Shown: positions 1 to 64,000 of the stretch, one piece after another
Layout: each line of letters begins with the position of its first letter
How positions within the stretch are numbered: position 1 is the stretch's first letter
Virus record (IMG/VR): IMGVR_UViG_3300009169_000019
Coordinates: 1 to 64,000 of that record
Source: a virus
Taxonomy: Duplodnaviria; Caudoviricetes
Length of the DNA: 64,000 nt
Reading direction: 5' to 3' (one strand)
Made by a program: the position numbers and the translations under genes
The notes under the pieces: generated by a model
What the model was told of the DNA's origin: nothing
The model's database searches: none
Seen by the model: the letters and a program-made list of their open reading frames with translations, nothing else

Positions 1-58
1 TCCATTGCGGTAAGCATTAAGATAGCTTCCTTTTCATCGCATTCAATATTTACTTTCA
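1..58 (-). CDS. Partial hypothetical protein running off the left edge (MKVNIECDEKEAILMLTAM...)
   Basis: ATG at 58 on the minus strand, frame open to position 1; read manually. Confidence 0.35.
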
Positions 59-276
59 TATTCTATTAGAAAATTTTGTTAATACTATTTTTTGCTTTTC
101 CCTCAATTAGTTTCATTAGAATATATGTGTTAATCTTACGCACTGCCGATGTAATCTATGATGTAAATACCCCTCAATAGACTTTGGAAAATGGATAAAT
201 ACATTTTTTGCTTAACATAAATCCAAACTACTAAAACTTCTCAGCCATTCTTTAATTATTTGCCATGCTGTCTGCA

Positions 277-513
277 TTATAATTCGGTATTTAGTTGTAT
301 TTGTTCAAAGTCAATACACTTCTCTAAGTCAACTAAGTTTGCAACCTCTTGATTCACAATAAAATGATTCACTCCGTTTTTGTCGATAATTGGCATTGAA
401 TACGTCAAAGCGTTTTCGTCTGCATAGCCTAATTGGTCGCTTGCTTTAGCGTTTAACTCCTTCCATTCTTCGGGCGTTGTACAAGGGTAATATGTTGGGT
501 AAACTTGTTCCAT
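277..513 (-). CDS. Hypothetical 78-aa protein, possible fibre-associated/chaperone protein
   Basis: ORF coupled to the fibre gene stop (TAATG overlap at 513). Confidence 0.6.
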   Translation of the reverse strand: MEQVYPTYYPCTTPEEWKELNAKASDQLGYADENALTYSMPIIDKNGVNHFIVNQEVANLVDLEKCIDFEQIQLNTEL

Positions 514-2567
514 TATATTTTGCTTAAAGTTTTAAGTAAATTATACATTGCTGTTCGCTTGGTGTTATCATCTTCTCCTTTTACAACGATGTCACCGATA
601 GCGATTACGTTTGCCCATGCGCTTGCTGCATTGTTTCGTGCTAAAAAGTTCAGCCCTGTTGCGTTCATAGCTGTTGTGTTGTTATTTGAGAATGTCTGAC
701 TTATAAAAGATTGACTTACATTATTGATTAAGTATGGCAATGATTCATTAGCGTTAGCAATGTTATTAACCATAGTTGCTAATTTTAAACCTAACCCTGT
801 TGAGGTAAATACAGATGCGTTTCTTCCAACGTTAGCTTGAATGCCATGTCCTTCTTGATTGGTACCTGTATTAATATTAAACAAAGCCCCTGGCCCTGTA
901 ACATAATCATCAGATATTTCTCTTATAGCCTGCAACCCCGCCGTATTCACAAACTTCCTAAACACCGTATAGCTAGTTATAGCAGTATCATTGATATTCA
1001 AGTTAGGCGCACGCATTCCGTATGAAGTACCATTACCCATAATCATAGTTTGGTCAACTATCTCTGCTTTTAATGCGTTGTTGGTTGATGCTGTGTTCAA
1101 AGTCCATGTTTCACCTGTTGCTGATACCCATGATGTTTGGGATGTTGCTCGGTTGTAGGATGAAGGGTTGAAGTCTACAACGGGCGAACCGCCTATTGAG
1201 TTGGAAATTGTGGCTCTAAAAACTATTGCATTTAACATTACTCCTGCTGTTGGTGTGTTGTATGTTCCAATAGTTAATGGGACTGCTGCGTTAAATATAT
1301 TATAGATATTAGTGGAAACTGTTGCTCCAAGTTGAGTCCATGCAACACTTGATGGATTTGTATTTGAAGGATTTGTTGACGTGAAAAATGTTACAACACC
1401 TGTTGACGCAACCCTTGTAAGTCTAACCCAACCATTTGTATTTGCTGCAAATGGAACTGCTACTGTTGAATTTCCACTTTCATTTAGGTTTGAATTTCCA
1501 TCGCTTGAAATCCTAAAACTTAAAGTCGAGCCGTTGCTTATAAAAAAAGAGTAAGCAATATTTGATGAACCTGAATCTCTTTTTCCTATCATAATTTCTG
1601 CACTTGCTGGATTCCAATTTAAATGAGTTAAATTAACAATAATATCTATATCCCCTGTAATCTGATTAGCAACCGCATTTGGCGTACTAAAGTAATTCGA
1701 TGCGACACCTGATAACCAAGCATAATTACTTCCACTATGCACCAAAGCTAAAGGTTGTGCGCTTGCAGTTGTTTGAATAAAGTCACCATTAACACCGCAA
1801 ATGTCGTATAATACCGATGTAGCACGACCACCTGCTGTTGCACCTGTTCCTGACGCTGTTTTTATCCCTGAAATACCCCAATGTGGTTTTAACGCCCACA
1901 TAGCTGTGTTTACACTAGCAACTGAATAGTTATTCTTAACCGACACCACAAACTCATTCAATGCAGTTAGTCCTAATGGTATAGTACCACCATCAGCAAC
2001 AACCCTATCAAAGTGTGCTTGTGCTTCTGCGTCAATGATGTAAACTACATTACTATCAGCATTCGTACAACCATCGCTATCACACGCAGTAACAACACAT
2101 TTAATATTTTGCCCTGCATCTGCTTGAACTAAGGTATAAGTATTATTTGTTTCACCAACTAGCAATGTAGCACCTCGATACCATTGATATGTGTATGGTG
2201 GTATTATTCCCGTGTCGCTAGTCCAAGTACCTGTTGAGCAAGTCAATACATTGCCAACAACTAACGTTCCACTTATCACAGGCGCAACGGTGTTGATAGG
2301 TGCGGAAATAGTTACTTGGTTCCAGGTTACTCCATTAAAAGAATAAAGTTTTCTTGTAGATGTATCTATTCCTAATTTATTAATGGTAATACCGCTAGTT
2401 GGAAATAAAGCAACATTACTACCAATATATAATGAAGAATTACTTAAAGCTGTAAGCTCTGCTTGCAAATCAAAAATAAGTTGATCAAGCATATTAATAA
2501 CTTGATTTACATTATTAGATGTTGCAAAATAAGGAACTCCTTTTATATGCTTTGATTGATAATTCAT
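513..2567 (-). CDS. Virion fibre/adhesin-like protein with Ig-like and lectin (LamG/ConA)-like domains
   Basis: Phage Ig-like signature APINTVAPVISGT..VG..LTCSTGTW..YTYQWYR..TYTLVQADAG..IKCVVTA, followed by a beta-rich S/T/N/G region. Confidence 0.7.
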   Translation of the reverse strand: MNYQSKHIKGVPYFATSNNVNQVINMLDQLIFDLQAELTALSNSSLYIGSNVALFPTSGITINKLGIDTSTRKLYSFNGVTWNQVTISAPINTVAPVISGTLVVGNVLTCSTGTWTSDTGIIPPYTYQWYRGATLLVGETNNTYTLVQADAGQNIKCVVTACDSDGCTNADSNVVYIIDAEAQAHFDRVVADGGTIPLGLTALNEFVVSVKNNYSVASVNTAMWALKPHWGISGIKTASGTGATAGGRATSVLYDICGVNGDFIQTTASAQPLALVHSGSNYAWLSGVASNYFSTPNAVANQITGDIDIIVNLTHLNWNPASAEIMIGKRDSGSSNIAYSFFISNGSTLSFRISSDGNSNLNESGNSTVAVPFAANTNGWVRLTRVASTGVVTFFTSTNPSNTNPSSVAWTQLGATVSTNIYNIFNAAVPLTIGTYNTPTAGVMLNAIVFRATISNSIGGSPVVDFNPSSYNRATSQTSWVSATGETWTLNTASTNNALKAEIVDQTMIMGNGTSYGMRAPNLNINDTAITSYTVFRKFVNTAGLQAIREISDDYVTGPGALFNINTGTNQEGHGIQANVGRNASVFTSTGLGLKLATMVNNIANANESLPYLINNVSQSFISQTFSNNNTTAMNATGLNFLARNNAASAWANVIAIGDIVVKGEDDNTKRTAMYNLLKTLSKI

Positions 2568-3388
2568 TAAGAAAGAAGTTTATAATATTGTTTAAAATGA
2601 CGTATTCTATCATTAATTCCTATTACCCCGCCATTTACTCTTTTAGTAACTTTAGTAACAACATCATCTGATGCACCTAAGTCACAAATAGACCAAAGTT
2701 TATTAGAATCAAAGAAGAATGCTGCTGAAGCTAAAGGATATTTAGTAGCAACTAAATCAGGGTTAGCAACACAGTCTTCTCCAATAAATTTAGTAAATCC
2801 AGTATAATTAGCTTTACCAGTTAATTGAATGTAACCTCTTCCACGAAATTTCCAACCATCTTTAGAAGCTTCATTACCATTTTCCATTCTATTAGCATAA
2901 ACTTTAGATGCAATTTTTTCTGGTTGACGTGCATATGCAGGAGCTGTAGCAGAATTAAAATATTTACCAAATATTTTAACTAAACCATCAGCTGAATAGT
3001 TTAAGTTTTCAGATACAGCTTTAAATCCAGCTGATTCATGTCCACATTGTGCTAAAAAATGAGCAAGTCTTAAAGGATTAGTTATATTAAATTTAGCAGC
3101 AGTATCAGGTATTTGTGCAATTACTGCATCAGGAATATGTCCTTTTAAATTAGCTAACTTAAAACTAGAAACAGGTATTACAATTGAAGCTGCAACTGGT
3201 GCAGGTGTTCCAAACATTTTAGACCATGTAACATCACCTACTATACCATCAGCAGTTAATCCATTAGCAGCTTGCCATTCTTTTACTTTAGCTTCTGTAC
3301 CATTGCCAAATATACCGTCAGCAGCTAAACCTAATTTTGTTTGAAGTTGTTTAACTTCTTCTCCTTTTGATCCGTTTTTTAATAACAT
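2567..3388 (-). CDS. Endolysin: peptidoglycan-binding domain plus GH19 glycoside hydrolase
   Basis: PGBD repeats (LKNGSKGEEVKQLQ, ADGIFG, ADGIVG); GH19 motifs HFLAQCGHES, FRGRGYIQLTG, VTKRVNGG. Confidence 0.93.
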   Translation of the reverse strand: MLLKNGSKGEEVKQLQTKLGLAADGIFGNGTEAKVKEWQAANGLTADGIVGDVTWSKMFGTPAPVAASIVIPVSSFKLANLKGHIPDAVIAQIPDTAAKFNITNPLRLAHFLAQCGHESAGFKAVSENLNYSADGLVKIFGKYFNSATAPAYARQPEKIASKVYANRMENGNEASKDGWKFRGRGYIQLTGKANYTGFTKFIGEDCVANPDLVATKYPLASAAFFFDSNKLWSICDLGASDDVVTKVTKRVNGGVIGINDRIRHFKQYYKLLS

Positions 3389-3390
3389 AA

Positions 3391-3807
3391 TTAATTGTAT
3401 CTATTTTTTCTAATCTTTTTTAATTCTTTGTATTTTCTTCTAAAAGTTCTGTAATTACAGGTATCTAGAAACATAGCAGTTTTATTAGTTTCTTCAAACC
3501 ATTTAGATAAACCACGGTTAATATTATAACATTCTTTTAGTCTGCCTTCATAATATGCTTTACACATACCTACAGCTGTATCCTCTTGAATAACTACAAC
3601 AGTATCTACTATTACAGGTTTTAATAATTCTTTTTTTTGAGAATCTATTATAGTAATAAATTTAACAAATTTATTGTTAATATCATCTGCTTGTGTTTTA
3701 GTAAGCATTACAATTTGTTGACCGTCAATAACTTTAGTCTTGGGATATTGGCAATAACTTAAATTGCTCAACAGTATCAGGCATACTAATGTTAGAAATG
3801 CTTTCAT
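3391..3807 (-). CDS. Secreted protein of the lysis cluster (probable start MKAFLTLV)
   Basis: Hydrophobic signal peptide ending SYC-Q; ATG at 3807 in frame with the track ORF 3391..3915. Confidence 0.6.
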   Translation of the reverse strand: MKAFLTLVCLILLSNLSYCQYPKTKVIDGQQIVMLTKTQADDINNKFVKFITIIDSQKKELLKPVIVDTVVVIQEDTAVGMCKAYYEGRLKECYNINRGLSKWFEETNKTAMFLDTCNYRTFRRKYKELKKIRKNRYN

Positions 3808-4066
3808 GTAATTGTTGATTTTCTTTTTTAAGAATGGTAACAACACTGGAGAGACTGTCAACAGCTTTTTCAGCATTTTTAAGGGTACTAATTCTTTTTG
3901 TAATTGTTTTTTCATTTTTTTCTGTTGTTATTTTTACTAAACTATCAATATTTATAGTTTTAAATGATTTAGCTTTTTTAGTTGAAGGGTTTTGACCTAT
4001 TGCAGTAGTAATAGCAATAAACAATATTATTATACTAACAACTAGTATTATTTTATTTTGTAGCAT
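3734..4066 (-). CDS. Membrane-anchored/secreted coiled-coil protein, spanin-like candidate
   Basis: N-terminal hydrophobic helix then a coiled coil; overlaps the next gene; lysis-cluster context. Confidence 0.55.
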   Translation of the reverse strand: MLQNKIILVVSIIILFIAITTAIGQNPSTKKAKSFKTINIDSLVKITTEKNEKTITKRISTLKNAEKAVDSLSSVVTILKKENQQLHESISNISMPDTVEQFKLLPISQD

Positions 4067-4361
4067 TGATTATAGCATGTTGGGTTATTAAATTTATTAT
4101 AATAGAATCTTTAGAATCTATTTTTTTTTCTAATTTTACAGTAGTTTCTATACAATTGTCAATTCCTTTAACTTCTGCTTTTTCTTTATCTTTATATATG
4201 TAAACTATACCAATAATACATAAAAAAGCTACAGCAGCTACAGGGTATTTTCTAAATTGATTAAAACTAACAGGAAGTTTTACAGCATCTTTAGCTGATT
4301 CAACTGTTTCTTTAACAGTACTTTTAGGTTTCACCGGAGTTTTTCTAGATTGTGTTGCCAT
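4053..4361 (-). CDS. Single-pass membrane protein (lysis cluster)
   Basis: Basic N-terminus, TM segment PVAAVAFLCIIGIVYIY, short coiled coil. Confidence 0.6.
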   Translation of the reverse strand: MATQSRKTPVKPKSTVKETVESAKDAVKLPVSFNQFRKYPVAAVAFLCIIGIVYIYKDKEKAEVKGIDNCIETTVKLEKKIDSKDSIIINLITQHAIINATK

Positions 4362-4608
4362 TATTTTCAGTTGTATTGTTTGATTTTTTAGTAAATTTAT
4401 CTATTGTATCAGCACCCATGCCAATAGCAGTGATAACTAAAACAGCATTAACTAATGATTCTGCTGGTTCAAAATCTTTATGTGAATAACTATTTAATGT
4501 CATAGTTAAACATAAAAATAATGTTCCAATAAATGCTACTACAGGTTTAACTGATGTAGATCCTCTTTCATCTTTGAATAAATCAACTATCCATTGTTTA
4601 AAATTCAT
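4345..4608 (-). CDS. Holin-like two-TM protein
   Basis: 87 aa, two hydrophobic helices, charged C-terminal tail, upstream of the endolysin. Confidence 0.65.
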   Translation of the reverse strand: MNFKQWIVDLFKDERGSTSVKPVVAFIGTLFLCLTMTLNSYSHKDFEPAESLVNAVLVITAIGMGADTIDKFTKKSNNTTENNGNTI

Positions 4609-4609
4609 A

Positions 4610-5170
4610 TTAGTATAATTTTTTAAATTTATTAATTACATAAAGAATAACAGATATAGCAATTATTGATAATAATATATAAAATTTTGCTCTTTCTTTA
4701 GTTATTGTTACTTTTTTATCTTTAATATCTATTTTTAATTCTTTAATACTATCTGTTTTTTGAGTAATTTCTGTTTTTAATATAGATTCTAATTTAACAT
4801 CTCTGATATAATTGTTCTTAGTAACAGTTTGAACAATGTTTTTAGTAGGAGGGCATTTTACATAAACTTTGTCATTTTTAACAGAAATGCTAGTTCCTGA
4901 TGGTAAAACAGTATCTTTAGTAGTAATAGATATAGTATCTGTAATGTAGTTATTTTGAATAATAGTATCTATTTTTACTACATCAACAATTACTGTATCA
5001 TTAATGCAATAGCCTCTTTTAACTACTTCTTTTGCTACAATGTTAAATTTTTTATCATTTGTTAACACTCTTTTAACAGAATTGCAGGAAAAAGATATAG
5101 TTATAACTAATAATATAAATAAATAAACAATTAATATTTTTAAAGAATCACTCATACTCTCTTTTTTCAT
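4610..5170 (-). CDS. Lipoprotein with C-terminal TM helix (unimolecular-spanin-like topology)
   Basis: Signal with lipobox-like SFS-C, beta-rich D-T repeats, coiled coil, C-terminal TM FYILLSIIAISVILYVI. Confidence 0.6.
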   Translation of the reverse strand: MKKESMSDSLKILIVYLFILLVITISFSCNSVKRVLTNDKKFNIVAKEVVKRGYCINDTVIVDVVKIDTIIQNNYITDTISITTKDTVLPSGTSISVKNDKVYVKCPPTKNIVQTVTKNNYIRDVKLESILKTEITQKTDSIKELKIDIKDKKVTITKERAKFYILLSIIAISVILYVINKFKKLY

Positions 5171-5462
5171 TTTTATTATCTTGTATTAATGCAGCATAAA
5201 CCTTATTAAAGGTATCTGGAACATATGGTCTGTCATTGTTACTTTTATTATATGCAAAAACTTTATTGTTTAAATTTTCTACTTGAGATTTTAAATTAAT
5301 AATTTCTACATGGTCAGCAGCTGTTTGCGCTAACAGACTTTTAACATCTGATTTAATTTCTTTAATGTCATCATAAAGAATTATTGCTAAAAAACTCATA
5401 ATTGACGGAAATAACCATGTCTTAACTGTACTAAGAATAGATTTTTCATTAGGTGTTATCAT
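5148..5462 (-). CDS. Membrane protein with coiled coil
   Basis: TM segment WLFPSIMSFLAIILY followed by a heptad pattern. Confidence 0.6.
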   Translation of the reverse strand: MITPNEKSILSTVKTWLFPSIMSFLAIILYDDIKEIKSDVKSLLAQTAADHVEIINLKSQVENLNNKVFAYNKSNNDRPYVPDTFNKVYAALIQDNKNEKREYE

Positions 5463-5469
5463 CTATAAA

Positions 5470-5477
5470 TATATTTG
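5470..5477 (+). promoter_or_regulatory. Possible Bacteroidota sigma-A -7 element facing the replication module
   Basis: TATATTTG matches TAnnTTTG; no clean -33 TTTG at the usual spacing. Confidence 0.4.
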
Positions 5478-5499
5478 CAGAATTAAATAAATAAAGGAA

Positions 5500-5515
5500 T
5501 ATACTATTAATATAC
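5500..5515 (-). promoter_or_regulatory. Candidate phage late-promoter motif, copy 1 (GTATATTAATAGTATA)
   Basis: Recurs upstream of four minus-strand gene blocks. Confidence 0.55.
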
Positions 5516-5626
5516 AAAATAATCATCACAAATAAGACTATGTAATACAATTTTTTAATCCAAAAAAGAAGAACTATTAAAAATATTTAAAATAAAATAC
5601 CAAATGTTAAAATATATAAAAATAAA

Positions 5627-6013
5627 ATGAATAAACTACTATCCCTTAATGAATTAGAATTAATTATAAACATGCATATTCCTGATGAAATATTTGATAA
5701 ATACAGCAATATTAGGGTAAAATGCAGAAAAAGAGAATTAATAGATCTTAGATTTATATTTTTTCATATTGCCAAAAAGTCAGGTTATACATCTATAACA
5801 ATTGGTAAGTATTTTAAAAAAGACCACTCTACAATACTAAACGGATGGAAAAAGTTTGACAGATATATAAATACAGATGAAGAATTTACTAATAAATATA
5901 AAGTTATTATATCATATATAAATAAATATTACGAGAATGGAATTAGAGTATTATACGAACCTATTAAAAAACCAGTTGACTCCAAATCAACATTACATCC
6001 TCTTCTGTTGTAA
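5627..6013 (+). CDS. DnaA C-terminal (domain IV)-like HTH DNA-binding protein
   Basis: RKRELIDLR..FFHIAK..GY...TIGKYFKKDHSTIL matches the DnaA domain IV pattern (IG..F.RDHSTV). Confidence 0.8.
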   Translation: MNKLLSLNELELIINMHIPDEIFDKYSNIRVKCRKRELIDLRFIFFHIAKKSGYTSITIGKYFKKDHSTILNGWKKFDRYINTDEEFTNKYKVIISYINKYYENGIRVLYEPIKKPVDSKSTLHPLLL

Positions 6014-6506
6014 GAATAATATAAAAATAGGAATATTATATAACACCAAACATGAAGTGTTATTATTACAAAAATCAGGATTTTTAAATGAAAGTTTTAA
6101 AATTACAGACAAAGCTGAAGTTGCTCTTGATAATCTTAGCACAATATTTAGGAAAAAAAAATCTACAGCATTAGAAAGTTTAATGGGACCTGATTTTCTT
6201 ACATATATAGCTGAATTTAGAGAATATTTTCCTAAAAACAAAAAAGCATCTCCATCAGAAATTAAAGCTAAATTTTCAAAACTATTTTTAGAAAATCCTG
6301 GACTTAATTGGAATAAACTAATAAACGCAACAGCTTTGTATTTCTCAGAGACAAGAGAAGAAAGATTTATATATAAAGCTTCAAACTTTATTATGGTGCA
6401 AAGAAGTGGTATTAATAGTTACCCCATATTAGAATATTATGAGAGAATAGAAAATGGTGAAAATCCATCTGACAGAACAGACGTAAATATGTATAAAATA
6501 TATTAA
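5937..6506 (+). CDS. Hypothetical replication-associated protein (possible initiator/loader)
   Basis: 189-aa ORF directly upstream of the helicase; function inferred from position only. Confidence 0.6.
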   Translation: MELEYYTNLLKNQLTPNQHYILFCCKNNIKIGILYNTKHEVLLLQKSGFLNESFKITDKAEVALDNLSTIFRKKKSTALESLMGPDFLTYIAEFREYFPKNKKASPSEIKAKFSKLFLENPGLNWNKLINATALYFSETREERFIYKASNFIMVQRSGINSYPILEYYERIENGENPSDRTDVNMYKIY

Positions 6507-6507
6507 T

Positions 6508-7491
6508 ATGAATGGACAAGAACAAATAATAAAAAAATGGAGACACGTATCAGATATAAGAGCAGAGACTCTTAATTATATCAAAAAAAGAAGAGCTGGT
6601 GTTATACGTTCTGTAAGAACACCGTGGTCTAAATTAAATAATGTTTTAATGGATGGTCTTGAGTGGGGTAGTATCTACATTATTGGTGGTAGACCGGGTA
6701 CGGGTAAAACAAGTGTAGTGAGTCAAATCACTAATATGGCACATTTTAATAATCCTGGACAAGAATTTGCTGTTTTAAATTTTCAGTTTGAAATGGGTGA
6801 TAGAGTAATTGGTGCAAGAGAATTAACTAAACCTCTAAGCATGGATATGAAAAAGATATTCAGTGCTCATCCTACCGATAAACTTTCTCCCACTGAAATA
6901 CAAGACATAGAAAACTATTACAATAAGAAATGTAATGATGAGATATACTATATTACAGACCCTCTTACAGCTAAAGAATTTTCAAGAGAAGTTTTAAGAT
7001 TTTATGCTGCTTTACAAAAACCTATTATTGTGACTTTAGATCATTCTATTCTTGTCAAAAAAAGTATAGATGAAGTAAGTCAAATAGAAGCATTGTATAA
7101 TCTTTCTAGTGAAATGGTAGGTCTTAAGAAAAAAATACCAGATAGTATGTTTATTGTTCTTTCTCAAATGAATAGAACAATAGAAGATCACACTAGAAGA
7201 CAATCTGGTACTGTAGGTAATTATCCAACATCTTCTGATTTGTTTGGAGCAGATGCATTAATGCAAAATGCAGATGCTGTAATTCTAATAAACAGACCAG
7301 ATTTAATGGGTATATCCGAATATGGTCCTGAAAAAATTAAAGTTGAAGACGGTATGGTGGTATTTCATCTTATTAAGAATAGGTTTGGTGAACAATGTAT
7401 GTTGTTCTTTAAACAAGAACTTAAATATTTTGAAGTGCAAGAAGCACCAACACCAAACACAAATAAAATAATGTTTAAAAAAATACCATAA
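6508..7491 (+). CDS. dnaB: DnaB-family replicative helicase
   Basis: Walker A GGRPGTGKT, FQFEM, LDH, LSQMNR, SDLFGADALMQNAD, KNRFG. Confidence 0.93.
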   Translation: MNGQEQIIKKWRHVSDIRAETLNYIKKRRAGVIRSVRTPWSKLNNVLMDGLEWGSIYIIGGRPGTGKTSVVSQITNMAHFNNPGQEFAVLNFQFEMGDRVIGARELTKPLSMDMKKIFSAHPTDKLSPTEIQDIENYYNKKCNDEIYYITDPLTAKEFSREVLRFYAALQKPIIVTLDHSILVKKSIDEVSQIEALYNLSSEMVGLKKKIPDSMFIVLSQMNRTIEDHTRRQSGTVGNYPTSSDLFGADALMQNADAVILINRPDLMGISEYGPEKIKVEDGMVVFHLIKNRFGEQCMLFFKQELKYFEVQEAPTPNTNKIMFKKIP

Positions 7492-8051
7492 TGAGCTTAT
7501 CAACAAAAACAGTTATTACTTCAGATGATAGGAAGATAGTAAATGAACAAATTAAAAAATATCATCAACCTGCATTTGATATGTTAGGGGAAATAAATCC
7601 ACTTTTTCAACCACGTACAATGTTTACTTGGAACAATGAGATTCATGTTTCTTTATACAAAAAAGAACTTACAGCTCCCGTTTTTTATATGGAGCTTATA
7701 AATGATGATATGTCTCCTAAGGATTCTGAAAGAACTCTTTATAAGTTTAGAGGAAATGTAGAATGCATTAACGAATATTTTAGCAAATCTTACACGGGTC
7801 AGTTTGGAGAATACAGTAAATATTTTGTACCTTTGGAAGATTTTGAAAAAGTAGATTTAAATAAAGTTTTAAAACCAAATGTAACACAAGCTCTTCCTTT
7901 TGACGAAGAGATTTATAAAACAGAAGATGAATTGGAAGATGCATTAATGTCTAAGCTTACCATTAGAGATCATGCAGCTATTCAATGGAAGTTACCAGTT
8001 TCACAAAAAAAATGGTTAAATAAATTAATTCAAGAAATAAATAAAAAATAG
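7491..8051 (+). CDS. Hypothetical protein
   Basis: Coupled ORF; C-terminal LTIRDHAAI..LPVS.K.WLN.LI segment. Confidence 0.7.
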   Translation: MSLSTKTVITSDDRKIVNEQIKKYHQPAFDMLGEINPLFQPRTMFTWNNEIHVSLYKKELTAPVFYMELINDDMSPKDSERTLYKFRGNVECINEYFSKSYTGQFGEYSKYFVPLEDFEKVDLNKVLKPNVTQALPFDEEIYKTEDELEDALMSKLTIRDHAAIQWKLPVSQKKWLNKLIQEINKK

Positions 8052-8735
8052 ATGGCACAAGGAATATTAATTGTAGGAGAGTCTGGATCTGGCAAAACTA
8101 CAAGCATCGAACTATTAGATCCAAAAGAAACATTTATTATTAACGTTTCATGTAAACCTTTATCTTTTAAAGGATGGAGAAAAAATTATATTGAATGGAC
8201 AAAAGACAATCCTACGGGTAATCTTTTCAAATCACCAGATCCTAAATCTATTGAGGCATGTATGAAATATGTGTCAGAAAAAAGACCTGAAATTAAAAAT
8301 CTAATCGTTGATGATTTTCAATACATTTCTTCTTTCGAATTTTTTGATAGAGCAGAAGAAAAAGGTTTTGAAAAATTTACTCAAATTGGTGCAACATTAG
8401 CAAGAATTTCAAGACTTCCTATGACTTTAAGAGATAACTTAATGGTTTTCTTTCTTACTCATGTTGAAGAAGGCACTGATATTGAAAACAGAAAAAGATA
8501 TAAAGCTAAAACAATAGGACGACTTGTAGATGAAAAACTTACATTAGAAGGATTATTTACAATTGTACTATTTTGTAAAGCAAAGAAAGACAAAGATGGT
8601 AAGATCAGTTATATATTTGAAACACAAAATTCAGGTGATAATACATGTAAATCACCAAAGGATATGTTTTCATCTTCTATAATTCCTAATGACTTACAAT
8701 TAGTAATAAAAACAATTCACGAATACGAAAATTAA
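8052..8735 (+). CDS. AAA_24/Sak4-like P-loop ATPase
   Basis: GESGSGKT, Walker B LIVDDFQY, FLTH, terminal CKSP..MF...IPNDL. Confidence 0.85.
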   Translation: MAQGILIVGESGSGKTTSIELLDPKETFIINVSCKPLSFKGWRKNYIEWTKDNPTGNLFKSPDPKSIEACMKYVSEKRPEIKNLIVDDFQYISSFEFFDRAEEKGFEKFTQIGATLARISRLPMTLRDNLMVFFLTHVEEGTDIENRKRYKAKTIGRLVDEKLTLEGLFTIVLFCKAKKDKDGKISYIFETQNSGDNTCKSPKDMFSSSIIPNDLQLVIKTIHEYEN

Positions 8736-8760
8736 ACATTAACAATTAAATTTTAAAAAA

Positions 8761-9417
8761 ATGGCTTTAAGCACAAAAAACATCAAAATTTCGGAAGGAA
8801 GACTTTCCAAAACTATTAACCCTGGAAACATTAAGGGTAAAATTTATGACATTTCTTTGAAACCTGGATATAATCAAGGAAGTTATTATCTTATATTATC
8901 TATTGAAACAGAACCTATTGAAAACTTTGAAGGTTTCTTTATTAACTCTCAAGATGAATCTCAAGGAAAACATAAAGGTCAAGTAGGTAGAATAAGATAT
9001 TCTCAATATGCTTTTGAAACTAAAACACTTCCTTCTGGTATTAAAGTTGATAGAGATGAGAATATTTTAAAAGCTATTTTGACATTAGCAAAAGCACAAG
9101 GTATTAGTGATACTATCAACGAAGTAGAAGGTGATACTATTGAAGAATTTGTAATTAATGCAAAACCTGTAATTTGTAATGATATTTATTTAAATTGGTG
9201 TATTGCTGGTAAAGAATATAGCAATAAAGATGGATATACTGCTTATGACTGTTTTATTCCAAAAGTAACAAATAAGAAATTTGGATTTGCAATGGATGAT
9301 AATGCTGTAATTACTTTTAATGAAGCTGAACACATTATAAAAGAAAAAAAGAAGCAATCTGAAAATGTTTCTGATTTTGAACCACAGACAAAGAGTAGCG
9401 ACTTTGATATGTTTTAA
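8761..9417 (+). CDS. Putative single-stranded DNA-binding protein
   Basis: Lies between the Sak4-like ATPase and primase; acidic/aromatic tail SSDFDMF. Confidence 0.55.
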   Translation: MALSTKNIKISEGRLSKTINPGNIKGKIYDISLKPGYNQGSYYLILSIETEPIENFEGFFINSQDESQGKHKGQVGRIRYSQYAFETKTLPSGIKVDRDENILKAILTLAKAQGISDTINEVEGDTIEEFVINAKPVICNDIYLNWCIAGKEYSNKDGYTAYDCFIPKVTNKKFGFAMDDNAVITFNEAEHIIKEKKKQSENVSDFEPQTKSSDFDMF

Positions 9418-9432
9418 TTGTTAATTGTTTGT

Positions 9433-9466
9433 AAATAAAAGGGGGAGTAACATCCCCCTTTTATTT
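9433..9466 (+). terminator. Intrinsic terminator
   Basis: AAATAAAAGGGGGA-GTAACA-TCCCCCTTTTATTT hairpin with T tract. Confidence 0.85.
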
Positions 9467-9484
9467 TTATTTTAATTTTAAACC

Positions 9485-10468
9485 ATGCTAACAACCAAAA
9501 ATATAATAATAGATTATAAAGACGTACCAACTACATGGATATTTGAGCATTATTGCAACCTTAATCAGAAATTAAATGGTCAGGATGTTAAAATAAAAAG
9601 TATGTTTAATAATGCTGATAAGATCCCAAGCATGTGTATTTATTATGATAAAATAAAAAGCGTATACAAATTTAAAGATTTTTCTAGTGGTAAATCTGGT
9701 GAAGGTGCCAATCTACTTATGTATCTGTATAATCTAACATTTAGTGAAGCTGCTTTTAAACTTATTAACGATTATAAAGAATACATTAAGAATAATCATA
9801 AATCAGATGTAAAAATTAATGAATATGCTAAGTTTAAAGTAACAGACTTTATTATAAAAACATGGAATATATTAGATAGAGACTTTTGGGTAAAATATAA
9901 TATTGGAACTACTATTCTAAATAAATATAATGTTAAACCTCTTAGTAAATACACTATGAGTAAAGAAGAAGATGGTAGGACAGAAAGCATTACTATATCT
10001 GGTGATTATTTATATGGATATTTTAAAAATGATGGTACACTCTATAAAATTTATCAACCAAAAAATAAAAAAAAGAAGTTTATAAAAGTAAAATCTTATA
10101 TACAAGGTCTTGAGCAATGTGAAAATCATTCTTATTTGCTTATAACTAGTAGTCTTAAAGATATTATGTCTATCAAAAGTCTCGGTGTTAAAATAGATTG
10201 TATAGCTGCTGATAGTGAAAACACATTTATTCCTAAATCGGAAATAGTTAAACTTATGGAATCTTATAAGTCTATATCTGTATGTTTTGATAATGATTTA
10301 CCAGGTATTACATCTATGCAGAAATATAAAGAACTTTATGGGTTTAATGTATTTTATTTACCACTCAGTAAAGATATAAGTGATAGTATTAAAGATTATG
10401 GAGTTAAGAAAGTTTTATATACTTTTGTTCCTCTAATAAATAAATCATTTGAAAATGGCAAAAGCTAG
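9485..10468 (+). CDS. Primase (DnaG/TOPRIM type, crAss-like)
   Basis: FKDFSSGKSG N-terminal motif, ITSSLKD, TOPRIM FDND..G, KDISD. Confidence 0.85.
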   Translation: MLTTKNIIIDYKDVPTTWIFEHYCNLNQKLNGQDVKIKSMFNNADKIPSMCIYYDKIKSVYKFKDFSSGKSGEGANLLMYLYNLTFSEAAFKLINDYKEYIKNNHKSDVKINEYAKFKVTDFIIKTWNILDRDFWVKYNIGTTILNKYNVKPLSKYTMSKEEDGRTESITISGDYLYGYFKNDGTLYKIYQPKNKKKKFIKVKSYIQGLEQCENHSYLLITSSLKDIMSIKSLGVKIDCIAADSENTFIPKSEIVKLMESYKSISVCFDNDLPGITSMQKYKELYGFNVFYLPLSKDISDSIKDYGVKKVLYTFVPLINKSFENGKS

Positions 10469-10880
10469 AAAATCTAAAGTTGTAAAAACAAGAAAAAATG
10501 CTGTACCTAAAACTAGAAATTCTGGTACAATGACAGAAGCAGCATTTTGGTCATTTATAAGATCAGCATTAAGACAGAAGTCAAGATGGTGGAAACCAGT
10601 TTCAGAATGTAAACAAAATGCTAGAAGAATATATGCAGGACCATTGAAAAGACAAAAGTGGGAATTTCAATGTAACTATTGTAAAAAATGGTTTAAAGAT
10701 AAAGATATAGCCGTTGACCACATTATACCTGCTGGTGCGCTTAACTGTTGTTATGACCTTCCAGAATTTGTTGAAAGACTATTTTGTGAAGCTGGAGGAT
10801 TGCAAGTATTATGTGCTAATGGAGAAAATTCATGTCACCATATTAAAACGCAAAGTGAAAGAAAAAATAAAAGATGTTAA
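10455..10880 (+). CDS. HNH endonuclease
   Basis: CNYC...VDHIIP...LQVLC...CHHIKT. Confidence 0.85.
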   Translation: MAKARKSKVVKTRKNAVPKTRNSGTMTEAAFWSFIRSALRQKSRWWKPVSECKQNARRIYAGPLKRQKWEFQCNYCKKWFKDKDIAVDHIIPAGALNCCYDLPEFVERLFCEAGGLQVLCANGENSCHHIKTQSERKNKRC

Positions 10881-10890
10881 AAATATAAAT

Positions 10891-11100
10891 ATGGAAGATT
10901 ATAAAATAAAAGAAAATGAAAAATTTTTTACTAATGTATTAAATATGTTAGTTGAAGGAGGTTCATATGGATTTCCTAAAGCTATGCAGACTTATACAAA
11001 AGAAAATAATAAATTAGTAGGAAATACAATAGCTTTATCACATATAAAAGATATAGTTAGTGATGAATTTTATAATGAAAATTTTAAACTAAAAGAATAA
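10891..11100 (+). CDS. Hypothetical protein (probable start MEDYKIK)
   Basis: ATG after an A-rich leader, in frame with the track ORF 10714..11100. Confidence 0.6.
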   Translation: MEDYKIKENEKFFTNVLNMLVEGGSYGFPKAMQTYTKENNKLVGNTIALSHIKDIVSDEFYNENFKLKE

Positions 11101-11105
11101 AACTT

Positions 11106-11285
11106 ATGCCAGAACTACATGAAACAATGATGGGTAAAAAACTTATTACATCAGATATACCTAAACTAATAACTAATATTGAAAAATTAGGAGGTATTTT
11201 AGAAAAAATAAATGTTACTTTAGAAGATATGTATGACATATTACTAGAATTTAAAACTAATCAAAATGAAAGAATTAACAAATAG
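11106..11285 (+). CDS. Hypothetical 59-aa protein (MPELHETMMGKKLITSDIPKL...)
   Basis: Manually read ORF below the track cut-off; fills the gap in the operon. Confidence 0.6.
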   Translation: MPELHETMMGKKLITSDIPKLITNIEKLGGILEKINVTLEDMYDILLEFKTNQNERINK

Positions 11286-11388
11286 TCAATTAATTCAGTT
11301 TATAGAAAGCCTGGAAGCTACTTGTACAGATAAAGTTACAGTAGCTAAAATTGTAAAATTTTTAAAGGAAAACAATATATGGAATTAA
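11266..11388 (+). CDS. Hypothetical 40-aa protein (MKELTNSQLIQFIESLE...)
   Basis: Manually read ORF overlapping both neighbours. Confidence 0.5.
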   Translation: MKELTNSQLIQFIESLEATCTDKVTVAKIVKFLKENNIWN

Positions 11389-11657
11389 AAATACTTAGAT
11401 TTGGAGCAGTATGGTGCCAACCATCTAAAGTAGTTGATTCTATTGTAAATATGATTAATGAAGAAAATGATAATGTAGAATACATTACATATGATTATTC
11501 AAATGATCCAGATATGTTTAGCAAATATAAGATAATAAGTGTACCAACACTTATTATTTTAGATAAAAAAGATAAAGAATTAGAAAAAATTAGAGGAATA
11601 TTTCCTAAAATAAAATTGACATTATTAATAGAAAAATATAAAAATGAAAACATTTAA
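11379..11657 (+). CDS. Thioredoxin-fold protein with CxxS site
   Basis: FGAVWCQPSK, KYKIISVPTLI (cis-Pro motif). Confidence 0.85.
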   Translation: MELKILRFGAVWCQPSKVVDSIVNMINEENDNVEYITYDYSNDPDMFSKYKIISVPTLIILDKKDKELEKIRGIFPKIKLTLLIEKYKNENI

Positions 11658-12678
11658 TGAATTAAGTGATTATATACAAAGTGCAGAAGATAAGTTTTAT
11701 AGTGAGTATTTTTATTTTTCGTACAGTAGTATAAATAAATTACTATGGAATCCAGCAGCTTTTTATCAATCATATGTTCTTGGACAAAAAGAGGAAATAA
11801 CATCTCCTTCTTTATTACAAGGTAAAGTAATACACGCTCTTCTACTTAGTGAGCAATACTTTAATGATATGTATATTATATCTAAGGATAATTTTCCAAC
11901 AGGAAATTCTAAAATTGTAATTGACAAATTGTTTAATCATTATAAAGAACTAAAAGCTAACGGAGATGAAAGAACATCATTAAATGAATTTGAAAATGCT
12001 ATATTAGATATTCTTTTAGACATGAAATATCATCAATCTCTTAAAACAGATCAACAAAGATTAGATAAAATTATTACACCTGAAACAGAAAATTACTGGA
12101 ACTTTCTTACAACCAAAGAAAATAAAGAAGTTATTGATACACAAACATATAATTTCTGTTTAGATGCGACTAATATTATTAGAAAAAACCCAGAGATTTC
12201 AGAATTAATGGGTCTTAATTTAACAGAATTTGATAACAAAGAAGTGCACAATGAGATTGAACTGAGAAAAAAGTTAGATAGGTTTTCATTTGGACTTAAA
12301 GGAATTCTAGATAATATTGTTTTAGATCATGAACATAAAACAATATATATCAACGATCTTAAAACAACTAGTAAAGAACTCAAAGATTTTCCAGAAAGTA
12401 TAGAATATTATTCATATTGGATGCAAATGACTGTTTATATGATATTAGTATATTTTAATTATAATAATTATATTAGTAATGAAAACTATAAAATAAAATC
12501 TCATTTTATAGTTATTGATAAAAACATGATGACATACGCCTTTGAAATAAGTAATAATACACAACAAACATGGTTTAATAGATTTATGAATGAAGTAATG
12601 CCTATAGTAGAGTATCACTATACAGAACATAATTATACTCTCCCTTACAAATTTTGTAAACAAAAGTTTATTTTATAA
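11644..12678 (+). CDS. PD-(D/E)XK exonuclease (RecB/Cas4-like)
   Basis: FSYSSI, GKVIHALL, LKGILDNI..D...IYINDLKT, YWMQ..VY. Confidence 0.85.
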   Translation: MKTFNELSDYIQSAEDKFYSEYFYFSYSSINKLLWNPAAFYQSYVLGQKEEITSPSLLQGKVIHALLLSEQYFNDMYIISKDNFPTGNSKIVIDKLFNHYKELKANGDERTSLNEFENAILDILLDMKYHQSLKTDQQRLDKIITPETENYWNFLTTKENKEVIDTQTYNFCLDATNIIRKNPEISELMGLNLTEFDNKEVHNEIELRKKLDRFSFGLKGILDNIVLDHEHKTIYINDLKTTSKELKDFPESIEYYSYWMQMTVYMILVYFNYNNYISNENYKIKSHFIVIDKNMMTYAFEISNNTQQTWFNRFMNEVMPIVEYHYTEHNYTLPYKFCKQKFIL

Positions 12679-12688
12679 ATTGTAAATA

Positions 12689-13225
12689 ATGATAAAACAG
12701 TTATATAGTAAGTATTTTCAGAAATCTAAAATATTTCTTTATCCTCTTCTTAGACTTCCTAAATCTGAAAAAGATGAGTTTTTGGTAGAAACATTTCTAA
12801 AATACGAAGATATAGAAATAGAAGACTGTAAAATCATTTGTCAATATAATGTAAAAGATGTTTTATGCTTTCTTAAATACAGAAAAGATAACATATTAAA
12901 ATCACCATATTTTATTTTTGAGAAACAATTAGATAAAGATGTGTATATATTTATTTTTGATTTATCAAACTTCAAAACAGATTATCACTATTTCTTGTTA
13001 GGAAATTATTCTAAATTCACTCAAAAATCAAAAAATCTTATTAAAAAATATTTTGGTAATAACTCACAACAGTATGAATATATAGACACTTTTTTATATC
13101 CTACAGAGTATTTTGAAAAATACTCTGAGCTTTTAGATGTAAATAAAGAAACTTTAATTTATATTGGAGAGTTGTGTGATAAGTATGATTTTGAAAAAGA
13201 ATGGTTAAATAACTTAAATACTTAA
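12689..13225 (+). CDS. Hypothetical protein
   Basis: 178-aa ORF in operon. Confidence 0.7.
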   Translation: MIKQLYSKYFQKSKIFLYPLLRLPKSEKDEFLVETFLKYEDIEIEDCKIICQYNVKDVLCFLKYRKDNILKSPYFIFEKQLDKDVYIFIFDLSNFKTDYHYFLLGNYSKFTQKSKNLIKKYFGNNSQQYEYIDTFLYPTEYFEKYSELLDVNKETLIYIGELCDKYDFEKEWLNNLNT

Positions 13226-13235
13226 AATTTTTTTT

Positions 13236-13266
13236 TTTGGTTTTTAAAAACAGATTCATATATTTG
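13236..13266 (+). promoter_or_regulatory. Bacteroidota sigma-A promoter
   Basis: TTTG (13236-13239), 19 nt spacer, TATATTTG (13259-13266); matches the -33/-7 consensus just before ORF 13281. Confidence 0.8.
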
Positions 13267-13280
13267 CAAAAACAATTTCA

Positions 13281-13661
13281 ATGAAAAATATGATGCTCTA
13301 TAAAAGCGGATGGGGAACAGAATCAAGTTTCGTACCTACTTTTAAAATGATTCCTACATTATCTGATTGCCCTTTTAACGAGGTGTTATTTGATCCTAAC
13401 AGTAAAATACTCGCTGTAGTAAGTAAAGAAAAAAAACAAGCTTATAGATTAGTTCCTAAATTAAATGACAAAGGTAGACCTGTAATTGTAACAGAAAAGG
13501 GTGTACCTGTTGAAGTTCAAGAAAGGAAACTTATGGATAACTTCTATGAATATTATCTAGAAAATTTAGATGATGTTCAAAGATTTATAGAAACGTTTGC
13601 CATCAATTCTGAAAGTTTTGATTGGAAAGAATACTTTAAAGAAGAAAAGAAACAAAATTAA
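13281..13661 (+). CDS. Hypothetical protein transcribed as its own unit
   Basis: ORF bracketed by a promoter and a terminator. Confidence 0.75.
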   Translation: MKNMMLYKSGWGTESSFVPTFKMIPTLSDCPFNEVLFDPNSKILAVVSKEKKQAYRLVPKLNDKGRPVIVTEKGVPVEVQERKLMDNFYEYYLENLDDVQRFIETFAINSESFDWKEYFKEEKKQN

Positions 13662-13677
13662 AAACCAACAAACTAAG

Positions 13678-13712
13678 AAAAGAGTGTGCAATATCAGCAC
13701 ACTCTTTTTTTT
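13678..13712 (+). terminator. Intrinsic terminator
   Basis: AAAAGAGTGTGC-AATATCA-GCACACTCTTTTTTTT. Confidence 0.85.
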
Positions 13713-13719
13713 CACTATT

Positions 13720-14031
13720 ATGAAGATTCCTTGTATTTGCATAGACGATAGCTTTAGACCTGAGTCATTTCCATCAAGTAAATGGGTGGTTAAAAACAGA
13801 AAATATCACATAATTAATGTTTCATTTCATCCATTACAAGATGGTGGTGTACAAGGTGTTACATTAGCAGAAATTGATTTAAATGATGGATGTTGCTATC
13901 CATACAAAACATTTAGAATTAACCGTTTTGCTATAACAGAAGAAGACTTTTTAAAACTTGTAGATGCACTTAAAAAAGATAAAAAAAATGTTGAAGAAGT
14001 GCTCAGAAAAGAAGAATTAGAATTAGTATAA
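13720..14031 (+). CDS. Hypothetical protein (probable start MKIPCICIDDS)
   Basis: ATG just after the terminator, in frame with the track ORF 13597..14031. Confidence 0.7.
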   Translation: MKIPCICIDDSFRPESFPSSKWVVKNRKYHIINVSFHPLQDGGVQGVTLAEIDLNDGCCYPYKTFRINRFAITEEDFLKLVDALKKDKKNVEEVLRKEELELV

Positions 14032-14062
14032 AAGGGAGACAGCTTAACTGAATAAATTAAAT

Positions 14063-15988
14063 ATGGCTAATCATTACGTAATGGATTTTGAAACCATTTC
14101 TAATTGTTTTGTGGGATGCTTTATTCATTATAAAGAAAATACAGAACATACATTCGTTGTACATAAATTAAGAAATGATTTTGAAAAACTTCTTGAATTT
14201 CTAGAAAACAATGCTAAGAATAATGAATGGCATATTTCATATAATGGAATAGCATTTGATTCTCAAATTACACATTACATCTTAGAAAATAAAGATAAAT
14301 TATTAAAACACAGTGGAGAAGTAATAGCTAGATTGTTATATGCTTATGCTCAAAAAACTATTATAAAACAGGATAAAAAAGAATTTAGTGATTATCCATC
14401 ATGGAAAATGTCAATTAAACAAATTGATTTATTTAAAATGAACCATTGGGATAACCCCGCTAAGAGTAGTAGCTTAAAATGGATACAGTATAGTATAGAT
14501 TGGAAAAATGTATTAGAGATGCCTATACATCATAATACAGAAATTACAACTTTAGAAGAAATACAAATGATAATAGAATATTGTCTAAACGATGTTAAAT
14601 CTACTAAAGAAATAATGAAGCTTTCAAAAGAACAAATAGCTCTTAGACAAAATCTTACTAAGGAATATGACATAGATTTATATAGTGCATCAGAACCTAG
14701 AATATCGAAAGAATTATTTTCTTATTTCTTAACTAAAAAATTAAATATAGAAAAGAAAGAACTTAGGGGATTAAGAACTTTTAGAAATGAAATAGCTATT
14801 AAAGATTGCATACTTCCTCAAATAGAATTTAAAACAGATGTTTTTAAAAGTGTACTAGACTATTTTAATAGTAAGGTTATTGTTGAAACAAAAGGTTCAT
14901 TAGATTACAAATTATCTTACAAAGGTGTTGATACATATTATGGTTTAGGTGGTCTACATGGTGCAAAAGATCCAGGTGTATATAAAGCAGAACCAGGATA
15001 TACAATTATGACTTCTGATGTAACTAGTTATTATCCAAACCTAGCTATTAAAAATGGATTTTCTCCTGCACATTTACCGGCTAAAGAATTTTTAGAACAA
15101 TATGAATGGTTTTTTGAAGAAAGAAAATTAATTCCAAAGTCTGATCCTAAAAACTATGTATATAAGATTATTTTAAATTCAACTTATGGTTTAAGTAATG
15201 ATGCTAATAGTTTTTTATATGATAGTTTTTTTACTATGTGTATTACTGTTAATGGACAATTATGGTTATCTAAACTTTATGAAATGTTATGTTTAGCAAT
15301 ACCAGAAGCTATACCTTTAATGCAAAATACAGATGGTTTAGAAATGATTATACCAGAAGGTAAAAAAGAATTATATTTAGAAGTTTGTAAAGAATGGGAA
15401 TCAATGACTAATTTACAATTAGAACATGATGAGTATTCTAAAATGATAATTAAAGACGTAAATAATTATATAGCTGTACATAAAAACGGTAAGACTAAAT
15501 GTAAGGGATTGTTTGAATTTAATAATTTAGCCCTACACAAAAACAAAAGTTTTCTTGTTATACCAAAAGCTATATATGAATTTTATGTAAATGGAACTAA
15601 ACCTGAAGATTATCTTAAAACAAACAGTAATATTTTTGATTATTGTGGAGCTGTAAAAGCTAAAGGTGATTGGAATTTTAAACTTACAGAAATAGTTCAA
15701 AATGATAATAATGAAAGTGTAATTAAAGACACAAAGCTTCAAAAATTAAATAGGTATTACATATCAAAAACTGGTCATAAAATTATAAAATATAATCCAG
15801 ATGGTAGAGAAATACAAACTGAAGCCGGTAAATGGAGACAAACACTTTGTAATAACATGGGTACAATAGATTCAGACATTAATAATCTAGATATTAATTA
15901 TGAATACTATTTAGAAAGGATATATAAAGAAATAGAAACTATTAGTTCAATTAATAAACATGGTTATGTACAAGGAACATTATTTTAA
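14063..15988 (+). CDS. polB: Family B DNA polymerase
   Basis: Exonuclease DFET and YNGIAFD; polymerase SDVTSYYPN, KIILNSTYG, NTDG. Confidence 0.95.
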   Translation: MANHYVMDFETISNCFVGCFIHYKENTEHTFVVHKLRNDFEKLLEFLENNAKNNEWHISYNGIAFDSQITHYILENKDKLLKHSGEVIARLLYAYAQKTIIKQDKKEFSDYPSWKMSIKQIDLFKMNHWDNPAKSSSLKWIQYSIDWKNVLEMPIHHNTEITTLEEIQMIIEYCLNDVKSTKEIMKLSKEQIALRQNLTKEYDIDLYSASEPRISKELFSYFLTKKLNIEKKELRGLRTFRNEIAIKDCILPQIEFKTDVFKSVLDYFNSKVIVETKGSLDYKLSYKGVDTYYGLGGLHGAKDPGVYKAEPGYTIMTSDVTSYYPNLAIKNGFSPAHLPAKEFLEQYEWFFEERKLIPKSDPKNYVYKIILNSTYGLSNDANSFLYDSFFTMCITVNGQLWLSKLYEMLCLAIPEAIPLMQNTDGLEMIIPEGKKELYLEVCKEWESMTNLQLEHDEYSKMIIKDVNNYIAVHKNGKTKCKGLFEFNNLALHKNKSFLVIPKAIYEFYVNGTKPEDYLKTNSNIFDYCGAVKAKGDWNFKLTEIVQNDNNESVIKDTKLQKLNRYYISKTGHKIIKYNPDGREIQTEAGKWRQTLCNNMGTIDSDINNLDINYEYYLERIYKEIETISSINKHGYVQGTLF

Positions 15989-15999
15989 ATAAAATAAAA

Positions 16000-16350
16000 A
16001 TGAAAAAAGACAAATGTTCATCCACAGGGAAAGTTATATTTGTTGATAAAAAAAATGCAGATAATGCAATAGAAGTCTTAAAGTTAATTAAAAGTCAAAA
16101 TAACAAAATATTTAGAAATAATAAAAAGACTAAAGACAAAATTTCACAGTCTAGAAGTTATTTTTGTATTCATTGTAAAGGATACCATTTAACTTCTATG
16201 ACTAGTGAAAATAATTATAAACAAAAACGGGAAACACAAAAAGATATAGATAGAAAGAATTTTTTAAAGAATTTTGATATTAAAAAATGGAAATCTGATT
16301 CATTACCTTTTGAATCAGGTCATATACCACCACCAAAAACAAAAAAATAA
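16000..16350 (+). CDS. Small Zn-binding phage protein
   Basis: C..TGK..F...RSYFCIHCKGYHLTS. Confidence 0.7.
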   Translation: MKKDKCSSTGKVIFVDKKNADNAIEVLKLIKSQNNKIFRNNKKTKDKISQSRSYFCIHCKGYHLTSMTSENNYKQKRETQKDIDRKNFLKNFDIKKWKSDSLPFESGHIPPPKTKK

Positions 16351-16352
16351 AA

Positions 16353-16682
16353 ATGGATAACGCAACACTTTGTATAAAAACTGTATTAACATCATTATCA
16401 ATAGCTGAAAAATATTTAGATCAATTTATTATAGAAACAAAACCTGTAATGGATACTAAAAAATTTTTAAATTTTGAATTAAAAAAGATACAATCTATAA
16501 CAAAAGATATTAATATTGTAGCAGGTCCACAAAATTCTAAAATTATTAATGATGAAATATTAAATAATTGGGATACCTTAGCAGTAAATAATGTATTGCA
16601 AATGATGGTTATGATGGATGATAAGAAAAGATTAGAACTTGAAAATTTTGCAGAAGAATTATTAAATAAAAAAATTAATTAA
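16353..16682 (+). CDS. Hypothetical protein
   Basis: 109-aa ORF in operon. Confidence 0.65.
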   Translation: MDNATLCIKTVLTSLSIAEKYLDQFIIETKPVMDTKKFLNFELKKIQSITKDINIVAGPQNSKIINDEILNNWDTLAVNNVLQMMVMMDDKKRLELENFAEELLNKKIN

Positions 16683-16684
16683 AT

Positions 16685-17326
16685 ATGGCAATCATTGGCA
16701 TTTCTGGTAAAATATCCAGTGGTAAAGATACCACTGCAGATATTATTAAATCTATGGATGTAGATAGCAAGTGGCAAATTAAAAAGTTTGCATATAAACT
16801 TAAACAAATAGCTAGTATTATTAGCGGTATTCCAATACATTTATTTGAGGATCAAGGATTTAAAGAAACATACATGTCAGATGCATGGGATCTTTATATT
16901 AAAGAAGACAAAACATTAATTTCTGAAAATGGAGCATATAATTCTCAACGACATGTTAAAATAAAAGTGAGAGATTTTTTGCAAAAAATTGGTACAGAAG
17001 CAATGCGAGACGGGCTTCACTATAATACTTGGGTGAATGCACTTATGGTGGATTATAAAAAGACTAAAAATAGTGATGAAGAATATGTAATGCCCAACTG
17101 GATTATTACAGATGTTAGATTCCCAAATGAATACGATGCTATTAAAAAACACAATGGTATCATAATCAGAGTGAATAGAGATAGTACAATTACAAATAAT
17201 CATGTGAGTGAAACGGCACTTGATAATCATGAATTTGATTATGTAATAAATAATAATGGATCAATTTCTGATCTTTATAATAATGTTACAAACTTTTTAA
17301 AACAATATTATGCTAGAATTTTCTAA
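16685..17326 (+). CDS. Deoxynucleoside monophosphate kinase
   Basis: IIGISGKISSGKDT, FAYKLK, RDFLQKIGTE, ITDVRFPNE, HVSE, NNGS. Confidence 0.92.
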   Translation: MAIIGISGKISSGKDTTADIIKSMDVDSKWQIKKFAYKLKQIASIISGIPIHLFEDQGFKETYMSDAWDLYIKEDKTLISENGAYNSQRHVKIKVRDFLQKIGTEAMRDGLHYNTWVNALMVDYKKTKNSDEEYVMPNWIITDVRFPNEYDAIKKHNGIIIRVNRDSTITNNHVSETALDNHEFDYVINNNGSISDLYNNVTNFLKQYYARIF

Positions 17327-17561
17327 ACCTATTCCTGTTATTGTAGAAGGAAACAAAGAAGGCTATGCATTATATGTCAACAACTCAGGAATGTTTGAGA
17401 ATGATGTATGGTGTGTAGTGTTATGTGATGGCGGTCATGTAAGACATTATATGTCTGATCAAATTAAAATATATGTAAATAGCACATTTAATATTATTAA
17501 AAAATCAAACCCAGTAGTAAATGAAAAAAGTATACCTGGCAATCCCTTATACCAACCTTGA
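17310..17561 (+). CDS. Hypothetical protein
   Basis: 83-aa coupled ORF. Confidence 0.65.
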   Translation: MLEFSKPIPVIVEGNKEGYALYVNNSGMFENDVWCVVLCDGGHVRHYMSDQIKIYVNSTFNIIKKSNPVVNEKSIPGNPLYQP

Positions 17562-17889
17562 GGAAATAAGTTATAAAGCAGCTAATGAAGTGGCTGCTAT
17601 GCTTATTGCACAAAAGATTTGTGTGTTTTCTCCGATATCTCACTCTCATCCTGTATGGAAAGCAGGAATAGGAATTGTAGAGCATAGTTGGGAAGTTTGG
17701 ATGGAACAAGACAAAGAATTTGTACAATGGTGCGATGAAGTGTGGGTAATTGAGTTAATTAATCATGATGGACTTGGTTTAATTTTTAAATCAAAAGGTG
17801 TGCAACAAGAAATAATGTGGGCTGAAGAGTTTAATAAACCTTATAAATTAATTAAATACAATACAAAAACAAAACAATTAGAATTATGA
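17521..17889 (+). CDS. DUF1937 / nucleoside 2-deoxyribosyltransferase-like protein
   Basis: VYLAIPYT, VFSPISHSH, W...D...WCDEVWV, SKGVQQEI.WA. Confidence 0.8.
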   Translation: MKKVYLAIPYTNLEEISYKAANEVAAMLIAQKICVFSPISHSHPVWKAGIGIVEHSWEVWMEQDKEFVQWCDEVWVIELINHDGLGLIFKSKGVQQEIMWAEEFNKPYKLIKYNTKTKQLEL

Positions 17890-18437
17890 TTTTATCAGAC
17901 AAAAAGATTTTAGAAGAATTTGAAAAAGGTAATATTATTATTCATCCATTTGAGATGAAATATTTAAATCCGGTATCTGTAGATCTTACATTAAATCCAG
18001 AATTTAAAATTTATAAAAAAGGTGTATTAGATGTACGTAAACCTAATGAAACAGAATCATTTACTATTCCTGAAGAGGGATATGTATTAGAACCTGGTGA
18101 TGTATATCTATATGCTTGTAATGAGCGTATTGGTGTAAAGAGTAATATAAGAGCAAAGGTAGAAGGTAAGTCTTCACTTGGTAGACTTGGGCTATTTGTA
18201 CACGTTACAGCAGGTTTTATTGACCCTGGCTTTGAAGGAAGTCTTGTACTTGAACTTGTAGCTACAAGACCTATTAGAATCTATCCTAATATGAAGATAT
18301 GCCAAATTGAATTTGCTTATGTAAATGGTGATATTATTCAAACATATGATAAGAAAGCTGGAAGCAAATACATGAATCAAACTGGTGTTCAAGAATCAAA
18401 ATATTATCTTAATGAAAATAATACACCAAAAAACTAA
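17886..18437 (+). CDS. dcd: dCTP deaminase
   Basis: MILSD, NPVSVDLTL, GKSSLGRLGL.VHVTAGFIDPGFEG.LVLE, KY.NQ.G. Confidence 0.95.
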   Translation: MILSDKKILEEFEKGNIIIHPFEMKYLNPVSVDLTLNPEFKIYKKGVLDVRKPNETESFTIPEEGYVLEPGDVYLYACNERIGVKSNIRAKVEGKSSLGRLGLFVHVTAGFIDPGFEGSLVLELVATRPIRIYPNMKICQIEFAYVNGDIIQTYDKKAGSKYMNQTGVQESKYYLNENNTPKN

Positions 18438-19263
18438 AACATTAACAACAAGAGATAATGGGAGAAGTAGTGATGCTATTTCTCCCAATTTTATTTATGG
18501 CTGCAACGGGGGATGTCTTTCATCATATTGTTATGTTGCTAGATATAACAATGACAGAGTGTATATAAATGAGAATAGAGCAGATATATTTAATAGTATA
18601 GATAACTGGGTGAGTAAACAACCTAATGTTAAAACCCCTAATCAAATAGATGATAAGTATTATACAATAGATATAGGATGTAGTACAGATGTTCCTTTAA
18701 TGAGAAAACAATATGATTGGCAAAAAGTATTTGACTACTTTAATAATCATCCTAAACTTAAATCAACATTTGCCACTAAATATCCAACAAAATTTAAACC
18801 TGAAGAGTATAGTTTAAATCCAGATAAACATAGGATTAGAGTAAGTTTAATGCCTCAGAAATATTCTGATATACTAGAACCTAAAACTGATTTTATATCT
18901 GAACGCATACAATCTATTCCTAGATTACAAAAATATATGGAAGTGCATATAAATTATAGTCCTATTATTTATAAAGAAGGATGGTTAGATGAATACAAAA
19001 AACTATTTGAAGAAGTTAAAAGTGCTAGTATAGATGTTAAATGTGAATGTATCTTTTTGACACACAATAAGTTTCAGCATGAAAGGAATTCAGAAGAAGT
19101 AAGAGAGCTTCTATGGAATCCTGATATACAAGAAACTAAAGACTCTCAATATGCTGCTGACAACATTAGATATAGGTGGCAACTTAAAAACAAAATGATA
19201 GAACAATTTAAGGAACTATACAGTGAGTATTTTCCTATTAATAACATTAGATATATATTTTAA
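18412..19263 (+). CDS. Spore-photoproduct-lyase-like radical SAM protein
   Basis: SSDAISPNF..GCNGGCLSSYCYV, DIGCSTD, TFATKY, RIRVSLMPQ, EVHINYSPII, RYIF terminus. Confidence 0.8.
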   Translation: MKIIHQKTKTLTTRDNGRSSDAISPNFIYGCNGGCLSSYCYVARYNNDRVYINENRADIFNSIDNWVSKQPNVKTPNQIDDKYYTIDIGCSTDVPLMRKQYDWQKVFDYFNNHPKLKSTFATKYPTKFKPEEYSLNPDKHRIRVSLMPQKYSDILEPKTDFISERIQSIPRLQKYMEVHINYSPIIYKEGWLDEYKKLFEEVKSASIDVKCECIFLTHNKFQHERNSEEVRELLWNPDIQETKDSQYAADNIRYRWQLKNKMIEQFKELYSEYFPINNIRYIF

Positions 19264-19264
19264 C

Positions 19265-19702
19265 ATGAAAAAGAAAAGCGCACTTTATTTAGATGACCAG
19301 CGAACCCCAACTGTTGATCCTCCTATAGGATATAATCCTTGGTATATAGTAAGAAACTATGATGAGTTTAAAGAATGGATAAACAAACATGGTATGCCAG
19401 ACTATGTATCTTTTGACCATGACTTGGCAGATGAACATATGCAAGACTATTATAAATATCAGTTTAATGGTATTGCTGCTATAAACTATAACGACTTTAA
19501 AGAAAAAACCGGATTAGATTGTGCTAAATACATGATTGAGTATGCAATGAACAATAATATTAATCTACCTAATCTAGTGGGGGTACACAGTCATAATCCA
19601 CTAGGGGCTTTGAATATACAAAATCTTGTTAACAGCTATAAAAAACACTTAGACCAAGATGAGAATGCGTATATTGCAAAGATTCCTTTTAAAATTAAAT
19701 AA
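19265..19702 (+). CDS. Receiver-like domain protein (cyclic-phosphate-processing receiver family)
   Basis: LYLDDQRTP, VRNYDEF, VSFDHDL, TGLDCAK, VHSHNP.G. Confidence 0.8.
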   Translation: MKKKSALYLDDQRTPTVDPPIGYNPWYIVRNYDEFKEWINKHGMPDYVSFDHDLADEHMQDYYKYQFNGIAAINYNDFKEKTGLDCAKYMIEYAMNNNINLPNLVGVHSHNPLGALNIQNLVNSYKKHLDQDENAYIAKIPFKIK

Positions 19703-19712
19703 AATAATAAAT

Positions 19713-19868
19713 ATGCATTATCAAATAACAATTACAATGTTTGACAAAAGAAAAACAATCTTAGGTTTATCTTATATATATAATGTTGAAGAAAATGTCC
19801 ATATAATAGAAACTGGTTTTATTTTTGGATATATTATAATTGCTTTAAATAAAAAAGAGAAGGAATAA
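19713..19868 (+). CDS. Small hypothetical protein
   Basis: ATG at 19713 in frame with the track ORF 19659..19868; ends at the convergent terminator. Confidence 0.5.
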   Translation: MHYQITITMFDKRKTILGLSYIYNVEENVHIIETGFIFGYIIIALNKKEKE

Positions 19869-19881
19869 CCTTCTCTTTTTT
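19851..19881. terminator. Bidirectional intrinsic terminator at the convergence of the two modules
   Basis: AAAAAAGAGAAGG-AATAA-CCTTCTCTTTTTT. Confidence 0.9.
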
Positions 19882-19883
19882 TA

Positions 19884-22800
19884 TTATCTATTTGTTGTAT
19901 TAAATCTTATATCCCAATCTTTTCTAAAATCATCATCAAAAATTGCTCTTATTTGAATTCCTTCTTTAAATATAGGCATCATTTTTGATAAATATTTTGC
20001 AGGTTTTGCTTTTTCTAAAAGATCTTGATCATTTAAAACAAAACCGTATCCTTGACTAACAACCGATTCAGTAAATTTAAAAAAATCATCAGCTAATCCA
20101 ACTACAGGTAGTGGTTTGTTTACAAGATTTGACCAAGAAGGAGCACTATAAAAGAAAGAAAATTCATCAAAATATTTTCTAAATGCTCTTGCAGCATATG
20201 TTCTTAAACCGACATCTTGATCATCGTCATCATCATCACTCAATATTGTAAACATCAATGCTCCAATACCTATAATCATTAAGAATTCTCTGTACATTGA
20301 TTTTATATTACCAATATACATATCTATAAATTCACCTTCTGTTATATTAAATTCTTCACCTTTTTCAATAGCTTCAGCTTTTAATAATAAATATTTTTGT
20401 TTAGCTGCTTCTATCATATTTGTTCCACTTGAATTAATTATTCCAGTTAATAATTGGGGTGCTCTTTTACTAAATAATTCTCCAATCCATAAATTAAATT
20501 TACCAATTGTATGCACTTCAAGATCCTGATCATATTTTAATTTTCCAAATCTTTCTTGAACCATTTGTGGCATCCATGATCTAAATTGCATAGCCATAGA
20601 ACCTAACATACCCATTCTAATATTATTAATATCATCTCTACTAGAGTTACCTAAAACATTTTTGTTTACTTTCTTAATTTTTAATCTAAATCTACCCCAT
20701 TGTTCACTTTGTAAATCTATTCCGGGTATTTCAATTTTGTCATTAACAATTTTAGCAGTATTATAAATTGATTTTGTATCTTTTAAAGTTTTTACTTCAT
20801 CTTCTATTTTTTTTCTAATAACATCTTGTTCTGCCTTAGGAAGTGAATAAAATGATTCATTATATTTATATTTGGCTTTAACATATGTTTTTATATCTAC
20901 AATCTTTCCATTTTCATCAACCATATGATTTTTCATTATAGCAATTGCAATAGGATATTGTACAGCTTTATCACTTGCTCTCATCATAAAGAATGCTTTA
21001 TCTATGGTGTTAGCATTAATAATACTTGAAACAGAAAGTTTATTTATCATTGCTTCTTTTCTATCTTCTATTAATACATCTGCAACACCTAATAGTCCAA
21101 AAGCAATTTCATTTCTTTTGGTTATATCATAAATAGAAGAAGTCCAGTCAGCTGTGTTAAATATAATACCTTTACTTGCCTGGAAGAATGCATTACCTGT
21201 ACCACCCACAAAGTTTGCTGTTCCTGATAAAGGATTTAATGCAAGTGTTTTAAGAGAAAAGAATCTTGTCATCCATCCAAGTACTTTATGTGCAGAATAT
21301 TCTTTATCTCCAATCTTAAAAGCTTTATCTTCCATTTTACCGGATTGAATATTATAAAAATAATAATTAATAAAGTCTGAAAGTAATTGTGAGTTTATTT
21401 CGTTTCCTGGTATTTCTTTTTTAATTCCGCTTTCAAGTACAGGTTTACCAAACGGATTGGTCTCAATGTGAGGTTTATTTTTTTCAACAAACAATAATAA
21501 TCTTGCTTTATCTTCAATTTCAGACATTGACTGATAATTAGCTAATTGTGCAGACCAAATACCAAACACTCTAAACAAATCCATACTCTTTTGAGAATAA
21601 TCTAATGTACCATCTTCTCTTTCTATACCCATATCTCTAATAAAATGTGTAGGTATAGAATGTTCAATAGCACCTGTGATCGGATTGATTTGAGGAGCAA
21701 ATGGTGATTCTCCAGATTCAACTTCTAAACTTTCAAATATTCCTTTTTTAGAAAACATATCACCACCAAAAACAAATTGTTCTAATTTATTTCTACTTAT
21801 ATTAGGAATAAATGCGGGAGAATAATCATCAATTAGTCCTGCTTTATTAGATCTTTTTAGTAAATCCTGAAAAAAGTTATAAGTTTTTAAAGCAATCGGA
21901 CTTGCTTCTAGTTTTTTCCATTGTTCAGTTTGCCATTTTTCTTTTGGTTTTAAATATGAATTTAATACTTTTTTACCATTGTAATTATCCATGTTTAAAT
22001 AAGCATTCTTATTTTTATTTTTACCGCCAATATTTACATCATGTTTTTTCAACCAGTTATTATATGCTTCTTCCTGAAGTTCTTTATTTCTTCTTTCATT
22101 TTTAGAATCATACACAATAGTTTCATAAAACTCTTTTTGTCTTATTTTATCTTTATTGAATTTTTCTTCATTAAATTCTGTGTTGTCAATTAACCATATA
22201 CTATCTTCTGATTGCACAGCATCTTGCATTTTTTTATAAAACTCACTTTGATATTTTTTTAAAAACTTACCGGTCCATTCGCCTTTAGCATTATAATCTA
22301 AAAGAGGTTTAAATAAATCTTTATCAGAATATCCTTTAGAACGAGCCCATTCAACATATTCTTTTCTTAATGTAGAAAGTTCTTCATAATCTTTATTAAA
22401 TAAGTTATCTCTTTTATTTTGAGCATCACCAAGAATTCTACTAAACACCCTAAATGCTTTTTGAGGAATAGTACTTAATGAACTAAACATACCCGTTAAT
22501 TTAGATATTTCGGTTTCAGCATCTAACAAATTTACAATACCTGTTTTTTCTTGTGAAAATTTAAATGCAATATTTTTAATTGCATTTTGCATATCACTAA
22601 GTACAATGTCAGCAGAGGTATTCATTTGGTTGTAGTCATTTATTATTTCATCTACAACTTCTTTAACATATTCTTCTTTTGTTTCTTTTTTAATTTTTTT
22701 AAGTTCATTCATGTAATTATTAAATACACGTGTAGTATTTGTAAATACTTGTAATATTTCTAATGATTCAAGAGCATCTTTTTCAGTGAGATTGTTACTT

Positions 22801-25172
22801 TCAATTAATTTTTTATATTTATTAATTTCATAATTACCAAGGTCAATAAACTTTCTAATATCACCTCTGAGTTGCAAATCTCTTACGGCGTTTTTATATT
22901 TAGCTAATTCTATTTGTTTACGCCTACGTTCATCTTCCGTTCTATATTTTTTATTTTCAAGAATATCCATTACACTGCTTAACTTCTTAATGTATTCAGA
23001 TAGTTCTTTATCAGCAGATTTTTCATCTCTTAATGTAACGGGAAGTAAATAATTTTTATTATCAGGAATTGATGAAAGATCAAAACTACCCATTTCAATT
23101 TTATTAATTCCTTCAATAGTTCGTTTCTCTTCTTTTCCTGTGTATGAATAAACTACTTTAATAGGAATAGCCCTTACAAGTCCAAAGTTTTTAATGTCAT
23201 AATGTGTTTGAAGAATTTTTTTATACTCTTGTAACTGAATTCTATACATTGTTTCTTTGTATGATTTTAATTCAGTTTGTTCTTTTCCAATTTCTTGACT
23301 CTTCCAATCATATATGTTTGCTGTACCATCTGGTTCAATTACTAACAAGTCAATACTACCAGCAACATCTTTTATAGGGTCATATATTTTAACCTCACGC
23401 ATGAATTTAGTGCCGGGAGCATTGTAGTTTTCAATTAAATCTTGTATATATTTTTCAAATAATTTATAAGGATCTGTGTCAAAATATTTACTACTAGAAG
23501 CAGCTGGCATTTCTCTTACAAAATGTGTTTCAGGATCAACATAAACGTCTATTATATCCTGCATCATTTCGTGAATTACATCACCATAATCAGCTTTGAG
23601 AAGATCTATTTTCTTTTGTATTTCGCTTCTGTTGTCATTTGGAAATTTACGTTTTAACCACGCATCAACATACTTTGAAGTAACTGAAGATTTTATATCT
23701 TTACCATTAATGGTGTAGATGTGTCTTTTTTGTTTGGTTTTAGGATCAACGCTGTTGTCTAATTGAATATCTTTTTGATGTTGTTCAAGTTTTTCTATTC
23801 CTTCTAATTGATAATACTCACCTGTTTCTTGAATATTATCTTTAGATAAATTACTAATATCTGCTTTTAAAATACTTTCTGCTGATTGAACAAACGGATC
23901 TGTAACAGACTTAGTAAATAATTTCTTAATAAAATTTAATAATTTATCCCACCAATTATTAAATTCTTTTATTTTAGATTCTGACTCACCAACAGCAGAA
24001 TGTTTAACAATGTGTTGTGCAATAAGTTTACCTATTGCTTCTTTTTTAAGTTTATTAATATTAAGACTACCGTCTTTATTTCGATATTGACTGTTATTTC
24101 TATATGTCTGAACTGTGTCTTGGTATATTTTATATCCCGTAATTTTAGACATCATTTCAATAAAGAGAGGATTATTCTCACCCAACATTTCAACAAAAAA
24201 GTGAGCAGCTTCTTCCGGTAATGTTGTTATATCTGCTTTACCTTCTATCACTTCAACTATCTTATTAAGCATATCTGCTTTAGCAACAGCAGATAATTTA
24301 TTACCTTCTGCATTTCTTATTTCATCTACAGATTTAACAGATACACCAATCTTTTCTAAGAAGTTTTGTACTAATACATTTAATTCTTTATTGACTTTTT
24401 CTGTAGATTGTGTTTCTTTTTGAAGATATATTTCTTCTTTATTTTTTTCTGTTAATGTTATTTCATTCCATGTATTACCATATTCATCTGTAATTTGTTT
24501 TACATTCTCTTTACCGTATTGTTTATTAAGAACATTTTTTACAGTATTTTCATAAAAGTTATAAATAGGTTTTAAAGCACCAAATCCTTCTGTTTCTACT
24601 CTTTCAAGTTCTTGTTCAATTTGTTCTTTTTCACGTTTAGCTTCTTCAATTCTTCTTTCTATATTTTCAGGGTCATTTATTTCTCCATCTAAAAACTTAA
24701 TCCTATCTTCTTTCTGTTTTTTAAACTCTTCTAAAGTAGTATGGCCCTCAACTTTACTTGCTGTATTACCACTAGGAAATAATACTTTCTCATATCCTTT
24801 TTTAGCTGCATTTTGAATTATTGCTTTTATACCAAAAGTAATCCAGTTATCATTTTTATGTAACAAAGCTAAAAATTGATTATCTCCACCAGCATCTATA
24901 AAATCTTCAAAAGCTTTATTATAAACATTAGATGAAACTTCTACTTCATCTATTAAGTAAACCTTTTTACCATTATTATCAGCAGGTATAATAATATTAT
25001 GAGGAACTCCTCTAAACTTAAAATTATTTCTAAGTTTTTGAAAATAATCTGATTGATACTCTTGAACTCTAAGAGTTCTTGGTTGATTTATAAAATTAGG
25101 TTTAACAAACTCTTCTATAAAAGCTTGTTTATCTTTATATTCAACACCATTAAATATATATTTACATGCCAT
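19884..25172 (-). CDS. Large virion cargo/ejection protein (1762 aa): C-part of a QSD-motif domain, zincin-like EExxH domain, PD-(D/E)XK nuclease, helical C-terminal region
   Basis: VQEYQSDYFQK; TLPEEAAHFF; EVKIYD..VAGSIDLL..DG..NIYDWKS; hydrophobic segment FLMIIGIGALMFTIL; last gene of the vRNAP block. Confidence 0.8.
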   Translation of the reverse strand: MACKYIFNGVEYKDKQAFIEEFVKPNFINQPRTLRVQEYQSDYFQKLRNNFKFRGVPHNIIIPADNNGKKVYLIDEVEVSSNVYNKAFEDFIDAGGDNQFLALLHKNDNWITFGIKAIIQNAAKKGYEKVLFPSGNTASKVEGHTTLEEFKKQKEDRIKFLDGEINDPENIERRIEEAKREKEQIEQELERVETEGFGALKPIYNFYENTVKNVLNKQYGKENVKQITDEYGNTWNEITLTEKNKEEIYLQKETQSTEKVNKELNVLVQNFLEKIGVSVKSVDEIRNAEGNKLSAVAKADMLNKIVEVIEGKADITTLPEEAAHFFVEMLGENNPLFIEMMSKITGYKIYQDTVQTYRNNSQYRNKDGSLNINKLKKEAIGKLIAQHIVKHSAVGESESKIKEFNNWWDKLLNFIKKLFTKSVTDPFVQSAESILKADISNLSKDNIQETGEYYQLEGIEKLEQHQKDIQLDNSVDPKTKQKRHIYTINGKDIKSSVTSKYVDAWLKRKFPNDNRSEIQKKIDLLKADYGDVIHEMMQDIIDVYVDPETHFVREMPAASSSKYFDTDPYKLFEKYIQDLIENYNAPGTKFMREVKIYDPIKDVAGSIDLLVIEPDGTANIYDWKSQEIGKEQTELKSYKETMYRIQLQEYKKILQTHYDIKNFGLVRAIPIKVVYSYTGKEEKRTIEGINKIEMGSFDLSSIPDNKNYLLPVTLRDEKSADKELSEYIKKLSSVMDILENKKYRTEDERRRKQIELAKYKNAVRDLQLRGDIRKFIDLGNYEINKYKKLIESNNLTEKDALESLEILQVFTNTTRVFNNYMNELKKIKKETKEEYVKEVVDEIINDYNQMNTSADIVLSDMQNAIKNIAFKFSQEKTGIVNLLDAETEISKLTGMFSSLSTIPQKAFRVFSRILGDAQNKRDNLFNKDYEELSTLRKEYVEWARSKGYSDKDLFKPLLDYNAKGEWTGKFLKKYQSEFYKKMQDAVQSEDSIWLIDNTEFNEEKFNKDKIRQKEFYETIVYDSKNERRNKELQEEAYNNWLKKHDVNIGGKNKNKNAYLNMDNYNGKKVLNSYLKPKEKWQTEQWKKLEASPIALKTYNFFQDLLKRSNKAGLIDDYSPAFIPNISRNKLEQFVFGGDMFSKKGIFESLEVESGESPFAPQINPITGAIEHSIPTHFIRDMGIEREDGTLDYSQKSMDLFRVFGIWSAQLANYQSMSEIEDKARLLLFVEKNKPHIETNPFGKPVLESGIKKEIPGNEINSQLLSDFINYYFYNIQSGKMEDKAFKIGDKEYSAHKVLGWMTRFFSLKTLALNPLSGTANFVGGTGNAFFQASKGIIFNTADWTSSIYDITKRNEIAFGLLGVADVLIEDRKEAMINKLSVSSIINANTIDKAFFMMRASDKAVQYPIAIAIMKNHMVDENGKIVDIKTYVKAKYKYNESFYSLPKAEQDVIRKKIEDEVKTLKDTKSIYNTAKIVNDKIEIPGIDLQSEQWGRFRLKIKKVNKNVLGNSSRDDINNIRMGMLGSMAMQFRSWMPQMVQERFGKLKYDQDLEVHTIGKFNLWIGELFSKRAPQLLTGIINSSGTNMIEAAKQKYLLLKAEAIEKGEEFNITEGEFIDMYIGNIKSMYREFLMIIGIGALMFTILSDDDDDDQDVGLRTYAARAFRKYFDEFSFFYSAPSWSNLVNKPLPVVGLADDFFKFTESVVSQGYGFVLNDQDLLEKAKPAKYLSKMMPIFKEGIQIRAIFDDDFRKDWDIRFNTTNR

Positions 25173-25173
25173 T

Positions 25174-25911
25174 TTATTCTTTTATTTTAATATGATTCCA
25201 ATTTTGACCAGACTGAATAGCTTTAATTGTTCTAAGTTTTACGTTATACTTATCAGCTATAATTTGCTGTTTTACTTTATCTTTCAAAAGATATTTAATT
25301 TCTTTTACTTGTTTTTCAGTAAGTTTTGAAAATCCATTATTACTGCCTTTAGAAATAATATCTGTAACAATATTATGTTTCTTTTTTAATTGTGTAATTA
25401 CAGAGGGTGATAAATTGTGTTTTTCAGCAATTATATCTTGTCTAATCCCAGATTTTAAATCTTCTAAAATTTGCAAATTTCTTTGTTCTTTTTGTTGTCT
25501 AATAAAAGCAGTTTGTTCTCTGGTAATTTTTAATTTATCTTTATGTTTTCTTCCTACAGAATCCCAATATTTACTGTTTGAGATTTTTCTTTTTTCTATT
25601 GTTTCTTCAGATTGTTTTATTCCTAAACAATTACCTGCTACACTGCAAATATTATATTCAGGTTTTAAACTATCTAAATAAAATTGTTCTCTTTCAAGTA
25701 ATAAATTTTCATCACAATTTTCTAAAATAGAAAATTCAAAATTATCTGAACCATATTTATGAAAAGCTCTTTGTAAAGCTAATGAATGATGTACATTACA
25801 TTTTAAATCTGTTAAATGTCTTTTCCATCTTTTATTAAGTCTTATAGAACTTCCTATATAAGATTTTCCATTTATCTTATTTTTTATTTGATATATTCCT
25901 GATGTTTGCAT
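25174..25911 (-). mobile_element. Free-standing GIY-YIG homing endonuclease (probable start MQTSGIY)
   Basis: SGIYQIKNKINGKSYIGSS, RWKRH, LLEREQFYLD, YNI; NUMOD3-like KQSEETIEK; two C-terminal HTH-like repeats. Confidence 0.92.
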
Positions 25912-25916
25912 AACTA

Positions 25917-25948
25917 CAAATATACAACAAAATTCTGAATGTACCGAA
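25917..25948 (-). promoter_or_regulatory. Bacteroidota-type promoter for the GIY-YIG gene
   Basis: Minus strand reads TTCG-N20-TATATTTG-TAGTT-ATG. Confidence 0.6.
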
Positions 25949-25949
25949 T

Positions 25950-28052
25950 TTAAGAACATTTTATTTGAAGAATTTTACTATTTTCCATGATTTTCAACAA
26001 GTTATCAATATCCTGTTCTTGGTATTGCGCTTTTTCATCTGTTCTACTCCACATCAATCCTTTATCGGTAGCAAACTGAGCATGTCCTTTTATAGAAGGT
26101 TTAATTAGTGGTGTAGATATTTCTTTTTCTGTATAGTTGGTACCTCCTGGAACTGTTAGGTTAGAGTAATATTGAGAAGGGTTTTGTTTAAAATTATTTA
26201 AAGCTTTTTCAAATTCTTCTTTCGAAATTAACACTTCTTGTTCTTGAATATTACTTTTATAGTATTTTATACCATTTACACCCTTTACTATCTCATAATT
26301 AGTGTCATTAAAGTTAAAAGCTGAATAATTATCTTTAAAAGGGTCTGTAGTATAAGCTGTATTAATTTCAACAGTATAACTATAATTAGCAGCAAATGAT
26401 GTTAACTTTTCTTCAATAGTATTACCTTCTGATTCTTTTAATAAATTAACTTGATCTTTAGGTATTTGAAAATCTTGTTGTATTTTATTCCAGAATGTAT
26501 TATTATTACCTATTTGTTTCCAAAGTTTATTTATTTTATCTAAATTATTATATAAGTTTGATACAACTTTAAATTGATATTGTAAATTAGATTCTTCACC
26601 TATTGATTTATTTTTAGGAAGTTGAAAATATATAAATTCATTTTTTTCTATATCTCTTTTATTAAAGTTAGAAGTTCTATAATCTTCTTGATCTTTTTCA
26701 CGTTGAAACATTCTTTCATTTACATCATTTGGTGAAAGTGTTAATTTACCAAAATATATATCTTGTACTGATGAAAAACCACCTACAGATTGTTCTTCTG
26801 ATTCTGAATTGTATATAAAAAAATCAACAGGTATATTATATTGAGCAAGATTATTTATTTCTTTTTCAGATAAATTAGAACCATCTTCTTTAGTAAAAAT
26901 AGTTTCTTTTGAAGAAATATGTTTAATATTTGCAACAACCTCACCATTAGAATTAACTAAAGTATATTCTGTTAACCAACCTTTATTATCTCTATTTAAA
27001 TTTTTAAAAGTATAACCAGAAGCAGGTATTAAATAAGCATATGTTTTATATTTTTTTTCAGAACTACCCCAACCATCATGTATTGGTACAGCATTTATAT
27101 CTTGCATATGAGAATTTATTTTCTCATATTCTGTAACGCTATCAACAGTAAAATCTAAATCATGAATAGGTGCATTAGAAGGTCTATAAATAGTTTCACC
27201 TTGACCTGCAATAGCTAAACTACCTACAAGTTTATAATTAAAATCTTTACCTGTGTATCTACTAATTATATCTTTGGCTAAATTATTTCCTGAAACAGCT
27301 TGTTCATAATTTAATTTTTCAACTTTAGAATTAGGTGAACCAATAAAATTTTGATTTTCAGTTAATATATTAAATGCAATTTTATCAGCAGCATCTTTAA
27401 AATAACTTCCTTCTTTTAATACAAATGGTTTTGTAAATTTATTTAAAAATTCAGTTACTGCTTTAAGTATTTTTAATAATAAATTTCTTTCTTCTTTTGT
27501 TTTATTTGTCCATTGTTGTAATAAAGATTCTGTAATAAGTTTACCTAATGCTTCTACTTTAACTTGTTTTTCATTATTATAAACTGGCATATACTCATCA
27601 TATACTGCCTGATATCCTGACCAATCTTTAATGTTATCCATTAAATCTCTTATTAATGGATGTGTTTGACCCATTAACATTACAGTCATATGAACAGCTT
27701 CTTCTGGTATTGTATCTAATTTTTTTTCTACAGAATGATATATAATTTTATTAAGAACATCTGTAGCACCTAATGCATCAACTCCCCATCTTTCTTTAAA
27801 GTTTTTTATTTCATTAGATTGAACACCATATCTAGAAAGAAAATTTAAAAGTTTTGCATCTAATTTTTTATCAGCTTCTTTTATTTCTTGAGATGTAAGT
27901 TGATATTGTACGTCTACTTCAATTGAAACTTCATATTCATTTTTTGGAACAACTCCTTCATACTTATCCCATAAGTAATAAGCCATATCTTCACCTCTAG
28001 AAGATACTAATGATTTCCAAGAATCTAAATTTTTATTAGGACATGTTGCCAT
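25950..28052 (-). CDS. Virion cargo protein (700 aa): EExxH zincin-like domain, Pol-beta-type nucleotidyltransferase-like domain, N-part of a split domain
   Basis: TIPEEAVHM; LVGSLA..(x)..HDLDF..PVDFF; ends VPGGTNYTEKEI..GHAQF..WSRTDE plus tail. Confidence 0.75.
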   Translation of the reverse strand: MATCPNKNLDSWKSLVSSRGEDMAYYLWDKYEGVVPKNEYEVSIEVDVQYQLTSQEIKEADKKLDAKLLNFLSRYGVQSNEIKNFKERWGVDALGATDVLNKIIYHSVEKKLDTIPEEAVHMTVMLMGQTHPLIRDLMDNIKDWSGYQAVYDEYMPVYNNEKQVKVEALGKLITESLLQQWTNKTKEERNLLLKILKAVTEFLNKFTKPFVLKEGSYFKDAADKIAFNILTENQNFIGSPNSKVEKLNYEQAVSGNNLAKDIISRYTGKDFNYKLVGSLAIAGQGETIYRPSNAPIHDLDFTVDSVTEYEKINSHMQDINAVPIHDGWGSSEKKYKTYAYLIPASGYTFKNLNRDNKGWLTEYTLVNSNGEVVANIKHISSKETIFTKEDGSNLSEKEINNLAQYNIPVDFFIYNSESEEQSVGGFSSVQDIYFGKLTLSPNDVNERMFQREKDQEDYRTSNFNKRDIEKNEFIYFQLPKNKSIGEESNLQYQFKVVSNLYNNLDKINKLWKQIGNNNTFWNKIQQDFQIPKDQVNLLKESEGNTIEEKLTSFAANYSYTVEINTAYTTDPFKDNYSAFNFNDTNYEIVKGVNGIKYYKSNIQEQEVLISKEEFEKALNNFKQNPSQYYSNLTVPGGTNYTEKEISTPLIKPSIKGHAQFATDKGLMWSRTDEKAQYQEQDIDNLLKIMENSKILQIKCS

Positions 28053-28053
28053 A

Positions 28054-31000
28054 TTAACATATTGATTTTAAGATGTTACCAATTTGAAGAGGAGTGTATC
28101 CAATACTTTCTAATAATTTACTATTTATTTTTGAAACAGGATAAGAAACTGCGTCTTTTAATGTAATTGTTTTACCACTTACAACTTCTGCACCTTCAAC
28201 ACTAGTGGATTGTTGAGATGACAACAAACGTTGTTGAGCTAACTTCAATCCTTCTAAGAAAGCTTTATCAATTAATTCATTTGTATTATGTGTAAAGTTT
28301 TCATATTGAAGAAGTTTTTTAGCAGCTTCTGAATTAGGATTTTGAATAAAGCTTTCTACAACTAAATCTTTCATTATTTGTAAATTAGCACGTTTACCTA
28401 CCTCTGTAAGTTTAGGAGCTATTTTTACACCATATCCACCTTTTGCTACATAAGCATCGTAAGTAACTTTGTCAAACTTACCATTTTTATTTGATTGATA
28501 AGCATGTTCTACACTTCCGTATTCTCTAGTGACACCATCAATACTTTCATAACTAAACTTTCGTGGAGCTAAATTAGATAATATTCTTGTAGAAGTGGTT
28601 GATTCAGCTTGTCCCCAATATACATTAATAGTTCCTTTAGGTTGAACACTAGCGGATGGTTGGACCACTTTAGTTGCAGGAGTTATATTATAAAGATGAA
28701 CGCTACCTCCATCCATCAATGTTTTACCTGCATATTTAGCACCTTTTTCAAAATTAGCCCATGTACCAAATCCCTCAGCTTTAGCAAACTCATCTTTGGT
28801 GTAAGAAAATCCATTACCTACAACTTTATCTCCCTGAAGTTTTACAAACCCTCTGTGAGTGATATTAACTAAGTTACCTTTATCTGTAGTGTATACACCA
28901 TCTCCTTTATAGAAAGAATTATGATAACTACTGTTTCTTACAGTGGTTGTTGCTTGTCCAGTTTGTACCCAATCTTCAATAATATTTAATTTAATTTCAC
29001 CAAGGGGTTGTTGTTTTTGTATAGATGTTTGTAAAGTTGGTTGATTTAATATTGTAGCAGCAGCTTGTGGATTTAATTGTTGTAATGTTTGTATTGCCGC
29101 TTGTGTAGCTTCTTGAAGATTACGTAATGTCTCTTGTGTTACTGCTGGAACACTTGCTAAAGAACTTATTGAAGGTGTTTCTTCATATTGAGAAGGTTTT
29201 TTATATCCTTCAGGAGTAACAATATTATTCTTTTTAAGATTAGATTGTAACTGATTTTCCATTGATGTTTCGGTGTAATTTCTTCCATCACCTGAAGCAA
29301 CAATTGGTGAATAAATAGCGTATTCTCTTTCTTTAAATTTTCCTTGAATTGTTTTGTAACCAATTCTTTGATGAAGATAAGTGTCAAATGCTTTATAGAG
29401 CTTACCAAATTTCTTCAGTTTTTCAATCTGACTATCAGTTATTCCATTCTTACGTTTAGAAGTTGCAATGTATTCATAATTTGAATCAGAGTAATCTGTA
29501 TCTAATAATACATTACCTGTATACTTTTCAAACTTTTTAAATTGGGGTCTTATTACAATATTTCTATCAGATTTATTATTTTGATGAAATTGCTTCCATA
29601 CCAGATTAGGATCAATAGTAAATTCACTATTCATATATACATCTAATATACTATTAACCACTTGACTATACAAATGTGCGGGCAATATTTTAGTATAATT
29701 AATTGTACTATCTTGAAGACCTGACTGAAGAATACTAAAAATAGAAAGATTGTATACAAAGTTTTCAAGTTGTGTATTACCAGAAGCCTTTGCGTAATCT
29801 AATAAATTGTTTATAGACTCAATTAATACATCATTTTTAAATGTAGTCATTTTATTTCTAAACAGTTTAATATTATCTTGATCATCAACATTATTGGCAA
29901 ATATAGGTATTAGTTCTTTAATTGCTAAATTTTGAGATATGTTATAATCTTCAGAATTTTTAAGTAATTGTAATTGTTTAGTGATAGAATTTTCTCCCAT
30001 CATTAATTCTTTAAACTTAGCAGATATATTTGTTTCAATCTCCCCAAGTTTAAAATTTGTATTCTGAATAACATATGTAATAAAAAATCTCTGATATTTA
30101 TTTATTAATAATGACTTATCATCATTGGAAATAAACTTTTCTCTGTCTTCTAAAAACTCATACATTTTTTCAAATACAGGATATGCTCTTCTATCTAATG
30201 AAATAAACATGTTTTCAAATACGGAAAAAAGATCTTCTTTTTGTTTTTTCATTTCCCCAATAAATGTCTTATCTAAAATAGAATCCGGGTTCTTAATAAA
30301 TCCTGCTTCAAGCATTCTATTCCATCTAATAAGCTGCAATTGATTTTCAATAATAGTTTTTGTTTTTTTATTATCATATCCTATTGCACCAATAAATTCA
30401 GTAAGATAGCTTGACTGCTCAACATAATCTAAATAATCTGTTAATAACATAATCTGCATAGCTGCATCATCTTCTGTAATCTTATATTTAGGATTATTTA
30501 GATTTTTAATTGCATTCTTTAACTCATCTACTGTTGGCTTTTTATACTTGTTTTTGATTTCATTAATTCCTTGAAATAATTTTTCTTTAAGAGCTTTTAT
30601 TTCCACTCTTAAATTAATCACTTCTTGTTCATTAAGACTTTCTGTAGTATTTAATATATTTGTTTTTTCATTAATCTGATCAATAACAGAAGACATTTCA
30701 TTATTGTATATTTTCACATATTTAGAAATACTATTAATAAAAATTTGCTCTCTAAAAGTTACATTTTTATTTACTTTTCTGAAAATTGAGTTATTCATGT
30801 TTTCTGACTTCATAAAATTCTCAACAGCAGGTTGATTAAATAAATATGCAATTTCTTTCATTGGCACCCCAAGCTTTTGTAAATAGAACCAAGTGCCAGC
30901 AGTATTAAAATTAATATTTAAAGAAAATACAAAAGGATCTTTAGCAGCATCTACAAATCCAGAAAGTGCTTCAGATATATTTTCAGAAATCCATCTACCT

Positions 31001-34000
31001 TCAGCATCTGTTTTAGCATTTATGTAAAACTCACCTAATTTAGACTCGTTATGAGAAAGATTAATACTTATTGCTTTTACATATTTTCCATCTTCTGTTT
31101 TAAATTCGGGATCATATTTAACTAAGAATTTCATTTTTGAAACTTCATACTTACCAGATAATACAATATCTGAAATTTGTGACATAATGTGACTTGTAGA
31201 TTGCAATGCTGCAATACCAACAAGACGCTTACCAGTTAAATATCTTTCACGTGTTTCAGCTGATTGAATAAATTTACGAAGAGCAAGCATAGAATTTTCA
31301 GCATCTTTCTTTCCTTTAAGATCATTAATTTCATTAGCTAATGATTTAAGAGTGGCTGTACTATTAGGCATTATAAGCTGACGATAGTTTTCTGGCATGG
31401 AAATTAATTCTTCCATAGTTTCTCTTAATTCATTTTGAAGAGATTCCATACTATCTTGTCCGATTTCTACATATTCAATACTTTCAATAATGGGTGTAAA
31501 TGCTTTATTATTAATCCTATTATTCTTAATAACATCTTTACGATATTTATTATACTTTATTAACGCATCTTTAAATGTAGTGTAAAAAATATAATCTTCA
31601 CCAGTGATGTTTTGCGCAACTAAATAATCTTCAAGATCTCCAAATTTACCCAATCCGCTTCCAGCTGAAAATTGATTTAAATCTTCAACCATGTCTTTAA
31701 ATTCTTCTTCCGTAAGATTTTTAATTTTATTTTTTACAGTTTTTGGAAGATCTTTATAATAGTCAGTTGATTTAAAATCATTTATTGTTTCCTTAGTGAA
31801 TCTAGTATATTTTAATTTATAATTAGGAATATACAAATTCATTTTATCAATATCAAAGTCAGATCCTGCCTTACCTACTATTTCAGTAGGCACTACAATC
31901 ATATCTCCACTTTCTCTTGGTAAAAATCCTTTTACTACTATATTTTCAATAGAGTTCATACCTTGTGTTGGAATACGAAAACCAATCATATTAAGAAGTC
32001 TCTTATCCATGTTTGCTGGTATTTGATAAACCCCATTTACAAGTTTCATTCCAAAATCTTCAGGTTCAACATTTTCAAAATACCAGGGAATATAAATTTC
32101 CATTTTGGAAATCTTTCCATCTTTTAATTCATAGAATTTTAAATCAGATGATGTAGGAATAAGAGATTTAGTTTCATCTTCTGTTAACTGATCATCGGGT
32201 TTCATCTCAGTATATACACCGTCTTTTAAATACATCATGGTTCTGTTGGTAGAATTGTATCCCGTAAATGCAACCTGTACAGCAGGTTTACCAAACATTT
32301 TAGCAGATATAACTCTGCTATCCATTATAGAGTTTAATATATTATCTATTTTATCTCTATTAGCTAATGTATCAAATCTATATAACAATCCTTTAGTGTT
32401 AGGATTTACATCAAGTGCATCAACTAAATTAGAGGGAAGATCTCGTTTAGTTAATTCTTTACGTAAAAGATTAATCATGTTAGTGTAATCATTTACGGTG
32501 TAACTACCATCTTTTTCTTTTGTTATTCCTAATTCAACTAAAAGTTGTTCTTTACCTTTTTTAACTATATTTTCAATAAGTCTATTATAATTTGTAATTA
32601 ATACTTCTGCTCGATCATTAATATATTTACCATTCACTTTAAAATTAGACATGATAAGTTTTGTAAGCTGAGTACCTCTAACTACTTTGTTTTTATAAAC
32701 AGCAGGTTGTTCAGATTGAATACCGTAAAATTTAGTATATAGTGATTGAACTGGTAATCCAGAAGGTAATTGCCATTGTTTATTTTTTAATTCAATATTA
32801 ACTGCACCATCATTTTTAATTATAGAAACAAACTCACCAGTTTTAGGATTAAGCATTGCCCCCACTTTTTCACCAGATTCAAATCCAATAACATCTATTT
32901 GATTATTTTGTGCAGCTAAATATAACTTTTCATATTCAGTGCCCTCAACACTTCTGTAAAATTTAGGTTGTACCGAGTGTTTTAAAAATACAGTGTGCAT
33001 CATTGATGTGTTCACTGCATATCCAAAGTATTGAGGTTTAATTACAGGAAGAGGCACGTTAGGATTGCCTTTTTTAAGAATTCCTTCTGCCCATTTAACT
33101 GCGTATTTTCCTTTGTTATATGTTTTATATGCAGGATCTGTTTTAGATTTATTAGATCTTGCAACAACTTCATATGCAATTTCATAATCTATTTGATCTA
33201 ATTGTTTTTGAGAAAGCTTACCACTTAAAAATAACATGTCCCTATACATATCACTCATAATCCAACCTTGACCATCTGCCTCATTTAATTCTACATATGC
33301 TTTAATTTCTCCTGTAAATTTACCATCTTTAAGAATAAAGTTCTTAAATGTACCATCTTCATTAAAATTTGCACCCACTCTATTTTGTGCTTCTGTTAAA
33401 GATATACCATCTAAAAGAATCGACTTATATAAATTTTCAGCTATCTGCTTGTAAAAATTAGATACGGCAGTTACATCTTTAAATGATATATTTTTAAATG
33501 TTTGAATCTTTTCAGAAGCTCTTATTTTTTCATCAAATCTAGGAATTAAACTATCCATTTTAGATATAATGTGAGGATTGTCTACTATCGCATCTTTGGA
33601 CGAATTGATACCATTAGCACGTTTTGCCAAGTCTTTATAAAGAGCAGGGTGTCCATATAACAATTTATGTTGTTCTGTAACTGCAAGTTCTTTATTTATT
33701 GTAATATATTTTACAAGTTTTTCTAATTGATTTCTTGTTATGTTACTACTATCAATTTGAAAATAATCATTAAGCACTTGAGTATTAATAGCATCCGTTG
33801 TAAATTGATCTTCTGTAATCTGATTTATAATTCCAAGTTCTATCAATGCATCAATTGTAAAGTTTACAGTTTCTTTAAGATCGTTTTTAATAAGTTCTTT
33901 GATGACATTATCTGCTAAAAATTCTTCTTTAGTTATTTTACCAGCAAGTAAGTTTTCAAATCTAACCTGTAATCCTGATTTTCTTTCACCTGATTTTTTA

Positions 34001-37000
34001 AGTTCCTTTTCTGTTTTAAATTTAAGAACATCTTTAAAGTGACCAAGATATTTTACATTATCACTATAATATTGAATATTCGATTTTAAAGCTTTTTCTA
34101 CTATTGCGGCATCAATTTCATCCTCTAAATGTTGTAAATAAATATCCAACACCTTATTAAAGTTAGGATTGTCAATATCATATTCAGCTATTCTTGCACT
34201 AATAAAAGGTTTAGAAAATGTTAATCCAAATTCTGAACTCTTATCTGAATTAATAATTGTAAAATAAATTGGTTTCAATCCTTCTTTATCTGCATTTATT
34301 ATATAATTAATTTCTTGCATTATCCTGTCAGGATATGTAAGATTAGCTGTATCAACACCATTTGTATCCATTGAAGTTACACCAGAAATAAGGGTGTAAT
34401 CAATGTTATTTTTTTTATTACCATTTTCATCAAATATTAATCCTCCTGGTTTTAACAATTGTGAATTAGTTTGATACGCAAATACATTCACAACTTGTTC
34501 TCCATTTTCATCATATCCCGCTGTACCAAATTGAGGATTCGATGCTACAAAATCAGCAAGTGTTTTAGATTCATTTAATGAAGAAAGAACATAGTTTATG
34601 CTAGCAGGCAATGTAATAGAATATTGAGTTTCTCCAGAAGCTGTTGTATGAGTTAAGACTGAGCTATCGTATCTCATTATTTTCTCAATATCAATTAGCT
34701 TTTTCATATTACCAGACTCAGGTCCAATATTAGAATATAAATCTGCAATATTGATTATGCTATTTTCTTCATTACTAATAATTGAATTTTTAATTTTTAT
34801 AAAAGAACTAATAACATCAGATCTTTTGTTTATTATATTCAAAGGAATATCAGAAATAGTTTTGTTTTCTTTATATTCAACTCCAGTAAATGCTACACCC
34901 ATATCTTTTAAATACAGTAATGCTGTTTGAATAGATATGTTTTTATCATTATTATTTTTTAATTTTAAAAACTCTCTGTATTGAACGCTTTTTTTATCAA
35001 ATACAATATTACCTGTATCATCAATTCCTAAAAGCTGATTATTATTTTCTTCTTTATCAGTTACAAGCTTAAGATTTCTTGGAAGTTCTCCCTGCCATTC
35101 TTCACGAATTCTATCTTCATTTGTGCTCTCTAAAGCATTCATTAAATAAATTGAAGAATCTTCGTTGATGATAAGTTTTGAAGGTGTATTTTTTTTATTC
35201 ATTAAGCTTTTTTCAAAGCCAATCAACAATTTTAAATCATCAATGTTTATATTTTCCTTTGTAAAATAATTAATTGCTTCACCTGAGTATTTTAATCTTT
35301 TTTTCAATTTGTTAATCCATACAAAATTAGGTTTGTATTGATTAACTTTTTTATCGAAATACTTTTCATCAAGTTTTTTAAACATTGCTTTTAAAGCATC
35401 AACAAACAACACTTCTCCGTTTTGATCAACTTCTAATTTAGAATATGTACCATTCAATTCATTTAAAAGTAAATTTAATGTTGCATCATAATCAACAAGT
35501 TCAGGTAAATTTAACGAATTTTTCTTAGTGTATATTTGATTTGTTTTAGAATCATATATATCTTTAGTTAAACTACCAATGAGAATTTTAAATGACGTAG
35601 CAGTTAATCTTCTAGGATCTATATAGATTGTGTCTCTAATACCAGAAGTATCAACTACATCTAATTCATTAGGAGCACTATCTTCTTCAGCACCATCTTT
35701 TACTTCTGCAAATTGTAATCCATACTTTTGTAATGATTGCTTTAATATATTATATACAATTGTTGAATTTTGAAATGCATTTTCAATCATTGACGCATAT
35801 CTATTCTTTTCACTAAACTTGTTGTATGCAATATTTTTTATTTCATTGTTTTCTTCTACTGTTAAATTTCTACCGATTTGTTTTTGATAATTAATAAAAG
35901 TTGGTGCAAAATAATTTGTAAAAAATATGGATCCCTGTCCAAACAATTGTTCATAAATATTAGACATACTTGTTTCAAAAAGCTTTCTTAATATTTTATT
36001 ATTGTTTTCATCTTCTGTAAGAAGAGATTCAATATTTAAAGAAATAAAGTTTCCTTTATTATCTGTAAATAAATTAGGATTATGAAGATTCTGAAAGAAA
36101 TATGAACTTAACCCATCAATAAATTGTGTAGTAAATTCTTGTGTTGTATTTGGTACCACCTCTCTATATGATGTACCCATTTCAGAAATATCCCTAGCAA
36201 ATCTTACATTGGAATAATTACCTGCATTAATTTTATTAAAGAGTTTATTAATGGCGGATTCACCTTCAGATTTTTCTTTTTTAGAAAGACCTACATATTT
36301 TTTTATTGTGCTCCAAAGATCTTTAAAGAACTGTTTAATTTTTCCAAAAAATCCTTTTTCTTCAGTGGATATTTGTTCTTGTTCAGAAAGAATATAATTT
36401 CTAAATTCTTCAGCAAGCATTTCTCTAACATCATAGTGTGATGCTTCAGAATAATTTTTTGTTTCTTTTGAGAAAGGATTAGTAAAACTTCCTTCTCTAT
36501 TTCTAAATTCTTCAACAAATTCATTCTGTTCTTGTACAGTTAGATAGGCATTCCAAACGGCTTCAAATGCTTCATGAAAACCGGTTCCTATTTCTGCATT
36601 TTCATATATATAAACAATACTATTTTTAAAAGCACCCCAAGCTTTTCCATCAATTAATTCTGCAACTTTAACAACTTTAATATTTGGAAGTTTTGATTTA
36701 AACCATTCTTCTACTTTTTTAAAATCTTCAGTTTGTATTACAGATTGCTCAAGTTGTAATCTATATGCTTCATTGGGTTTAACACCACCTAATCCAGCAC
36801 TAAGAATATTTACACCACCACTTTGATTAAATGCTTTTAATGCTTCTTCTTTTTCTGATTCAGAAAGAGGTTTTGGTTGTTCGGGAGAAACAGGTTCTAC
36901 AAAAATACCCTGAGCTTGTATTTGTTCTAATCTTTTACCAATTGAAATAGGTTCAGTTTCAGCATTAATATTTTTACTGACTTGTTCAGCTACTGGTTGT

Positions 37001-40000
37001 GATTCGGTTTTAAAACTAAATGTAGGAATTTGTCCAGGAATTAATGTTATAGATTCTGGATTTGTATTTTGTTTAATTTCGGGTTGTGCTGTTTCTTTTT
37101 CAATAGACGACACATCAGTAGCTGTTCCAAATTTAAATATTGGAATTTGACCAGAAACTAATTGAATTGCGGCACCACCAACTCCAGGTATTGTTACAGC
37201 AGATTGATTTTTATAATTAATAATAGGTTTAAAATCATCATCAACATTTCTATATGTAAGATTTGAACTTTTAACTTGAGGAGTGTTCACATCTGTTTCA
37301 CTATACAATGGTGTATTGGTGTATACTACAGGAGTAGATGTTTTAAATAAATATTCTGTGTAATTTGAATATTCCGCGTCTATAATTACATTATTATCTT
37401 TATCTACTACCGGAACATAGAATGGAATATTTGTTTTTGTTAATAAAGAGTTATTAACCTGATGTCTTAATTCAGAAACAATATCTTCTTTATTTTCTTC
37501 AATGATAGATGGGTTTAAATCATACGGAGTTCTACCTCTATATAACATTCCAGTTTGATTAATGTAGAACTTATTTTCCGATTCAATAACATTATCATCA
37601 GTTGCCCAAAATACCAATCCTTTAAAATATGATAAAATTAAATTTTTGTTTGCTTCTTCATCGGTAGTTAATTTTTCAACTTTTTCTTTCTGATAAATTT
37701 TTGCATAATATTTAAGCAGACTAATAAAGTTATCTTTTTCTTCTTGGGTTAGCTGTCTATTAAACAATCTAAAAATCTGACCATCATCTCTTTTCATATA
37801 AAGACGACCGGGCTTAATACCATCAGATTTATCTGTAGCAACTTTTAGTTTAATACCTTGACCATTTGGATGTCTTAAATTAGCAAAGTCAGTTGTATTT
37901 TCTTCAATAACTCTACCTTGTAATTCAAGTTCTTGAGGTAATCCATTTTCTCCCATTGGAAGCATCACTTGCTGACCTACAGTTTTTCCAGTGATAGGAA
38001 TATACATATCAGCATTTTCAGAAACAGTAGCTCTGATATTTTTTACAAAATCTCTATATTTAAAGATCATGTTGGTTATCTGCTCTTTTGTAACACCTTT
38101 TGTAGTAAATCTTTCTTCCACCCATTCTACCGCACTGCTTATATCACCAAATAATTGTTCTTGATTCATCCTCAAACTTGTATAAACAATATTATCAGAT
38201 GTAGGATTATCTATTTTGTTTCCAACTATATCAACCGGAAAATAATTTTCACCTTCTTTTCTAACTACAACAACTTTAATATCATTTTCATCAATAGTAA
38301 TATTATAAGGATCATTAGCTCTTGTTACAGGCATTAAAAAATATTCACCACCTTCTACGTTTACATTATCAGTAAATTTAAAAAATCTAGCATTACCGCT
38401 TTCTTGATTTATTTCTGTATCATTTTTATCTATATAATGTCTTCCAGTAGTAAGATATAAACCTGTTAAACCAATAAGAGGTCTTTTAAATTCATCTTCG
38501 CTTACAAATAAATCATCACCATTAACAACTTCTACAATATTTGCATCAGGATTTAATTTTGCGTTTTTAGCTCTTTCAGCAGTTGTGGTTTCAAATTGAA
38601 TTCTTCTTCTTTCTTTTATATAACCAACTTCTTCAAATAATTCATTTTGAATATATTTTAAAAAGTCAACTCTTTCTTGAAGTGTAGATAGTTCTCCAAG
38701 TTGTGCCGATGCTTGTTGAAGTCTTTGTAGTTTTGGATAGAGCTCATTATTAATTTTATCAAATGCATTTTTTGCATTTTTAAAAGCACCACTTAAATTA
38801 AATACTACTTGACTATATAAATTATTTTGAACAATCCCCTTTCGTAAAAATTTTAAAAATTCTATTTTATCTGCATCTTGACTATTATCTTCTATTTCTT
38901 TCAAATATTTTGTAAGCCATGCTTTGCTATTATCACTATTAAGTATATCAATTACATCAATATATTTACTTAATTTTTTCCAAATTTCTTTTGCTCTTTC
39001 AGAAAATTCTTTAAACTTTTCAATTAATTCTTTAAGTTCTTCAATTTCAAACTCCGTATCTTCTACAAGTTTATCTACCTGTTCTTTGCTATATCTTTTT
39101 GTTATTAATTCTTTTCTATAATCTTCAAGTTTAGATTCAGCTTCACCATAAATTGTACCAGTTTCATCTGTTTGAAAAACTTCTTTAGTTTTTTCAATTT
39201 CATCTAATGCATTATAATAGTTATTTCTTGCTTCAACAAGAGATTCATTTAATGTATTTAAATCTTCTAATTCTTCATTTAAATTAACAATGGTAGATTC
39301 AATAGATTGAATAGCATTTGGAAAACTATTAATCTTTTCTTTCATTTTAATATACTCAGCCTTCTTTCTACCTGTTTTCGAAGGAGGATTTTTTTCTATA
39401 TAATCTTGCGCACTAGCAAGTTCTTCCTGAAATAATTCTAATTCAGCTTGTAAATCCTGAAGTCTTTTACTGTTGCTTTCTTTTTTAGCTTTTGTTTCTT
39501 CAAGCTTTTCTTCAACACGATTAATTAAATTAACTAATGCTGATTGTTGATCTTCTAAATCTTGAACATTTTGTTTTTCTGCTTCTTGTAAAAGAATTTC
39601 TTTATTTATAGAATCAATAATTAATCCAAATCCAGAAGGCTGTCTTTTAAGAGCATATTTCTCATAATACTTTAAATTGAAAGGTACTTTAATAACTTTC
39701 ATTTTACTCTTAGAATTAGGGTTTTTATACTGCATGTAGAGTTTAAAAACTCCATCTTCAGTGTATTCACCAACAAGAGCAGCATCAACACTTACACTTG
39801 TATCTGTATAATCATTTTCGTCAAGTCTATGAGGCTTACTATATTTCTTATTAATTTTAATTCTAAACTGCTTATCTCTATTTACATAGAAAAACCTTTC
39901 AAATAAATCAAGATTTTTAAAATTTTTAAGAAGACCAAACTCATTAGCAAATTCTTCTGCTGTTTTAGTTTCCAGAGTTGGTTGATAGTTTAATTGATAT

Positions 40001-43000
40001 GTAATATTATCACCTTCAATAGAAACTATTTTAATAATATTTTTTGTATACTTTGATTTTTTTAATTTCTTATCTTCTGTAAGATAAAAGTTATTTTCTA
40101 CAATTTGAATACTGCCAGGCTCACCATTAATGTCTACTACATCAATTGTAATTCTATTTGCATTCTCATCATAGATTTCATCTAATTGTTCTGCAATAGA
40201 ATTTGCCTCTTCTATTGTTTCAAATTTATCAACATACGTACCTTTTGGAGAAAAAAGCACATATTTATTTTTAAGTCTTAATACAAAGTGTTTATTATTT
40301 TTTGGATTTTTTTCAATATAATCCTTACCTGCATCCTCATACATTTTAGTGTCACCCATCATTTCCATAATTTCACCAAGATGGGCTTGATGCAATCCTT
40401 CAAAGCCTGCTGGATTAGCAATAGTATTAAAATAACTTACAGCATCTTCAAAGTCTGTTTGTAAACGAAGATAGTCAAATATGTCCCCTACAGCATTATT
40501 AATAACATCTGTAGTGGTAATTACACTAACATCCGGGTTATCAAGTTTTAATATTTCAGATATTGCTTGTGAATTTTCTTTTAGAAACTCTGCTTTAATT
40601 TTTTTAATTTCATCAACGTTATCTCCAGCTTCTTCAATTTGTGCAGAATATTTTTCAACACTTTCTTTATATTTATTAAATAAATCGAGTTTTTGTTTTT
40701 TCTCCTCTTTTAATTTTGGATCAGATGTTGCTTCAAACTCTTTTTGTAAAAGTTCTAATTCTTTCTTAAGAGTAATGGAAGGAGAAGTTAAAGAATATAA
40801 AGAATTAAAATTTAAATTAGGAAAATTATTTTTAATATTAGTAAGAATTTCTTTTTGTCTTTTAGCAACATCTAAATAAGTAGATTTAGAAAAAGCCATT
40901 TGATTAATTGCTTCTTCTGCTGCCATATAGTTTGCAACTTCTGCATTATATTCAGGAGTACCCACCTTATAATTTTTTGGATTATAGGGGTTTCCATAAT
41001 TATCTCTTATTTTTTCATAAGTGTCTTTTACTTCTTTTACTTTTGATTCAAATGTACTAACCAACCCAGTCATTACATTTTTAGATTGTTCTTCTGATAA
41101 TCCATCATAAAGCGAACCTGCATATGCTTGTTTAAATTCATCTGGATTAAGATCACTGATAGATTCTTTCATTCTATCAATAATAACATCCTCCATTCCA
41201 GACTTTACAATGTTTAATACATATTTATTAATAAAGTCATTTTTACTATCCCAATATTCTTTTTTTCTACCTTCTTTTCCATTTAATCTCATAGAACTAT
41301 CAAGCTCAACAAGAGATCTGTAAAAATCAGTTTTATTGTTAGTGGATTGATTTAATAAAGCAACAAGTTTATTTCTTTCTTCATTTGCTCTTTGTACACT
41401 AGATTTATATCCATCTGTATTAACTGTTTTATCATATAAGCTTTTTGCACCTTTTATACCACCACCTAATACATTTAAAATACCACCAGTTAAAAAACCA
41501 CTCATGAATGTTTTTAAACCATCCATGGTAAGTTGTTCTTTAGCACCGGCATATAGAAAATCATTAATTCCTTTTTGATTTAATCTTTGCTGTTCTGTAC
41601 CATAATTATATAAATACCATTGTTTAGTAGCACTATCAATAACATCTTGTCCAGTTTCTTGTAAACCCTCAACTACATTTGTTTTAGCATATTCTAATGG
41701 AAACTTAATAAGTGTTTTAAATGGAGAAGTTTTTAATTGATGTGTAAAGGCAGCAACTCCTTTCTTTGCAACAAATAAATCACCACCTTCTTTAATTGTT
41801 TTCTTAGTGTTAGTGAATATACCTTTTGCTACTAAATCATCATCTAAAAATCTAGTTCCTTTAAAAGTTCTCAATATACCATCAAATGCAATCTTATCTG
41901 TTAAGGCAATCCATGCTGCCTGAACTGCACCTTCTGTTTGAACTGTTTCAAAAGCTTTCTGTTTAAGTTTAGTTTTTAATTCTTCACTGGGTTCAAAACC
42001 ATTTATATTTTTATATTCTTCAATGGCAGTTTCATATGCTTCATTCATGACAGGTGCTACAGTAGCTTTTGCTTCTGTAATGCCTGCGTTAAGCATTCTA
42101 AGATCTCTATAGAATGCTCCAAAACCACGAGCTGTAGTTCTTAAAGCACCAACACCTTGACCAAATGCTCTTTGATCAATTCTTGCAACTTTAGAAAAAT
42201 CTGTTATATACTCAGCAGTATTCTGTAAAGGATTAACAAATTTAGTCACTGAGTTGTTAAATATTTTTCTTAATACATTTGTAGACTGTAAAGACTTTTC
42301 AAGATTTCTAGTATTATTAATTACTTTTCCTAACTTAGATGCAAGTTGAATACTTCTTGCTGCTTGAATTTCAGATGCACCACCAAAAGTAGCAGCAGTT
42401 AGCGCACTTAATGCAAATTCTTCTGCTGCTATTTCTAATACAGCTCCTATTGCATATCCACTTTGTTGTATCATATTGCTAAAGTTAGATACATTCCAAA
42501 ATGTATTTCTATCTTCTTGTGTTTGAAAAATATGATATTTATTATTGAAATCATTTTGCCAACTGTTAATAGCTTCAAGTTCACTTTGTTTAAATGGACT
42601 ATCACCTTTAAAAATATCCACGGTGTCACCCCACGAAAGAAACTGATCTTTCATCTGACTGAGTGCTAATGAACCAGAACCCATTATAGCATTAGATAGT
42701 TTATTCCAATTTGTTTGTGCACTACCGTAGGTTTCTTCAATATCCATTCCAGGAATAACACCAATATCTTGAAAATAATCAGATTGTAAAGCAGATTGAA
42801 ATCCTGGAACAGCAGGTGCTTCAAATCTTTGTGCTTGTATAAATGGATCTTGTTGTAACTTTTGTTTTCCAAGTGCCATACCGCGATCTATATCGGCATC
42901 TGATAATCCTATCAATTTATATTGCGGTTGACTTGTAGAAGTTAATTTATCAAATGTTAATTTATCAAAATTTAATTCTTTAAAGGGATTTTCTGGAACA

Positions 43001-43092
43001 AAAGTTTCAAGTGTTCTAATGTTTTGAACTTCAGGAACTATTGGTGTTACCTGTTCTTCACCTATGGTTAAATTTTTTAAATTACTTTCCAT
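28054..43092 (-). CDS. Giant virion RNA polymerase polyprotein (5012 aa), crAss-like two-barrel RNAP
   Basis: Catalytic GSDFDIDK (DFDID at 31846-31860), preceding FRIPTQ, DGQGW, KHS; zincin-like FHEAFE; size and context typical of Crassvirales vRNAP. Confidence 0.93.
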   Translation of the reverse strand: MESNLKNLTIGEEQVTPIVPEVQNIRTLETFVPENPFKELNFDKLTFDKLTSTSQPQYKLIGLSDADIDRGMALGKQKLQQDPFIQAQRFEAPAVPGFQSALQSDYFQDIGVIPGMDIEETYGSAQTNWNKLSNAIMGSGSLALSQMKDQFLSWGDTVDIFKGDSPFKQSELEAINSWQNDFNNKYHIFQTQEDRNTFWNVSNFSNMIQQSGYAIGAVLEIAAEEFALSALTAATFGGASEIQAARSIQLASKLGKVINNTRNLEKSLQSTNVLRKIFNNSVTKFVNPLQNTAEYITDFSKVARIDQRAFGQGVGALRTTARGFGAFYRDLRMLNAGITEAKATVAPVMNEAYETAIEEYKNINGFEPSEELKTKLKQKAFETVQTEGAVQAAWIALTDKIAFDGILRTFKGTRFLDDDLVAKGIFTNTKKTIKEGGDLFVAKKGVAAFTHQLKTSPFKTLIKFPLEYAKTNVVEGLQETGQDVIDSATKQWYLYNYGTEQQRLNQKGINDFLYAGAKEQLTMDGLKTFMSGFLTGGILNVLGGGIKGAKSLYDKTVNTDGYKSSVQRANEERNKLVALLNQSTNNKTDFYRSLVELDSSMRLNGKEGRKKEYWDSKNDFINKYVLNIVKSGMEDVIIDRMKESISDLNPDEFKQAYAGSLYDGLSEEQSKNVMTGLVSTFESKVKEVKDTYEKIRDNYGNPYNPKNYKVGTPEYNAEVANYMAAEEAINQMAFSKSTYLDVAKRQKEILTNIKNNFPNLNFNSLYSLTSPSITLKKELELLQKEFEATSDPKLKEEKKQKLDLFNKYKESVEKYSAQIEEAGDNVDEIKKIKAEFLKENSQAISEILKLDNPDVSVITTTDVINNAVGDIFDYLRLQTDFEDAVSYFNTIANPAGFEGLHQAHLGEIMEMMGDTKMYEDAGKDYIEKNPKNNKHFVLRLKNKYVLFSPKGTYVDKFETIEEANSIAEQLDEIYDENANRITIDVVDINGEPGSIQIVENNFYLTEDKKLKKSKYTKNIIKIVSIEGDNITYQLNYQPTLETKTAEEFANEFGLLKNFKNLDLFERFFYVNRDKQFRIKINKKYSKPHRLDENDYTDTSVSVDAALVGEYTEDGVFKLYMQYKNPNSKSKMKVIKVPFNLKYYEKYALKRQPSGFGLIIDSINKEILLQEAEKQNVQDLEDQQSALVNLINRVEEKLEETKAKKESNSKRLQDLQAELELFQEELASAQDYIEKNPPSKTGRKKAEYIKMKEKINSFPNAIQSIESTIVNLNEELEDLNTLNESLVEARNNYYNALDEIEKTKEVFQTDETGTIYGEAESKLEDYRKELITKRYSKEQVDKLVEDTEFEIEELKELIEKFKEFSERAKEIWKKLSKYIDVIDILNSDNSKAWLTKYLKEIEDNSQDADKIEFLKFLRKGIVQNNLYSQVVFNLSGAFKNAKNAFDKINNELYPKLQRLQQASAQLGELSTLQERVDFLKYIQNELFEEVGYIKERRRIQFETTTAERAKNAKLNPDANIVEVVNGDDLFVSEDEFKRPLIGLTGLYLTTGRHYIDKNDTEINQESGNARFFKFTDNVNVEGGEYFLMPVTRANDPYNITIDENDIKVVVVRKEGENYFPVDIVGNKIDNPTSDNIVYTSLRMNQEQLFGDISSAVEWVEERFTTKGVTKEQITNMIFKYRDFVKNIRATVSENADMYIPITGKTVGQQVMLPMGENGLPQELELQGRVIEENTTDFANLRHPNGQGIKLKVATDKSDGIKPGRLYMKRDDGQIFRLFNRQLTQEEKDNFISLLKYYAKIYQKEKVEKLTTDEEANKNLILSYFKGLVFWATDDNVIESENKFYINQTGMLYRGRTPYDLNPSIIEENKEDIVSELRHQVNNSLLTKTNIPFYVPVVDKDNNVIIDAEYSNYTEYLFKTSTPVVYTNTPLYSETDVNTPQVKSSNLTYRNVDDDFKPIINYKNQSAVTIPGVGGAAIQLVSGQIPIFKFGTATDVSSIEKETAQPEIKQNTNPESITLIPGQIPTFSFKTESQPVAEQVSKNINAETEPISIGKRLEQIQAQGIFVEPVSPEQPKPLSESEKEEALKAFNQSGGVNILSAGLGGVKPNEAYRLQLEQSVIQTEDFKKVEEWFKSKLPNIKVVKVAELIDGKAWGAFKNSIVYIYENAEIGTGFHEAFEAVWNAYLTVQEQNEFVEEFRNREGSFTNPFSKETKNYSEASHYDVREMLAEEFRNYILSEQEQISTEEKGFFGKIKQFFKDLWSTIKKYVGLSKKEKSEGESAINKLFNKINAGNYSNVRFARDISEMGTSYREVVPNTTQEFTTQFIDGLSSYFFQNLHNPNLFTDNKGNFISLNIESLLTEDENNNKILRKLFETSMSNIYEQLFGQGSIFFTNYFAPTFINYQKQIGRNLTVEENNEIKNIAYNKFSEKNRYASMIENAFQNSTIVYNILKQSLQKYGLQFAEVKDGAEEDSAPNELDVVDTSGIRDTIYIDPRRLTATSFKILIGSLTKDIYDSKTNQIYTKKNSLNLPELVDYDATLNLLLNELNGTYSKLEVDQNGEVLFVDALKAMFKKLDEKYFDKKVNQYKPNFVWINKLKKRLKYSGEAINYFTKENINIDDLKLLIGFEKSLMNKKNTPSKLIINEDSSIYLMNALESTNEDRIREEWQGELPRNLKLVTDKEENNNQLLGIDDTGNIVFDKKSVQYREFLKLKNNNDKNISIQTALLYLKDMGVAFTGVEYKENKTISDIPLNIINKRSDVISSFIKIKNSIISNEENSIINIADLYSNIGPESGNMKKLIDIEKIMRYDSSVLTHTTASGETQYSITLPASINYVLSSLNESKTLADFVASNPQFGTAGYDENGEQVVNVFAYQTNSQLLKPGGLIFDENGNKKNNIDYTLISGVTSMDTNGVDTANLTYPDRIMQEINYIINADKEGLKPIYFTIINSDKSSEFGLTFSKPFISARIAEYDIDNPNFNKVLDIYLQHLEDEIDAAIVEKALKSNIQYYSDNVKYLGHFKDVLKFKTEKELKKSGERKSGLQVRFENLLAGKITKEEFLADNVIKELIKNDLKETVNFTIDALIELGIINQITEDQFTTDAINTQVLNDYFQIDSSNITRNQLEKLVKYITINKELAVTEQHKLLYGHPALYKDLAKRANGINSSKDAIVDNPHIISKMDSLIPRFDEKIRASEKIQTFKNISFKDVTAVSNFYKQIAENLYKSILLDGISLTEAQNRVGANFNEDGTFKNFILKDGKFTGEIKAYVELNEADGQGWIMSDMYRDMLFLSGKLSQKQLDQIDYEIAYEVVARSNKSKTDPAYKTYNKGKYAVKWAEGILKKGNPNVPLPVIKPQYFGYAVNTSMMHTVFLKHSVQPKFYRSVEGTEYEKLYLAAQNNQIDVIGFESGEKVGAMLNPKTGEFVSIIKNDGAVNIELKNKQWQLPSGLPVQSLYTKFYGIQSEQPAVYKNKVVRGTQLTKLIMSNFKVNGKYINDRAEVLITNYNRLIENIVKKGKEQLLVELGITKEKDGSYTVNDYTNMINLLRKELTKRDLPSNLVDALDVNPNTKGLLYRFDTLANRDKIDNILNSIMDSRVISAKMFGKPAVQVAFTGYNSTNRTMMYLKDGVYTEMKPDDQLTEDETKSLIPTSSDLKFYELKDGKISKMEIYIPWYFENVEPEDFGMKLVNGVYQIPANMDKRLLNMIGFRIPTQGMNSIENIVVKGFLPRESGDMIVVPTEIVGKAGSDFDIDKMNLYIPNYKLKYTRFTKETINDFKSTDYYKDLPKTVKNKIKNLTEEEFKDMVEDLNQFSAGSGLGKFGDLEDYLVAQNITGEDYIFYTTFKDALIKYNKYRKDVIKNNRINNKAFTPIIESIEYVEIGQDSMESLQNELRETMEELISMPENYRQLIMPNSTATLKSLANEINDLKGKKDAENSMLALRKFIQSAETRERYLTGKRLVGIAALQSTSHIMSQISDIVLSGKYEVSKMKFLVKYDPEFKTEDGKYVKAISINLSHNESKLGEFYINAKTDAEGRWISENISEALSGFVDAAKDPFVFSLNINFNTAGTWFYLQKLGVPMKEIAYLFNQPAVENFMKSENMNNSIFRKVNKNVTFREQIFINSISKYVKIYNNEMSSVIDQINEKTNILNTTESLNEQEVINLRVEIKALKEKLFQGINEIKNKYKKPTVDELKNAIKNLNNPKYKITEDDAAMQIMLLTDYLDYVEQSSYLTEFIGAIGYDNKKTKTIIENQLQLIRWNRMLEAGFIKNPDSILDKTFIGEMKKQKEDLFSVFENMFISLDRRAYPVFEKMYEFLEDREKFISNDDKSLLINKYQRFFITYVIQNTNFKLGEIETNISAKFKELMMGENSITKQLQLLKNSEDYNISQNLAIKELIPIFANNVDDQDNIKLFRNKMTTFKNDVLIESINNLLDYAKASGNTQLENFVYNLSIFSILQSGLQDSTINYTKILPAHLYSQVVNSILDVYMNSEFTIDPNLVWKQFHQNNKSDRNIVIRPQFKKFEKYTGNVLLDTDYSDSNYEYIATSKRKNGITDSQIEKLKKFGKLYKAFDTYLHQRIGYKTIQGKFKEREYAIYSPIVASGDGRNYTETSMENQLQSNLKKNNIVTPEGYKKPSQYEETPSISSLASVPAVTQETLRNLQEATQAAIQTLQQLNPQAAATILNQPTLQTSIQKQQPLGEIKLNIIEDWVQTGQATTTVRNSSYHNSFYKGDGVYTTDKGNLVNITHRGFVKLQGDKVVGNGFSYTKDEFAKAEGFGTWANFEKGAKYAGKTLMDGGSVHLYNITPATKVVQPSASVQPKGTINVYWGQAESTTSTRILSNLAPRKFSYESIDGVTREYGSVEHAYQSNKNGKFDKVTYDAYVAKGGYGVKIAPKLTEVGKRANLQIMKDLVVESFIQNPNSEAAKKLLQYENFTHNTNELIDKAFLEGLKLAQQRLLSSQQSTSVEGAEVVSGKTITLKDAVSYPVSKINSKLLESIGYTPLQIGNILKSIC

Positions 43093-43147
43093 GTATATTG
43101 TTTATTTACTATTTGTAAAATTAAATAAAATGTGCTAAACTAACTAA

Positions 43148-46100
43148 TTATCTGCTAATATAATAACCATTGTTTTTCATTCTGGATATATACTCTTCAT
43201 TGGTTTCTCCTGGTAATTTTACTGTACTTTTTTGTTGTGTTGCTTGCTGTACAGGATTTTGCATTATTAATTTTTCTTGTTGAGCTTTTTGTTTAAGATA
43301 GCTTTTAATTCCATTAGCATTATTAAACGTCTGTTCTCTAAGTGTTCTTAATATGTTATCAACCCCAAATGTTTTATCATAATATTCTATTTTCCTTTCT
43401 CCATCTACAAATGAATTTGTAGCAGGATTATACCCTTTCATAGAATATGTTAATACAAGTTGATCATTAGCTCCTTGATTTAATGTATAATCATAATACA
43501 ACTCATTTTTTTCATAATCTGAAGCTTTAATTCCCTCAGATAACATTTTATCAGTAATTACACTTGACATATAATCATCCTTTGCAAAAGTGCTAAAAAC
43601 ATTTTTATTAATATCTAACGATATACCATTTTTAATTATTGAAGAAATAATAGGTTCTAGTTGTGTTTTAATTTGCATATCACCTTTTATTGCTAAACTT
43701 GCAATATTATCTATTAATTTTTTAGTATCAAATTCTAATTTAACATTTGATTTATCAGCGTTTGTTCCTGTATAAGATAAATAAGCATTAGATAAAGATT
43801 TATCTAAAACAGTTTGATTTCCAAATAATTCTCCTAAAACTTTAATTAAAGCATCTTCATCTACATCTTTTTTTAGTTGTTCCCAGTTTGATGGTTTAAT
43901 AGTTGTTGTTCCTTTTATTAAATTATCTCTATTATCAGCTACTGCTGATGTAGCAATGGAAGTAGCTTTATCTCTTGTAAGGTCTTCTGTGTTATTAGAA
44001 TATCTCAATTGTCTACTAAATATCCATGTATCTATATCTTCACCACGTTTTGAAGCAAATTGCTGAAATGATTTTGACCTATCTAATTCATATTGTTTTA
44101 ATTTATTAGAAACATCATTTGGCATACCAATTTTTTCAACAAGTTCTGTAAGATCATATATTTTTTCACCATCGTTATATTCATAATGCTTTTCTGTAAT
44201 AACATTTGGATCATTTTTATCACCATAATATTCTCTTCTATTTACTGGTTCAACATTAAGTCTTCCATCTATAAAAGCTTGTGCAATATCCTGTGGTAAT
44301 TTACCATAAGAAATCAAGTTTTCATTTGTTAGTGCCGTGTTTGGTAAAAGCCAATATTTTGTATCTGCTTTATAAACAGGTATATCTTTTGCTAAATCTA
44401 TAACATATTGTGAATCAATCGGTTTGAAATTTCCATATTTATCTTTACTTTGTACAACACTAATAAATTCTTTTTTAGGAATCCGTTTATAATATTGTTG
44501 TTGAAAATCATTATCTATTTTTGATATTACGTTATATTTCTTAGCTGCATCTTCATATTCAATTCTATTACGCATAAACTCAGGACTTTGACTAGCAAAA
44601 GTATTTGTTGACGCGTGTGTTATAAGTTGATTTAACTGAGATGCTGGCGATTGAGTAAATGCGGTAATATCATCGCCAAGAATTTTTTTATCTTTTAATT
44701 CATTAAAAGCTGATTCTATTTCAGACTTTAAAAATTTGGGATCGTACTTTCCACCAGAAGCATAATGATTTAAATAATCAACATATTTATTAAAATTTGA
44801 AATAGTTAATAAATCACTTTGATTTAATGCATTAGCAGCACTAGTAGTCATTAAGTTACGAGTAGAACTTAAATTATTAGCAAATGTTTTATAGTATGAA
44901 TCTTCAGGCTGTCTTTGTTGTCCATATATACTTTCAACTGTTGGAACATTTTGTTGTTCACTTTGAGTTAGGTTTTTTCTAAGTTTTGTAGTAGTACCAG
45001 CTGGAGCTGCTGTTCCTGGAATCATATTAGTAGTTGTTCCAGTTGCACCAATAATAGCATCAACATTACCATCACCATCTGTATCTATATATCTGTCATT
45101 TGCAAATCCTTGTTGTTGTCTTCTTTCTTGAGATTCCAATCTTGCATTAAGCATCTCAAATTGTAAATCTATTTTTTGAGAAGCTACATATGAAGCATCA
45201 GACGTTATTTCTTGTTTAGATGCAGCACCTCTTGCTTTTGCATTTTCTATTATAAATCTATCTTTAAATAATTCTGTAAAATAATCTTCACCTTTTGTAT
45301 TATAAAAATCACTACTTTGTAAACTACTAATCTTACTATTATAATTATTAATTGTAGATTGTAAACCACTATATAATTTTTCTTTTTCAAGATAATCTTT
45401 ATATTCTTTAGAATCAGTGGTTAAAATACCAAGTGCTAATTTACCTTTTTCTGGATTAAAAAGTGATTCTTTTATTGTATTTAACTCTTTTTCTAATCCT
45501 TCGTATTTATCATCACCTTTAAGTTGTGCATTATAAATTTTAAGTTTTTCATTATATGTTGCAATATTATTAGCAGCATAGTTTTCTTTTACAGAACGTT
45601 GTGCTTTTTCTTTAGACATTTCTGGATTTGCAGACATTAAATTAAAAACAGATGATTCAAATTGTGTAACACCTTGCACCTTAAATATATCATTTATATC
45701 AGGTCTGTTTTTTACTATACTATTTAAAACATCCTCATAAAGTTCAGAAGTACCTTGACCATTTGTTATTTTATGAATATATCCAGGTGTTGTATATGAT
45801 TGCACAATTCCATCACTATATCCTAAATTTTTTAATTCTTTTGTTATTTCACTATTAACATCAATATATGGTATAAATGGTCTAATCTGTACATTCTCTA
45901 TAGAACCATCACCACGTTTTGTTAATGCCATTTCTTTTCTAAAAAGGTCTACATAAACACGTCCATATTCCCATGCTTGATCTCTATCTTCTTTTTTATC
46001 AGAAGTTCTTAATTTTTCATAACGGCTTACTTCTTGTTGATATTGTTTACTTTTAGTATAATCGTTTAAAAAGTCTTCGTCTTCCCAAAGTGGAGAAAAC

Positions 46101-46384
46101 AATCTTTCAGCTTGTTCAACATTTTGTGAAATAGATAAGTCTTGCGTAGAAATAGTTTTTAAAGCATTTTTTGTTTGATCTAAAAACTTTTTTCTAAACT
46201 CTACATTGTCTGGACTTGACAATAAACTATTTGTTATCTTGGAATAAGCATTAGAAATTTCATCATAACCTTTCTCATATCTAGCTGTTGCCTTTTGTAA
46301 GGCATTTGCTAAATAAGGAAAATTAGGAGTGTATTGTACAGGATTAAAACCGTTATCTGTAACACCAGGCAAATATGTACTCAT
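43148..46384 (-). CDS. Virion cargo/ejection protein (1078 aa)
   Basis: Immediately upstream of the vRNAP; N-terminus MSTYLPGVTD..YTPNF; helical; no Cys seen. Confidence 0.7.
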   Translation of the reverse strand: MSTYLPGVTDNGFNPVQYTPNFPYLANALQKATARYEKGYDEISNAYSKITNSLLSSPDNVEFRKKFLDQTKNALKTISTQDLSISQNVEQAERLFSPLWEDEDFLNDYTKSKQYQQEVSRYEKLRTSDKKEDRDQAWEYGRVYVDLFRKEMALTKRGDGSIENVQIRPFIPYIDVNSEITKELKNLGYSDGIVQSYTTPGYIHKITNGQGTSELYEDVLNSIVKNRPDINDIFKVQGVTQFESSVFNLMSANPEMSKEKAQRSVKENYAANNIATYNEKLKIYNAQLKGDDKYEGLEKELNTIKESLFNPEKGKLALGILTTDSKEYKDYLEKEKLYSGLQSTINNYNSKISSLQSSDFYNTKGEDYFTELFKDRFIIENAKARGAASKQEITSDASYVASQKIDLQFEMLNARLESQERRQQQGFANDRYIDTDGDGNVDAIIGATGTTTNMIPGTAAPAGTTTKLRKNLTQSEQQNVPTVESIYGQQRQPEDSYYKTFANNLSSTRNLMTTSAANALNQSDLLTISNFNKYVDYLNHYASGGKYDPKFLKSEIESAFNELKDKKILGDDITAFTQSPASQLNQLITHASTNTFASQSPEFMRNRIEYEDAAKKYNVISKIDNDFQQQYYKRIPKKEFISVVQSKDKYGNFKPIDSQYVIDLAKDIPVYKADTKYWLLPNTALTNENLISYGKLPQDIAQAFIDGRLNVEPVNRREYYGDKNDPNVITEKHYEYNDGEKIYDLTELVEKIGMPNDVSNKLKQYELDRSKSFQQFASKRGEDIDTWIFSRQLRYSNNTEDLTRDKATSIATSAVADNRDNLIKGTTTIKPSNWEQLKKDVDEDALIKVLGELFGNQTVLDKSLSNAYLSYTGTNADKSNVKLEFDTKKLIDNIASLAIKGDMQIKTQLEPIISSIIKNGISLDINKNVFSTFAKDDYMSSVITDKMLSEGIKASDYEKNELYYDYTLNQGANDQLVLTYSMKGYNPATNSFVDGERKIEYYDKTFGVDNILRTLREQTFNNANGIKSYLKQKAQQEKLIMQNPVQQATQQKSTVKLPGETNEEYISRMKNNGYYISR

Positions 46385-46394
46385 TTCTATGTAT

Positions 46395-46410
46395 TATATT
46401 ATAAATATAC
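46395..46410 (-). promoter_or_regulatory. Candidate late-promoter motif, copy 2 (GTATATTTATAATATA)
   Basis: Intergenic, 10 nt before the 1078-aa gene start. Confidence 0.55.
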
Positions 46411-46434
46411 TTTATAAAGTTAAGACTAAAAAAC

Positions 46435-46451
46435 CAAACTTATTAAGTTTG
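46435..46451. repeat. Palindrome CAAACTT-ATT-AAGTTTG (operator-like)
   Basis: Perfect 7-bp arms; related copies at 51311 and 63245. Confidence 0.55.
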
Positions 46452-46457
46452 CTATAT

Positions 46458-48434
46458 TTAATTTCTAGACTTTCTACCTTTTGTTTGGTCATTCATCATT
46501 CCTTGTTGCATTTTCATATAATCTAGATATTCACTTACACTCATATTAGCATCTTTTGCTGCTTGTGCAATATCTTTTGCACTCATTTTTCCTGTATCAG
46601 ATTGACTATTAAAAAATCCCTGCATAGATTTAGGACTATGAAAATATATAGTTCCAGTTCCAGGTCTAACACCATAATAAGGACTTTCAGTCATACTCAT
46701 ATTATAAAGATCAGCTGCATTTCTTTGACCTTGTGTATAAGCTTGCAAAACACCTGTACGTGCTTGTCTCATAGCATTCTGATATTGTTGCTCACCTATT
46801 ACACCAGCATCATATAGACGTTTTGCTCTTTGAGCATCAAATTGTGCTTGTTGATTAGCTGTATTAGCAGCTTGCTGTGCAGCTTGATTTCCAATGGCAA
46901 CATTTTGATTAGCATATTGTCCAATAATATCAGCAGCATTTTTACCAAATTGTCCAGCGTTAAAACTATATCTGGATTGTGGACCAGCAAACATACCGGC
47001 AGCTTGTCTTGCAGCATTCATTTGTTCTGCGTTTGCAGCCAAAGCTCTGTTAGGATCAAGAAATGAAACTTCAGGTCTTTGAAATTTCATAGTTGGTTCA
47101 AAAGGATTAAACTTTCTAACACCTGCCATATTAACTATTGAATTCAAAAGATTAAGTTTATCAGGATTTGTCCAACCATATTTAATTGGAGAACTGTTAT
47201 ATGTTGTTATATTATACGCTTGTTCATTACCATCTTCTTCTTCATTTATAATATTAGGTTCATATTCAATTACACCTTCCTGCATCAAGTCTTTTTTGGG
47301 TGCAGTATTAAGATCTAATGAACGTGATTCAGCTTGTTTAAATGTAGTACCATATATATCATTAAATTCAGAAGGTTTTCTTGGTCTTTCCATTTCTACA
47401 TTGGGACCAGGTTCCATAAAATCTTCTGCAATATTAATTTTAGAAGGCTCGTTATTTTGAGAACCATTTCGATATTTATAAAAACCACCATATTTCATTC
47501 CTCCTCCATACATCATACTACCACCATACATTGCTTCAACTGGATTTTTCATTTCTTCTCTAGGATTCTCTTCTATTTGTTCTTGAGATTCAACATCAGA
47601 AGCTTGCATCATCTTTGCATAATATTCTTGTGCAATATTGGGAATACCTTGCGGATATCCTTTCTTACCTTCTTGTACAAGAGCAAGTTGTGCTAATTTC
47701 TTATTATAATTTTGAATCATCAGCTCTGCTGTACGTTTCTTAATAGAATCAGCTCTAGGATCTTCAAGAATAGCTTTATACTTATTAAGATCATATTGTT
47801 TAGCTAATTGGGCCGGAGTAAATTTTTTAGATGATTTTTCAGACTTACCAAATACACTAAGCACAGAACCGCCCATTTTCATCTTCTTTGTATCAGAAAA
47901 AATAAATGTACCTTCAGGAACATTTAATGGTACACCACCTTCAGTGTGTCTTTTACCTTTTATATTGTAATGACTTTTAGTTCCATCTTCTTTTGGAACT
48001 ACAGCAGTTTCACCACCCTCTGCTTCAATGTTTGCATACTCTCTTGGAACAGCAGACAACGTATTATTAACATCTAACTCTTCATCAGTATCTTGATTCA
48101 TCCAAAGTCTTCTAGAACCAAGATCTAATCCATATCCCATCTGACCACCATAAGCAGCAGTTTGCATATCATACCCCATATTAGAATCTTGGTCTTGTGA
48201 TTCAACACCTTGCAATTCTTGATACATTTGCATAATGGTTTGTTTTTGTTCTTCTTCTTCCATTTGTTGAAGTTGTTGAACAAGTTGTTGAGGATCGACA
48301 TTTTTAGCTTGAGCATATGCTTGTATAACTTGCATAATTTGCTCTTGAGGATTACCACTTTGTTGTTGCATTGTCATATCTCCACCATCTTGATATTTAG
48401 CAGGATACTTTTTTATTTTGACTTTGTATTTCAT
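46458..48434 (-). CDS. Virion cargo protein (658 aa) with xxGG motifs and Q/A/N-rich C-terminus
   Basis: NIEAEGGE..G.RHTEGGVPL..FIFSD motif seen in crAss-like cargo proteins; low-complexity helical tail. Confidence 0.7.
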   Translation of the reverse strand: MKYKVKIKKYPAKYQDGGDMTMQQQSGNPQEQIMQVIQAYAQAKNVDPQQLVQQLQQMEEEEQKQTIMQMYQELQGVESQDQDSNMGYDMQTAAYGGQMGYGLDLGSRRLWMNQDTDEELDVNNTLSAVPREYANIEAEGGETAVVPKEDGTKSHYNIKGKRHTEGGVPLNVPEGTFIFSDTKKMKMGGSVLSVFGKSEKSSKKFTPAQLAKQYDLNKYKAILEDPRADSIKKRTAELMIQNYNKKLAQLALVQEGKKGYPQGIPNIAQEYYAKMMQASDVESQEQIEENPREEMKNPVEAMYGGSMMYGGGMKYGGFYKYRNGSQNNEPSKINIAEDFMEPGPNVEMERPRKPSEFNDIYGTTFKQAESRSLDLNTAPKKDLMQEGVIEYEPNIINEEEDGNEQAYNITTYNSSPIKYGWTNPDKLNLLNSIVNMAGVRKFNPFEPTMKFQRPEVSFLDPNRALAANAEQMNAARQAAGMFAGPQSRYSFNAGQFGKNAADIIGQYANQNVAIGNQAAQQAANTANQQAQFDAQRAKRLYDAGVIGEQQYQNAMRQARTGVLQAYTQGQRNAADLYNMSMTESPYYGVRPGTGTIYFHSPKSMQGFFNSQSDTGKMSAKDIAQAAKDANMSVSEYLDYMKMQQGMMNDQTKGRKSRN

Positions 48435-48444
48435 TATTGTAAAT

Positions 48445-51306
48445 TTAATCTAAAAATTCTAACTGACCACCAGCTTTTAAAAATTGTTGAATTTGATCTT
48501 CATCCATTTCTACCACCTGTCCACCAAGTTGACCACCTTTTTTCATAAGTTCAATGTGTATATGATCATTCTCATATATTATATCTTCAATGCCAAATTG
48601 TTTTTTAATTGATGGATTGGATTTTAAATAATTTTTTAATTCGGAATATGTTTTTTTATTTGAACTATTTGCACCAATATCTATAGCTTTATTGCTATAA
48701 TGTTTTGAGCCTTTCATATGTCTGCTATCATTTCCAGAACTTAAAACTACACCAGGAAATATTTGAGATACTACATTTGCAAAACTAATTAAATTTGGAT
48801 GTAAGTTTTTAATATTAACATTTGATGATTTAGTTTTTATATTAGAAGCATTAGAATAGTTGTTATACATATTATTTCGAACTGGTTCAAGTTTTCTTAG
48901 CTCATTATAATTTATAGAATTACCTGACAATTTATTATATAAATTTAATTTTTCTTTAAAATCATTTCCCCAAGTTTTTTTGTTACCATAATCAGAACGT
49001 GGAACTATATCATAAACAGATAAATCTCCTGATGCAGCACGTTTTGCAAATGCAGGATAATACCAAGCTCCTAATGAATATGGACCATAATTTTTAATAT
49101 GCTGCTGCATTATAGTTTTTGCAGCAATGTATTCTGCATTGGCATCTGTCTTTACAGCATTTTTAAATTCATTAAACGTAGAATATTGTTTTTTTATTTG
49201 GGGATTTTTATATGCTTCTTTTATTGTGTCATCTGTCATTTGATAAGTACCAATAGCACTTGCTCTTTTTCCACCTTTTCCAACAAGATTAGTTCTTTTT
49301 CCAAGAGCAGTTTCTCCAGGTGCGGAACTAGATTCAATTCCAGCAACAGCTTGCAATGCTAAATCAACATCAATATTTTCTTGTTTTGGAATTTCATAAT
49401 TAGGTTGCGCATTTTGCAAAATGCGAACATAATCTTTTGGAGAAACAACAGGTGAAGAAGGAATAAATGGAGTGGTAATATTACTAAAGTCTCTAAATTC
49501 TACTTCTAGTTCTTTAGGTTTTTTCTCAATACCATACTCAGATAAAGTGGCTAAATCAGGAGTATATCCACCAACCTGATAACTAGGAACTTCCATACCA
49601 TACTTACCGTACATACCTTTATAAGAAAATGTACCTGTATTATAAGGTTTAAATGCACCATATGTAGAACCTGTTACACCATAATCACCTTTACTAGAAC
49701 CTTGAGGATTTGTAAACATAGCTGCTGTACTACCCATATTCATAGCAGCAGCATCCATATTTCTTTTTCTATTTCTTTCGTTTAATACATTACCAATAGT
49801 ACCAGCAAGTTCTACACCAGTTTGCATTGTATTTGCAATTTTACCAGCAGTTCTACCAAACTTCTGTATATCTGTTTGACCTGTTCTAAATCTAGCACCT
49901 TTTCCTTCTTCTTTAAGTTGTTCCCAAAGTTCAGGATCTTGTTTCTTTATGTTAGTTAATTGTTTATTATCTTTAGACCATGTAGTAAAACCTGTATTTG
50001 GATCTACCGTATTACTGTATTGACTTGAATCAAAAGGTTCAATATTTTGTTGTTCTTCATCATACTGCTCTTCATCCATATTTAATCCACCAAGGTCAGG
50101 ACTTTCATATAATTCATTTCTTCTATTTCTCCTACTACCGTTTACCCCGTCACCATATATTCCAGATTCTTGATTTTCATCTTCAATATCATATTGGAAA
50201 TTTGTATCAATGTTGTACGAACCATCGCCAGAAGCAGACCAAGATTGTCCAGCAGAAACATCTACAGGACTACCTGATGTGGGAGGTGTAGATGATGTTA
50301 CTGTAGAACCATCTTGAAAATAATATCCACTACCTGTTACATATGTACCAGAGTCTGTATTTCTATGAAACTTACCATCCATTCCATAATACCCACCTTT
50401 TTTAAACATAGTTCTCATTGCGGGAAATATAGCAGTACCACCTTTTTCATACATGCCTCCACATTCATAACAAGGTTGACCACCTTGTTTCATTTTAGAA
50501 ACATAATTAATAAGCTCGTTATTTTGTGTAGCACTACCCGTATAATTTTTTAAACCATATGATTCAGCAAGTTTTTTTCTTTCTGCAAATGAACTGTCTT
50601 TACCTTTTGATTTTAATAAATCAACAATGCTTGAATACTTATTTAATGGTGTAGAATAAGATGCACCAATAGCCCCCACTTCACGCATTGTTTGTGCGGG
50701 AGACATTGTAGATTGCAATGTTTTAGCAGCACCAAAATCTTTTAAAGGTACAGTTTGTAAATTATTCTTAATTAATTCTTTAGGAAGATTATAATTATTT
50801 ACAATAGGTGCTAAAACTTTAAGAGGTTGTAATGTTTTACTTCTATCTATATAAGGAGTATTAGCTGCCATTCCAGGTCTTGACCACATACCAGTAGATG
50901 TTTGCCATCCTGCGGTAGGTTGATTGCTCGCATATCCTTCAAAATCAGGATTGATATATCCGCCAGGTTCATTTACAGTAGGTATTTTATCAAAAGTTTC
51001 AACCATTGGACCAATAGCTCTACCCATTCTGTCAAATGATCTAGGTCTTTTAAAAGTACCAGATTCATCACGTACCATTGGTTGTAGTTGTGGAGTATAA
51101 TTAATCATACCTACATTTCCTTGTGTATTAACTCCAACTCTATTACGTAAATTTTCAGGAATTTCTACATTTATTCCATTTTGTGCTTCCATTAATTCAC
51201 CACACATATCGGGGTAGTCTGAACAAAAAGATGCTTGATCAGGATATTGATTATAAAAATCATCTTCTGATAATCCTGTTAATTCTAAAATACTTTGTTT
51301 ATTCAT
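48445..51306 (-). CDS. Virion cargo protein (953 aa) with DUF3597-like, lysozyme/SLT-like and peptidase M15-like domains
   Basis: SIVDLLKSKGKDSSFAERKKLA..NYTGSATQN; GIESS..SAIGTYQMT; SSGND.RH..SKHY..AIDI..DHIHIE. Confidence 0.75.
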   Translation of the reverse strand: MNKQSILELTGLSEDDFYNQYPDQASFCSDYPDMCGELMEAQNGINVEIPENLRNRVGVNTQGNVGMINYTPQLQPMVRDESGTFKRPRSFDRMGRAIGPMVETFDKIPTVNEPGGYINPDFEGYASNQPTAGWQTSTGMWSRPGMAANTPYIDRSKTLQPLKVLAPIVNNYNLPKELIKNNLQTVPLKDFGAAKTLQSTMSPAQTMREVGAIGASYSTPLNKYSSIVDLLKSKGKDSSFAERKKLAESYGLKNYTGSATQNNELINYVSKMKQGGQPCYECGGMYEKGGTAIFPAMRTMFKKGGYYGMDGKFHRNTDSGTYVTGSGYYFQDGSTVTSSTPPTSGSPVDVSAGQSWSASGDGSYNIDTNFQYDIEDENQESGIYGDGVNGSRRNRRNELYESPDLGGLNMDEEQYDEEQQNIEPFDSSQYSNTVDPNTGFTTWSKDNKQLTNIKKQDPELWEQLKEEGKGARFRTGQTDIQKFGRTAGKIANTMQTGVELAGTIGNVLNERNRKRNMDAAAMNMGSTAAMFTNPQGSSKGDYGVTGSTYGAFKPYNTGTFSYKGMYGKYGMEVPSYQVGGYTPDLATLSEYGIEKKPKELEVEFRDFSNITTPFIPSSPVVSPKDYVRILQNAQPNYEIPKQENIDVDLALQAVAGIESSSAPGETALGKRTNLVGKGGKRASAIGTYQMTDDTIKEAYKNPQIKKQYSTFNEFKNAVKTDANAEYIAAKTIMQQHIKNYGPYSLGAWYYPAFAKRAASGDLSVYDIVPRSDYGNKKTWGNDFKEKLNLYNKLSGNSINYNELRKLEPVRNNMYNNYSNASNIKTKSSNVNIKNLHPNLISFANVVSQIFPGVVLSSGNDSRHMKGSKHYSNKAIDIGANSSNKKTYSELKNYLKSNPSIKKQFGIEDIIYENDHIHIELMKKGGQLGGQVVEMDEDQIQQFLKAGGQLEFLD

Positions 51307-51310
51307 ATTA

Positions 51311-51327
51311 TAAACTTTTAAAGTTTA
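51311..51327. repeat. Palindrome TAAACTT-TTA-AAGTTTA (operator-like)
   Basis: Perfect arms, immediately upstream of the 953-aa start codon. Confidence 0.55.
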
Positions 51328-51346
51328 ATTATTTTATATTAAACTA

Positions 51347-51362
51347 TATATTATTAATTTAC
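51347..51362 (-). promoter_or_regulatory. Candidate late-promoter motif, copy 3 (GTAAATTAATAATATA)
   Basis: Intergenic, upstream of the 953-aa gene. Confidence 0.55.
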
Positions 51363-51381
51363 TTAATTTTATTGAGATGTC

Positions 51382-54300
51382 CTAATTTTTAAGATATTCT
51401 AACCAATTTCTATTATCTTTCTTAACAATAGGGTTTAATGTAGATTGTCCTCCTATTGCAAACGTTTGTCCACCTTCTTCCCAAGTACCAAATCTTTTAT
51501 GCCAGTATAAAGGACTAAATGGATCTGTTGCTTTAGAACTGTTTTTACCACCCATTCTATTCCAGAAGTTTTCTCTTCTTTGTTCAGAATGGTGTTGTTT
51601 AAAATCTTGCATTCCTTTATATCCACCATGTACTACTTTATAATCATCACCTTTTTTAGCTAACACCATCCATTTTTTACCAGGTCTTGTACTTTGTTTT
51701 TTTGCACCTACTTTTGTAAAGCCCATATTTCTATATCTTTCTGGAATACCACCTCCTTCAGCATAATTTGTATCTATAAAACTATTACCTCCTCTTGGTG
51801 CATAATGATGCTCACCTATATAATTTTGATCAACAACTCCTTCACTATCACCCATAAATTCTTGTCTTATAAAATTACCTTTTCTATCATATATATCTAC
51901 AGGATAAGTTCTTGGCTGTATTAAATTTGTTAAATTTACAGTTTGTTTTGGAGAAATTGGAAGTAATTCACCACGTGTTACAATTTTAGGGTTAACTAAA
52001 GTAGGTGCTACCATTTCTAATCTTTCTAAATGTTCTATAGGATGTGTAGATGCAGGTTGATATATTACTGGTTGTACTGGTTTTTTGTACTCAACAGCAT
52101 GACTTCCTGAAAATTTAGGATTGTTATATTCTTTTCCTTTTGGTAATATTTTGTTTGCTGCACTAAGTCTTTTAAATGCTGGACTAACTTTTTTAGTATT
52201 TTTATCATACCATTTATTTAAATAGTTTATCCATACATCTTCTGCATTTGGTAAGTTGTTAACTACTTTTAAATCATTTATCAATCCTTTACTTGCATTA
52301 TACAAAATTAAACTATCATTATACATTCTTTGAGCTTGTTCAAACTGTTTTCTGTCTGTATAAACTTTAGGTGGGTTTTGTTTTTGCCCACCAGGTCCAT
52401 ACATAGGAATACCACCATATTCCATTTCTTCTATAGGAAGTTCCATCATTCCTTTAGTTTCAGGATTATACATCATATAATCAGATACTGAATTTGCATA
52501 ATCATCTACCATAGTAAGTTTAGAACTAACCCATGGTTCTAAATTAGAATTTGGTTGAATAAACTTACGAAGATTAGTTAGTTTATTAATAGCAGCATCA
52601 ATTTGACCAATAGCCATTTCACCATCAGGTTCTCCTCCATTATTATACATAGAAATATTTCCTCCATTTTGATATTTCATACCATACATATCATTAGCTG
52701 CACGCTTATATCCTTTAGCTGCAAAATAATCAGCTATATCTTCTGTTGGAGTTTGTATATATTCTTCCATTTGATTAGGTTGATATGATAATTGCTGAGG
52801 ACCCGTTTGTATTATTGTAGGAAATACTTGATTATCTCCAAAAGACATTAATAAATTAGATGTATTATTACTATTAGGATCTTGTCCTTCAATATATCTT
52901 GTAGGAATACCTCCTTGATAACCTAATCCAGCAGCACGTTGCATAAAATTTTTATCTTGATTTCTTTGTAATAAAACTTTAGAAATAGCATCCATGCTTG
53001 GATCATTTACCATAGGTTTTTTTGTTCTCCAATAAACTTCTTCTTCACCTCCATCTTGATAATGACTTTTAATTTTTCTTTCTTGATCCAACATTTGTTT
53101 TGTTGGTACTTTACCAGATCCTCTGTTATCCCTGATATTATCCCATAATCCACGTTTAGAATATGAACCATCAGCACGTTTAATCATTTCTCCACCTTGT
53201 TCTTTTTTAGGATAATATATTCTATTATATATTGAATACGGCATACCTTTTGTTCTTTTTTGAGCAAAATCTTTTAAATCATATCTATCATAATATGATA
53301 AGTAATCCCCTTGTTTATCACGACCTCTACTAACACCAAATCTACCTAATAAACCAGCTCCATCTTTTCCACTTATAGGGGTTTCAATTTCTGATTCATC
53401 CGTTTGTAAAATTTCTTCAAGTTTTACTTTATCTTTATACGAATTAAATATATCTTGTTCAAGCTGAGGATCTACAGTATAATAATTTTTATCTACAGCA
53501 TTAATTGTTGGTATATATTTAGATTTTTTTAAATACTTTAATTCATCTGGTGTACTTAAACCTAAATAAAATTTAAATGCTTCTTCACTTCTGGGGTCAT
53601 AAGATTCCTCCCTTTGTTCATCCGAAACCCATCTTCCATAATTGCGTAAATCAAGATAACTAGAAGGATTAATTGTACGATAGGCTTTTTGTCTTTGAGG
53701 TAATGTTTCAGCAGGAAATGTTCTACTATTATAATTATTATAAGCATCTACATATGCTTTTTTTAAATTAGAAATAAACCCTCCTCCTCTTTGCATCATA
53801 GGATACTCTGTAACTGGAGCTTGGTTAAATGTATAATCACCTCCAGGTTGCATCATAATTTTTTGACCATCCGCACCAACTCCTAACACTGGATAGTTTA
53901 CACCACGCATTGTAATATTAGGACTACCAATTTGTGTCACTTGTCCTGGATGGGCCCATTGTCCTCTGTTGTCTTTTATTACCCCACCATATTTATTTTT
54001 TGGAAGATTTAAAAAATCTTCAAGAGGTAATTCATATGATTGATTAAAATAATTTTTATAATATTCACCAACATCTTTCATTGCATCTTTTTCTGCAAGT
54101 TTAATTGCTTCTGAATTTGGTGACTTACTTACATAAGGATGATATGGATATATGTAATCTTCTATATCAGGTGCATAAATTATATTTTCACTAACAGGAC
54201 CTTTATGTCTAAACTGATAAAAAGCAGTTCCTCCAGGATTTTGCAAAAAAACTGGATCATGTGAATAAGGTAAAGATATTTTATTAGGAATTACTTTAGC

Positions 54301-55272
54301 GTTGGCAAGCCCTCTATAAATAAAAGAATTTTTTAAATTATCAACTGCTTTATTATATTCTGCTTTAGAAATATTTACACCTGGATATTTCCAACCTTCT
54401 CCTTCTTTAATATCTTCATAAATTTTTTTAGTCTCAAGATCTATATTTTTTAATCTTTCTGCTTCACTTATTGATTTAGTAAATGTTGGAATATCAATTT
54501 GTGATTCATATATTATTGGTTTTTTAATTTTAATTGTTTTTGTTGAAGGAATAATTCCAGCTAAAGGATTAGCTAAGTTATTTACAAATTGTCCTGTTGT
54601 TTTAGAACCTAATCCTGCTAAAGCTCCTACAGCTAAAGGTGCACCTATACCTGTTACATAAGGCATGTAAGAATTAGTTACATTAGACATTAAAGGAGCT
54701 TCACCTAATCCTGCTGCCATATCATACAACATAGTAATAGGATTAAATGTATTTAAAAATGGTTGTTCAACTTGGTTTTCATTCCACCTACCTTTATTTC
54801 TTAAAGATTGTGCATCAACATATGCACGTTCTTTAACATTCATATCTTTATATTTCTTACTAGCTCCTGTGGGTAGAGTAAATACAGTTCCTTTTTCTTT
54901 AGCTTGTCTTGCAGATATTTCTTCTTGTAATTTTCTTCTTTCAGCATTTTTTTGTGCTAAAATAGCATTTTGCATTGCAGCTTGTTGCGCTGGTGTATAT
55001 GCAACATTTGAAAAATTTCTACGGTCTACAATAGGTTTATTTTTTAGAAACAACTGATCTCTGAAATTTACTTGACCTTTATCTTGATATTGATCTAATT
55101 CTCCACCTTCTCTCATCTTAATATCACCACCACATTTATGACATGTCATAGGATCCATTCCACCATCAGATAATTTCCATGACCAACCACAATTAGAACA
55201 TGTTACTTTTCTATTTAGTGAATTTTTAGATACTAATCCACCTTCTGCATATTTATCTAACCACTTTTTCAT
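51382..55272 (-). CDS. Modular 1296-aa protein made of cassettes separated by [YFM]xxGG motifs
   Basis: About 13 motif copies separating unrelated short modules; lies between the muzzle and cargo genes. Confidence 0.8.
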   Translation of the reverse strand: MKKWLDKYAEGGLVSKNSLNRKVTCSNCGWSWKLSDGGMDPMTCHKCGGDIKMREGGELDQYQDKGQVNFRDQLFLKNKPIVDRRNFSNVAYTPAQQAAMQNAILAQKNAERRKLQEEISARQAKEKGTVFTLPTGASKKYKDMNVKERAYVDAQSLRNKGRWNENQVEQPFLNTFNPITMLYDMAAGLGEAPLMSNVTNSYMPYVTGIGAPLAVGALAGLGSKTTGQFVNNLANPLAGIIPSTKTIKIKKPIIYESQIDIPTFTKSISEAERLKNIDLETKKIYEDIKEGEGWKYPGVNISKAEYNKAVDNLKNSFIYRGLANAKVIPNKISLPYSHDPVFLQNPGGTAFYQFRHKGPVSENIIYAPDIEDYIYPYHPYVSKSPNSEAIKLAEKDAMKDVGEYYKNYFNQSYELPLEDFLNLPKNKYGGVIKDNRGQWAHPGQVTQIGSPNITMRGVNYPVLGVGADGQKIMMQPGGDYTFNQAPVTEYPMMQRGGGFISNLKKAYVDAYNNYNSRTFPAETLPQRQKAYRTINPSSYLDLRNYGRWVSDEQREESYDPRSEEAFKFYLGLSTPDELKYLKKSKYIPTINAVDKNYYTVDPQLEQDIFNSYKDKVKLEEILQTDESEIETPISGKDGAGLLGRFGVSRGRDKQGDYLSYYDRYDLKDFAQKRTKGMPYSIYNRIYYPKKEQGGEMIKRADGSYSKRGLWDNIRDNRGSGKVPTKQMLDQERKIKSHYQDGGEEEVYWRTKKPMVNDPSMDAISKVLLQRNQDKNFMQRAAGLGYQGGIPTRYIEGQDPNSNNTSNLLMSFGDNQVFPTIIQTGPQQLSYQPNQMEEYIQTPTEDIADYFAAKGYKRAANDMYGMKYQNGGNISMYNNGGEPDGEMAIGQIDAAINKLTNLRKFIQPNSNLEPWVSSKLTMVDDYANSVSDYMMYNPETKGMMELPIEEMEYGGIPMYGPGGQKQNPPKVYTDRKQFEQAQRMYNDSLILYNASKGLINDLKVVNNLPNAEDVWINYLNKWYDKNTKKVSPAFKRLSAANKILPKGKEYNNPKFSGSHAVEYKKPVQPVIYQPASTHPIEHLERLEMVAPTLVNPKIVTRGELLPISPKQTVNLTNLIQPRTYPVDIYDRKGNFIRQEFMGDSEGVVDQNYIGEHHYAPRGGNSFIDTNYAEGGGIPERYRNMGFTKVGAKKQSTRPGKKWMVLAKKGDDYKVVHGGYKGMQDFKQHHSEQRRENFWNRMGGKNSSKATDPFSPLYWHKRFGTWEEGGQTFAIGGQSTLNPIVKKDNRNWLEYLKN

Positions 55273-55278
55273 TTACTA

Positions 55279-58200
55279 TTATTTTTGAGATATTTGGAGT
55301 TTTGTATTAATAAATTTGAATATCATTTTAATATCCCCTCTTCCATCTACACCTTCTTTTCTTATTTCTGGAGGATTCTTTCTAAGAAGCACCTTGCTTA
55401 CATTGTGTCTAAATTTCTTTTTCTGTGTAGACAACTTATAATAATCTACACTAAAAGGATTTACAAACCAGTTATATCCATTAGGAAATGTTGTTATTAG
55501 AATATTTTCGACACCACTAAATTCTCCCCTGTCTTTTGTAATATCATTAAACTGATTAAATCTATATTTTTGTTCTTCTTTAGAGAATAATATTTCTGTA
55601 GATCCTGTAGGATTAATTATTGGATAATTAAGATATTGGAAAGGATTAGACTTAGATTTTAAATTAAGATTAAGCAATCCAGATATTTGTTCTGAGTTAT
55701 AAACAATAGCTGAATCAAAGTTATAATCTAATAAATGAAACTTATCTTGTCCATTAGCACTGTATTTATATGCTTCTAAATAATATTCTACATTACGCAT
55801 TGTAGTAACAGTAGTTCCTGTTGGAAATGCATATTCTATTTCAAATGGATGATAGGTACCATAAAAATTACAAAAATCATCCCATCTGTCGTTATGTCTC
55901 CACAATCCAGTTTGTGTTTGAAAACAAGTTTTATATGCTGTATAAAAATGTCTCTTAGAAGGAAGCATAAATGTAGGATGCCAATCATGAAAACTAATCC
56001 ATTGTTTATTCTTTACATCATAAGAAATAGTCCAAGATGCATCTTCAAAATATGCAGGGTCACATAATGAAATAGGAATTTTAGAAAAAACACTAACAGG
56101 AGGAAGTATTTCTGTGTTATATTCTAAAGATTCTGTTAATGTATATACACACACAGGTTCTTCCACACCATATGTATATTCTAAAACACCAGCACCTGAA
56201 CAAGTATATTCATAATCTATAAATTCAGATTTATCATTTGTTGTAAATATTACATTAAGATCAGAAAATGAAGTTGCATTTAATATTTCAAATTGTGTAT
56301 TATCTATTAATGCAGCACCAAATCCTTCATAGGAGCCCTCAAGCTTTAATGTGTTGTTAACTTCAGTTATCTGTATAGGATAGATATGAAGATATGTATT
56401 AGATACATCATCACCAGATGAACCCGGAAGTCTACTATCAGCATTCATTGCAGCAAGATCTGGATCTAATATTACCTGACCATTTAATGTAATTCTAAAA
56501 TTAGTATATGCTGTAGTAGGGTCTACACTATAAGAACATATTGCAACATAATAAATCTTTTCATTAGGTACATTATTCAAATAAATATTATATGTAATTG
56601 TATCATTAGGAATACCAGATGTAGCTGTTGTCTTAATCATTAGATAGTTTACAGGTCCATCTGAAGATGTTCCTGTATCATTAATCCAAAAATTATTAAG
56701 TTGTCCAATATTAGTGTATGTACCAACAGCTGAACCATTATATCCAAGATCATACAATGCAGTTCCTAATGTGCCATATGTTACACTTCCTAAAGGTTCT
56801 GTAGAATAATTAGTTGTAGATATTACAGGTGGCTCTGTTGTAACTTGTTGACATTGACCATTTATATACTGATATCCAGAAGGACAGTCATATGTATATA
56901 ATGGCTCTACATTAACATTTATATTTCCATTATTTAAATAAAATCCAAATGCAGGATCGTATTGTATATCATTACGTTTTGGTATATAGTCTCTTTTAGA
57001 AAAATATACCACCTCATTAATATTGTCATATACAGTTGTTATACCAGCACCAATAACAGGATTATCACTTAAATTAAAATTAGGAAAATAATTAATAAGT
57101 TGTAAAGGAAGATATCTGCTAAACCACCATTTCATATTTGATTTAGAAATTTCTTCAAGTTGTCCCGTGTATGCAAAAATCTTACCTTGGTCTTGACTTA
57201 CATAAAATACACCATAAGGTGTAGATGTAATACCCCATCTGCTTTGACATGAACCATATTCATATATTTGGTCTGAATTAACAAGACTCTGTAAAGGTTG
57301 ATTAAATAATCCTCCATCTCCAATTGTTACTTTAATTCCTGTATCTGTTTGTAAACTATCAACACCCATAATTTGCATTGGGGATTGTCTATCTAACATT
57401 ATTAAAGCACCTGTTTTATTTATTTGTTTTACAGAAGTAACTTTAGTAGGCATGTCTTTATAGTTATTAACTAAAAAACTTTGCCAATTATCACGTTTAA
57501 GTTCTTCTTGTTGCGGTAAAGAATATTGAATTCTTCTTGGATAATAAGTGTAACATGTAGCCGCTACAAGTGGATTAAATGAACGTGGTAAAACTTGACC
57601 CCATGTAACAAATTGATTATACATTCTAGATACAGAAAGAGAATAATCATACTTATAAAATGCTGAAAATTTTACATAATCGCTTCTAAATAATGTAACA
57701 AGGTCTGTGTATCCATAAGGATCATAAAATCTTTTGCTTGCTTCATCTTCCCAATCTCTATATCCAACATTCACTTCAGATTCTACAAAAAAATCTCTTA
57801 CACCATTGCAAAATAAATAAAAGTTAGCAGCATCTACTTTCCAACCAGGATCGCCATTATAATCTTTACCAACAATAGTACCTCCTTTGTTAAGTCTATA
57901 ATATTTTTTAGGGCTTATTAAAATAGAATTGTCCACATATTGTTTTCTATTATCTACAAAATAATATGTACCGACAATATTTTGATATTGTAAATAGTTA
58001 TATGTAACATCTTCTGGTTGTTCAATAAGCCAATCATTAAAATATAAATAATTATTTTTCTCTGTGTACCGGTTTAAATATATGTCACCACCGAATAATA
58101 TTGGTACTTCATTTATTGTATATACACAACTAGAAATGGGAATTTGTCTAATAGAATCAATCTGCCCATACTGCGATGCAAAATCTACTTTAATTGCACC

Positions 58201-60669
58201 ATAATTAGATGATATTGTTCTTGTAAAACAATCCCCATTTACACCTAATATATTTTTAGAATCATCTACAATACCGGGATTAGGCATTGCTGAATTTAAT
58301 TTCATAATTATATATGGATTTCTATATAAATTATTTACAGAAAGTCCGTCAAATGATTGCACACTATCTTTTATATATCCATAATCAGATGTTGAAATTG
58401 TACTTGTTGTTGGGTTAAATGAGTTGTAAAATCCATGTGAATTAAACTGTGCGGCTAATTGCTCAGGTCCAATTAATGATGTAACAAGTTCTGCTAATTT
58501 TTGTCCATTTGCTTTTAATCCTACAGCAATTTGCCATGCAGCTGTTATCACTGTATTTGCAAAAATTCTAGCAATATATGATGCATTTCCAAATGTGTCT
58601 GGAGCTGAACCTATATTTACACCTAGTGTTAAATTATAAGGCATATCTGAATTACCTTGAACAGTAATTGGTTCAGCACCTAAAGCAGCACTAAGAGTTT
58701 GAAATGCAGCTACTGTAATTGCAAAAATATTAACTAAATCAGCACTACGTTGACCAAGCAATTTAAATTCTGGATGTTTATATGGAGCAGAATAACATCC
58801 AGACATTTGTCCATATGTATATCCATATATTCTTAAATTAAATGCACCTATGTATGGATTTTGAAATGTTGTGTCTGGTGAATGAAATGTTGCATAATTT
58901 GTTAATGCAGTCATTCCAACAGCACTTTCATAAAACGGATCTATTGTACTAATATCATTATAAGGATAGTTTTGCATTAAAACTTGTTGTCCTGTAGGAT
59001 TACTTGTTTTAGCATCTATAATATTGTATATCTCCATGTTGTTAACCATACCTTTGGCAATAACAGACTTATATCCTTCTCTCGAACCCCTTAATATTTC
59101 ATATCCAACTATTGAATCTATTATATTTCCATTAATATCTTTAGGAGCTGTAATACCTTCAAATGATACACCAAGCACTCTAATCTTACCACCACCATTT
59201 GTAAAATGATTATCCAATGCATTATCAGGAAACTTATGATGTCTTATATTTTTTCCACATAAATCAAATGAACCATTACCAGTGCTGTTAGGTTGATTCC
59301 ATACAACAGGATTATCATCAGGATATTTTTCTGTAGATTGCCAATATCCCATATATCCTGTTTTAACTAAAATACCACCATCGAGTTGTAACAAATTGGG
59401 AGATGCAGTAATTGTTGCAGTGTTTTTAGTTTGCCAGTTGGTATCGTTTATACCACTGTAATTAATAGGTCTACCGGGAATATGATAAGATGCAGATCTA
59501 TCCCCAGTATTATATATCCATCTTATAAAAAATGAATACACCTCATCTCTCATGTATCCAACATTAGAACCAGCTTTATGATAATAATCTTCAGGATATT
59601 CTACGGAATTCCACTTTGAAATAATTTTATTAGCTTGTGGTTGATAGTTAAAATCAGATTTTGTATATGGACCAACTCTTAACAAATAATTATTTAAAGG
59701 AAAGATTCCATCTGATTTATCAATTGCTGGTGTAATCAAAGGAATATTAGAAATTGGAATATTAACTAATGTAGGATCTATACTATCAATATAAATAGTG
59801 GATTGTCTTGTAGAATATACACCAAGTTGTTTTGCTACTGTTTGTGAATTGACAATAGAAATTACAACCACCTCCATTTCAGTAAAATCCGGATCTGTAT
59901 TAGATACACTCAGCTTAATAGCTCCACCTACACCACTATGACTCCATATAGATACAGGATTAGAAACCATAAGATAGTCCGTCACTTTGATTTGATTAAT
60001 CATATAAGCAATAGCCACTTGATATGTACCATTTTGTAATGTTCCAGACCCACTTCCTTTTTCAACTCGTAAACATGGTGTGTTTAATAATGGAGCAAGT
60101 CTTAATTGTTCACAATTTAATTGTGTAGTGTCTGTACATGTAACACAACCTGTAGGAGAACCTGCTGGCCAAATTCCTGGAGGATTTGATATGCTGACAT
60201 TGTTATCATCAACGCAAACTTGTTTCCAAGGAATATTATTAATATCCATCACTCTATCTGGATTATTTCCATCAGACCAATATATTTTTTCTGAACAATC
60301 AAATGTTCTTCTTGAAGCCCCTGTTATTAAATGCTTGGTATTAAAACTTAAACAATCATCATTAACCAATGTTGTATAAGTGCAAGTTAATTCATTAAAA
60401 ATACCTATCTCAGAATTAACATCATTTGTAGTAAATATTGCCCATCTATTTTCGTCTAAAGAAATGCAACCAATTAATGTATATGGAAGATTAACACAAA
60501 AAAGATTGGAAGGTTCATTACCTACTACGCCAACCTGACCATCATGAGAATTATTAACTAAATTCCTAGCATGTGTCCATTGCCCTTCGCCAATAAAAGT
60601 ATCATTAGGATCTTTAAGCATCCCTTTGGTAAACGAATTCAGTTGATTTGGTGTTTCTTTATTTGCCAT
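55279..60669 (-). CDS. Tail stabilisation/muzzle protein (P22 gp10-like, crAss-type)
   Basis: N-terminal FTKGMLKD..W..ARN, GYMRDEVYSF, WTISY..WISFHDW; beta-rich; follows the ring-protein genes. Confidence 0.8.
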   Translation of the reverse strand: MANKETPNQLNSFTKGMLKDPNDTFIGEGQWTHARNLVNNSHDGQVGVVGNEPSNLFCVNLPYTLIGCISLDENRWAIFTTNDVNSEIGIFNELTCTYTTLVNDDCLSFNTKHLITGASRRTFDCSEKIYWSDGNNPDRVMDINNIPWKQVCVDDNNVSISNPPGIWPAGSPTGCVTCTDTTQLNCEQLRLAPLLNTPCLRVEKGSGSGTLQNGTYQVAIAYMINQIKVTDYLMVSNPVSIWSHSGVGGAIKLSVSNTDPDFTEMEVVVISIVNSQTVAKQLGVYSTRQSTIYIDSIDPTLVNIPISNIPLITPAIDKSDGIFPLNNYLLRVGPYTKSDFNYQPQANKIISKWNSVEYPEDYYHKAGSNVGYMRDEVYSFFIRWIYNTGDRSASYHIPGRPINYSGINDTNWQTKNTATITASPNLLQLDGGILVKTGYMGYWQSTEKYPDDNPVVWNQPNSTGNGSFDLCGKNIRHHKFPDNALDNHFTNGGGKIRVLGVSFEGITAPKDINGNIIDSIVGYEILRGSREGYKSVIAKGMVNNMEIYNIIDAKTSNPTGQQVLMQNYPYNDISTIDPFYESAVGMTALTNYATFHSPDTTFQNPYIGAFNLRIYGYTYGQMSGCYSAPYKHPEFKLLGQRSADLVNIFAITVAAFQTLSAALGAEPITVQGNSDMPYNLTLGVNIGSAPDTFGNASYIARIFANTVITAAWQIAVGLKANGQKLAELVTSLIGPEQLAAQFNSHGFYNSFNPTTSTISTSDYGYIKDSVQSFDGLSVNNLYRNPYIIMKLNSAMPNPGIVDDSKNILGVNGDCFTRTISSNYGAIKVDFASQYGQIDSIRQIPISSCVYTINEVPILFGGDIYLNRYTEKNNYLYFNDWLIEQPEDVTYNYLQYQNIVGTYYFVDNRKQYVDNSILISPKKYYRLNKGGTIVGKDYNGDPGWKVDAANFYLFCNGVRDFFVESEVNVGYRDWEDEASKRFYDPYGYTDLVTLFRSDYVKFSAFYKYDYSLSVSRMYNQFVTWGQVLPRSFNPLVAATCYTYYPRRIQYSLPQQEELKRDNWQSFLVNNYKDMPTKVTSVKQINKTGALIMLDRQSPMQIMGVDSLQTDTGIKVTIGDGGLFNQPLQSLVNSDQIYEYGSCQSRWGITSTPYGVFYVSQDQGKIFAYTGQLEEISKSNMKWWFSRYLPLQLINYFPNFNLSDNPVIGAGITTVYDNINEVVYFSKRDYIPKRNDIQYDPAFGFYLNNGNINVNVEPLYTYDCPSGYQYINGQCQQVTTEPPVISTTNYSTEPLGSVTYGTLGTALYDLGYNGSAVGTYTNIGQLNNFWINDTGTSSDGPVNYLMIKTTATSGIPNDTITYNIYLNNVPNEKIYYVAICSYSVDPTTAYTNFRITLNGQVILDPDLAAMNADSRLPGSSGDDVSNTYLHIYPIQITEVNNTLKLEGSYEGFGAALIDNTQFEILNATSFSDLNVIFTTNDKSEFIDYEYTCSGAGVLEYTYGVEEPVCVYTLTESLEYNTEILPPVSVFSKIPISLCDPAYFEDASWTISYDVKNKQWISFHDWHPTFMLPSKRHFYTAYKTCFQTQTGLWRHNDRWDDFCNFYGTYHPFEIEYAFPTGTTVTTMRNVEYYLEAYKYSANGQDKFHLLDYNFDSAIVYNSEQISGLLNLNLKSKSNPFQYLNYPIINPTGSTEILFSKEEQKYRFNQFNDITKDRGEFSGVENILITTFPNGYNWFVNPFSVDYYKLSTQKKKFRHNVSKVLLRKNPPEIRKEGVDGRGDIKMIFKFINTKLQISQK

Positions 60670-60670
60670 C

Positions 60671-61024
60671 TTACTTAATTTCTAATTTCTTTTTTTTAAT
60701 AAAAGAATATGCTTGTTCAGTAAGAAAACCACATAGCCAAGCTTGTGTTTCTTCATCTACAACATCTCTGTCTTCTGTTATTCTAACTACAGCATGATAA
60801 ATTTCGTGTGCAATTGTGTTATGTGAAAGATATTTCTGTTCTATAATTAAATAATAAGACTCCATTTCAGCACTAATCAATATTCCTTCTAATTCATAAT
60901 CATTATTTGAAGTAACATTATATTTTTTGTAAACCTTATCTACTTCTTTTTTTATATTATCAGAAATAATAAATTGTAATTTACAATTAAATGTTTCAAT
61001 ATTTATTATCTTTTTAACTATCAT
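60671..61024 (-). CDS. Small HExxH metalloprotease-like protein
   Basis: TIAHEIYHAV...EETQAWLCG. Confidence 0.7.
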   Translation of the reverse strand: MIVKKIINIETFNCKLQFIISDNIKKEVDKVYKKYNVTSNNDYELEGILISAEMESYYLIIEQKYLSHNTIAHEIYHAVVRITEDRDVVDEETQAWLCGFLTEQAYSFIKKKKLEIK

Positions 61025-61908
61025 TACAAATTTATATAATATGATTTAAACATATTGTAATACTTACCGTACATTGCTTCTCTGTTCATTTTCCAAACAT
61101 TATACATTTCTTTAAAGTCAGGAGTATTTACAATAGTGAGAGCATTGTTTCTTGCAGGTCTCATTCTTTGTTCAACCAATTGCATTCTTTGTGTAACATC
61201 TTCACCATTCATGTATAGATTTTCAAGAATACGTTGTTTAATCGCATATTCATAATATTCATTAATCATAGGATGATCTAATACAAGAAGATTACCATTC
61301 TCATCTTCTAAGTTACCCAAATAGTTTACATACACGGTACCTGTTTCAATTCCTATAACGTATAAATATCCATCTCTGAGTTCTGCTTCCATCCAATTGT
61401 CATATTCTGGTTTCTTAGAACATATAGGATCTACTGCTCTAGCAGGTCTTACCCAAAGTCTCTTAAACTCTCTAAATTCTCTTGTTAAATAATTTCTTTT
61501 TTCTATAACTTTTACATAAGTGTCTTCACAAACTACATAAGTACTTTCACAAGCACATGTAGATTCAGGTTCTTTGCAAGTATTACAACATGTTGCTGTT
61601 GGTTCTACTATAACATTTTCTGTATGTCTTCCTTGCATCACTTCTTCTTTTACATGATAGTCAGCACAAAGAACAGCCATAGTAAGTACATAAAAATCAT
61701 CTGGAAGTTTAACTCTACCGTTTATGATTTCTAAAACTTTTTGTTTTTCAGTGTTAATTCTAAGTCCAAGATCATAATTAATTCTTTGTGCAACTTTAAT
61801 AAGTTGACCAGGCTCAATCATACCTTCCATTTCATAAGTGAAAAAGTCAGTGCGTACCTCATCCATTAACTCATCAAATGTTCTATATTTTACAAATGTG
61901 TTTGCCAT
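61024..61908 (-). CDS. Tail ring/tubular protein (crAss-like)
   Basis: GRVKLPDDF, GTVYVNYLG..DENGNLLV.DHP..YYEYAIK; position before the muzzle gene. Confidence 0.7.
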   Translation of the reverse strand: MANTFVKYRTFDELMDEVRTDFFTYEMEGMIEPGQLIKVAQRINYDLGLRINTEKQKVLEIINGRVKLPDDFYVLTMAVLCADYHVKEEVMQGRHTENVIVEPTATCCNTCKEPESTCACESTYVVCEDTYVKVIEKRNYLTREFREFKRLWVRPARAVDPICSKKPEYDNWMEAELRDGYLYVIGIETGTVYVNYLGNLEDENGNLLVLDHPMINEYYEYAIKQRILENLYMNGEDVTQRMQLVEQRMRPARNNALTIVNTPDFKEMYNVWKMNREAMYGKYYNMFKSYYINL

Positions 61909-61910
61909 TT

Positions 61911-62603
61911 TTATCTTGATATATTTTTATTATCTTGGGTGTTATCTGTAGGTATCTGTAGCATAATACCAAGATCTTTCATAACATTAGACTCTATTTC
62001 ACCATACAAATAATCAGGAACATTAAATGCAGAATCTTGTCTAGATGCACAATTGTATTCTTGGTTTTCATTACATGTAATACATTTATACTTAGATATA
62101 TCATCTTCAAACACTCCTTCTATTCTTACACTAGGCCATATAATATCTGGAAAATATAAATGATCATTTAAATACCAATAATAATTTGTTTTGTTATATT
62201 TAAAATTTTTAGAATTAGACATTTGTACATACTGTGTAGGACTAATTGGTTGTAAATCAATTTGACCATCTAAAGAAGTCACTTGTCTAATAAGTGGTCC
62301 CCAATACCCTTGCATAAAAATTGGAATATTTTCTTTTGTTCTCATAACTGTTATATTAGTTTTTAAACCAGTACAACCTGCTTCTATCCTATCTATCTCA
62401 ATTAATTCAACATTATCAAGTGTTTGCATAATTGAATTAAATTTCATAAGATTACTTTTAGAATCTTCTCTTTTCATTAACCACTTTGCATGTTTAGAAA
62501 CAATGCTATAAAGAAATCTGTCCGTAAGAAATGCATCCTGACGAACTGCTTTTATTTGGTTTCTAACCCTTGATAATACTTCTCCAATTGTTGTCTTGCT
62601 CAT
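61911..62603 (-). CDS. Tail ring protein (crAss-like)
   Basis: TIGEVLSRVRNQIK..D..LTDR, YYWYLNDHLYFP, IEGVFED. Confidence 0.7.
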   Translation of the reverse strand: MSKTTIGEVLSRVRNQIKAVRQDAFLTDRFLYSIVSKHAKWLMKREDSKSNLMKFNSIMQTLDNVELIEIDRIEAGCTGLKTNITVMRTKENIPIFMQGYWGPLIRQVTSLDGQIDLQPISPTQYVQMSNSKNFKYNKTNYYWYLNDHLYFPDIIWPSVRIEGVFEDDISKYKCITCNENQEYNCASRQDSAFNVPDYLYGEIESNVMKDLGIMLQIPTDNTQDNKNISR

Positions 62604-62613
62604 TTTATTATTA

Positions 62614-63198
62614 TTATGTCATATCAAATTCATCATAGCTTTCCATTAATAATTCAGTTTCTTTATCTTTTTTGTCTGTAAAGACTTGTTTTCTGAATAA
62701 TCTTGAAACTCTAGCCATATTGTCAACAACAACATATTTCTTCCATTCGGTAGGATATGTTTTGCTGACAGTTCTTTTAAAATCTCTTAATGCAGTAAAA
62801 CCCCACACTTCGTGAAATTTAAATCTGTATTTAGTTTCAAAATTTGTGTAAAATATTTTAGCTAAAAGCTGGTCAGATTCCCAATTTTGATGCTGCACTT
62901 TTACACCGTATTTTAAAGAGCTTTTTACATCGGTGTTTTGTCTTTTTTTCTTTTGACATGTACCAATGAATACATACCCAAGTTGTTCTAGTAGCTCCAG
63001 TCCATCTCTTTTTTCTATCACAGTCTTCCACAAATTTTCATTAAAAGTTTTAACAACTTCTTTAATTTGCTTATCTGTTAGATTTTTATATTCTTCTTTT
63101 TTTTCTCTGATTTTATTACAAAATTCAGCGTTTAGAATATTATATCTTTTAGCCCTATATCTAGGTGCATTAAGATCTGGCTTATTATAACTAGTCAT
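62614..63198 (-). CDS. IHF/HU-like DNA-binding protein (crAss-like)
   Basis: QIKEVVKTFNE.L...VI....GLEL..LGY..I pattern; basic; precedes the ring genes. Confidence 0.6.
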   Translation of the reverse strand: MTSYNKPDLNAPRYRAKRYNILNAEFCNKIREKKEEYKNLTDKQIKEVVKTFNENLWKTVIEKRDGLELLEQLGYVFIGTCQKKKRQNTDVKSSLKYGVKVQHQNWESDQLLAKIFYTNFETKYRFKFHEVWGFTALRDFKRTVSKTYPTEWKKYVVVDNMARVSRLFRKQVFTDKKDKETELLMESYDEFDMT

Positions 63199-63205
63199 TA
63201 CTGGG

Positions 63206-63220
63206 TATATTATAATTTAC
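63206..63220 (-). promoter_or_regulatory. Candidate late-promoter motif, copy 4 (GTAAATTATAATATA)
   Basis: Intergenic, 7 nt before the IHF-like gene; one base shorter than the other copies. Confidence 0.5.
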
Positions 63221-63258
63221 GTAATTTTTAATTATTTTCCTATTTAAACTTTTAATAT

Positions 63259-63999
63259 TTAAAATAATATTTTATGTTCAAATATTCTATCAGTATTTTT
63301 TTCTACAATATCAAATGAACATCCAGCTTTTGTAGGTCCAAAGTTTGTTCCAATCCATTTAGAACCTCCAAACAAAGACAATGCATTTCTATATCTGAAG
63401 TTATATGATTGTTCTGAAGTGTTTTTATGAAGATCACCTTTTATAAAACTTACATAAGAAACATCTGGATCTATTCTATTATACATTAAGTATTTATTAA
63501 TGTAATTCTCTGTCTTATCATTAAGATGAAGAGGAAGTCCGTGTTTCATATCTTCTGTATCTTTTCCATGAGATAACAAGAACACGTGTTTACCATAATA
63601 AATATGATCTATAAACTTCTCTTGTACAGATGTTTTAACATAGGGATATTTTGCATTAACATAAATCTCAAGTGCTCTACTTACCATGTAGTCAAATATG
63701 CCACCATGATTAGAACATGCGTTTGATATAATGTGATAGCTTTCTGCATAATCACTTGTAAATACAACATCATAAAAGTTTTTTTCTACAGTAAGAACAT
63801 TTTCAAATGCTTCTTTATCTGTCATATTTTGTGGCAGTTTATGCCCACCTCTAGTAGTTTGAGCATTCATACCATCCATTCTATCTCCAAGATCTATAAT
63901 GTATATATCACTAAATCTTTTATAAAGGTTGTGCAGATATTGTATTTCATACAACACATTATACATCCTAGATTTAAATGTTAAAAAATTGTAATTGTT
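63259..63999 (-). CDS. Calcineurin-like metallophosphoesterase, 5'-truncated by the window edge
   Basis: DLGD.MDG, SNHG, LSHGKD, KGDLH; frame stays open upstream of 63966 to the edge (NNYNFLTFKSR-M). Confidence 0.8.
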   Translation of the reverse strand, partial: NNYNFLTFKSRMYNVLYEIQYLHNLYKRFSDIYIIDLGDRMDGMNAQTTRGGHKLPQNMTDKEAFENVLTVEKNFYDVVFTSDYAESYHIISNACSNHGGIFDYMVSRALEIYVNAKYPYVKTSVQEKFIDHIYYGKHVFLLSHGKDTEDMKHGLPLHLNDKTENYINKYLMYNRIDPDVSYVSFIKGDLHKNTSEQSYNFRYRNALSLFGGSKWIGTNFGPTKAGCSFDIVEKNTDRIFEHKILF

Positions 64000-64000
64000 C

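What the first reader, a model, noticed from the sequence alone, without database searches (positions are those of the whole stretch)
19884..43092. Terminal-cysteine couplers: three giant injected proteins appear built to link head-to-tail
Seen: reading the translations by eye, the 5012-aa vRNAP has one Cys, its last residue (...NILKSIC*). The 700-aa protein has two, C4 (MATCPN) and C699 (...LQIKCS*). The 1762-aa protein has one, C3 (MACKY). That is four Cys in 7474 residues, and they pair exactly across the two gene junctions. The outer ends (vRNAP N-terminus, 1762-aa C-terminus) have none. The two junctions use different flanking peptides (J1: KLLESIGYTPLQIGNILKSIC + MATCPNKNLDSWKSLV; J2: DNLLKIMENSKILQIKCS + MACKYIFNGVEY). 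Established: Crassvirales cargo proteins are ejected through the narrow tail, probably unfolded, and ejected proteins are usually Cys-poor. Inference: orthogonal docking peptides place two Cys together to form a disulfide or other covalent link. This would make one ordered chain for packaging and ejection that could come apart in the reducing cytoplasm. I know of no description of this system.
Basis: partly seen in the sequence, partly recalled or inferred. Interest (0 to 1): 0.92.

Follow-up and report, generated by a model that had tools for sequence, protein, structure and literature searches.

The report
Cysteine-tipped ends chain crAss cargo proteins
Three giant proteins that this crAss-like phage probably packs and injects, including its RNA polymerase, have no cysteine except one at each end that faces the next protein, a rule kept by every relative examined, which points to untested end-to-end disulfide links like one already seen in a cyanophage.

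Summary
p5012 has one Cys (C5012), p700 has C4 and C699, and p1762 has C3: 4 Cys in 7,474 residues.

The pattern is conserved and lies at protein level.
- All 86 related loci have a Cys in the last 1-6 residues of the upstream giant protein and at position 3-4 of the next.
- That Cys is the only invariant column in the last 120 residues across 52 sequences.
- Nine named crassvirus-like genomes obey the rule, including phi14:2 g067/g066/g065. Two of them encode the first protein on the opposite strand.
- Where the genes are fused the Cys are absent.
- A split healed by a group I intron in cr108_1 has no Cys pair.

A disulfide is not shown here. There is a precedent: in cyanopodophage A4, cryo-EM shows gp27 Cys1715 bonded to gp26 Cys5 (PMC12002296). 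I found the same single-Cys signature in that genome. I found no printed description of the rule for Crassvirales.

This scan has noted the same rule before on other genomes. My best reading is a redox-cleavable, single-file chain of cargo proteins, at confidence about 0.6.

The parts
28054..43092 (-). p5012, a giant virion RNA polymerase fusion protein. Residues ~2100-4650 are homologous to crAss vRNAPs, with the DFDID catalytic motif at 3745-3749. Its only Cys is the last residue.
   Evidence: (phi14:2 g066, E 2e-30)
28057..28176 (-). Conserved C-terminal tail module of p5012 (last ~40 aa, ..DG..Y..IN..LE.IGY.P..IG.ILK.IC), ending in Cys5012 (TGT, 28057-28059).
   Evidence: Cys is the only invariant column in 52 aligned tails
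27945..28052 (-). Conserved N-terminal head module of p700 (MATCPNKNLDSWK.LV..RGED.AYYLWDKY.G.VP) with Cys4 (TGT, 28041-28043). It starts 1 nt after the p5012 stop codon.
25950..28052 (-). p700, the middle link, with Cys only at 4 and 699 (TGT, 25956-25958). Its C-terminal third carries the first half of a conserved domain (..LTVPGGTNYTE..GHAQFATD..W.R.DE).
25174..25911 (-). GIY-YIG homing-endonuclease gene inserted at junction 2. The mechanical ORF starts at 25959 and overlaps the end of p700.
25070..26150 (-). Block shared at 84-94% nucleotide identity with the otherwise ~40%-identical contig of L002. It holds the last ~65 codons of p700, the endonuclease gene and the first ~33 codons of p1762, so both Cys-tipped ends lie inside the co-converted block.
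19884..25172 (-). p1762, the last link, with Cys only at 3 (TGT, 25164-25166). Its N-terminus carries the second half of the split domain (..TLRVQEYQSDYFQK..). A PD-(D/E)XK nuclease domain lies at residues 523-746. There is no Cys at the C-terminus.
43148..48434 (-). Two upstream proteins (p1078, p658) with no Cys at all. They share the Cys-depleted block but have no tipped ends.

Best explanation
p5012 (vRNAP fusion), p700 and p1762 are the RNA-polymerase cargo block of a crAss-like phage. I infer that in the virion the C-terminal Cys of each protein forms a disulfide with the Cys at position 3-4 of the next. The conserved tail and head modules would bring the two Cys together. The result would be one nearly linear thread of 7,474 residues with side stubs of at most a few residues. 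This is the covalent equivalent of the single fused polypeptides that relatives encode.

The absence of all other Cys would prevent loops, branches and wrong partners. Those would block passage of a partly unfolded chain through the tail, or trap it in an oxidising periplasm. Reduction in the cytoplasm would then release the separate enzymes.

Shown here: the Cys pattern, its conservation, its gain at splits and its absence at fusions. Shown elsewhere: such a bond in phage A4, and the presence of the phi14:2 homologues in virions. Inferred: the bond in this phage, its role in packaging or ejection, and its reduction.

Junction 2 is a recent split of a conserved domain in its variable linker. 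It now houses a homing endonuclease. The split allele with both Cys-tipped ends has moved together with that endonuclease between two divergent phages.
For: (1) Pattern in the window: 4 Cys in 7,474 residues, all at facing ends. Background is 1.09% Cys.

(2) Junction 1 in 86 of 86 related loci (6 viral, 80 metagenomic). The upstream protein has a Cys in its last 1-6 residues and the next protein has a Cys at position 3-4. No search pattern contained the tail Cys. All 33 of 33 loci carrying the Cys-free search motif also have the head Cys. In 52 aligned tails (mean column identity 19%) the Cys is the only invariant column.

(3) Depletion in relatives. 74 unique downstream proteins (114,580 residues) hold 79 Cys, of which 74 are the N-terminal one. 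43 of 45 complete ones have that Cys alone. The only one with a C-terminal Cys (L018..KKEEC*) is followed after 1 nt by a gene starting MKGSCP.

(4) Protein level, not DNA level. Both TGT and TGC occur. The stop-to-start gap varies (-17 to +19 nt, three frames). The preceding base is not fixed. In PhiCrAssBcn24 and cr85_1 the first protein is encoded on the opposite strand yet has its only Cys at the C-terminus.

(5) Generality. There are 12 facing pairs in 9 named genomes: phi14:2, cr108_1, PhiCrAssBcn24, FPSV-S29, cr4_1, cr118_1, Rudgehvirus jaberico, cr107_1 and cr85_1. None of 9 outer N-termini and none of 10 outer C-termini has a Cys in the 10 terminal residues printed.

(6) Fusions lack the pair. 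The domain split at junction 2 is continuous with 0 Cys in 19 of 67 unique relatives, and the other 48 lack one or both motifs. It is also continuous in L004. The g067|g066-type boundary lies at about residue 2,250-2,400 of Cys-free p5012, by approximate alignment. FPSV-S29 has the same fusion with a single Cys at 4418.

(7) Natural control. In cr108_1 the two vRNAP ORFs have no Cys pair and are separated by a group I intron (RF00028, 80 bits, E 1.6e-20) placed in the DFDxD motif.

(8) Precedent. In phage A4 the gp27 Cys1715-gp26 Cys5 disulfide was seen by cryo-EM (PMC12002296, passages). In KF356198, gp27 (1,717 aa) and gp26 (1,114 aa) each have exactly that one Cys.

(9) crAss001 virions do contain inter-subunit disulfides, and their vRNAP cargo must partly unfold to pass the tail (PMC10172136, passages). 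Cys suppression in ejected proteins is documented for Schitoviridae (PMC11445570).

(10) Co-fold of tail (A2) with head (A3): ipSAE 0.50, best of 3 controls 0.01. The tool's verdict was 'weak support'. The mark was reached by 58 of 80 solved complexes and 2 of 110 mismatched pairs. At 0.60 or under it was reached by only 7 of those 80 solved complexes and by both of the 2 mismatches that passed. The runs agree in >=64% of contacts and the partner's pLDDT is >=60.
Against: - No measurement of any bond exists in this phage or in any crassvirus.
- The co-fold pass is weak, and no contacts or S-S distance were given.
- Virions assemble in a reducing cytoplasm, and gut crassviruses live without oxygen. 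When and how oxidation would occur is unknown. A search for an Erv1/ALR oxidase in the 72-kb record was uninformative, because the control found nothing anywhere.
- Drobysheva et al. suggest that the fused polyproteins are cleaved into components. If that is true, an unbroken chain is not required.
- Interior Cys depletion is not universal. Gut phages have internal Cys: 7 in the cr4_1 4,491-aa protein and 17 in the MH552500 4,253-aa protein.
- In PhiCrAssBcn24 one 'terminal' Cys is 9 residues from the end.
- Pairing of the opposite-strand protein with its partner is assumed, not shown.
- Many of the 86 loci are close relatives (55 unique junctions), so the counts are not independent events.
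Confidence: 0.6

Rival explanations
1. The facing Cys do sit together but do not form a disulfide. They share a metal ion, or simply pack in a non-covalent tail-head interface that holds the proteins together.
For: The head and tail modules are conserved beyond the Cys. The co-fold gives weak support for an interface. A reducing cytoplasm and an anoxic gut disfavour disulfides.
Against: Two thiols are a poor metal site on their own, and no His or extra Cys is conserved next to them. The same sequence signature in phage A4 is a disulfide in the cryo-EM map. The position of the Cys at the very tip, with variable neighbours, fits a tether better than a packed core.
Confidence: 0.13
2. Each terminal Cys acts on its own. 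It bonds to another partner (capsid, portal, a host periplasmic thiol-disulfide protein), or serves as a processing or modification site. The facing arrangement would then be a by-product.
For: No direct evidence was obtained here. Bacteroidota use disulfide attachment in their envelope machinery (search listing only).
Against: The Cys always come as a C-terminal plus next-N-terminal pair. None of 9 outer N-termini, none of 10 outer C-termini and only 1 of 45 complete downstream proteins has a C-terminal Cys, and that one has a Cys-headed successor. Both Cys appear together at new splits and both are absent in fusions.
Confidence: 0.1
3. The Cys codons are passengers of DNA-level features. These could be translational-coupling signals at gene junctions or flanks carried along with homing endonucleases, with no role in the proteins.
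For: Genes at junction 1 are coupled (gaps of -1, 1 or 3 nt in 52 of 55 unique junctions). Junction 2 with both Cys lies inside a block co-converted with an endonuclease gene. L002 has endonuclease genes at two Cys-tipped junctions. In the window all four TGT follow an A.
Against: The Cys position, frame offset and gap all vary. TGC also occurs. The preceding base is A in only 15 of 55 tails and 23 of 55 heads. The rule holds for genes on opposite strands. 11 other loci with related endonucleases show no Cys-tipped flanks. Most junctions have no endonuclease.
Confidence: 0.04
4. Junction 2 only: p700 and p1762 are exons joined at RNA level. The endonuclease would sit in a group I intron, so C699 and C3 are never protein ends.
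For: GIY-YIG endonucleases often live in group I introns. Such an intron does split the vRNAP gene of cr108_1.
Against: There is no Intron_gpI match in 24800-26300 even at E<=10, and no Rfam family at gathering score in 19000-44000. Only 38 nt and 1 nt are non-coding. The tail (27 aa) plus head (30 aa) together replace the 30-70-aa linker of the fused forms.
Confidence: 0.03

Closest known systems
Cyanopodophage A4 (Anabaena phage A-4L, Saffermanviridae) pre-ejectosome pair gp27-gp26, PNAS 2025, PMC12002296
   Same: Two consecutive large ejection proteins. The upstream one (1,717 aa) has its single Cys 3 residues from the C-terminus. The downstream one (1,114 aa) has its single Cys at position 5. 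Cryo-EM shows these two bonded, with the C-terminal helix of gp27 docked in gp26.
   Different: There is no detectable sequence similarity to the window proteins (best BLASTP E 0.30). A4 is a T7-like podophage and no vRNAP is involved. It has one link rather than a chain of two or more. The passages I read do not present it as a general rule. In the window the bond is only inferred.
RNA-polymerase cargo block of cultured crassviruses: phi14:2 g067-g066-g065 and crAss001-type gp47/gp49/gp50
   Same: The vRNAP core is homologous. The giant neighbours are homologous (p700 and p1762 hit the PhiCrAssBcn24 1,349-aa and cr108_1 1,714-aa proteins). The Cys rule is identical. The proteins were detected in virions, according to record notes and the preprint.
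   Different: The window fuses the g067-like and g066-like parts into one 5,012-aa protein and splits the g065-like part in two, with a homing endonuclease in the gap. The papers I searched or read in passages do not mention the terminal Cys.
Cys-free ejection proteins of Schitoviridae (N4 gp50, DEV gp71-73), PMC11445570
   Same: A giant injected vRNAP and its partners with strongly suppressed Cys (0.00075% against 0.865% for the proteome). The explanation given is passage through the periplasm.
   Different: Those proteins have no terminal Cys pairs. Depletion there is total, and linkage is not proposed.
Genes split by homing endonucleases and healed by introns or inteins
   Same: A mobile endonuclease gene sits inside a conserved coding region and its flanks are co-converted. 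The product must still function.
   Different: There is no ribozyme, and no room for an intein because the Cys lie 1-4 residues from the ends. The two halves stay separate polypeptides with Cys-tipped ends.

Membership tests
Crassvirales virion RNA polymerase (phi14:2 gp66 type) | Sequence homology to gp66-type two-barrel RNAP | tested here: met
   tblastn of p5012 residues 2100-4650 hit 127 phage records, including phi14:2 g066 'Catalytic RNA polymerase subunit' at E 2e-30. BLASTP of g066 627-1654 against p5012 2912-4090 gave E 1.2e-35.
Crassvirales virion RNA polymerase (phi14:2 gp66 type) | DFDxD catalytic motif | tested here: met
   DFDID at p5012 3745-3749. The motif is named in the preprint abstract.
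Crassvirales virion RNA polymerase (phi14:2 gp66 type) | Packaged in the virion and injected | not testable with these tools
   Inferred from the homologues. MS/MS notes in NC_021806 and the preprint passage.
A4-type terminal disulfide between consecutive ejection proteins | Lone Cys at the extreme C-terminus of one giant protein and a lone Cys at position 3-5 of the next | tested here: met
   Window. A4 gp27 C1715 of 1,717 and gp26 C5.
A4-type terminal disulfide between consecutive ejection proteins | Physical S-S bond between the two | not testable with these tools
   Only a weak co-fold pass (0.50 against a best control of 0.01). No distances were given.
A4-type terminal disulfide between consecutive ejection proteins | Homology to A4 gp27/gp26 | tested here: not met
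   BLASTP best E 0.30. The likeness is one of design, not of descent, as far as BLASTP can see.
Split intein / protein trans-splicing | Intein N- and C-domains flanking the break, with Cys as first intein residue and as +1 extein residue | tested here: not met
   The Cys lie 0-1 residues from the C-termini and 2-3 from the N-termini, which leaves no room for intein domains. There is no Pfam intein/Hint hit in p700, p1762 or either half of p5012.
Group I intron carrying a homing endonuclease | Ribozyme core around the endonuclease ORF | tested here: not met
   No RF00028 match at E<=10 in 24800-26300. The positive case, cr108_1, scored 80 bits.
GIY-YIG homing endonuclease (gene at 25174-25911) | GIY-YIG catalytic domain plus a DNA-binding tail | tested here: met
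   Pfam GIY-YIG 1.6e-11 and HTH_23 1.2e-4. PHROG 314 and 7168 'homing endonuclease' at 3.6e-26 and 6.9e-25.

The most novel reading that the evidence does not exclude
Crassviruses, and by convergence at least one cyanopodophage, build a redox-cleavable 'train' of injected proteins. A single disulfide at the extreme tips joins separate gene products into one thread that packages and ejects like a polyprotein and falls apart in the cytoplasm. Because a Cys-tipped head and tail can replace a peptide bond, cargo genes can be cut, shuffled and colonised by homing endonucleases without loss of function. This would be a protein-level way of tolerating gene splitting, alongside introns and inteins. 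Junction 2 of this window would be a caught-in-the-act example that travels with its endonuclease.
Probability: 0.35. Interest if true: 0.85.

Novelty: new variant of a known kind. Interest (0 to 1): 0.76.

Why it matters
If the links are real, they explain three things at once:
- how crassviruses, the most abundant phages of the human gut, keep several giant enzymes in order and in 1:1 ratio during packaging and injection;
- why these proteins avoid cysteine;
- why the same block can be one, two, three or four genes in different lineages.

It also turns an open question, how metre-scale unfolded cargo is threaded through a narrow tail, into a simple bench test on cultured phages (phi14:2, crAss001-type). 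That test is a gel with and without reductant, plus one disulfide peptide in MS. The sequence signature could be used to predict ejected protein chains in uncultured phages.

Tried and rejected
- **Chance or composition.** Rejected.
- **Out-of-frame ATG.** In the window all four TGT follow an A. Rejected, because only 15 of 55 tails and 23 of 55 heads have A there.
- **Frameshift or readthrough joining the ORFs.** Rejected, because the gap and frame vary.
- **Group I intron at junction 2.** No match.
- **Endonuclease carries its own Cys-tipped flanks to other genes.** 11 loci with relatives of the endonuclease (<=53% identity) show ordinary intergenic settings and no such flanks. A scan with the p1762 head found only the L002 contig again. 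Mobility of the split allele therefore rests on one pair of genomes.
- **Fold of the continuous form of the split domain (L003, alignment A4).** Mean pLDDT 52.9 and pTM 0.26, with the conserved core below 50. It is unusable, so no fold search was run.
- **Family and structure searches.** Pfam and PHROGs give no family for p700, p1078, p658 or either half of p5012. p1762 has no PHROG family and in Pfam only the PD-(D/E)XK domain. PDB sequence searches of p700, p1762 and p5012 2100-5012 found nothing. tblastn of p700 against the phage collection found nothing.
- **Erv1/ALR oxidase search.** Void, because the controls found nothing.
- **Head type against tail type.** All 10 'LP.W' heads go with tails whose Cys is 2-3 residues from the end, and 41 of 45 other heads go with tails ending in Cys. 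This is probably a clade effect. I do not use it as evidence of co-evolution.
- **Literature.** Searches found no description of terminal Cys in crassvirus cargo. The library lacks most subscription papers, and supplements were not consulted. Only the legend of Bayfield Extended Data Table 2 (disulfides of the tail) and no SI of the A4 paper was seen.
Full report
**What is there.** The minus strand of the window carries a run of very large genes:
- p658 (46458-48434)
- p1078 (43148-46384)
- p5012 (28054-43092)
- p700 (25950-28052)
- a 245-aa gene (25174-25911)
- p1762 (19884-25172)

p5012 contains a crAss-type virion RNA polymerase. Residues 2100-4650 hit 127 phage records by tblastn, among them phi14:2 g066 'Catalytic RNA polymerase subunit' at E 2e-30. 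The catalytic DFDID motif lies at 3745-3749. p700 and p1762 both hit the 1,714-aa protein of cr108_1 (E 2.6e-17 and 7.8e-66) and the 1,349-aa 'RNA-polymerase subunit' of PhiCrAssBcn24. p1762 also has a PD-(D/E)XK nuclease domain. The record is a 72-kb viral fragment.

**The observation.** p1078 and p658 have none. The 24 other ORFs of >=150 aa hold 1.09% Cys, so about 100 would be expected in these five proteins (9,210 residues). Four are seen (P 5.6e-38), and each lies within 4 residues of an end that faces the next protein (post-hoc P about 2e-12). Junction 1 reads TGT TAA T ATG GCA ACA TGT. Junction 2 reads TGT TCT TAA, then 38 nt, the endonuclease gene, TAA A ATG GCA TGT.

**Conservation at junction 1.** A scan of viral contigs with p700 gave 9 loci. 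A metagenome scan with the aligned p700 head gave 80 more. One of its two search patterns included the Cys and the other did not. In all 86 loci that have this head, the upstream giant protein carries a Cys 1, 2, 3 or 6 residues from its end. L048 was checked by eye, and its tail lies behind an in-frame stop. These loci reduce to 55 unique junctions. All 33 of 33 loci that carry the Cys-free search motif have the head Cys. In an alignment of 52 tails of 120 residues (mean column identity 19%), the Cys is the only invariant column. The head has eight invariant residues, Cys4 among them. The 74 unique downstream proteins (114,580 residues) contain 79 Cys, 74 of them the N-terminal one. The 76 unique upstream segments (128,114 residues) contain 99, and 53 of the 76 have none outside the last six residues.

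**Protein level or DNA level.** Both TGT and TGC occur (53/2 at tails, 51/4 at heads). The stop-to-start distance is 1, -1, 3, 12, 19 or -17 nt. The base before the Cys codon varies. In PhiCrAssBcn24 and cr85_1 the first protein of the set is encoded on the opposite strand, far from its presumed partner. It still has its only Cys 3-4 residues from the C-terminus, while the partner starts MSKRC or MSC. Selection therefore acts on the proteins.

**Generality.** I examined ten named crassvirus-like records from the phage collection. Nine show complete facing pairs, 12 in all:
- phi14:2: g067 has a single Cys, its last residue. g066 has C3 and C2179 of 2,180. g065 has C3 only.
- The others are cr108_1, PhiCrAssBcn24, Flavobacterium phage FPSV-S29, cr4_1, cr118_1, Rudgehvirus jaberico, cr107_1 and cr85_1.

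The tenth record (MH552500) starts MSC, but I did not look at its partner, which lies across the record's start. None of 9 outer N-termini and none of 10 outer C-termini has a Cys in the ten residues printed. Against a strict reading, gut phages keep several internal Cys (7, 5 and 17 in three giant proteins), and one 'terminal' Cys lies 9 residues from the end.

**Splits and fusions.**
- The part of p700 after residue 478 and the first ~250 residues of p1762 are two halves of one conserved domain (..LTVPGGTNYTE..GHAQFATD..WFRSDE / variable linker / TRRILEVQSDLFQKGR..). The domain is continuous and Cys-free in L003, L005 and L004, and in 19 of 67 unique downstream proteins. The other 48 lack one or both motifs. 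The window's tail (27 aa) and head (30 aa) together take the place of the 30-70-aa linker.
- L018 shows another split of the downstream protein..KKEEC* then MKGSCP after 1 nt.
- Conversely, p5012 joins what phi14:2 and PhiCrAssBcn24 encode as two proteins with a Cys pair. The boundary maps, roughly, to residues 2,250-2,400 of p5012, which has no Cys there. FPSV-S29 has the same fusion with a single Cys at 4418.
- One split has no Cys pair: the 2,967-aa and 798-aa ORFs of cr108_1. The 290-nt gap between them is a group I intron (RF00028, 80 bits, E 1.6e-20) sitting in the DFDxD motif. The two ORFs are exons of one protein. This is the control one would ask for: a break healed in RNA needs no Cys.

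**Junction 2 and the endonuclease.** The window and the 155-kb contig of L002 are about 40% identical in DNA on either side. They are 84-94% identical from 26150 to 25070. That stretch covers the last ~65 codons of p700, the endonuclease gene and the first ~33 codons of p1762. L002 has a different gene order, with its vRNAP part downstream of the p1762-like head. It also has a second endonuclease gene at another Cys-tipped junction (..QCP* / MGC..). The split allele with both tips has thus moved together with the endonuclease, as expected for homing with co-conversion. I cannot tell whether the endonuclease made the split or settled in an existing one. No ribozyme is present. Relatives of the endonuclease elsewhere have no such flanks. 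No third copy of this split was found.

**Mechanism.** I infer a disulfide between each tail Cys and the next head Cys, giving one nearly linear chain.

Support from outside the window:
[quoted passage not shown] In its genome these are the only Cys of a 1,717-aa and a 1,114-aa protein. There is no sequence similarity to the window.
- crAss001 virions have inter-subunit disulfides, and their vRNAP cargo must partly unfold to leave (PMC10172136, passages).
- Ejected proteins of Schitoviridae suppress Cys (PMC11445570, passages).
- The phi14:2 study used recombinant gp66 alone in DTT and has no occurrence of 'cys' or 'disulfide' (preprint, passages). It could therefore not have seen a link.

The co-fold of tail and head alignments scored 0.50 against a best control of 0.01. 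The tool rates this as weak support. The mark was reached by 58 of 80 solved complexes and 2 of 110 mismatches. At 0.60 or under it was reached by only 7 of the 80 and by both passing mismatches. The runs agree in >=64% of contacts, and the partner's pLDDT is >=60.

**Comparison and novelty.** The design matches the A4 pair but is not related to it by detectable descent. It extends to chains of two or three links that include the vRNAP. In five literature searches I found no description of it for Crassvirales. Earlier notes of this scan report the same rule on at least 85 other genomes and pointed me to the A4 paper, which I checked. I rate it a new variant of a known kind. The comparative evidence is strong, the chemistry is untested, and a gel could test it directly.

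Noticed in passing
window 25174-25959 (-): GIY-YIG homing-endonuclease gene between p700 and p1762. The 16 codons upstream of its likely start (M17) stay open in both the window and L002, and the ATG of that long ORF overlaps the Cys699 codon.
   Followed up: partly
L090 (MT774385, cr108_1) 17657-17975: A group I intron (RF00028, 80 bits) interrupts the vRNAP gene inside the DFDxD catalytic motif. The record annotates the two exons as separate proteins, the second with a non-ATG start.
   Followed up: partly
window 11385-11630 (+): Thioredoxin-family ORF (PF00085, 32 bits, E 6e-9) in the opposite-strand gene block. Thioredoxin genes are also annotated in cr108_1, Rudgehvirus jaberico and MH552500. 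A link to reduction of the cargo chain is only a thought.
   Followed up: no
window 51382-55272 (-) and 48445-51306 (-): The 1,296-aa protein has its only Cys as C25, C28, C44 and C47, which looks like a small metal-binding knuckle. The 953-aa protein has C28, C35, C279 and C282 and a DUF3597 hit.
   Followed up: no
L019-L087, genes just downstream of the MATCPN protein: Many related loci have genes starting M..xC(S/T)A.PCP.. with Cys at 5, 10 and 18, or MRTAEICPTCA.. with Cys at 7, 10 and 18. This is a different, conserved N-terminal Cys cluster of unknown role.
   Followed up: no
window 25950-28052 and 19884-25172, against L001 and L003: p700 is a mosaic. Residues 42-477 are 97% identical to L001. 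Residues 1-49 are 92% and 479-689 are 63% identical to L003. p1762 is 88% identical to L003. L001 lacks the split domain altogether.
   Followed up: partly
L048 about 870-1045: The upstream giant gene has an in-frame stop about 55 codons before its Cys-tipped end (..STKP*PSTSP..). This could be a sequencing error, a recent break or a recoded stop.
   Followed up: no
L094 (cr4_1) 4989-18464: The fused 4,491-aa protein has a Cys at 2180, about 80 residues after the domain that ends the separate first protein in other phages. It could be a relic of a former junction or chance.
   Followed up: no

What the first reader, a model, noticed from the sequence alone, without database searches (positions are those of the whole stretch)
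25050..26160. Fractured gene: GIY-YIG endonuclease splits a domain, and the break is capped by a Cys docking pair rather than an intron or intein
Seen: the 700-aa ORF ends ...VPGGTNYTEKEI..GHAQF..WSRTDEKAQ plus a ~24-aa tail ending KCS. The 1762-aa ORF starts with a ~30-aa MACKY leader, then TLRVQEYQSDYFQK...AAKKGYEKVLFP. The endonuclease fills the gap with about 1 nt and 38 nt to spare. Family knowledge, from memory: in phage polyvalent proteins the motifs PGG.NY.E / H..R..D / E.QSD / A..GY..V belong to one contiguous domain, with only a short loop between R..D and E.QSD. Inference: the endonuclease sits in that loop together with a stop, a start and a self-associating peptide pair that reconstitutes the host protein. 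Known precedents (Aeh1 nrdA split by mobE; split inteins flanking endonucleases) lack this device, so this may be a distinct way for a homing element to be harmless.
Basis: partly seen in the sequence, partly recalled or inferred. Interest (0 to 1): 0.88.

Follow-up and report, generated by a model that had tools for sequence, protein, structure and literature searches.

The report
Cysteine-capped breaks in giant phage proteins
A homing endonuclease gene has cut a giant virion protein gene of a crAss-type phage in two, and the cut ends carry a conserved peptide pair ending and starting with cysteine, the same mark found at every other break in these otherwise cysteine-free proteins, which suggests that the pieces are rejoined end to end.

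Summary
On the minus strand a 700-aa ORF (A), a GIY-YIG endonuclease gene and a 1762-aa ORF (B) lie 38 nt and 1 nt apart. In 116 of 120 longer homologues the end of A and the start of B are colinear in one protein. A near-isogenic contig (L036, 99% identical flanks) has one unbroken 2307-aa ORF with no endonuclease.

The 24-aa tail (ending KCS) and the ~31-aa leader (starting MAC) form a conserved cassette. I found 23 distinct tail/GIY-YIG/leader cassettes at three or more sites of this domain and in a zincin-like domain.

The cysteine pair is not special to the endonuclease. The three chain proteins (7474 aa) hold four Cys, all at the two ORF junctions. Across 253 homologues, 269 of 346 Cys are terminal. 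phi14:2 gp67/66/65, crAss001 gp47/50/49 and phi4:1 show the same rule. Unbroken linkers hold no Cys.

Best reading: docking caps bring two terminal thiols together and link the pieces, probably by a disulfide, into one thread for virion packaging and ejection. The endonuclease travels with, or lives in, such a capped break. I rejected intron, intein and ribosome hopping.

The parts
28054..43092 (-). First piece of the chain: 5012-aa ORF with the RNA polymerase motif GSDFDIDK. It has no N-terminal Cys, and its single Cys is its last residue (...ILKSIC).
   Evidence: Translation; Cys count. The homologous junction (tail ...ILKSIC / leader MATCPNKN) is seen in L036, L004, L030 and L059.
28050..28059 (-). 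Junction 1, with no inserted gene: Cys codon, stop, 1 nt, then the ATG of A (MATCPNKN...). The close relative L001 has a second GIY-YIG gene at the corresponding junction.
   Evidence: WIN row; L001 2546-3160.
25950..28052 (-). Piece A, 700 aa. Its only Cys are Cys4 and Cys699.
26034..26174 (-). Conserved block 1 of the split unit (A residues 627-673: QYYSNLTVPGGTNYTEKEI...GHAQF...WSRTDE).
   Evidence: Alignment A1; BLASTP against L036.
25953..26024 (-). Tail cap, A residues 677-700 (YQEQDIDNLLKIMENSKILQIKCS); Cys699 codon at 25956..25958. The pattern is an amphipathic helix, an S-G/K turn, a short strand, Cys, one residue, then stop.
   Evidence: Conserved in 23 of 23 cassettes. Window versus L001: 5 synonymous and 0 non-synonymous codon differences in the tail.
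25174..25911 (-). Free-standing GIY-YIG homing endonuclease gene (245 aa; alternative start at 25959) with C-terminal helix-turn-helix-like parts.
   Evidence: Pfam PF01541 E 1.6e-11. PHROG homing endonuclease. 87% identical to the L001 copy. Absent from the near-isogenic L036.
25080..25172 (-). Leader cap, B residues 1-31 (MACKYIFNGVEYKDKQAFIEEFVKPNFINQP); Cys3 codon at 25164..25166. The pattern is Cys, a beta-hairpin (KYxYxGxxY), then a helix (xxEEFxxxV).
19884..25172 (-). Piece B, 1762 aa, the last piece of the chain. Its only Cys is Cys3, with none at the C-terminus. PD-(D/E)XK nuclease domain at residues 523-746.
25023..25079 (-). Conserved block 2 (B residues 32-50, RTLRVQEYQSDYFQKLR).
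   Evidence: Alignment A1.
24453..24881 (-). Conserved blocks 3 and 4 (B residues about 98-162 and about 183-240: NQFL..LL..NW...AAKKGYEKVLFPSGNTASKVEGH...; ...EGFGALKPIYNFYENTV...ITDEYGNTWNEI).
   Evidence: Alignment A1.

Best explanation
The window comes from a crAss-type or Lightbulbvirus-type phage of Bacteroidota. Its virion-delivered RNA-polymerase/'polyvalent' cargo protein is encoded as a chain of three ORFs: 5012 aa, then A (700 aa), then B (1762 aa).

The A|B break lies inside a conserved four-block unit of unknown fold. A free-standing GIY-YIG homing endonuclease gene sits in that break, framed by a tail cap of about 24 aa (ending Cys-x-stop) and a leader cap of about 31 aa (starting Met-Ala-Cys). 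All three genes are translated separately and are closely coupled.

Proposed mechanism (inferred, not shown). The tail (helix plus strand) and the leader (hairpin plus helix) dock into a small shared fold. This puts the C-terminal Cys of one piece next to the N-terminal Cys of the next. The two thiols then link the pieces, most likely by a disulfide formed in the virion. Separately made pieces would thus behave as one linear thread during packaging and ejection through the tail, and could come apart again in the reducing host cytoplasm.

This capped junction is the family's general way of tolerating gene breaks. The endonuclease plus caps acts as a portable cassette, or the endonuclease lives in a capped break, so it can fracture even conserved domains without an intron or an intein.
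For: SHOWN.
(1) Split of one unit. 116 of the 120 longer homologues listed have both halves colinear. 169 proteins carry block 1 and block 2 in one chain.
(2) Presence/absence polymorphism. L036 is 98.9% and 99.5% identical to the window on either side, but has one 2307-aa ORF and no endonuclease. The roughly 4.5 kb between is mosaic.
(3) Cassette. There are 23 distinct tail/GIY-YIG/leader cassettes. All tails end in C or C-x, and all leaders start MAC. They lie at site 1 (7), site 2 (11), site 3 inside conserved block 3 (1) and in an HExxH zincin-like region (4). All 8 further inserted ORFs that I scanned (the window's own was scanned) pass the Pfam GIY-YIG cutoff.
(4) An unbiased count of 21 ORF starts that lie inside the unit: 13 have a complete GIY-YIG ORF upstream, 2 have a cut ORF with a GIY-YIG-type C-terminus, 2 have an unknown 666-783-aa ORF, 4 could not be assessed, and 0 are empty.
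(5) The caps are under protein-level selection. In the 24-codon tail, window versus L001 shows 5 synonymous and 0 non-synonymous differences. The junction Cys uses TGT and TGC at the background ratio.
(6) Cys rule. There are 4 Cys in 7474 aa, all at the two junctions, against 1.24% in the other ORFs. In 253 homologues (480,179 aa) there are 346 Cys: 214 in the first 6 residues, 55 in the last 3, and 77 internal. 44 of 51 ORF junctions have Cys on both sides. There are 0 Cys in 169 unbroken linker-1 segments (7661 aa) and in 195 linker-2 segments (11,021 aa).
(7) The same rule holds in cultured phages whose pieces are MS/MS-detected virion proteins. In phi14:2, gp67 has only its last residue as Cys, gp66 has Cys3 and Cys2179, and gp65 has Cys3. 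In phi4:1 and phi17:2 the pattern is gp038/037/035 and gp039/038/036. In crAss001, gp47 has Cys2339 of 2341, gp50 has Cys5 and Cys2404 plus one internal, and gp49 has Cys5. There gp47 lies on the opposite strand.
(8) Pairing and polarity. The first piece lacks an N-terminal Cys and the last piece lacks a C-terminal Cys in the window and in phi14:2, phi4:1 and crAss001 (same calls).
(9) crAss001 cargo proteins are ejected partly unfolded through the tail, and inter-subunit disulfides exist in that virion (passages of PMC10172136).

INFERRED: the docking, the bond chemistry and the role in ejection.
Against: Disulfides do not form readily in the cytoplasm, and crAss001 lives in an anaerobic gut, so when any bond would form is unclear.

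crAss001 gp50 and cr108_1 gp052 have a few internal Cys. 77 internal Cys exist in the 253 homologues. 7 of 51 junctions lack one or both Cys, mostly at chain starts or next to the unknown 666-783-aa ORF.

Endonuclease-free junctions with the same leader type exist on at least 9 contigs. Different GIY-YIG subtypes sit in near-identical caps (L092 versus L083/L116). So the caps may predate the endonuclease rather than travel with it.

The linker at site 1 is hypervariable, so a break there might be tolerated even without caps. Whether the four blocks form one fold is not shown: there is no Pfam family and no PDB sequence match to the conserved core, only a weak 6n7m hit (E 0.0017) in the coiled-coil region.
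Confidence: 0.55

Rival explanations
1. The caps dock without any covalent bond. The terminal cysteines do something else, for example a shared metal site (a 'zinc clasp'), attachment to another virion part, or a packaging or processing signal.
For: The tail and leader have conserved amphipathic helix/strand patterns that could suffice for docking. Cytoplasmic thiols are normally reduced. No bond was tested.
Against: Only one Cys per end is conserved, and no further His or Cys ligands are conserved nearby. The strict pairing rule fits a pairwise link better than independent roles: a C-terminal Cys occurs only where a piece with an N-terminal Cys follows, the first piece lacks an N-terminal Cys, and the last lacks a C-terminal Cys. 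Near-total removal of all other Cys is what one expects if stray thiols would mis-pair.
Confidence: 0.2
2. Null reading. The endonuclease simply landed in a loop that tolerates anything. The tail and leader are leftovers of the loop, and the two halves reassemble by themselves, as recalled for Aeh1 NrdA split by mobE. The terminal Cys are a lineage quirk.
For: Linker 1 is 14-181 aa long and hypervariable, and it accepts a whole kinase domain. Similar hairpin-helix motifs occur in unbroken linkers.
Against: The same caps recur at three sites, including inside conserved block 3, and in another domain. The tail is under purifying selection. There are 0 Cys in 364 unbroken linkers against Cys on both sides in 23 of 23 cassettes. 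The rule holds across distant phages.
Confidence: 0.1
3. Recoding. Ribosomes hop from the Cys codon before the stop to the Cys codon after the ATG, as recalled for T4 gene 60 next to mobA, or shift frame, and so make one polypeptide.
For: A Cys codon lies just before the stop and another just after the next start. At junction 1 the gap is only about 13 nt (coordinates).
Against: At the finding itself the gap is 777 nt and holds a translated gene. Every downstream piece keeps its own ATG 1-4 codons before the Cys. The spacing between ORFs varies from -4 to +22 nt. In crAss001 the piece with the C-terminal Cys (gp47) is on the opposite strand from its presumed partner gp50. In phi4:1 the three pieces are annotated separately as MS/MS virion proteins, with a SLOG gene in one junction.
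Confidence: 0.03
4. The cassette is a group I intron, or a split intein, that restores a continuous protein.
For: GIY-YIG genes often live in group I introns, and 'fractured genes' hold split inteins around a free endonuclease gene (PMC2677866; only the listing and the start of the abstract were seen). A likely intron does interrupt the polymerase gene of cr108_1.
Against: No Rfam family matched at E up to 10 in 24700..26500 apart from three chance snoRNA hits, and none matched at gathering score in the whole window. Only 38 + 1 nt are non-coding. The tail and leader are conserved as protein. Tail plus leader is about 55 aa, far below a Hint fold, with no Cys/Ser at the start of the tail and no His-Asn + Cys/Ser/Thr at the end of the leader. 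The Cys lie at the wrong ends for splice junctions.
Confidence: 0.03

Closest known systems
'Fractured genes': a split intein with a free-standing homing endonuclease gene between the halves (Dassa et al. 2009, PMC2677866; listing and start of abstract seen)
   Same: A host gene is cut into two ORFs with an endonuclease gene in the gap. Extra peptides at the cut ends are thought to restore the protein.
   Different: The endonuclease is GIY-YIG. The same caps also occur at many breaks that have no endonuclease.
Aeh1 nrdA split by mobE ('genes in pieces'), and T4 gene 39/60 with mobA and the 50-nt bypass (both recalled, not read here)
   Same: A free-standing phage homing endonuclease splits an essential gene and function is kept.
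   Different: As recalled, those cases have no conserved docking peptides and no terminal cysteine pair. T4 uses ribosome hopping, which is excluded here by the 777-nt gene in the gap and by the opposite-strand partner in crAss001.
Virion RNA polymerase cargo set of crassviruses: phi14:2 gp65/66/67 and crAss001 gp47/49/50
   Same: The window's chain holds the DFDID polymerase motif and a module similar to crAss001 gp49. The pieces are virion proteins in the cultured phages. The same terminal-Cys rule holds.
   Different: The window has the first two pieces fused into 5012 aa. Its last piece is broken again by an endonuclease cassette. The split four-block unit was not found in the cultured-phage collection by tblastn.
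Docking domains of NRPS/PKS subunits, and interchain disulfides of AB toxins (recalled analogies only)
   Same: Short terminal peptides pair successive polypeptides in a fixed order. In AB toxins a disulfide holds two chains together until reduction in the target cytoplasm.
   Different: There is no sequence relation. Here both features would be combined, at gene breaks of a phage-ejected protein. Nothing was tested.

Membership tests
GIY-YIG homing endonuclease (free-standing) | GIY-YIG catalytic domain | tested here: met
   PF01541 E 1.6e-11, 44.8 bits against a cutoff of 22.6. PHROG 314 and 7168 'homing endonuclease'.
GIY-YIG homing endonuclease (free-standing) | Own ORF, not in frame with the host gene, plus a DNA-binding C-terminal part | tested here: met
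   Separate ORF with its own stop and start. HTH_23 at E 1.2e-4 is below the Pfam cutoff. Relatives carry NUMOD3 or sigma-70 r4-like HTH above the cutoff.
GIY-YIG homing endonuclease (free-standing) | Presence/absence polymorphism at the same site in close relatives, with mosaic flanks | tested here: met
   L036 is 99% identical in the flanks, has an unbroken ORF and lacks the endonuclease. The window's cassette is 80% nt identical to L001.
GIY-YIG homing endonuclease (free-standing) | Cleavage of the endonuclease-free allele and homing | not testable with these tools
   This needs an enzyme assay or mixed infection.
Split intein / fractured gene | N- and C-intein halves that together form a Hint fold (about 130 aa or more), with a nucleophile at the start of the N-intein and His-Asn + Cys/Ser/Thr at the end of the C-intein | tested here: not met
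   The tail is 24 aa and starts YQEQ. The leader is about 31 aa and ends ...NQP before the host block. The Cys lie at the break ends. No intein family appears in the Pfam scans of A and B.
Group I intron with a nested endonuclease gene | Structured intron RNA matching Rfam, with intronic flanks not selected as protein | tested here: not met
   No Rfam match. The tail shows 5 synonymous and 0 non-synonymous changes.
Programmed translational bypass (T4 gene 60 type) | One polypeptide made across a short untranslated gap between matched codons | tested here: not met
   The gap is 777 nt and holds an ORF. The downstream piece has its own ATG. The presumed partner in crAss001 is on the opposite strand. 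Protein-level proof was not available.
Crassvirus-type virion RNA polymerase cargo chain | Giant ORFs next to the tail/structural module, one with the DFDxD motif, with relatives packaged in virions | tested here: met
   GSDFDIDK in the 5012-aa ORF. tblastn hits to crAss001 gp49-type genes. PHROG virion structural proteins upstream. MS/MS notes in the phi4:1 and phi14:2 records.
Polyvalent proteins (Iyer et al. 2017) | Many unrelated effector domains in one giant phage or plasmid protein | tested here: inconclusive
B has PDDEXK_1. Homologues carry ART-PolyVal, MuF_C, NADAR, Zeta_toxin/AAA_33 and His_Phos_1 (Pfam column).

The most novel reading that the evidence does not exclude
Crassvirus-type phages stitch separately translated pieces of their ejected RNA-polymerase/effector cargo head to tail. 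They do this through single cysteines at the very ends, brought together by caps of about 25 + 30 aa, so the pieces form one linear 'protein train'. The train can be threaded through the tail and is unhooked by reduction in the host. GIY-YIG homing endonucleases have captured this stitch as a portable cassette, which lets them fracture even conserved domains harmlessly. That would be a third solution beside introns and inteins, and a ready-made minimal tag pair for joining proteins end to end.
Probability: 0.35. Interest if true: 0.95.

Novelty: categorically new. Interest (0 to 1): 0.88.

Why it matters
If the terminal cysteines link the pieces, this explains how giant virion-delivered proteins can be encoded in pieces, even on opposite strands, and still be packaged and ejected together and in order. 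This applies to the polymerase sets of the most abundant human-gut phages. It would also show a new way for a selfish endonuclease to be harmless, with no intron or intein. It gives a direct bench test in existing model phages (phi14:2, crAss001, phi4:1). It offers a natural peptide pair of about 55 aa as a candidate tool for split-protein assembly.

In what I could search, the rule is not mentioned:
- The crAss001 structure paper has 0 occurrences of 'cysteine', and its disulfides concern only tail hub and ring proteins.
- The phi14:2 polymerase preprint has 0 occurrences of cysteine, Cys or disulfide.
- The polyvalent-protein paper has 0 occurrences of 'cysteine' by the search listing.

Supplements and subscription journals were not seen.

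Tried and rejected
Structure and complex prediction were the planned tests of docking and of 'one domain'. The ESM Atlas gave nothing: it does not hold the exact sequence, and it has no usable hit and no model for the stored homologue P0106.

A profile of the four-block unit against PDB sequences gave only a weak coiled-coil-region hit (6n7m, E 0.0017). Pfam on all 27 members gave no shared family. Pfam on the divergent L104 version gave nothing.

Pfam and PHROGs found nothing for the 5012-aa ORF halves or for the 1078-aa and 658-aa ORFs. They also found nothing for the 666-783-aa inserted ORF.

Relatives of the window's endonuclease in other phages (11 loci) are ordinary free-standing genes without Cys caps. 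So the caps are not a general trait of this endonuclease lineage.

Expression: no RNA holder was listed. The laid runs were contigs only. Two may be the source of the window. A third run (X3) has a 1901-nt contig carrying the same cassette with 80 differences. No contig joint removes exactly the endonuclease. Small contigs of X20 ('RNA? probably DNA') over 25760..26039 prove nothing.

Supplements of papers were not opened and may hold proteomic termini that bear on the claim.

Full report
**What is there**

On the minus strand the window holds, head to tail, four ORFs:
- a 5012-aa ORF (28054..43092);
- ORF A (25950..28052, 700 aa);
- a GIY-YIG ORF (25174..25911, 245 aa);
- ORF B (19884..25172, 1762 aa).

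The gaps are 1 nt, 38 nt and 1 nt. The endonuclease call is solid: Pfam PF01541 at E 1.6e-11, above the cutoff, and PHROG 'homing endonuclease' at E 3.6e-26.

**Context**

The contig is 72,359 nt with 28.9% G+C. Upstream lie large virion structural genes. The 5012-aa ORF carries GSDFDIDK, the DFDxD motif of crAss-type virion RNA polymerases (the motif is named in the abstract of 10.1101/2020.03.07.982082). Residues 261-470 of B resemble crAss001 gp49-type 'RNA-polymerase subunit' genes and virion structural genes of Cellulophaga phages phi17:2 and phi4:1. The three ORFs are therefore this phage's version of the virion-packaged polymerase/accessory cargo.

**Are A and B halves of one thing?**

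Yes, on three lines of evidence.
- A search with A residues 520-700 among longer proteins gave 410 hits, of which 120 were listed. 116 of these also match B residues 1-260, colinear and downstream, after a variable spacer. The other 4 (P0022, P0024, P0025, P0110) are themselves proteins that stop at a Cys-ended tail.
- In 61 IMG/VR loci found with B 1-215, the A-end and the B-start share one open frame in 51. They are split in 7, and the A part lies off the locus in 3.
- L036 is the decisive relative. It is 98.9% identical to the window up to position 29010 and 99.5% identical from 24494 to 19884. It has a single 2307-aa ORF, no endonuclease, and one Cys (Cys4). The roughly 4.5 kb between those points is mosaic.

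The unit that is split consists of four very conserved blocks separated by three hypervariable linkers (alignment A1). Linker 1, where the window's break lies, is 14-181 aa long in 169 unbroken proteins. In L024 it holds a kinase-like domain. I could not show that the blocks form one fold.

**The cassette**

All 7 split IMG/VR loci have a GIY-YIG gene in the gap. The 8 inserted ORFs that I scanned all pass the Pfam cutoff.

A degenerate pattern for the leader retrieved further cases from IMG/VR and from metagenomes. In total there are 23 distinct tail/GIY-YIG/leader cassettes:
- 7 in linker 1;
- 11 in linker 2, one of them in a divergent version of the unit;
- 1 inside conserved block 3, between ...SIIQ and ...KILFP (L048);
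- 4 in a region with an HExxH zincin-like motif.

Every tail ends with a hydrophobic strand, then Cys, then 0-1 residue. Every leader starts MAC, followed by a KYxYxGxxY hairpin motif and an EEF-type helix.

The ORFs are tightly coupled. In 5 cassettes the endonuclease's last codons and stop are written in the same nucleotides as the leader's first four codons (gap -11).

The caps are selected as protein. Between the window and L001 the 24-codon tail has 5 synonymous and no non-synonymous differences.

An enumeration that did not presuppose an endonuclease found 21 ORF starts lying inside the unit:
- 13 have a complete GIY-YIG ORF just upstream;
- 2 have a truncated ORF ending like one;
- 2 have an unknown 666-783-aa ORF;
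- 4 have too little upstream DNA to assess;
- none is empty.

**The cysteine rule is much wider than the finding**

The 5012-aa protein has one Cys, its last residue. A has Cys4 and Cys699. B has Cys3. That is four Cys in 7474 aa, all at the two junctions, against 1.24% Cys in the contig's other ORFs.

In the 253 homologues fetched (480,179 aa) there are 346 Cys: 214 within the first six residues, 55 within the last three, and 77 internal, or 0.016%. Of 51 junctions between consecutive Cys-poor large ORFs in 57 unique loci plus the window, 44 have Cys on both sides. Most of these have no inserted gene, and their gaps range from -4 to +22 nt.

Unbroken linkers have no Cys at all: 0 in 169 linker-1 segments and 0 in 195 linker-2 segments. 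So a break goes with a Cys pair, and a fusion goes with no Cys.

The rule holds in cultured phages.
- phi14:2: gp67 (1797 aa) has only its last residue as Cys. The polymerase gp66 (2180 aa) has Cys3 and Cys2179. gp65 (1421 aa) has Cys3. All three are MS/MS virion proteins by the record's notes.
- phi4:1 and phi17:2: a 1957-aa piece has only its last residue as Cys, a 517-aa piece has Cys4 and Cys516, and a 1914-aa piece has Cys3. A SLOG gene sits in the second junction.
- crAss001: gp47 has Cys2339 of 2341. gp50 has Cys5, Cys2404 and one internal Cys. gp49 has Cys5. gp47 is encoded on the opposite strand.
- cr108_1 shows the rule at gp053|gp052, but with some internal Cys.

In each genome the first piece lacks an N-terminal Cys and the last piece lacks a C-terminal Cys. 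Junction Cys codons are TGT or TGC at the background ratio.

**Mechanism**

Shown: the split, the mobile-element signature, the conserved and translated caps, and the pairing rule.

Inferred: the tail and leader dock, and the two thiols join the pieces. I favour a disulfide formed in the virion, for four reasons.
- Only one Cys per end is conserved.
- All other Cys have been purged.
- crAss001 cargo proteins must pass the tail partly unfolded.
- That virion does use inter-subunit disulfides (passages of PMC10172136).

An end-to-end link keeps a chain threadable. I cannot exclude a metal clasp or docking alone.

On origin there are two options:
- the endonuclease carries the caps with it, which would explain why domain-internal breaks are never empty;
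- the endonuclease colonises pre-existing capped breaks. Caps without an endonuclease occur on at least 9 contigs, and different GIY-YIG subtypes sit in near-identical caps.

Both may be true in sequence.

**Rivals rejected**
- Group I intron. There is no Rfam hit, only 39 non-coding nt, and protein-level selection on the flanks.
- Split intein. The caps total about 55 aa, carry no splice motifs, and have Cys at the wrong ends.
- Ribosome hopping. The gap holds a 777-nt gene, each piece has its own ATG, and the crAss001 partner is on the opposite strand.

**Comparison and novelty**

The arrangement works like a 'fractured gene' (PMC2677866; listing and start of abstract only). It also resembles the recalled mobE/nrdA and mobA/gene 60 cases, but it is a member of none of them.

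I found no mention of the terminal-cysteine rule in the papers I could query. Supplements and non-open journals were not seen.

I rate it categorically new as a device. The caveat is that all function is inferred from sequence.

Noticed in passing
L125 (cr108_1) 15015..15304: The polymerase gene is interrupted exactly at the catalytic motif. gp054 ends ...AKAGSD and gp053 starts (L)YDIDKM, with about 290 nt of non-coding, structured-looking DNA between. The window has GSDFDIDKM unbroken. This is probably a self-splicing intron.
   Followed up: no
L057 3605..5956; L060 2297..4297; L044 8516..10675; L043 53..1837; L081 (oriented) 1271..1774: An unknown 594-783-aa ORF starting MYKNI(N/K)VEAEHNELILEN... 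sits in chain junctions, including site 3 of the split unit. There the upstream piece has the tail Cys (..LLEIDC) followed by an extension of about 65 aa ending ..GLVIPKN instead of a stop. No Pfam or PHROG match. It may be a second kind of inserted element.
   Followed up: partly
L001 2546..3160 (same contig as L076): The closest cassette-bearing relative has a second GIY-YIG gene (204 aa, with NUMOD3) in the junction upstream of its A-like ORF (tail ..LIEKQCP, leader MGCIIKYKK..). The corresponding junction of the window (28050..28059) is empty.
   Followed up: partly
L089 (phi17:2) 18944..19303; L124 (phi4:1) 7944..8303: A 119-aa SLOG-family gene (Pfam YAcAr, E 2.4e-15) occupies the Cys-capped junction between the 517-aa and 1914-aa virion proteins. 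So capped junctions also host genes other than endonucleases.
   Followed up: partly
window 27420..27914 (A residues 47-211) and 23763..24392 (B residues 261-470): A and B each carry a copy of the same module. Both hit the same place of cr85_1, and A 47-211 matches L036 residues 792-973 at 30% identity. This is an internal duplication within the chain.
   Followed up: no
L074, L084, L085, L090, L091, L115, L123: Contigs with leader-like sequences (MLTCINKK...) show only short broken ORFs under table 11 around the match. This may be stop-codon reassignment in these phages.
   Followed up: no
L079, L099, L105, L109, L111 (cassette 3' ends): The endonuclease ends ..NG(L/M)-stop in the same 11 nucleotides that encode the leader's M-A-C-K in another frame. 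Endonuclease and leader are therefore physically interlocked.
   Followed up: partly
L024 5389..6762; P0014, P0167, P0185; L116 leader region: A P-loop kinase-like domain (AAA_33 / Zeta_toxin) is inserted in linker 1 of the four-block unit in some homologues. This shows how permissive the linker is.
   Followed up: no

Follow-up and report, generated by a model that had tools for sequence, protein, structure and literature searches.

No part of the crAss-like virion is understood less well than its cargo proteins, which leave the particle first and have to breach the Bacteroidota envelope. In the cultured model PhicrAss001, the muzzle gene (gp44) is followed by the genes for cargo protein C1 (gp45), cargo protein C2 (gp46), and the polymerase-associated gp47 (Bayfield et al., 2023; PMC10172136). 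The ejection proteins of podoviruses (T7 gp14/15/16, P22 gp7/16/20) are packed in the head, leave it before the DNA, and cross and open the envelope (as cited in PMC10172136). The polyvalent proteins of phages and conjugative elements, thought to enter the host along with the DNA, are long multidomain proteins of highly variable architecture among mobile elements; they often hold lysozyme or peptidase modules, and their domains include zincin-like (MPTase) peptidase, ParB-like, RNase, and kinase domains (Iyer et al., 2017; PMC5512222).

The window analyzed here, a stretch of 64,000 nt, stems from a crAss-like phage. Its locus is fixed by a muzzle protein gene, with Pfam matches to CrAss_Ring_1 and CrAss_Ring_2 further upstream. 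The three ORFs that follow it encode proteins punctuated by a connector motif made up of one of the hydrophobic residues M, Y, F, and W, then two variable positions and Gly-Gly, often followed by E/Q and I/V/P:

55279..60669, minus: muzzle protein gene, the landmark of the locus (Pfam crAss_MUZ, E 3.7e-21)
51382..55272, minus: mosaic cargo-type ORF, the main finding (ATG start, 1296 aa)
48445..51306, minus: 953-aa ORF that comes next, the second cargo-type protein to bear the motif (6 copies)
46458..48434, minus: 658-aa ORF, the third to bear the motif (5 copies)

The start codon of the 1296-aa ORF lies 6 nt past the muzzle stop codon. It opens the three-gene block that separates the muzzle gene from the polymerase-associated giant genes downstream, and is the most variable member of this block; such a placement directly after a crAss-like muzzle gene is the position of a virion-packaged, ejected cargo protein. 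The 953-aa protein harbors a DUF3597 (LysM-like) domain and a conserved C-terminal tail ending in VVEMDEDQIQQFLKAGGQLEFLD, and its relatives bear the JGI name L-Ala-D-Glu endopeptidase CwlK. The 658-aa ORF belongs to a conserved family (39 distinct ORFs in related loci) and has an N-terminal leader that finishes with YQDGG (aa 14-18). A 5012-aa polymerase-like ORF matches PhicrAss001 gp47 weakly (E 8.8e-7). Of 33 related loci with a muzzle homologue, 25 show three or more motifs in the first following ORF of 150 aa or longer; in 7 of the remaining 8, such an ORF is found 2.9-4.7 kb further down. The window’s own contig (72,359 nt) is devoid of head genes, and a tblastn search against 50,697 phage records yielded no cultured close relative and one weak match.

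Judged by position and architecture, the 1296-aa protein would fill the place of PhicrAss001 C1. Both are encoded by the first gene after the muzzle gene, open with a short N-terminal leader closing in aromatic-xx-GG, and have just one Gly-rich hydrophobic segment within the first quarter of the chain (aa 203-221 here vs 140-158 in gp45, where it is a predicted transmembrane segment; Kyte-Doolittle 1.40 vs 1.73). Gp45 is likewise rich in GG (20 in 842 aa), and its pieces resolved by cryo-EM, 214-245 and 425-552 (PMC10172136), are flanked by aromatic-GG motifs (AYGG 209, FAEGG 260, AFGG 427, FAYGG 559). In contrast, gp45 contains only 3 strict [YFMW]xxGG motifs, whereas the window protein is longer and its modules circulate widely. 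Neither BLASTP nor phmmer against PDB chains matched it to gp45 or gp46 at E <= 1, and a profile of the 658-aa family found no match among PhicrAss001 gp43-47.

Other systems share some traits with the locus. In the gp38 adhesins of T-even phages, conserved Gly motifs delimit hypervariable segments swapped by recombination, and in this respect both systems agree; however, gp38 sits at the tip of the fibre and binds the receptor, and its Gly motifs lie within one fold and do not link independent modules. As would befit podoviral ejection proteins, relatives of the window proteins hold peptidoglycan hydrolase modules, but the T7 and P22 proteins are not described as shuffled mosaics of mini-modules with a common joint. 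The polyvalent proteins resemble it in length, multidomain build, and variable architecture; of their hallmark domains (MuF, zincin-like peptidase, ParB-like, nucleic-acid enzymes), none is detected in the 1296-aa ORF by Pfam at E <= 0.1. In contrast to the window protein, a uniform connector motif does not belong to the description of polyvalent proteins, and words beginning with ‘glycine’, ‘linker’, or ‘crAss’ are absent from that text (PMC5512222).

The original prediction described a polyprotein-like array delimited by such motifs, and every motif it listed is present in the translation of the 1296-aa ORF, together with one it had overlooked, MQPGG (474-478). The listed motifs are:

YAEGG 8-12, MREGG 53-57, YQDKG 62-66, NKYGG 426-430, MQRGG 493-497
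KEQGG 690-694, YQDGG 738-742, YQNGG 867-871, YNNGG 876-880, MEYGG 950-954
YGPGG 958-962, YAEGG 1170-1174, WEEGG 1264-1268, FAIGG 1271-1275

Measured against 20,000 composition-preserving shuffles of the protein, [YFMW]xxGG is strongly enriched (12 observed vs 1.30 +/- 1.13 expected; the shuffles reach 7 at most and 12 in 0/20,000), as are overlapping GG pairs (23 vs 9.2 +/- 2.8; 23 reached in 0/20,000). Across the window, the motif is limited to the three consecutive ORFs, which hold 23 copies in 2,907 aa; in the remaining 29 ORFs that reach 120 aa, 6 copies are spread over 16,611 aa. The original observation is confirmed and extends beyond the one ORF first described. On the DNA level, the pattern ATG-N6-GGNGG matches the window 10 times, always on the minus strand and between 47485 and 55116 (1.45 +/- 1.11 expected; 10 reached in 0/100 shuffles). 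Across 1,513 unique GG contexts, position -3 is occupied by M (22%), Y (19%), F (8%), or W (5%), position -2 by Q/K/A/E, and position +1 by E in 20%. In the protein sequence, the connector is conserved: in HSPs that cross a motif at no more than 75% identity, conservation of the junction GG is mostly 75-100% (down to about 50% at 3 of 14 sites), and that of the two x positions 2-68%. Tandem motifs only 3-8 residues apart are frequent, and a spacing of 0-9 residues is the commonest or near-commonest class (199 of 1,342 unique inter-motif segments).

Between these motifs, the 1296-aa protein shows the following arrangement:

55237..55272, minus: N-terminal leader MKKWLDKYAEGG (aa 1-12), predicted to form a short helix, with the first connector behind it
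55102..55236, minus: Zn ribbon CxxC-x15-CxxC (aa 13-57), ends MREGG, pLDDT ~80
54562..55005, minus: module A (aa 90-237), helical, pLDDT 82-93
53998..54552, minus: module B (aa 241-425), specific to this phage, low-confidence model
53782..53982, minus: module C (ITMRGVNYPVLG; aa 431-497), small beta domain, pLDDT 96-98
53191..53781, minus: module D (aa 498-694), ends KEQGG
53047..53190, minus: module E (GLWDNI; aa 695-742), basic, two helices, ends YQDGG
52660..53046, minus: module F (aa 743-871), ends YQNGG
52411..52632, minus: module G (MAIGQ..PWVSSKL; aa 881-954), helical, pLDDT 72-84, ends MEYGG
51751..52386, minus: module H (aa 963-1174), ends YAEGG
51469..51750, minus: module I (KKWMV..SPLYW; aa 1175-1268), pLDDT 88-94, ends WEEGG
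51385..51447, minus: C-terminal tail after FAIGG (aa 1276-1296), ends in an NWLEYLKN helix

The modules named in the original prediction (the Zn ribbon and those denoted by ITMRGVNYPVLG, GLWDNI, MAIGQ..PWVSSKL, and KKWMV..SPLYW) prove to be real units. The CxxC...CxxC of the Zn ribbon lies at aa 25-47, and one relative bears the JGI name RPC12/RpoP. Module A contains the sole hydrophobic Gly/Ala-rich segment, helical in the model. Module B is covered by almost none of 119 relatives. MQPGG is internal to module C, with MQRGG at its end. Module E (pLDDT 66-77) is found in other proteins too, placed directly at their N-terminus. The short connector repeat NISMYNNGG directly follows module F, as IPMYGPGG follows module G; in module H, helices are predicted at 974-1039 and the remainder is of low confidence. 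Module I corresponds to Pfam DUF5754 (PF19058; E 3e-8, aa 1193-1240, 34 bits vs a gathering cut-off of 27.4), the only Pfam domain in the ORF at E <= 0.1. In the AlphaFold models, the connectors sit at the edges of predicted modules: each of the 11 originally listed sites in aa 420-1296 overlaps a stretch of pLDDT <50 that borders a confident module, MQPGG being an exception within a confident domain. The overall confidence of both models is low (mean pLDDT 54.5 and 57.4; 417 of 877 residues below 50 in the first), so that thin alignments account for part of the ‘disordered linker’ picture.

Mosaicism is seen among hundreds of related phages. Relatives of the 1296-aa protein (281 near its length and 463 shorter) are typically 60-95% identical across only 7-40% of the query, and the same modules, 60-99% identical, turn up in different orders and surroundings. 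When the protein is compared with 119 relatives by BLAST, 64.7% of the 641 internal HSP ends fall no more than 6 residues from a GG, compared with 18.1% of random positions, in agreement with the earlier claim that the motifs fall at the borders of unrelated modules. Gain, loss, and reordering of cassettes are observed as well, with breakpoints concentrated at the motif; examples of permuted order are P0013 (I-A-F), P0020 (D-C-N/Zn-Zn-G-I), and a swap between L010 and L012. The connector marks most module-exchange points between phages; between some close relatives (L003/L004 and part of L014/L030), breakpoints fall off the motif. The relatives’ modules include glucosaminidase, SLT, amidase_2, phage tail lysozyme, YkuD, LysM, and PG_binding_1. 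The term ‘small effectors’ used in the original prediction fits only in part: those catalytic modules of relatives that can be identified are peptidoglycan hydrolases and binders.

Module I is a case in point. It matches 400 representatives of 50%-identity clusters, proteins of 108-2662 aa that hold it at any position; 265 of the matches reach E <= 1e-30, which gives no fewer than 265 distinct protein clusters. Among the 150 matches listed of the 400, it is 75-99% identical. Where the module is C-terminal, the protein stops exactly at W (5/5 among the matches listed), and where it is N-terminal, the protein begins just past the GG position (4/4: P0032, P0375, P0395, and P0391, the last of 108 aa being one stand-alone copy); P0399 begins 11 residues inside the module and looks truncated. 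With protein ends at W or just after GG, the xxGG is therefore present only between modules. Several modules are very conserved, DUF5754 most clearly so, and are candidates for contact with a target that is itself conserved.

The 1296-aa ORF very likely encodes a mosaic cargo-type protein made of shuffled, motif-delimited modules, and this protein is probably carried in the virion. On balance, we favor the fuller statement of a putative virion cargo (ejection) protein of a crAss-like phage whose bead-like modules are joined by flexible, uncleaved hinges. Such a protein would be packaged in the virion and then ejected to breach the host envelope; the peptidoglycan-hydrolase-type modules in relatives and the CwlK-named relatives of the 953-aa protein count towards this envelope role. 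The function of the connector itself as an uncleaved hinge or joint is proposed tentatively. Hinges would let each bead fold, unfold, and refold separately during packing into head and tail, and the chain could thread through the tail channel and deploy in the host envelope. An identical in-frame joint on every module would keep new combinations functional, which would explain the rapid turnover of cassettes. A large uncultured clade builds such cargo-type proteins from a shared pool of small modules via one standard joint, which provides a simple rule to read architectures, date exchanges, and locate module borders, and a natural site at which foreign cargo might be inserted into such virions. 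A purely passive hinge has no obvious need for the conserved hydrophobic residue at -3 or the preferred E/Q at +1; this specificity suggests that the motif is recognized by something, be it a protease, a receptor, or the motif itself.

Recognition by a phage or host protease, i.e. connectors serving as cleavage sites, is an unlikely though live reading. A long precursor would be packaged via its conserved ends and then be cut, inside the head or once ejected, into separate small proteins and peptides. Polyprotein sites usually look like this, with a short specific motif in low-confidence linkers where autonomous modules meet, and the natural protein ends described for module I match the motif edges; likewise, any module order works, and a stand-alone copy exists. 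Moreover, non-homologous proteins of the cargo locus all open with a leader of 12-29 residues that closes in the motif (MKKWLDKYAEGG of the 1296-aa protein, MK.YKVRIKK..MAYGG, and MNKLLQ...MQKGG; further FDTGG at 17-21 in gp45 and FAPGG at 12-16 in csAssE-Sib). Adenain, ASFV pS273R, Ulp/SENP, and C39 peptidases act on GG-type sites, in which a hydrophobic position precedes the pair, at the borders of polyproteins or leaders. However, the hydrophobic residue here is one position further from GG than in the adenain rule, five before the presumed cut, and the tandem motifs at 0-9 residues speak against processing. Nor was a cognate protease matched by seven queries in five near-complete relatives (CheckV 88-100%): Peptidase_C39, C48, S78, ClpP, and Asp_protease_2 (PF03412, PF02902, PF04586, PF00574, PF13650) each found 0/5, as did PhicrAss001 gp66 in a search without positive control, and S77 (PF03420), whose own control was silent, gave no match either. 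While the swappable array of the original prediction stands, its maturation-protease site has so far found no such backing. In the PhicrAss001 structure paper, words beginning with ‘proteoly’, ‘cleav’, or ‘protease’ are absent, no head-maturation protease is mentioned, and gp45 is modelled as one chain (PMC10172136). If the joints were sites of an unrecognized protease, for which we see a limited chance, the head and tail cargo of this clade would be encoded as bacteriophage polyproteins: cassettes would swap freely, each being released on its own, and the gp45 pieces in tail and capsid would be separate fragments instead of one chain threaded through the portal. Whether the aromatic-GG sites of gp45 are cut is a concrete question, testable in the cultured model.

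Unlikely, too, is that the aromatic/Met-plus-GG units are short linear motifs that dock to a repeated particle site (portal, ring or muzzle lumen, or capsid interior) or stick to one another, so that many copies would concentrate the cargo proteins in the cargo zone. The motif is multivalent, tandem, conserved, and located in regions predicted to be disordered, and genome-wide it is confined to cargo-locus proteins (in genomes G001-G005, 48 of 76 ATG-N6-GGNGG matches lie inside the three cargo ORFs). The portal-bound domain of PhicrAss001 gp45 begins at AFGGWL (PMC10172136). In addition, the helix word WL[DEK]xY, found at the leader of the 1296-aa protein, closes many relatives and lies at protein termini (N-terminus 33, C-terminus 55, both ends 22, among 240 proteins), and neighboring cargo proteins have conserved C-terminal tails as well. 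Against docking, the 5012-aa ORF and a 1078-aa ORF, presumed cargo of the same locus, contain 1 motif each; since other presumed cargo proteins nearly lack the motif, it is not a general packaging signal, and the capsid-packaging tag of the original prediction is weakened. The lack of xxGG where no module follows also fits a joint better than a per-module tag.

A role other than hinge, processing site, or docking motif appears quite improbable. Least credible of all, the view that repeated GGNGGN words are recombination hotspots with the protein motif as a by-product would account for the clustering of breakpoints but is largely refuted by the ordinary, heterogeneous codons of the motif: glycine is encoded by the usual GGT/GGA mix, with GGG and GGC, in proportions like those in the rest of the genome, therefore selection acts on the protein; the codons flanking GG vary from site to site, and the conserved hydrophobic residue is encoded by the unrelated codons ATG, TAT, TTT, and TGG.

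The 1296-aa protein of this crAss-like phage is encoded in the cargo block, has a modular, shuffled build and carries at its module edges a joint, [YFMW]xxGG, that is conserved at the protein level. The window is AT-rich (GC 23-37%), and a long block of very large minus-strand genes extends from about 19.9 kb through its end. The ORFs that define the position are:

55272 down to 51382, minus strand: ORF under study, 1296 aa
55279-60669, minus strand: muzzle ORF directly upstream, Pfam crassvirus muzzle protein (E 3.7e-21), PHROG virion structural families
28054-43092, minus strand: single 5012-aa ORF, weak similarity to PhicrAss001 gp47 (E 8.8e-7 and 4.8e-5)

Upstream of the muzzle ORF are regions matching crass tail ring proteins 1 and 2, and the ORFs downstream of the 1296-aa ORF encode, in order, 953, 658, 1078, and 5012 aa. 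The 5012-aa product probably represents a fused, giant virion polymerase-associated protein. For PhicrAss001, the annotation and the paper give the order muzzle gp44, cargo C1 gp45, cargo C2 gp46, and polymerase-associated gp47 (PMC10172136). By this arrangement, the 1296-aa ORF is the leading gene of the cargo block. The nearest cultured phages by muzzle protein are Leptolyngbya, Cellulophaga, and Flavobacterium phages with only about 25% identity, and the 1296-aa ORF has no usable match among 50,697 phage records. The window's contig (72,359 nt) has non-circular ends and lacks head genes. Two nuclease-like ORFs are also encoded on the minus strand of the block: a GIY-YIG + HTH ORF between the large structural/cargo genes (25174-25959, Pfam E 1.9e-11), probably a homing endonuclease, and at the end of the block a 1762-aa ORF with a PD-(D/E)XK nuclease domain (19884-25172, Pfam E 4.2e-7).

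A search of 5.8 billion proteins yielded 281 relatives close to the query in length and 463 that are shorter. The original prediction had proposed a swappable set of cassettes bordered by the motif, and the relatives bear this out: almost none is colinear with the 1296-aa protein, module order is permuted in many of them, and typical matches show 60-95% identity over 7-40% of the query, with protein lengths between about 100 and 2268 aa. Coverage by relatives along the query jumps exactly at NKYGG, MQRGG, KEQGG, YQDGG, YQNGG/YNNGG, MEYGG/YGPGG, YAEGG, and WEEGG, and 64.7% of 641 internal HSP ends fall at most 6 residues from a GG, compared with 18.1% for random positions. The 953-aa neighbor displays the same bias (50% vs 12%). 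Closely related genomes, compared in pairs, differ by the exchange or insertion of entire blocks, with several breakpoints at the motif (related loci L010/L012, L008/L009, and L020/L033) and others away from it (L003/L004 and part of L014/L030). A search of 1.84 billion cluster representatives with module I (DUF5754) by itself gave 400 matches, 265 of them at E <= 1e-30. Among the 150 matches listed, identity is 72-99% (all but one at least 75%), and the module is found N-terminally, internally, or C-terminally in proteins of 108 to 2662 aa. Further modules in the relatives include glucosaminidase, SLT, amidase_2, phage tail lysozyme, YkuD, LysM, PG_binding_1, DUF3597, and DUF5872.

All fourteen motifs originally listed are present in the 1296-aa ORF at the positions given, together with an overlooked one, MQPGG at 474-478. 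Twelve match [YFMW]xxGG, against 1.3 +/- 1.1 expected from composition (none of 20,000 shuffles reaches 12), and GG pairs number 23 against 9.2 +/- 2.8. The next two ORFs carry six and five motifs, compared with six in total across the other 29 ORFs of the window (each at least 120 aa; 16,611 aa in all). The grammar of the joint, derived from 1,513 distinct GG contexts, comprises M (22%, 6.4-fold enriched), Y (19%), F (8%), or W (5%) at position -3, a preference for Q, K, A, and E at -2, E (20%) or Q at +1, and I, V, and P at +2. In alignments of at most 75% identity that extend across a joint, conservation of the GG is mostly 75-100%, falling to about 50% at three of 14 sites, and that of the two middle residues 2-68%. 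Distances between motifs fall into classes of 0-9, 20-29, 60-79, and 85-89 residues; short proteins, e.g. the relative P0142, have motifs separating all their small units, along with tandem motifs at spacings of 3-8 residues. Where module I is C-terminal, the chain ends exactly at the W of WxxGG (5/5 printed cases); where it is N-terminal, the chain starts right after the GG position (4/4), while P0399, a relative that looks truncated, begins 11 residues inside the module. Thus, xxGG occurs only where a further unit follows.

At the DNA level, ATG-N6-GGNGG occurs ten times in the window against 1.45 expected, always on the minus strand within 47485-55116, and 48 of 76 matches in five relatives (rated 88-100% complete) lie inside the three cargo ORFs; none of these relatives harbors a second cluster elsewhere. 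The glycine codons are an ordinary GGT/GGA mix resembling background, with variable flanking codons; selection therefore operates at the protein level, and an origin as a DNA-level or recombination signal was rejected. Four relatives share an identical word, ATGATGAAAGGTGG (MMKGG), once per genome and far from the cargo block (G001:57842, G002:120828, G004:73624, G005:7980), which suggests a conserved motif-bearing gene outside it.

Two AlphaFold runs, covering aa 420-1296 and aa 1-430 from fragment alignments, gave low overall confidence (mean pLDDT 54.5 and 57.4) with several confident blocks.

Confidently predicted segments of the 1296-aa protein (residues, pLDDT, fold)
Zn ribbon: 21-50, about 80, Zn ribbon
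Module A: 90-235, 82-93, helical
Module C: 429-489, 96-98, beta
Module E: 700-739, 66-77, two helices
Module G: 884-943, 72-84, helical
Module H, start: 974-1039, 72-84, helical
Module I: 1179-1261, 88-94, mixed fold

All 11 originally listed sites within aa 420-1296 overlap segments of pLDDT < 50 at the edges of confident blocks, and MQPGG is buried inside the modeled module C. As 48% of the aa 420-1296 model lies below pLDDT 50, this placement fits the idea of a joint without proving it. Neither model matched the PDB in Foldseek at E <= 1e-3 (top rows a cupin-like fold, 0.2, and an adenylate-kinase Zn lid, 0.77). BFVD returned uncharacterized viral proteins only and the ESM Atlas unnamed viral clusters, which serve as leads rather than evidence.

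PhicrAss001 gp45 and the 1296-aa ORF share no sequence similarity by BLASTP or by phmmer against PDB chains. The likeness is one of build: gp45 has an N-terminal leader ending in a motif (FDTGG, 17-21), a Gly-rich hydrophobic segment (140-158, vs 203-221 in the 1296-aa ORF), and 20 GG per 842 aa. Cryo-EM resolved a ring-bound helix (214-245) and a portal-bound domain (425-552) of gp45 (PMC10172136); these pieces are bracketed by AYGG 209, FAEGG 260, AFGG 427, and FAYGG 559. The suspicion, raised by eye, that the 658-aa ORF is homologous to this portal-bound domain was not supported, as both a family profile (the window protein and 39 locus ORFs, 40 sequences) run against gp43-47 and phmmer against the PDB came back empty. 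Gp040 of Cellulophaga phage phi4:1, a virion protein by MS, carries FQAGG, YQNGG, FQIGG, and FQSGG. Since the distant crAss-like phages csAssE-Sib, Fpv1, and Lbo-JY46 show little or no enrichment, the motif-rich state is clade-specific and not a general crassvirus trait; the dense array is a clade-specific elaboration of something fainter across the wider crAss-like group.

As proposed for gp45 (PMC10172136), the 1296-aa protein would be carried inside the particle and ejected before the DNA, and its beads would act in the envelope together with the peptidoglycan-hydrolase beads of neighbors and relatives. We tentatively favor the joint as a flexible, uncleaved hinge: beads could change between folded and unfolded states independently of one another while being packed and threaded, and an identical joint at every border would let recombinants retain frame and function. 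A proteolytic processing site, one of the two options in the original prediction, is less likely. Motif specificity, leader peptides of unrelated cargo proteins ending in the motif, and natural protein termini at motif edges speak for it; however, tandem motifs are common, five near-complete relatives gave no match to any of seven protease queries (one control silent, one query without positive control), and proteolysis is not reported in the available text of the PhicrAss001 paper (PMC10172136). PMC6235969 gives SDS-PAGE band sizes without assigning one to gp45 in its text. PhicrAss001 also encodes gp66, an annotated 171-aa 'aspartyl protease' of the replication module (L052 38493-39008); no counterpart was found in the five relatives by a search without positive control. 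A docking or self-association motif is somewhat less likely still: the motif's many copies and the conserved words and tails at protein ends would fit it, but not the near lack of the motif in the other giants of the cargo locus.

Mosaic multidomain proteins traveling with phage DNA (polyvalent proteins; PMC5512222) and crassvirus cargo proteins (PMC10172136) are known. The literature searched, as listings, abstracts and selected passages, contained no description of the hydrophobic-xx-GG motif or its uniform use as a joint, of how widely the modules circulate, of the matching protein-end words, or of a function for DUF5754.

These words concern both protein ends. Among 240 family proteins, WL[DEK]xY is located at the N-terminus (after M-x-x) in 33, at the very C-terminus in 55, and at both ends in 22, and it also occurs internally as GG-WLDKY-xx-GG. 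The 1296-aa protein starts with MKKWLDKY (55237-55272) and finishes with NWLEYLKN (51385-51447, both minus strand); the word might serve as a helix for docking or mark where genes preferentially split and fuse. PhicrAss001 shows a 14-residue helix of unassigned origin on its muzzle, to which this terminal helix might correspond. In the 953-aa ORF, SLT-like and LAS-type peptidase motifs read by eye may be present; a PDB search gave chance-level rows only (E >= 0.15), and the name CwlK for its relatives stems from JGI labels. Its C-terminus (48445-48540, minus strand) is a conserved tail, about 25 residues long, with the pattern ...E-x-D/T-E-D/E-Q/E-I/L-x-x-L/I-x-x-x-G-G/Y-x-x-E-F/I-L/I; it is a candidate signal for packaging or docking. 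The same tail closes an extra ORF before the 658-aa family in many loci; a narrow pattern detects it in 20 of 351 ORFs, with additional cases seen by eye.
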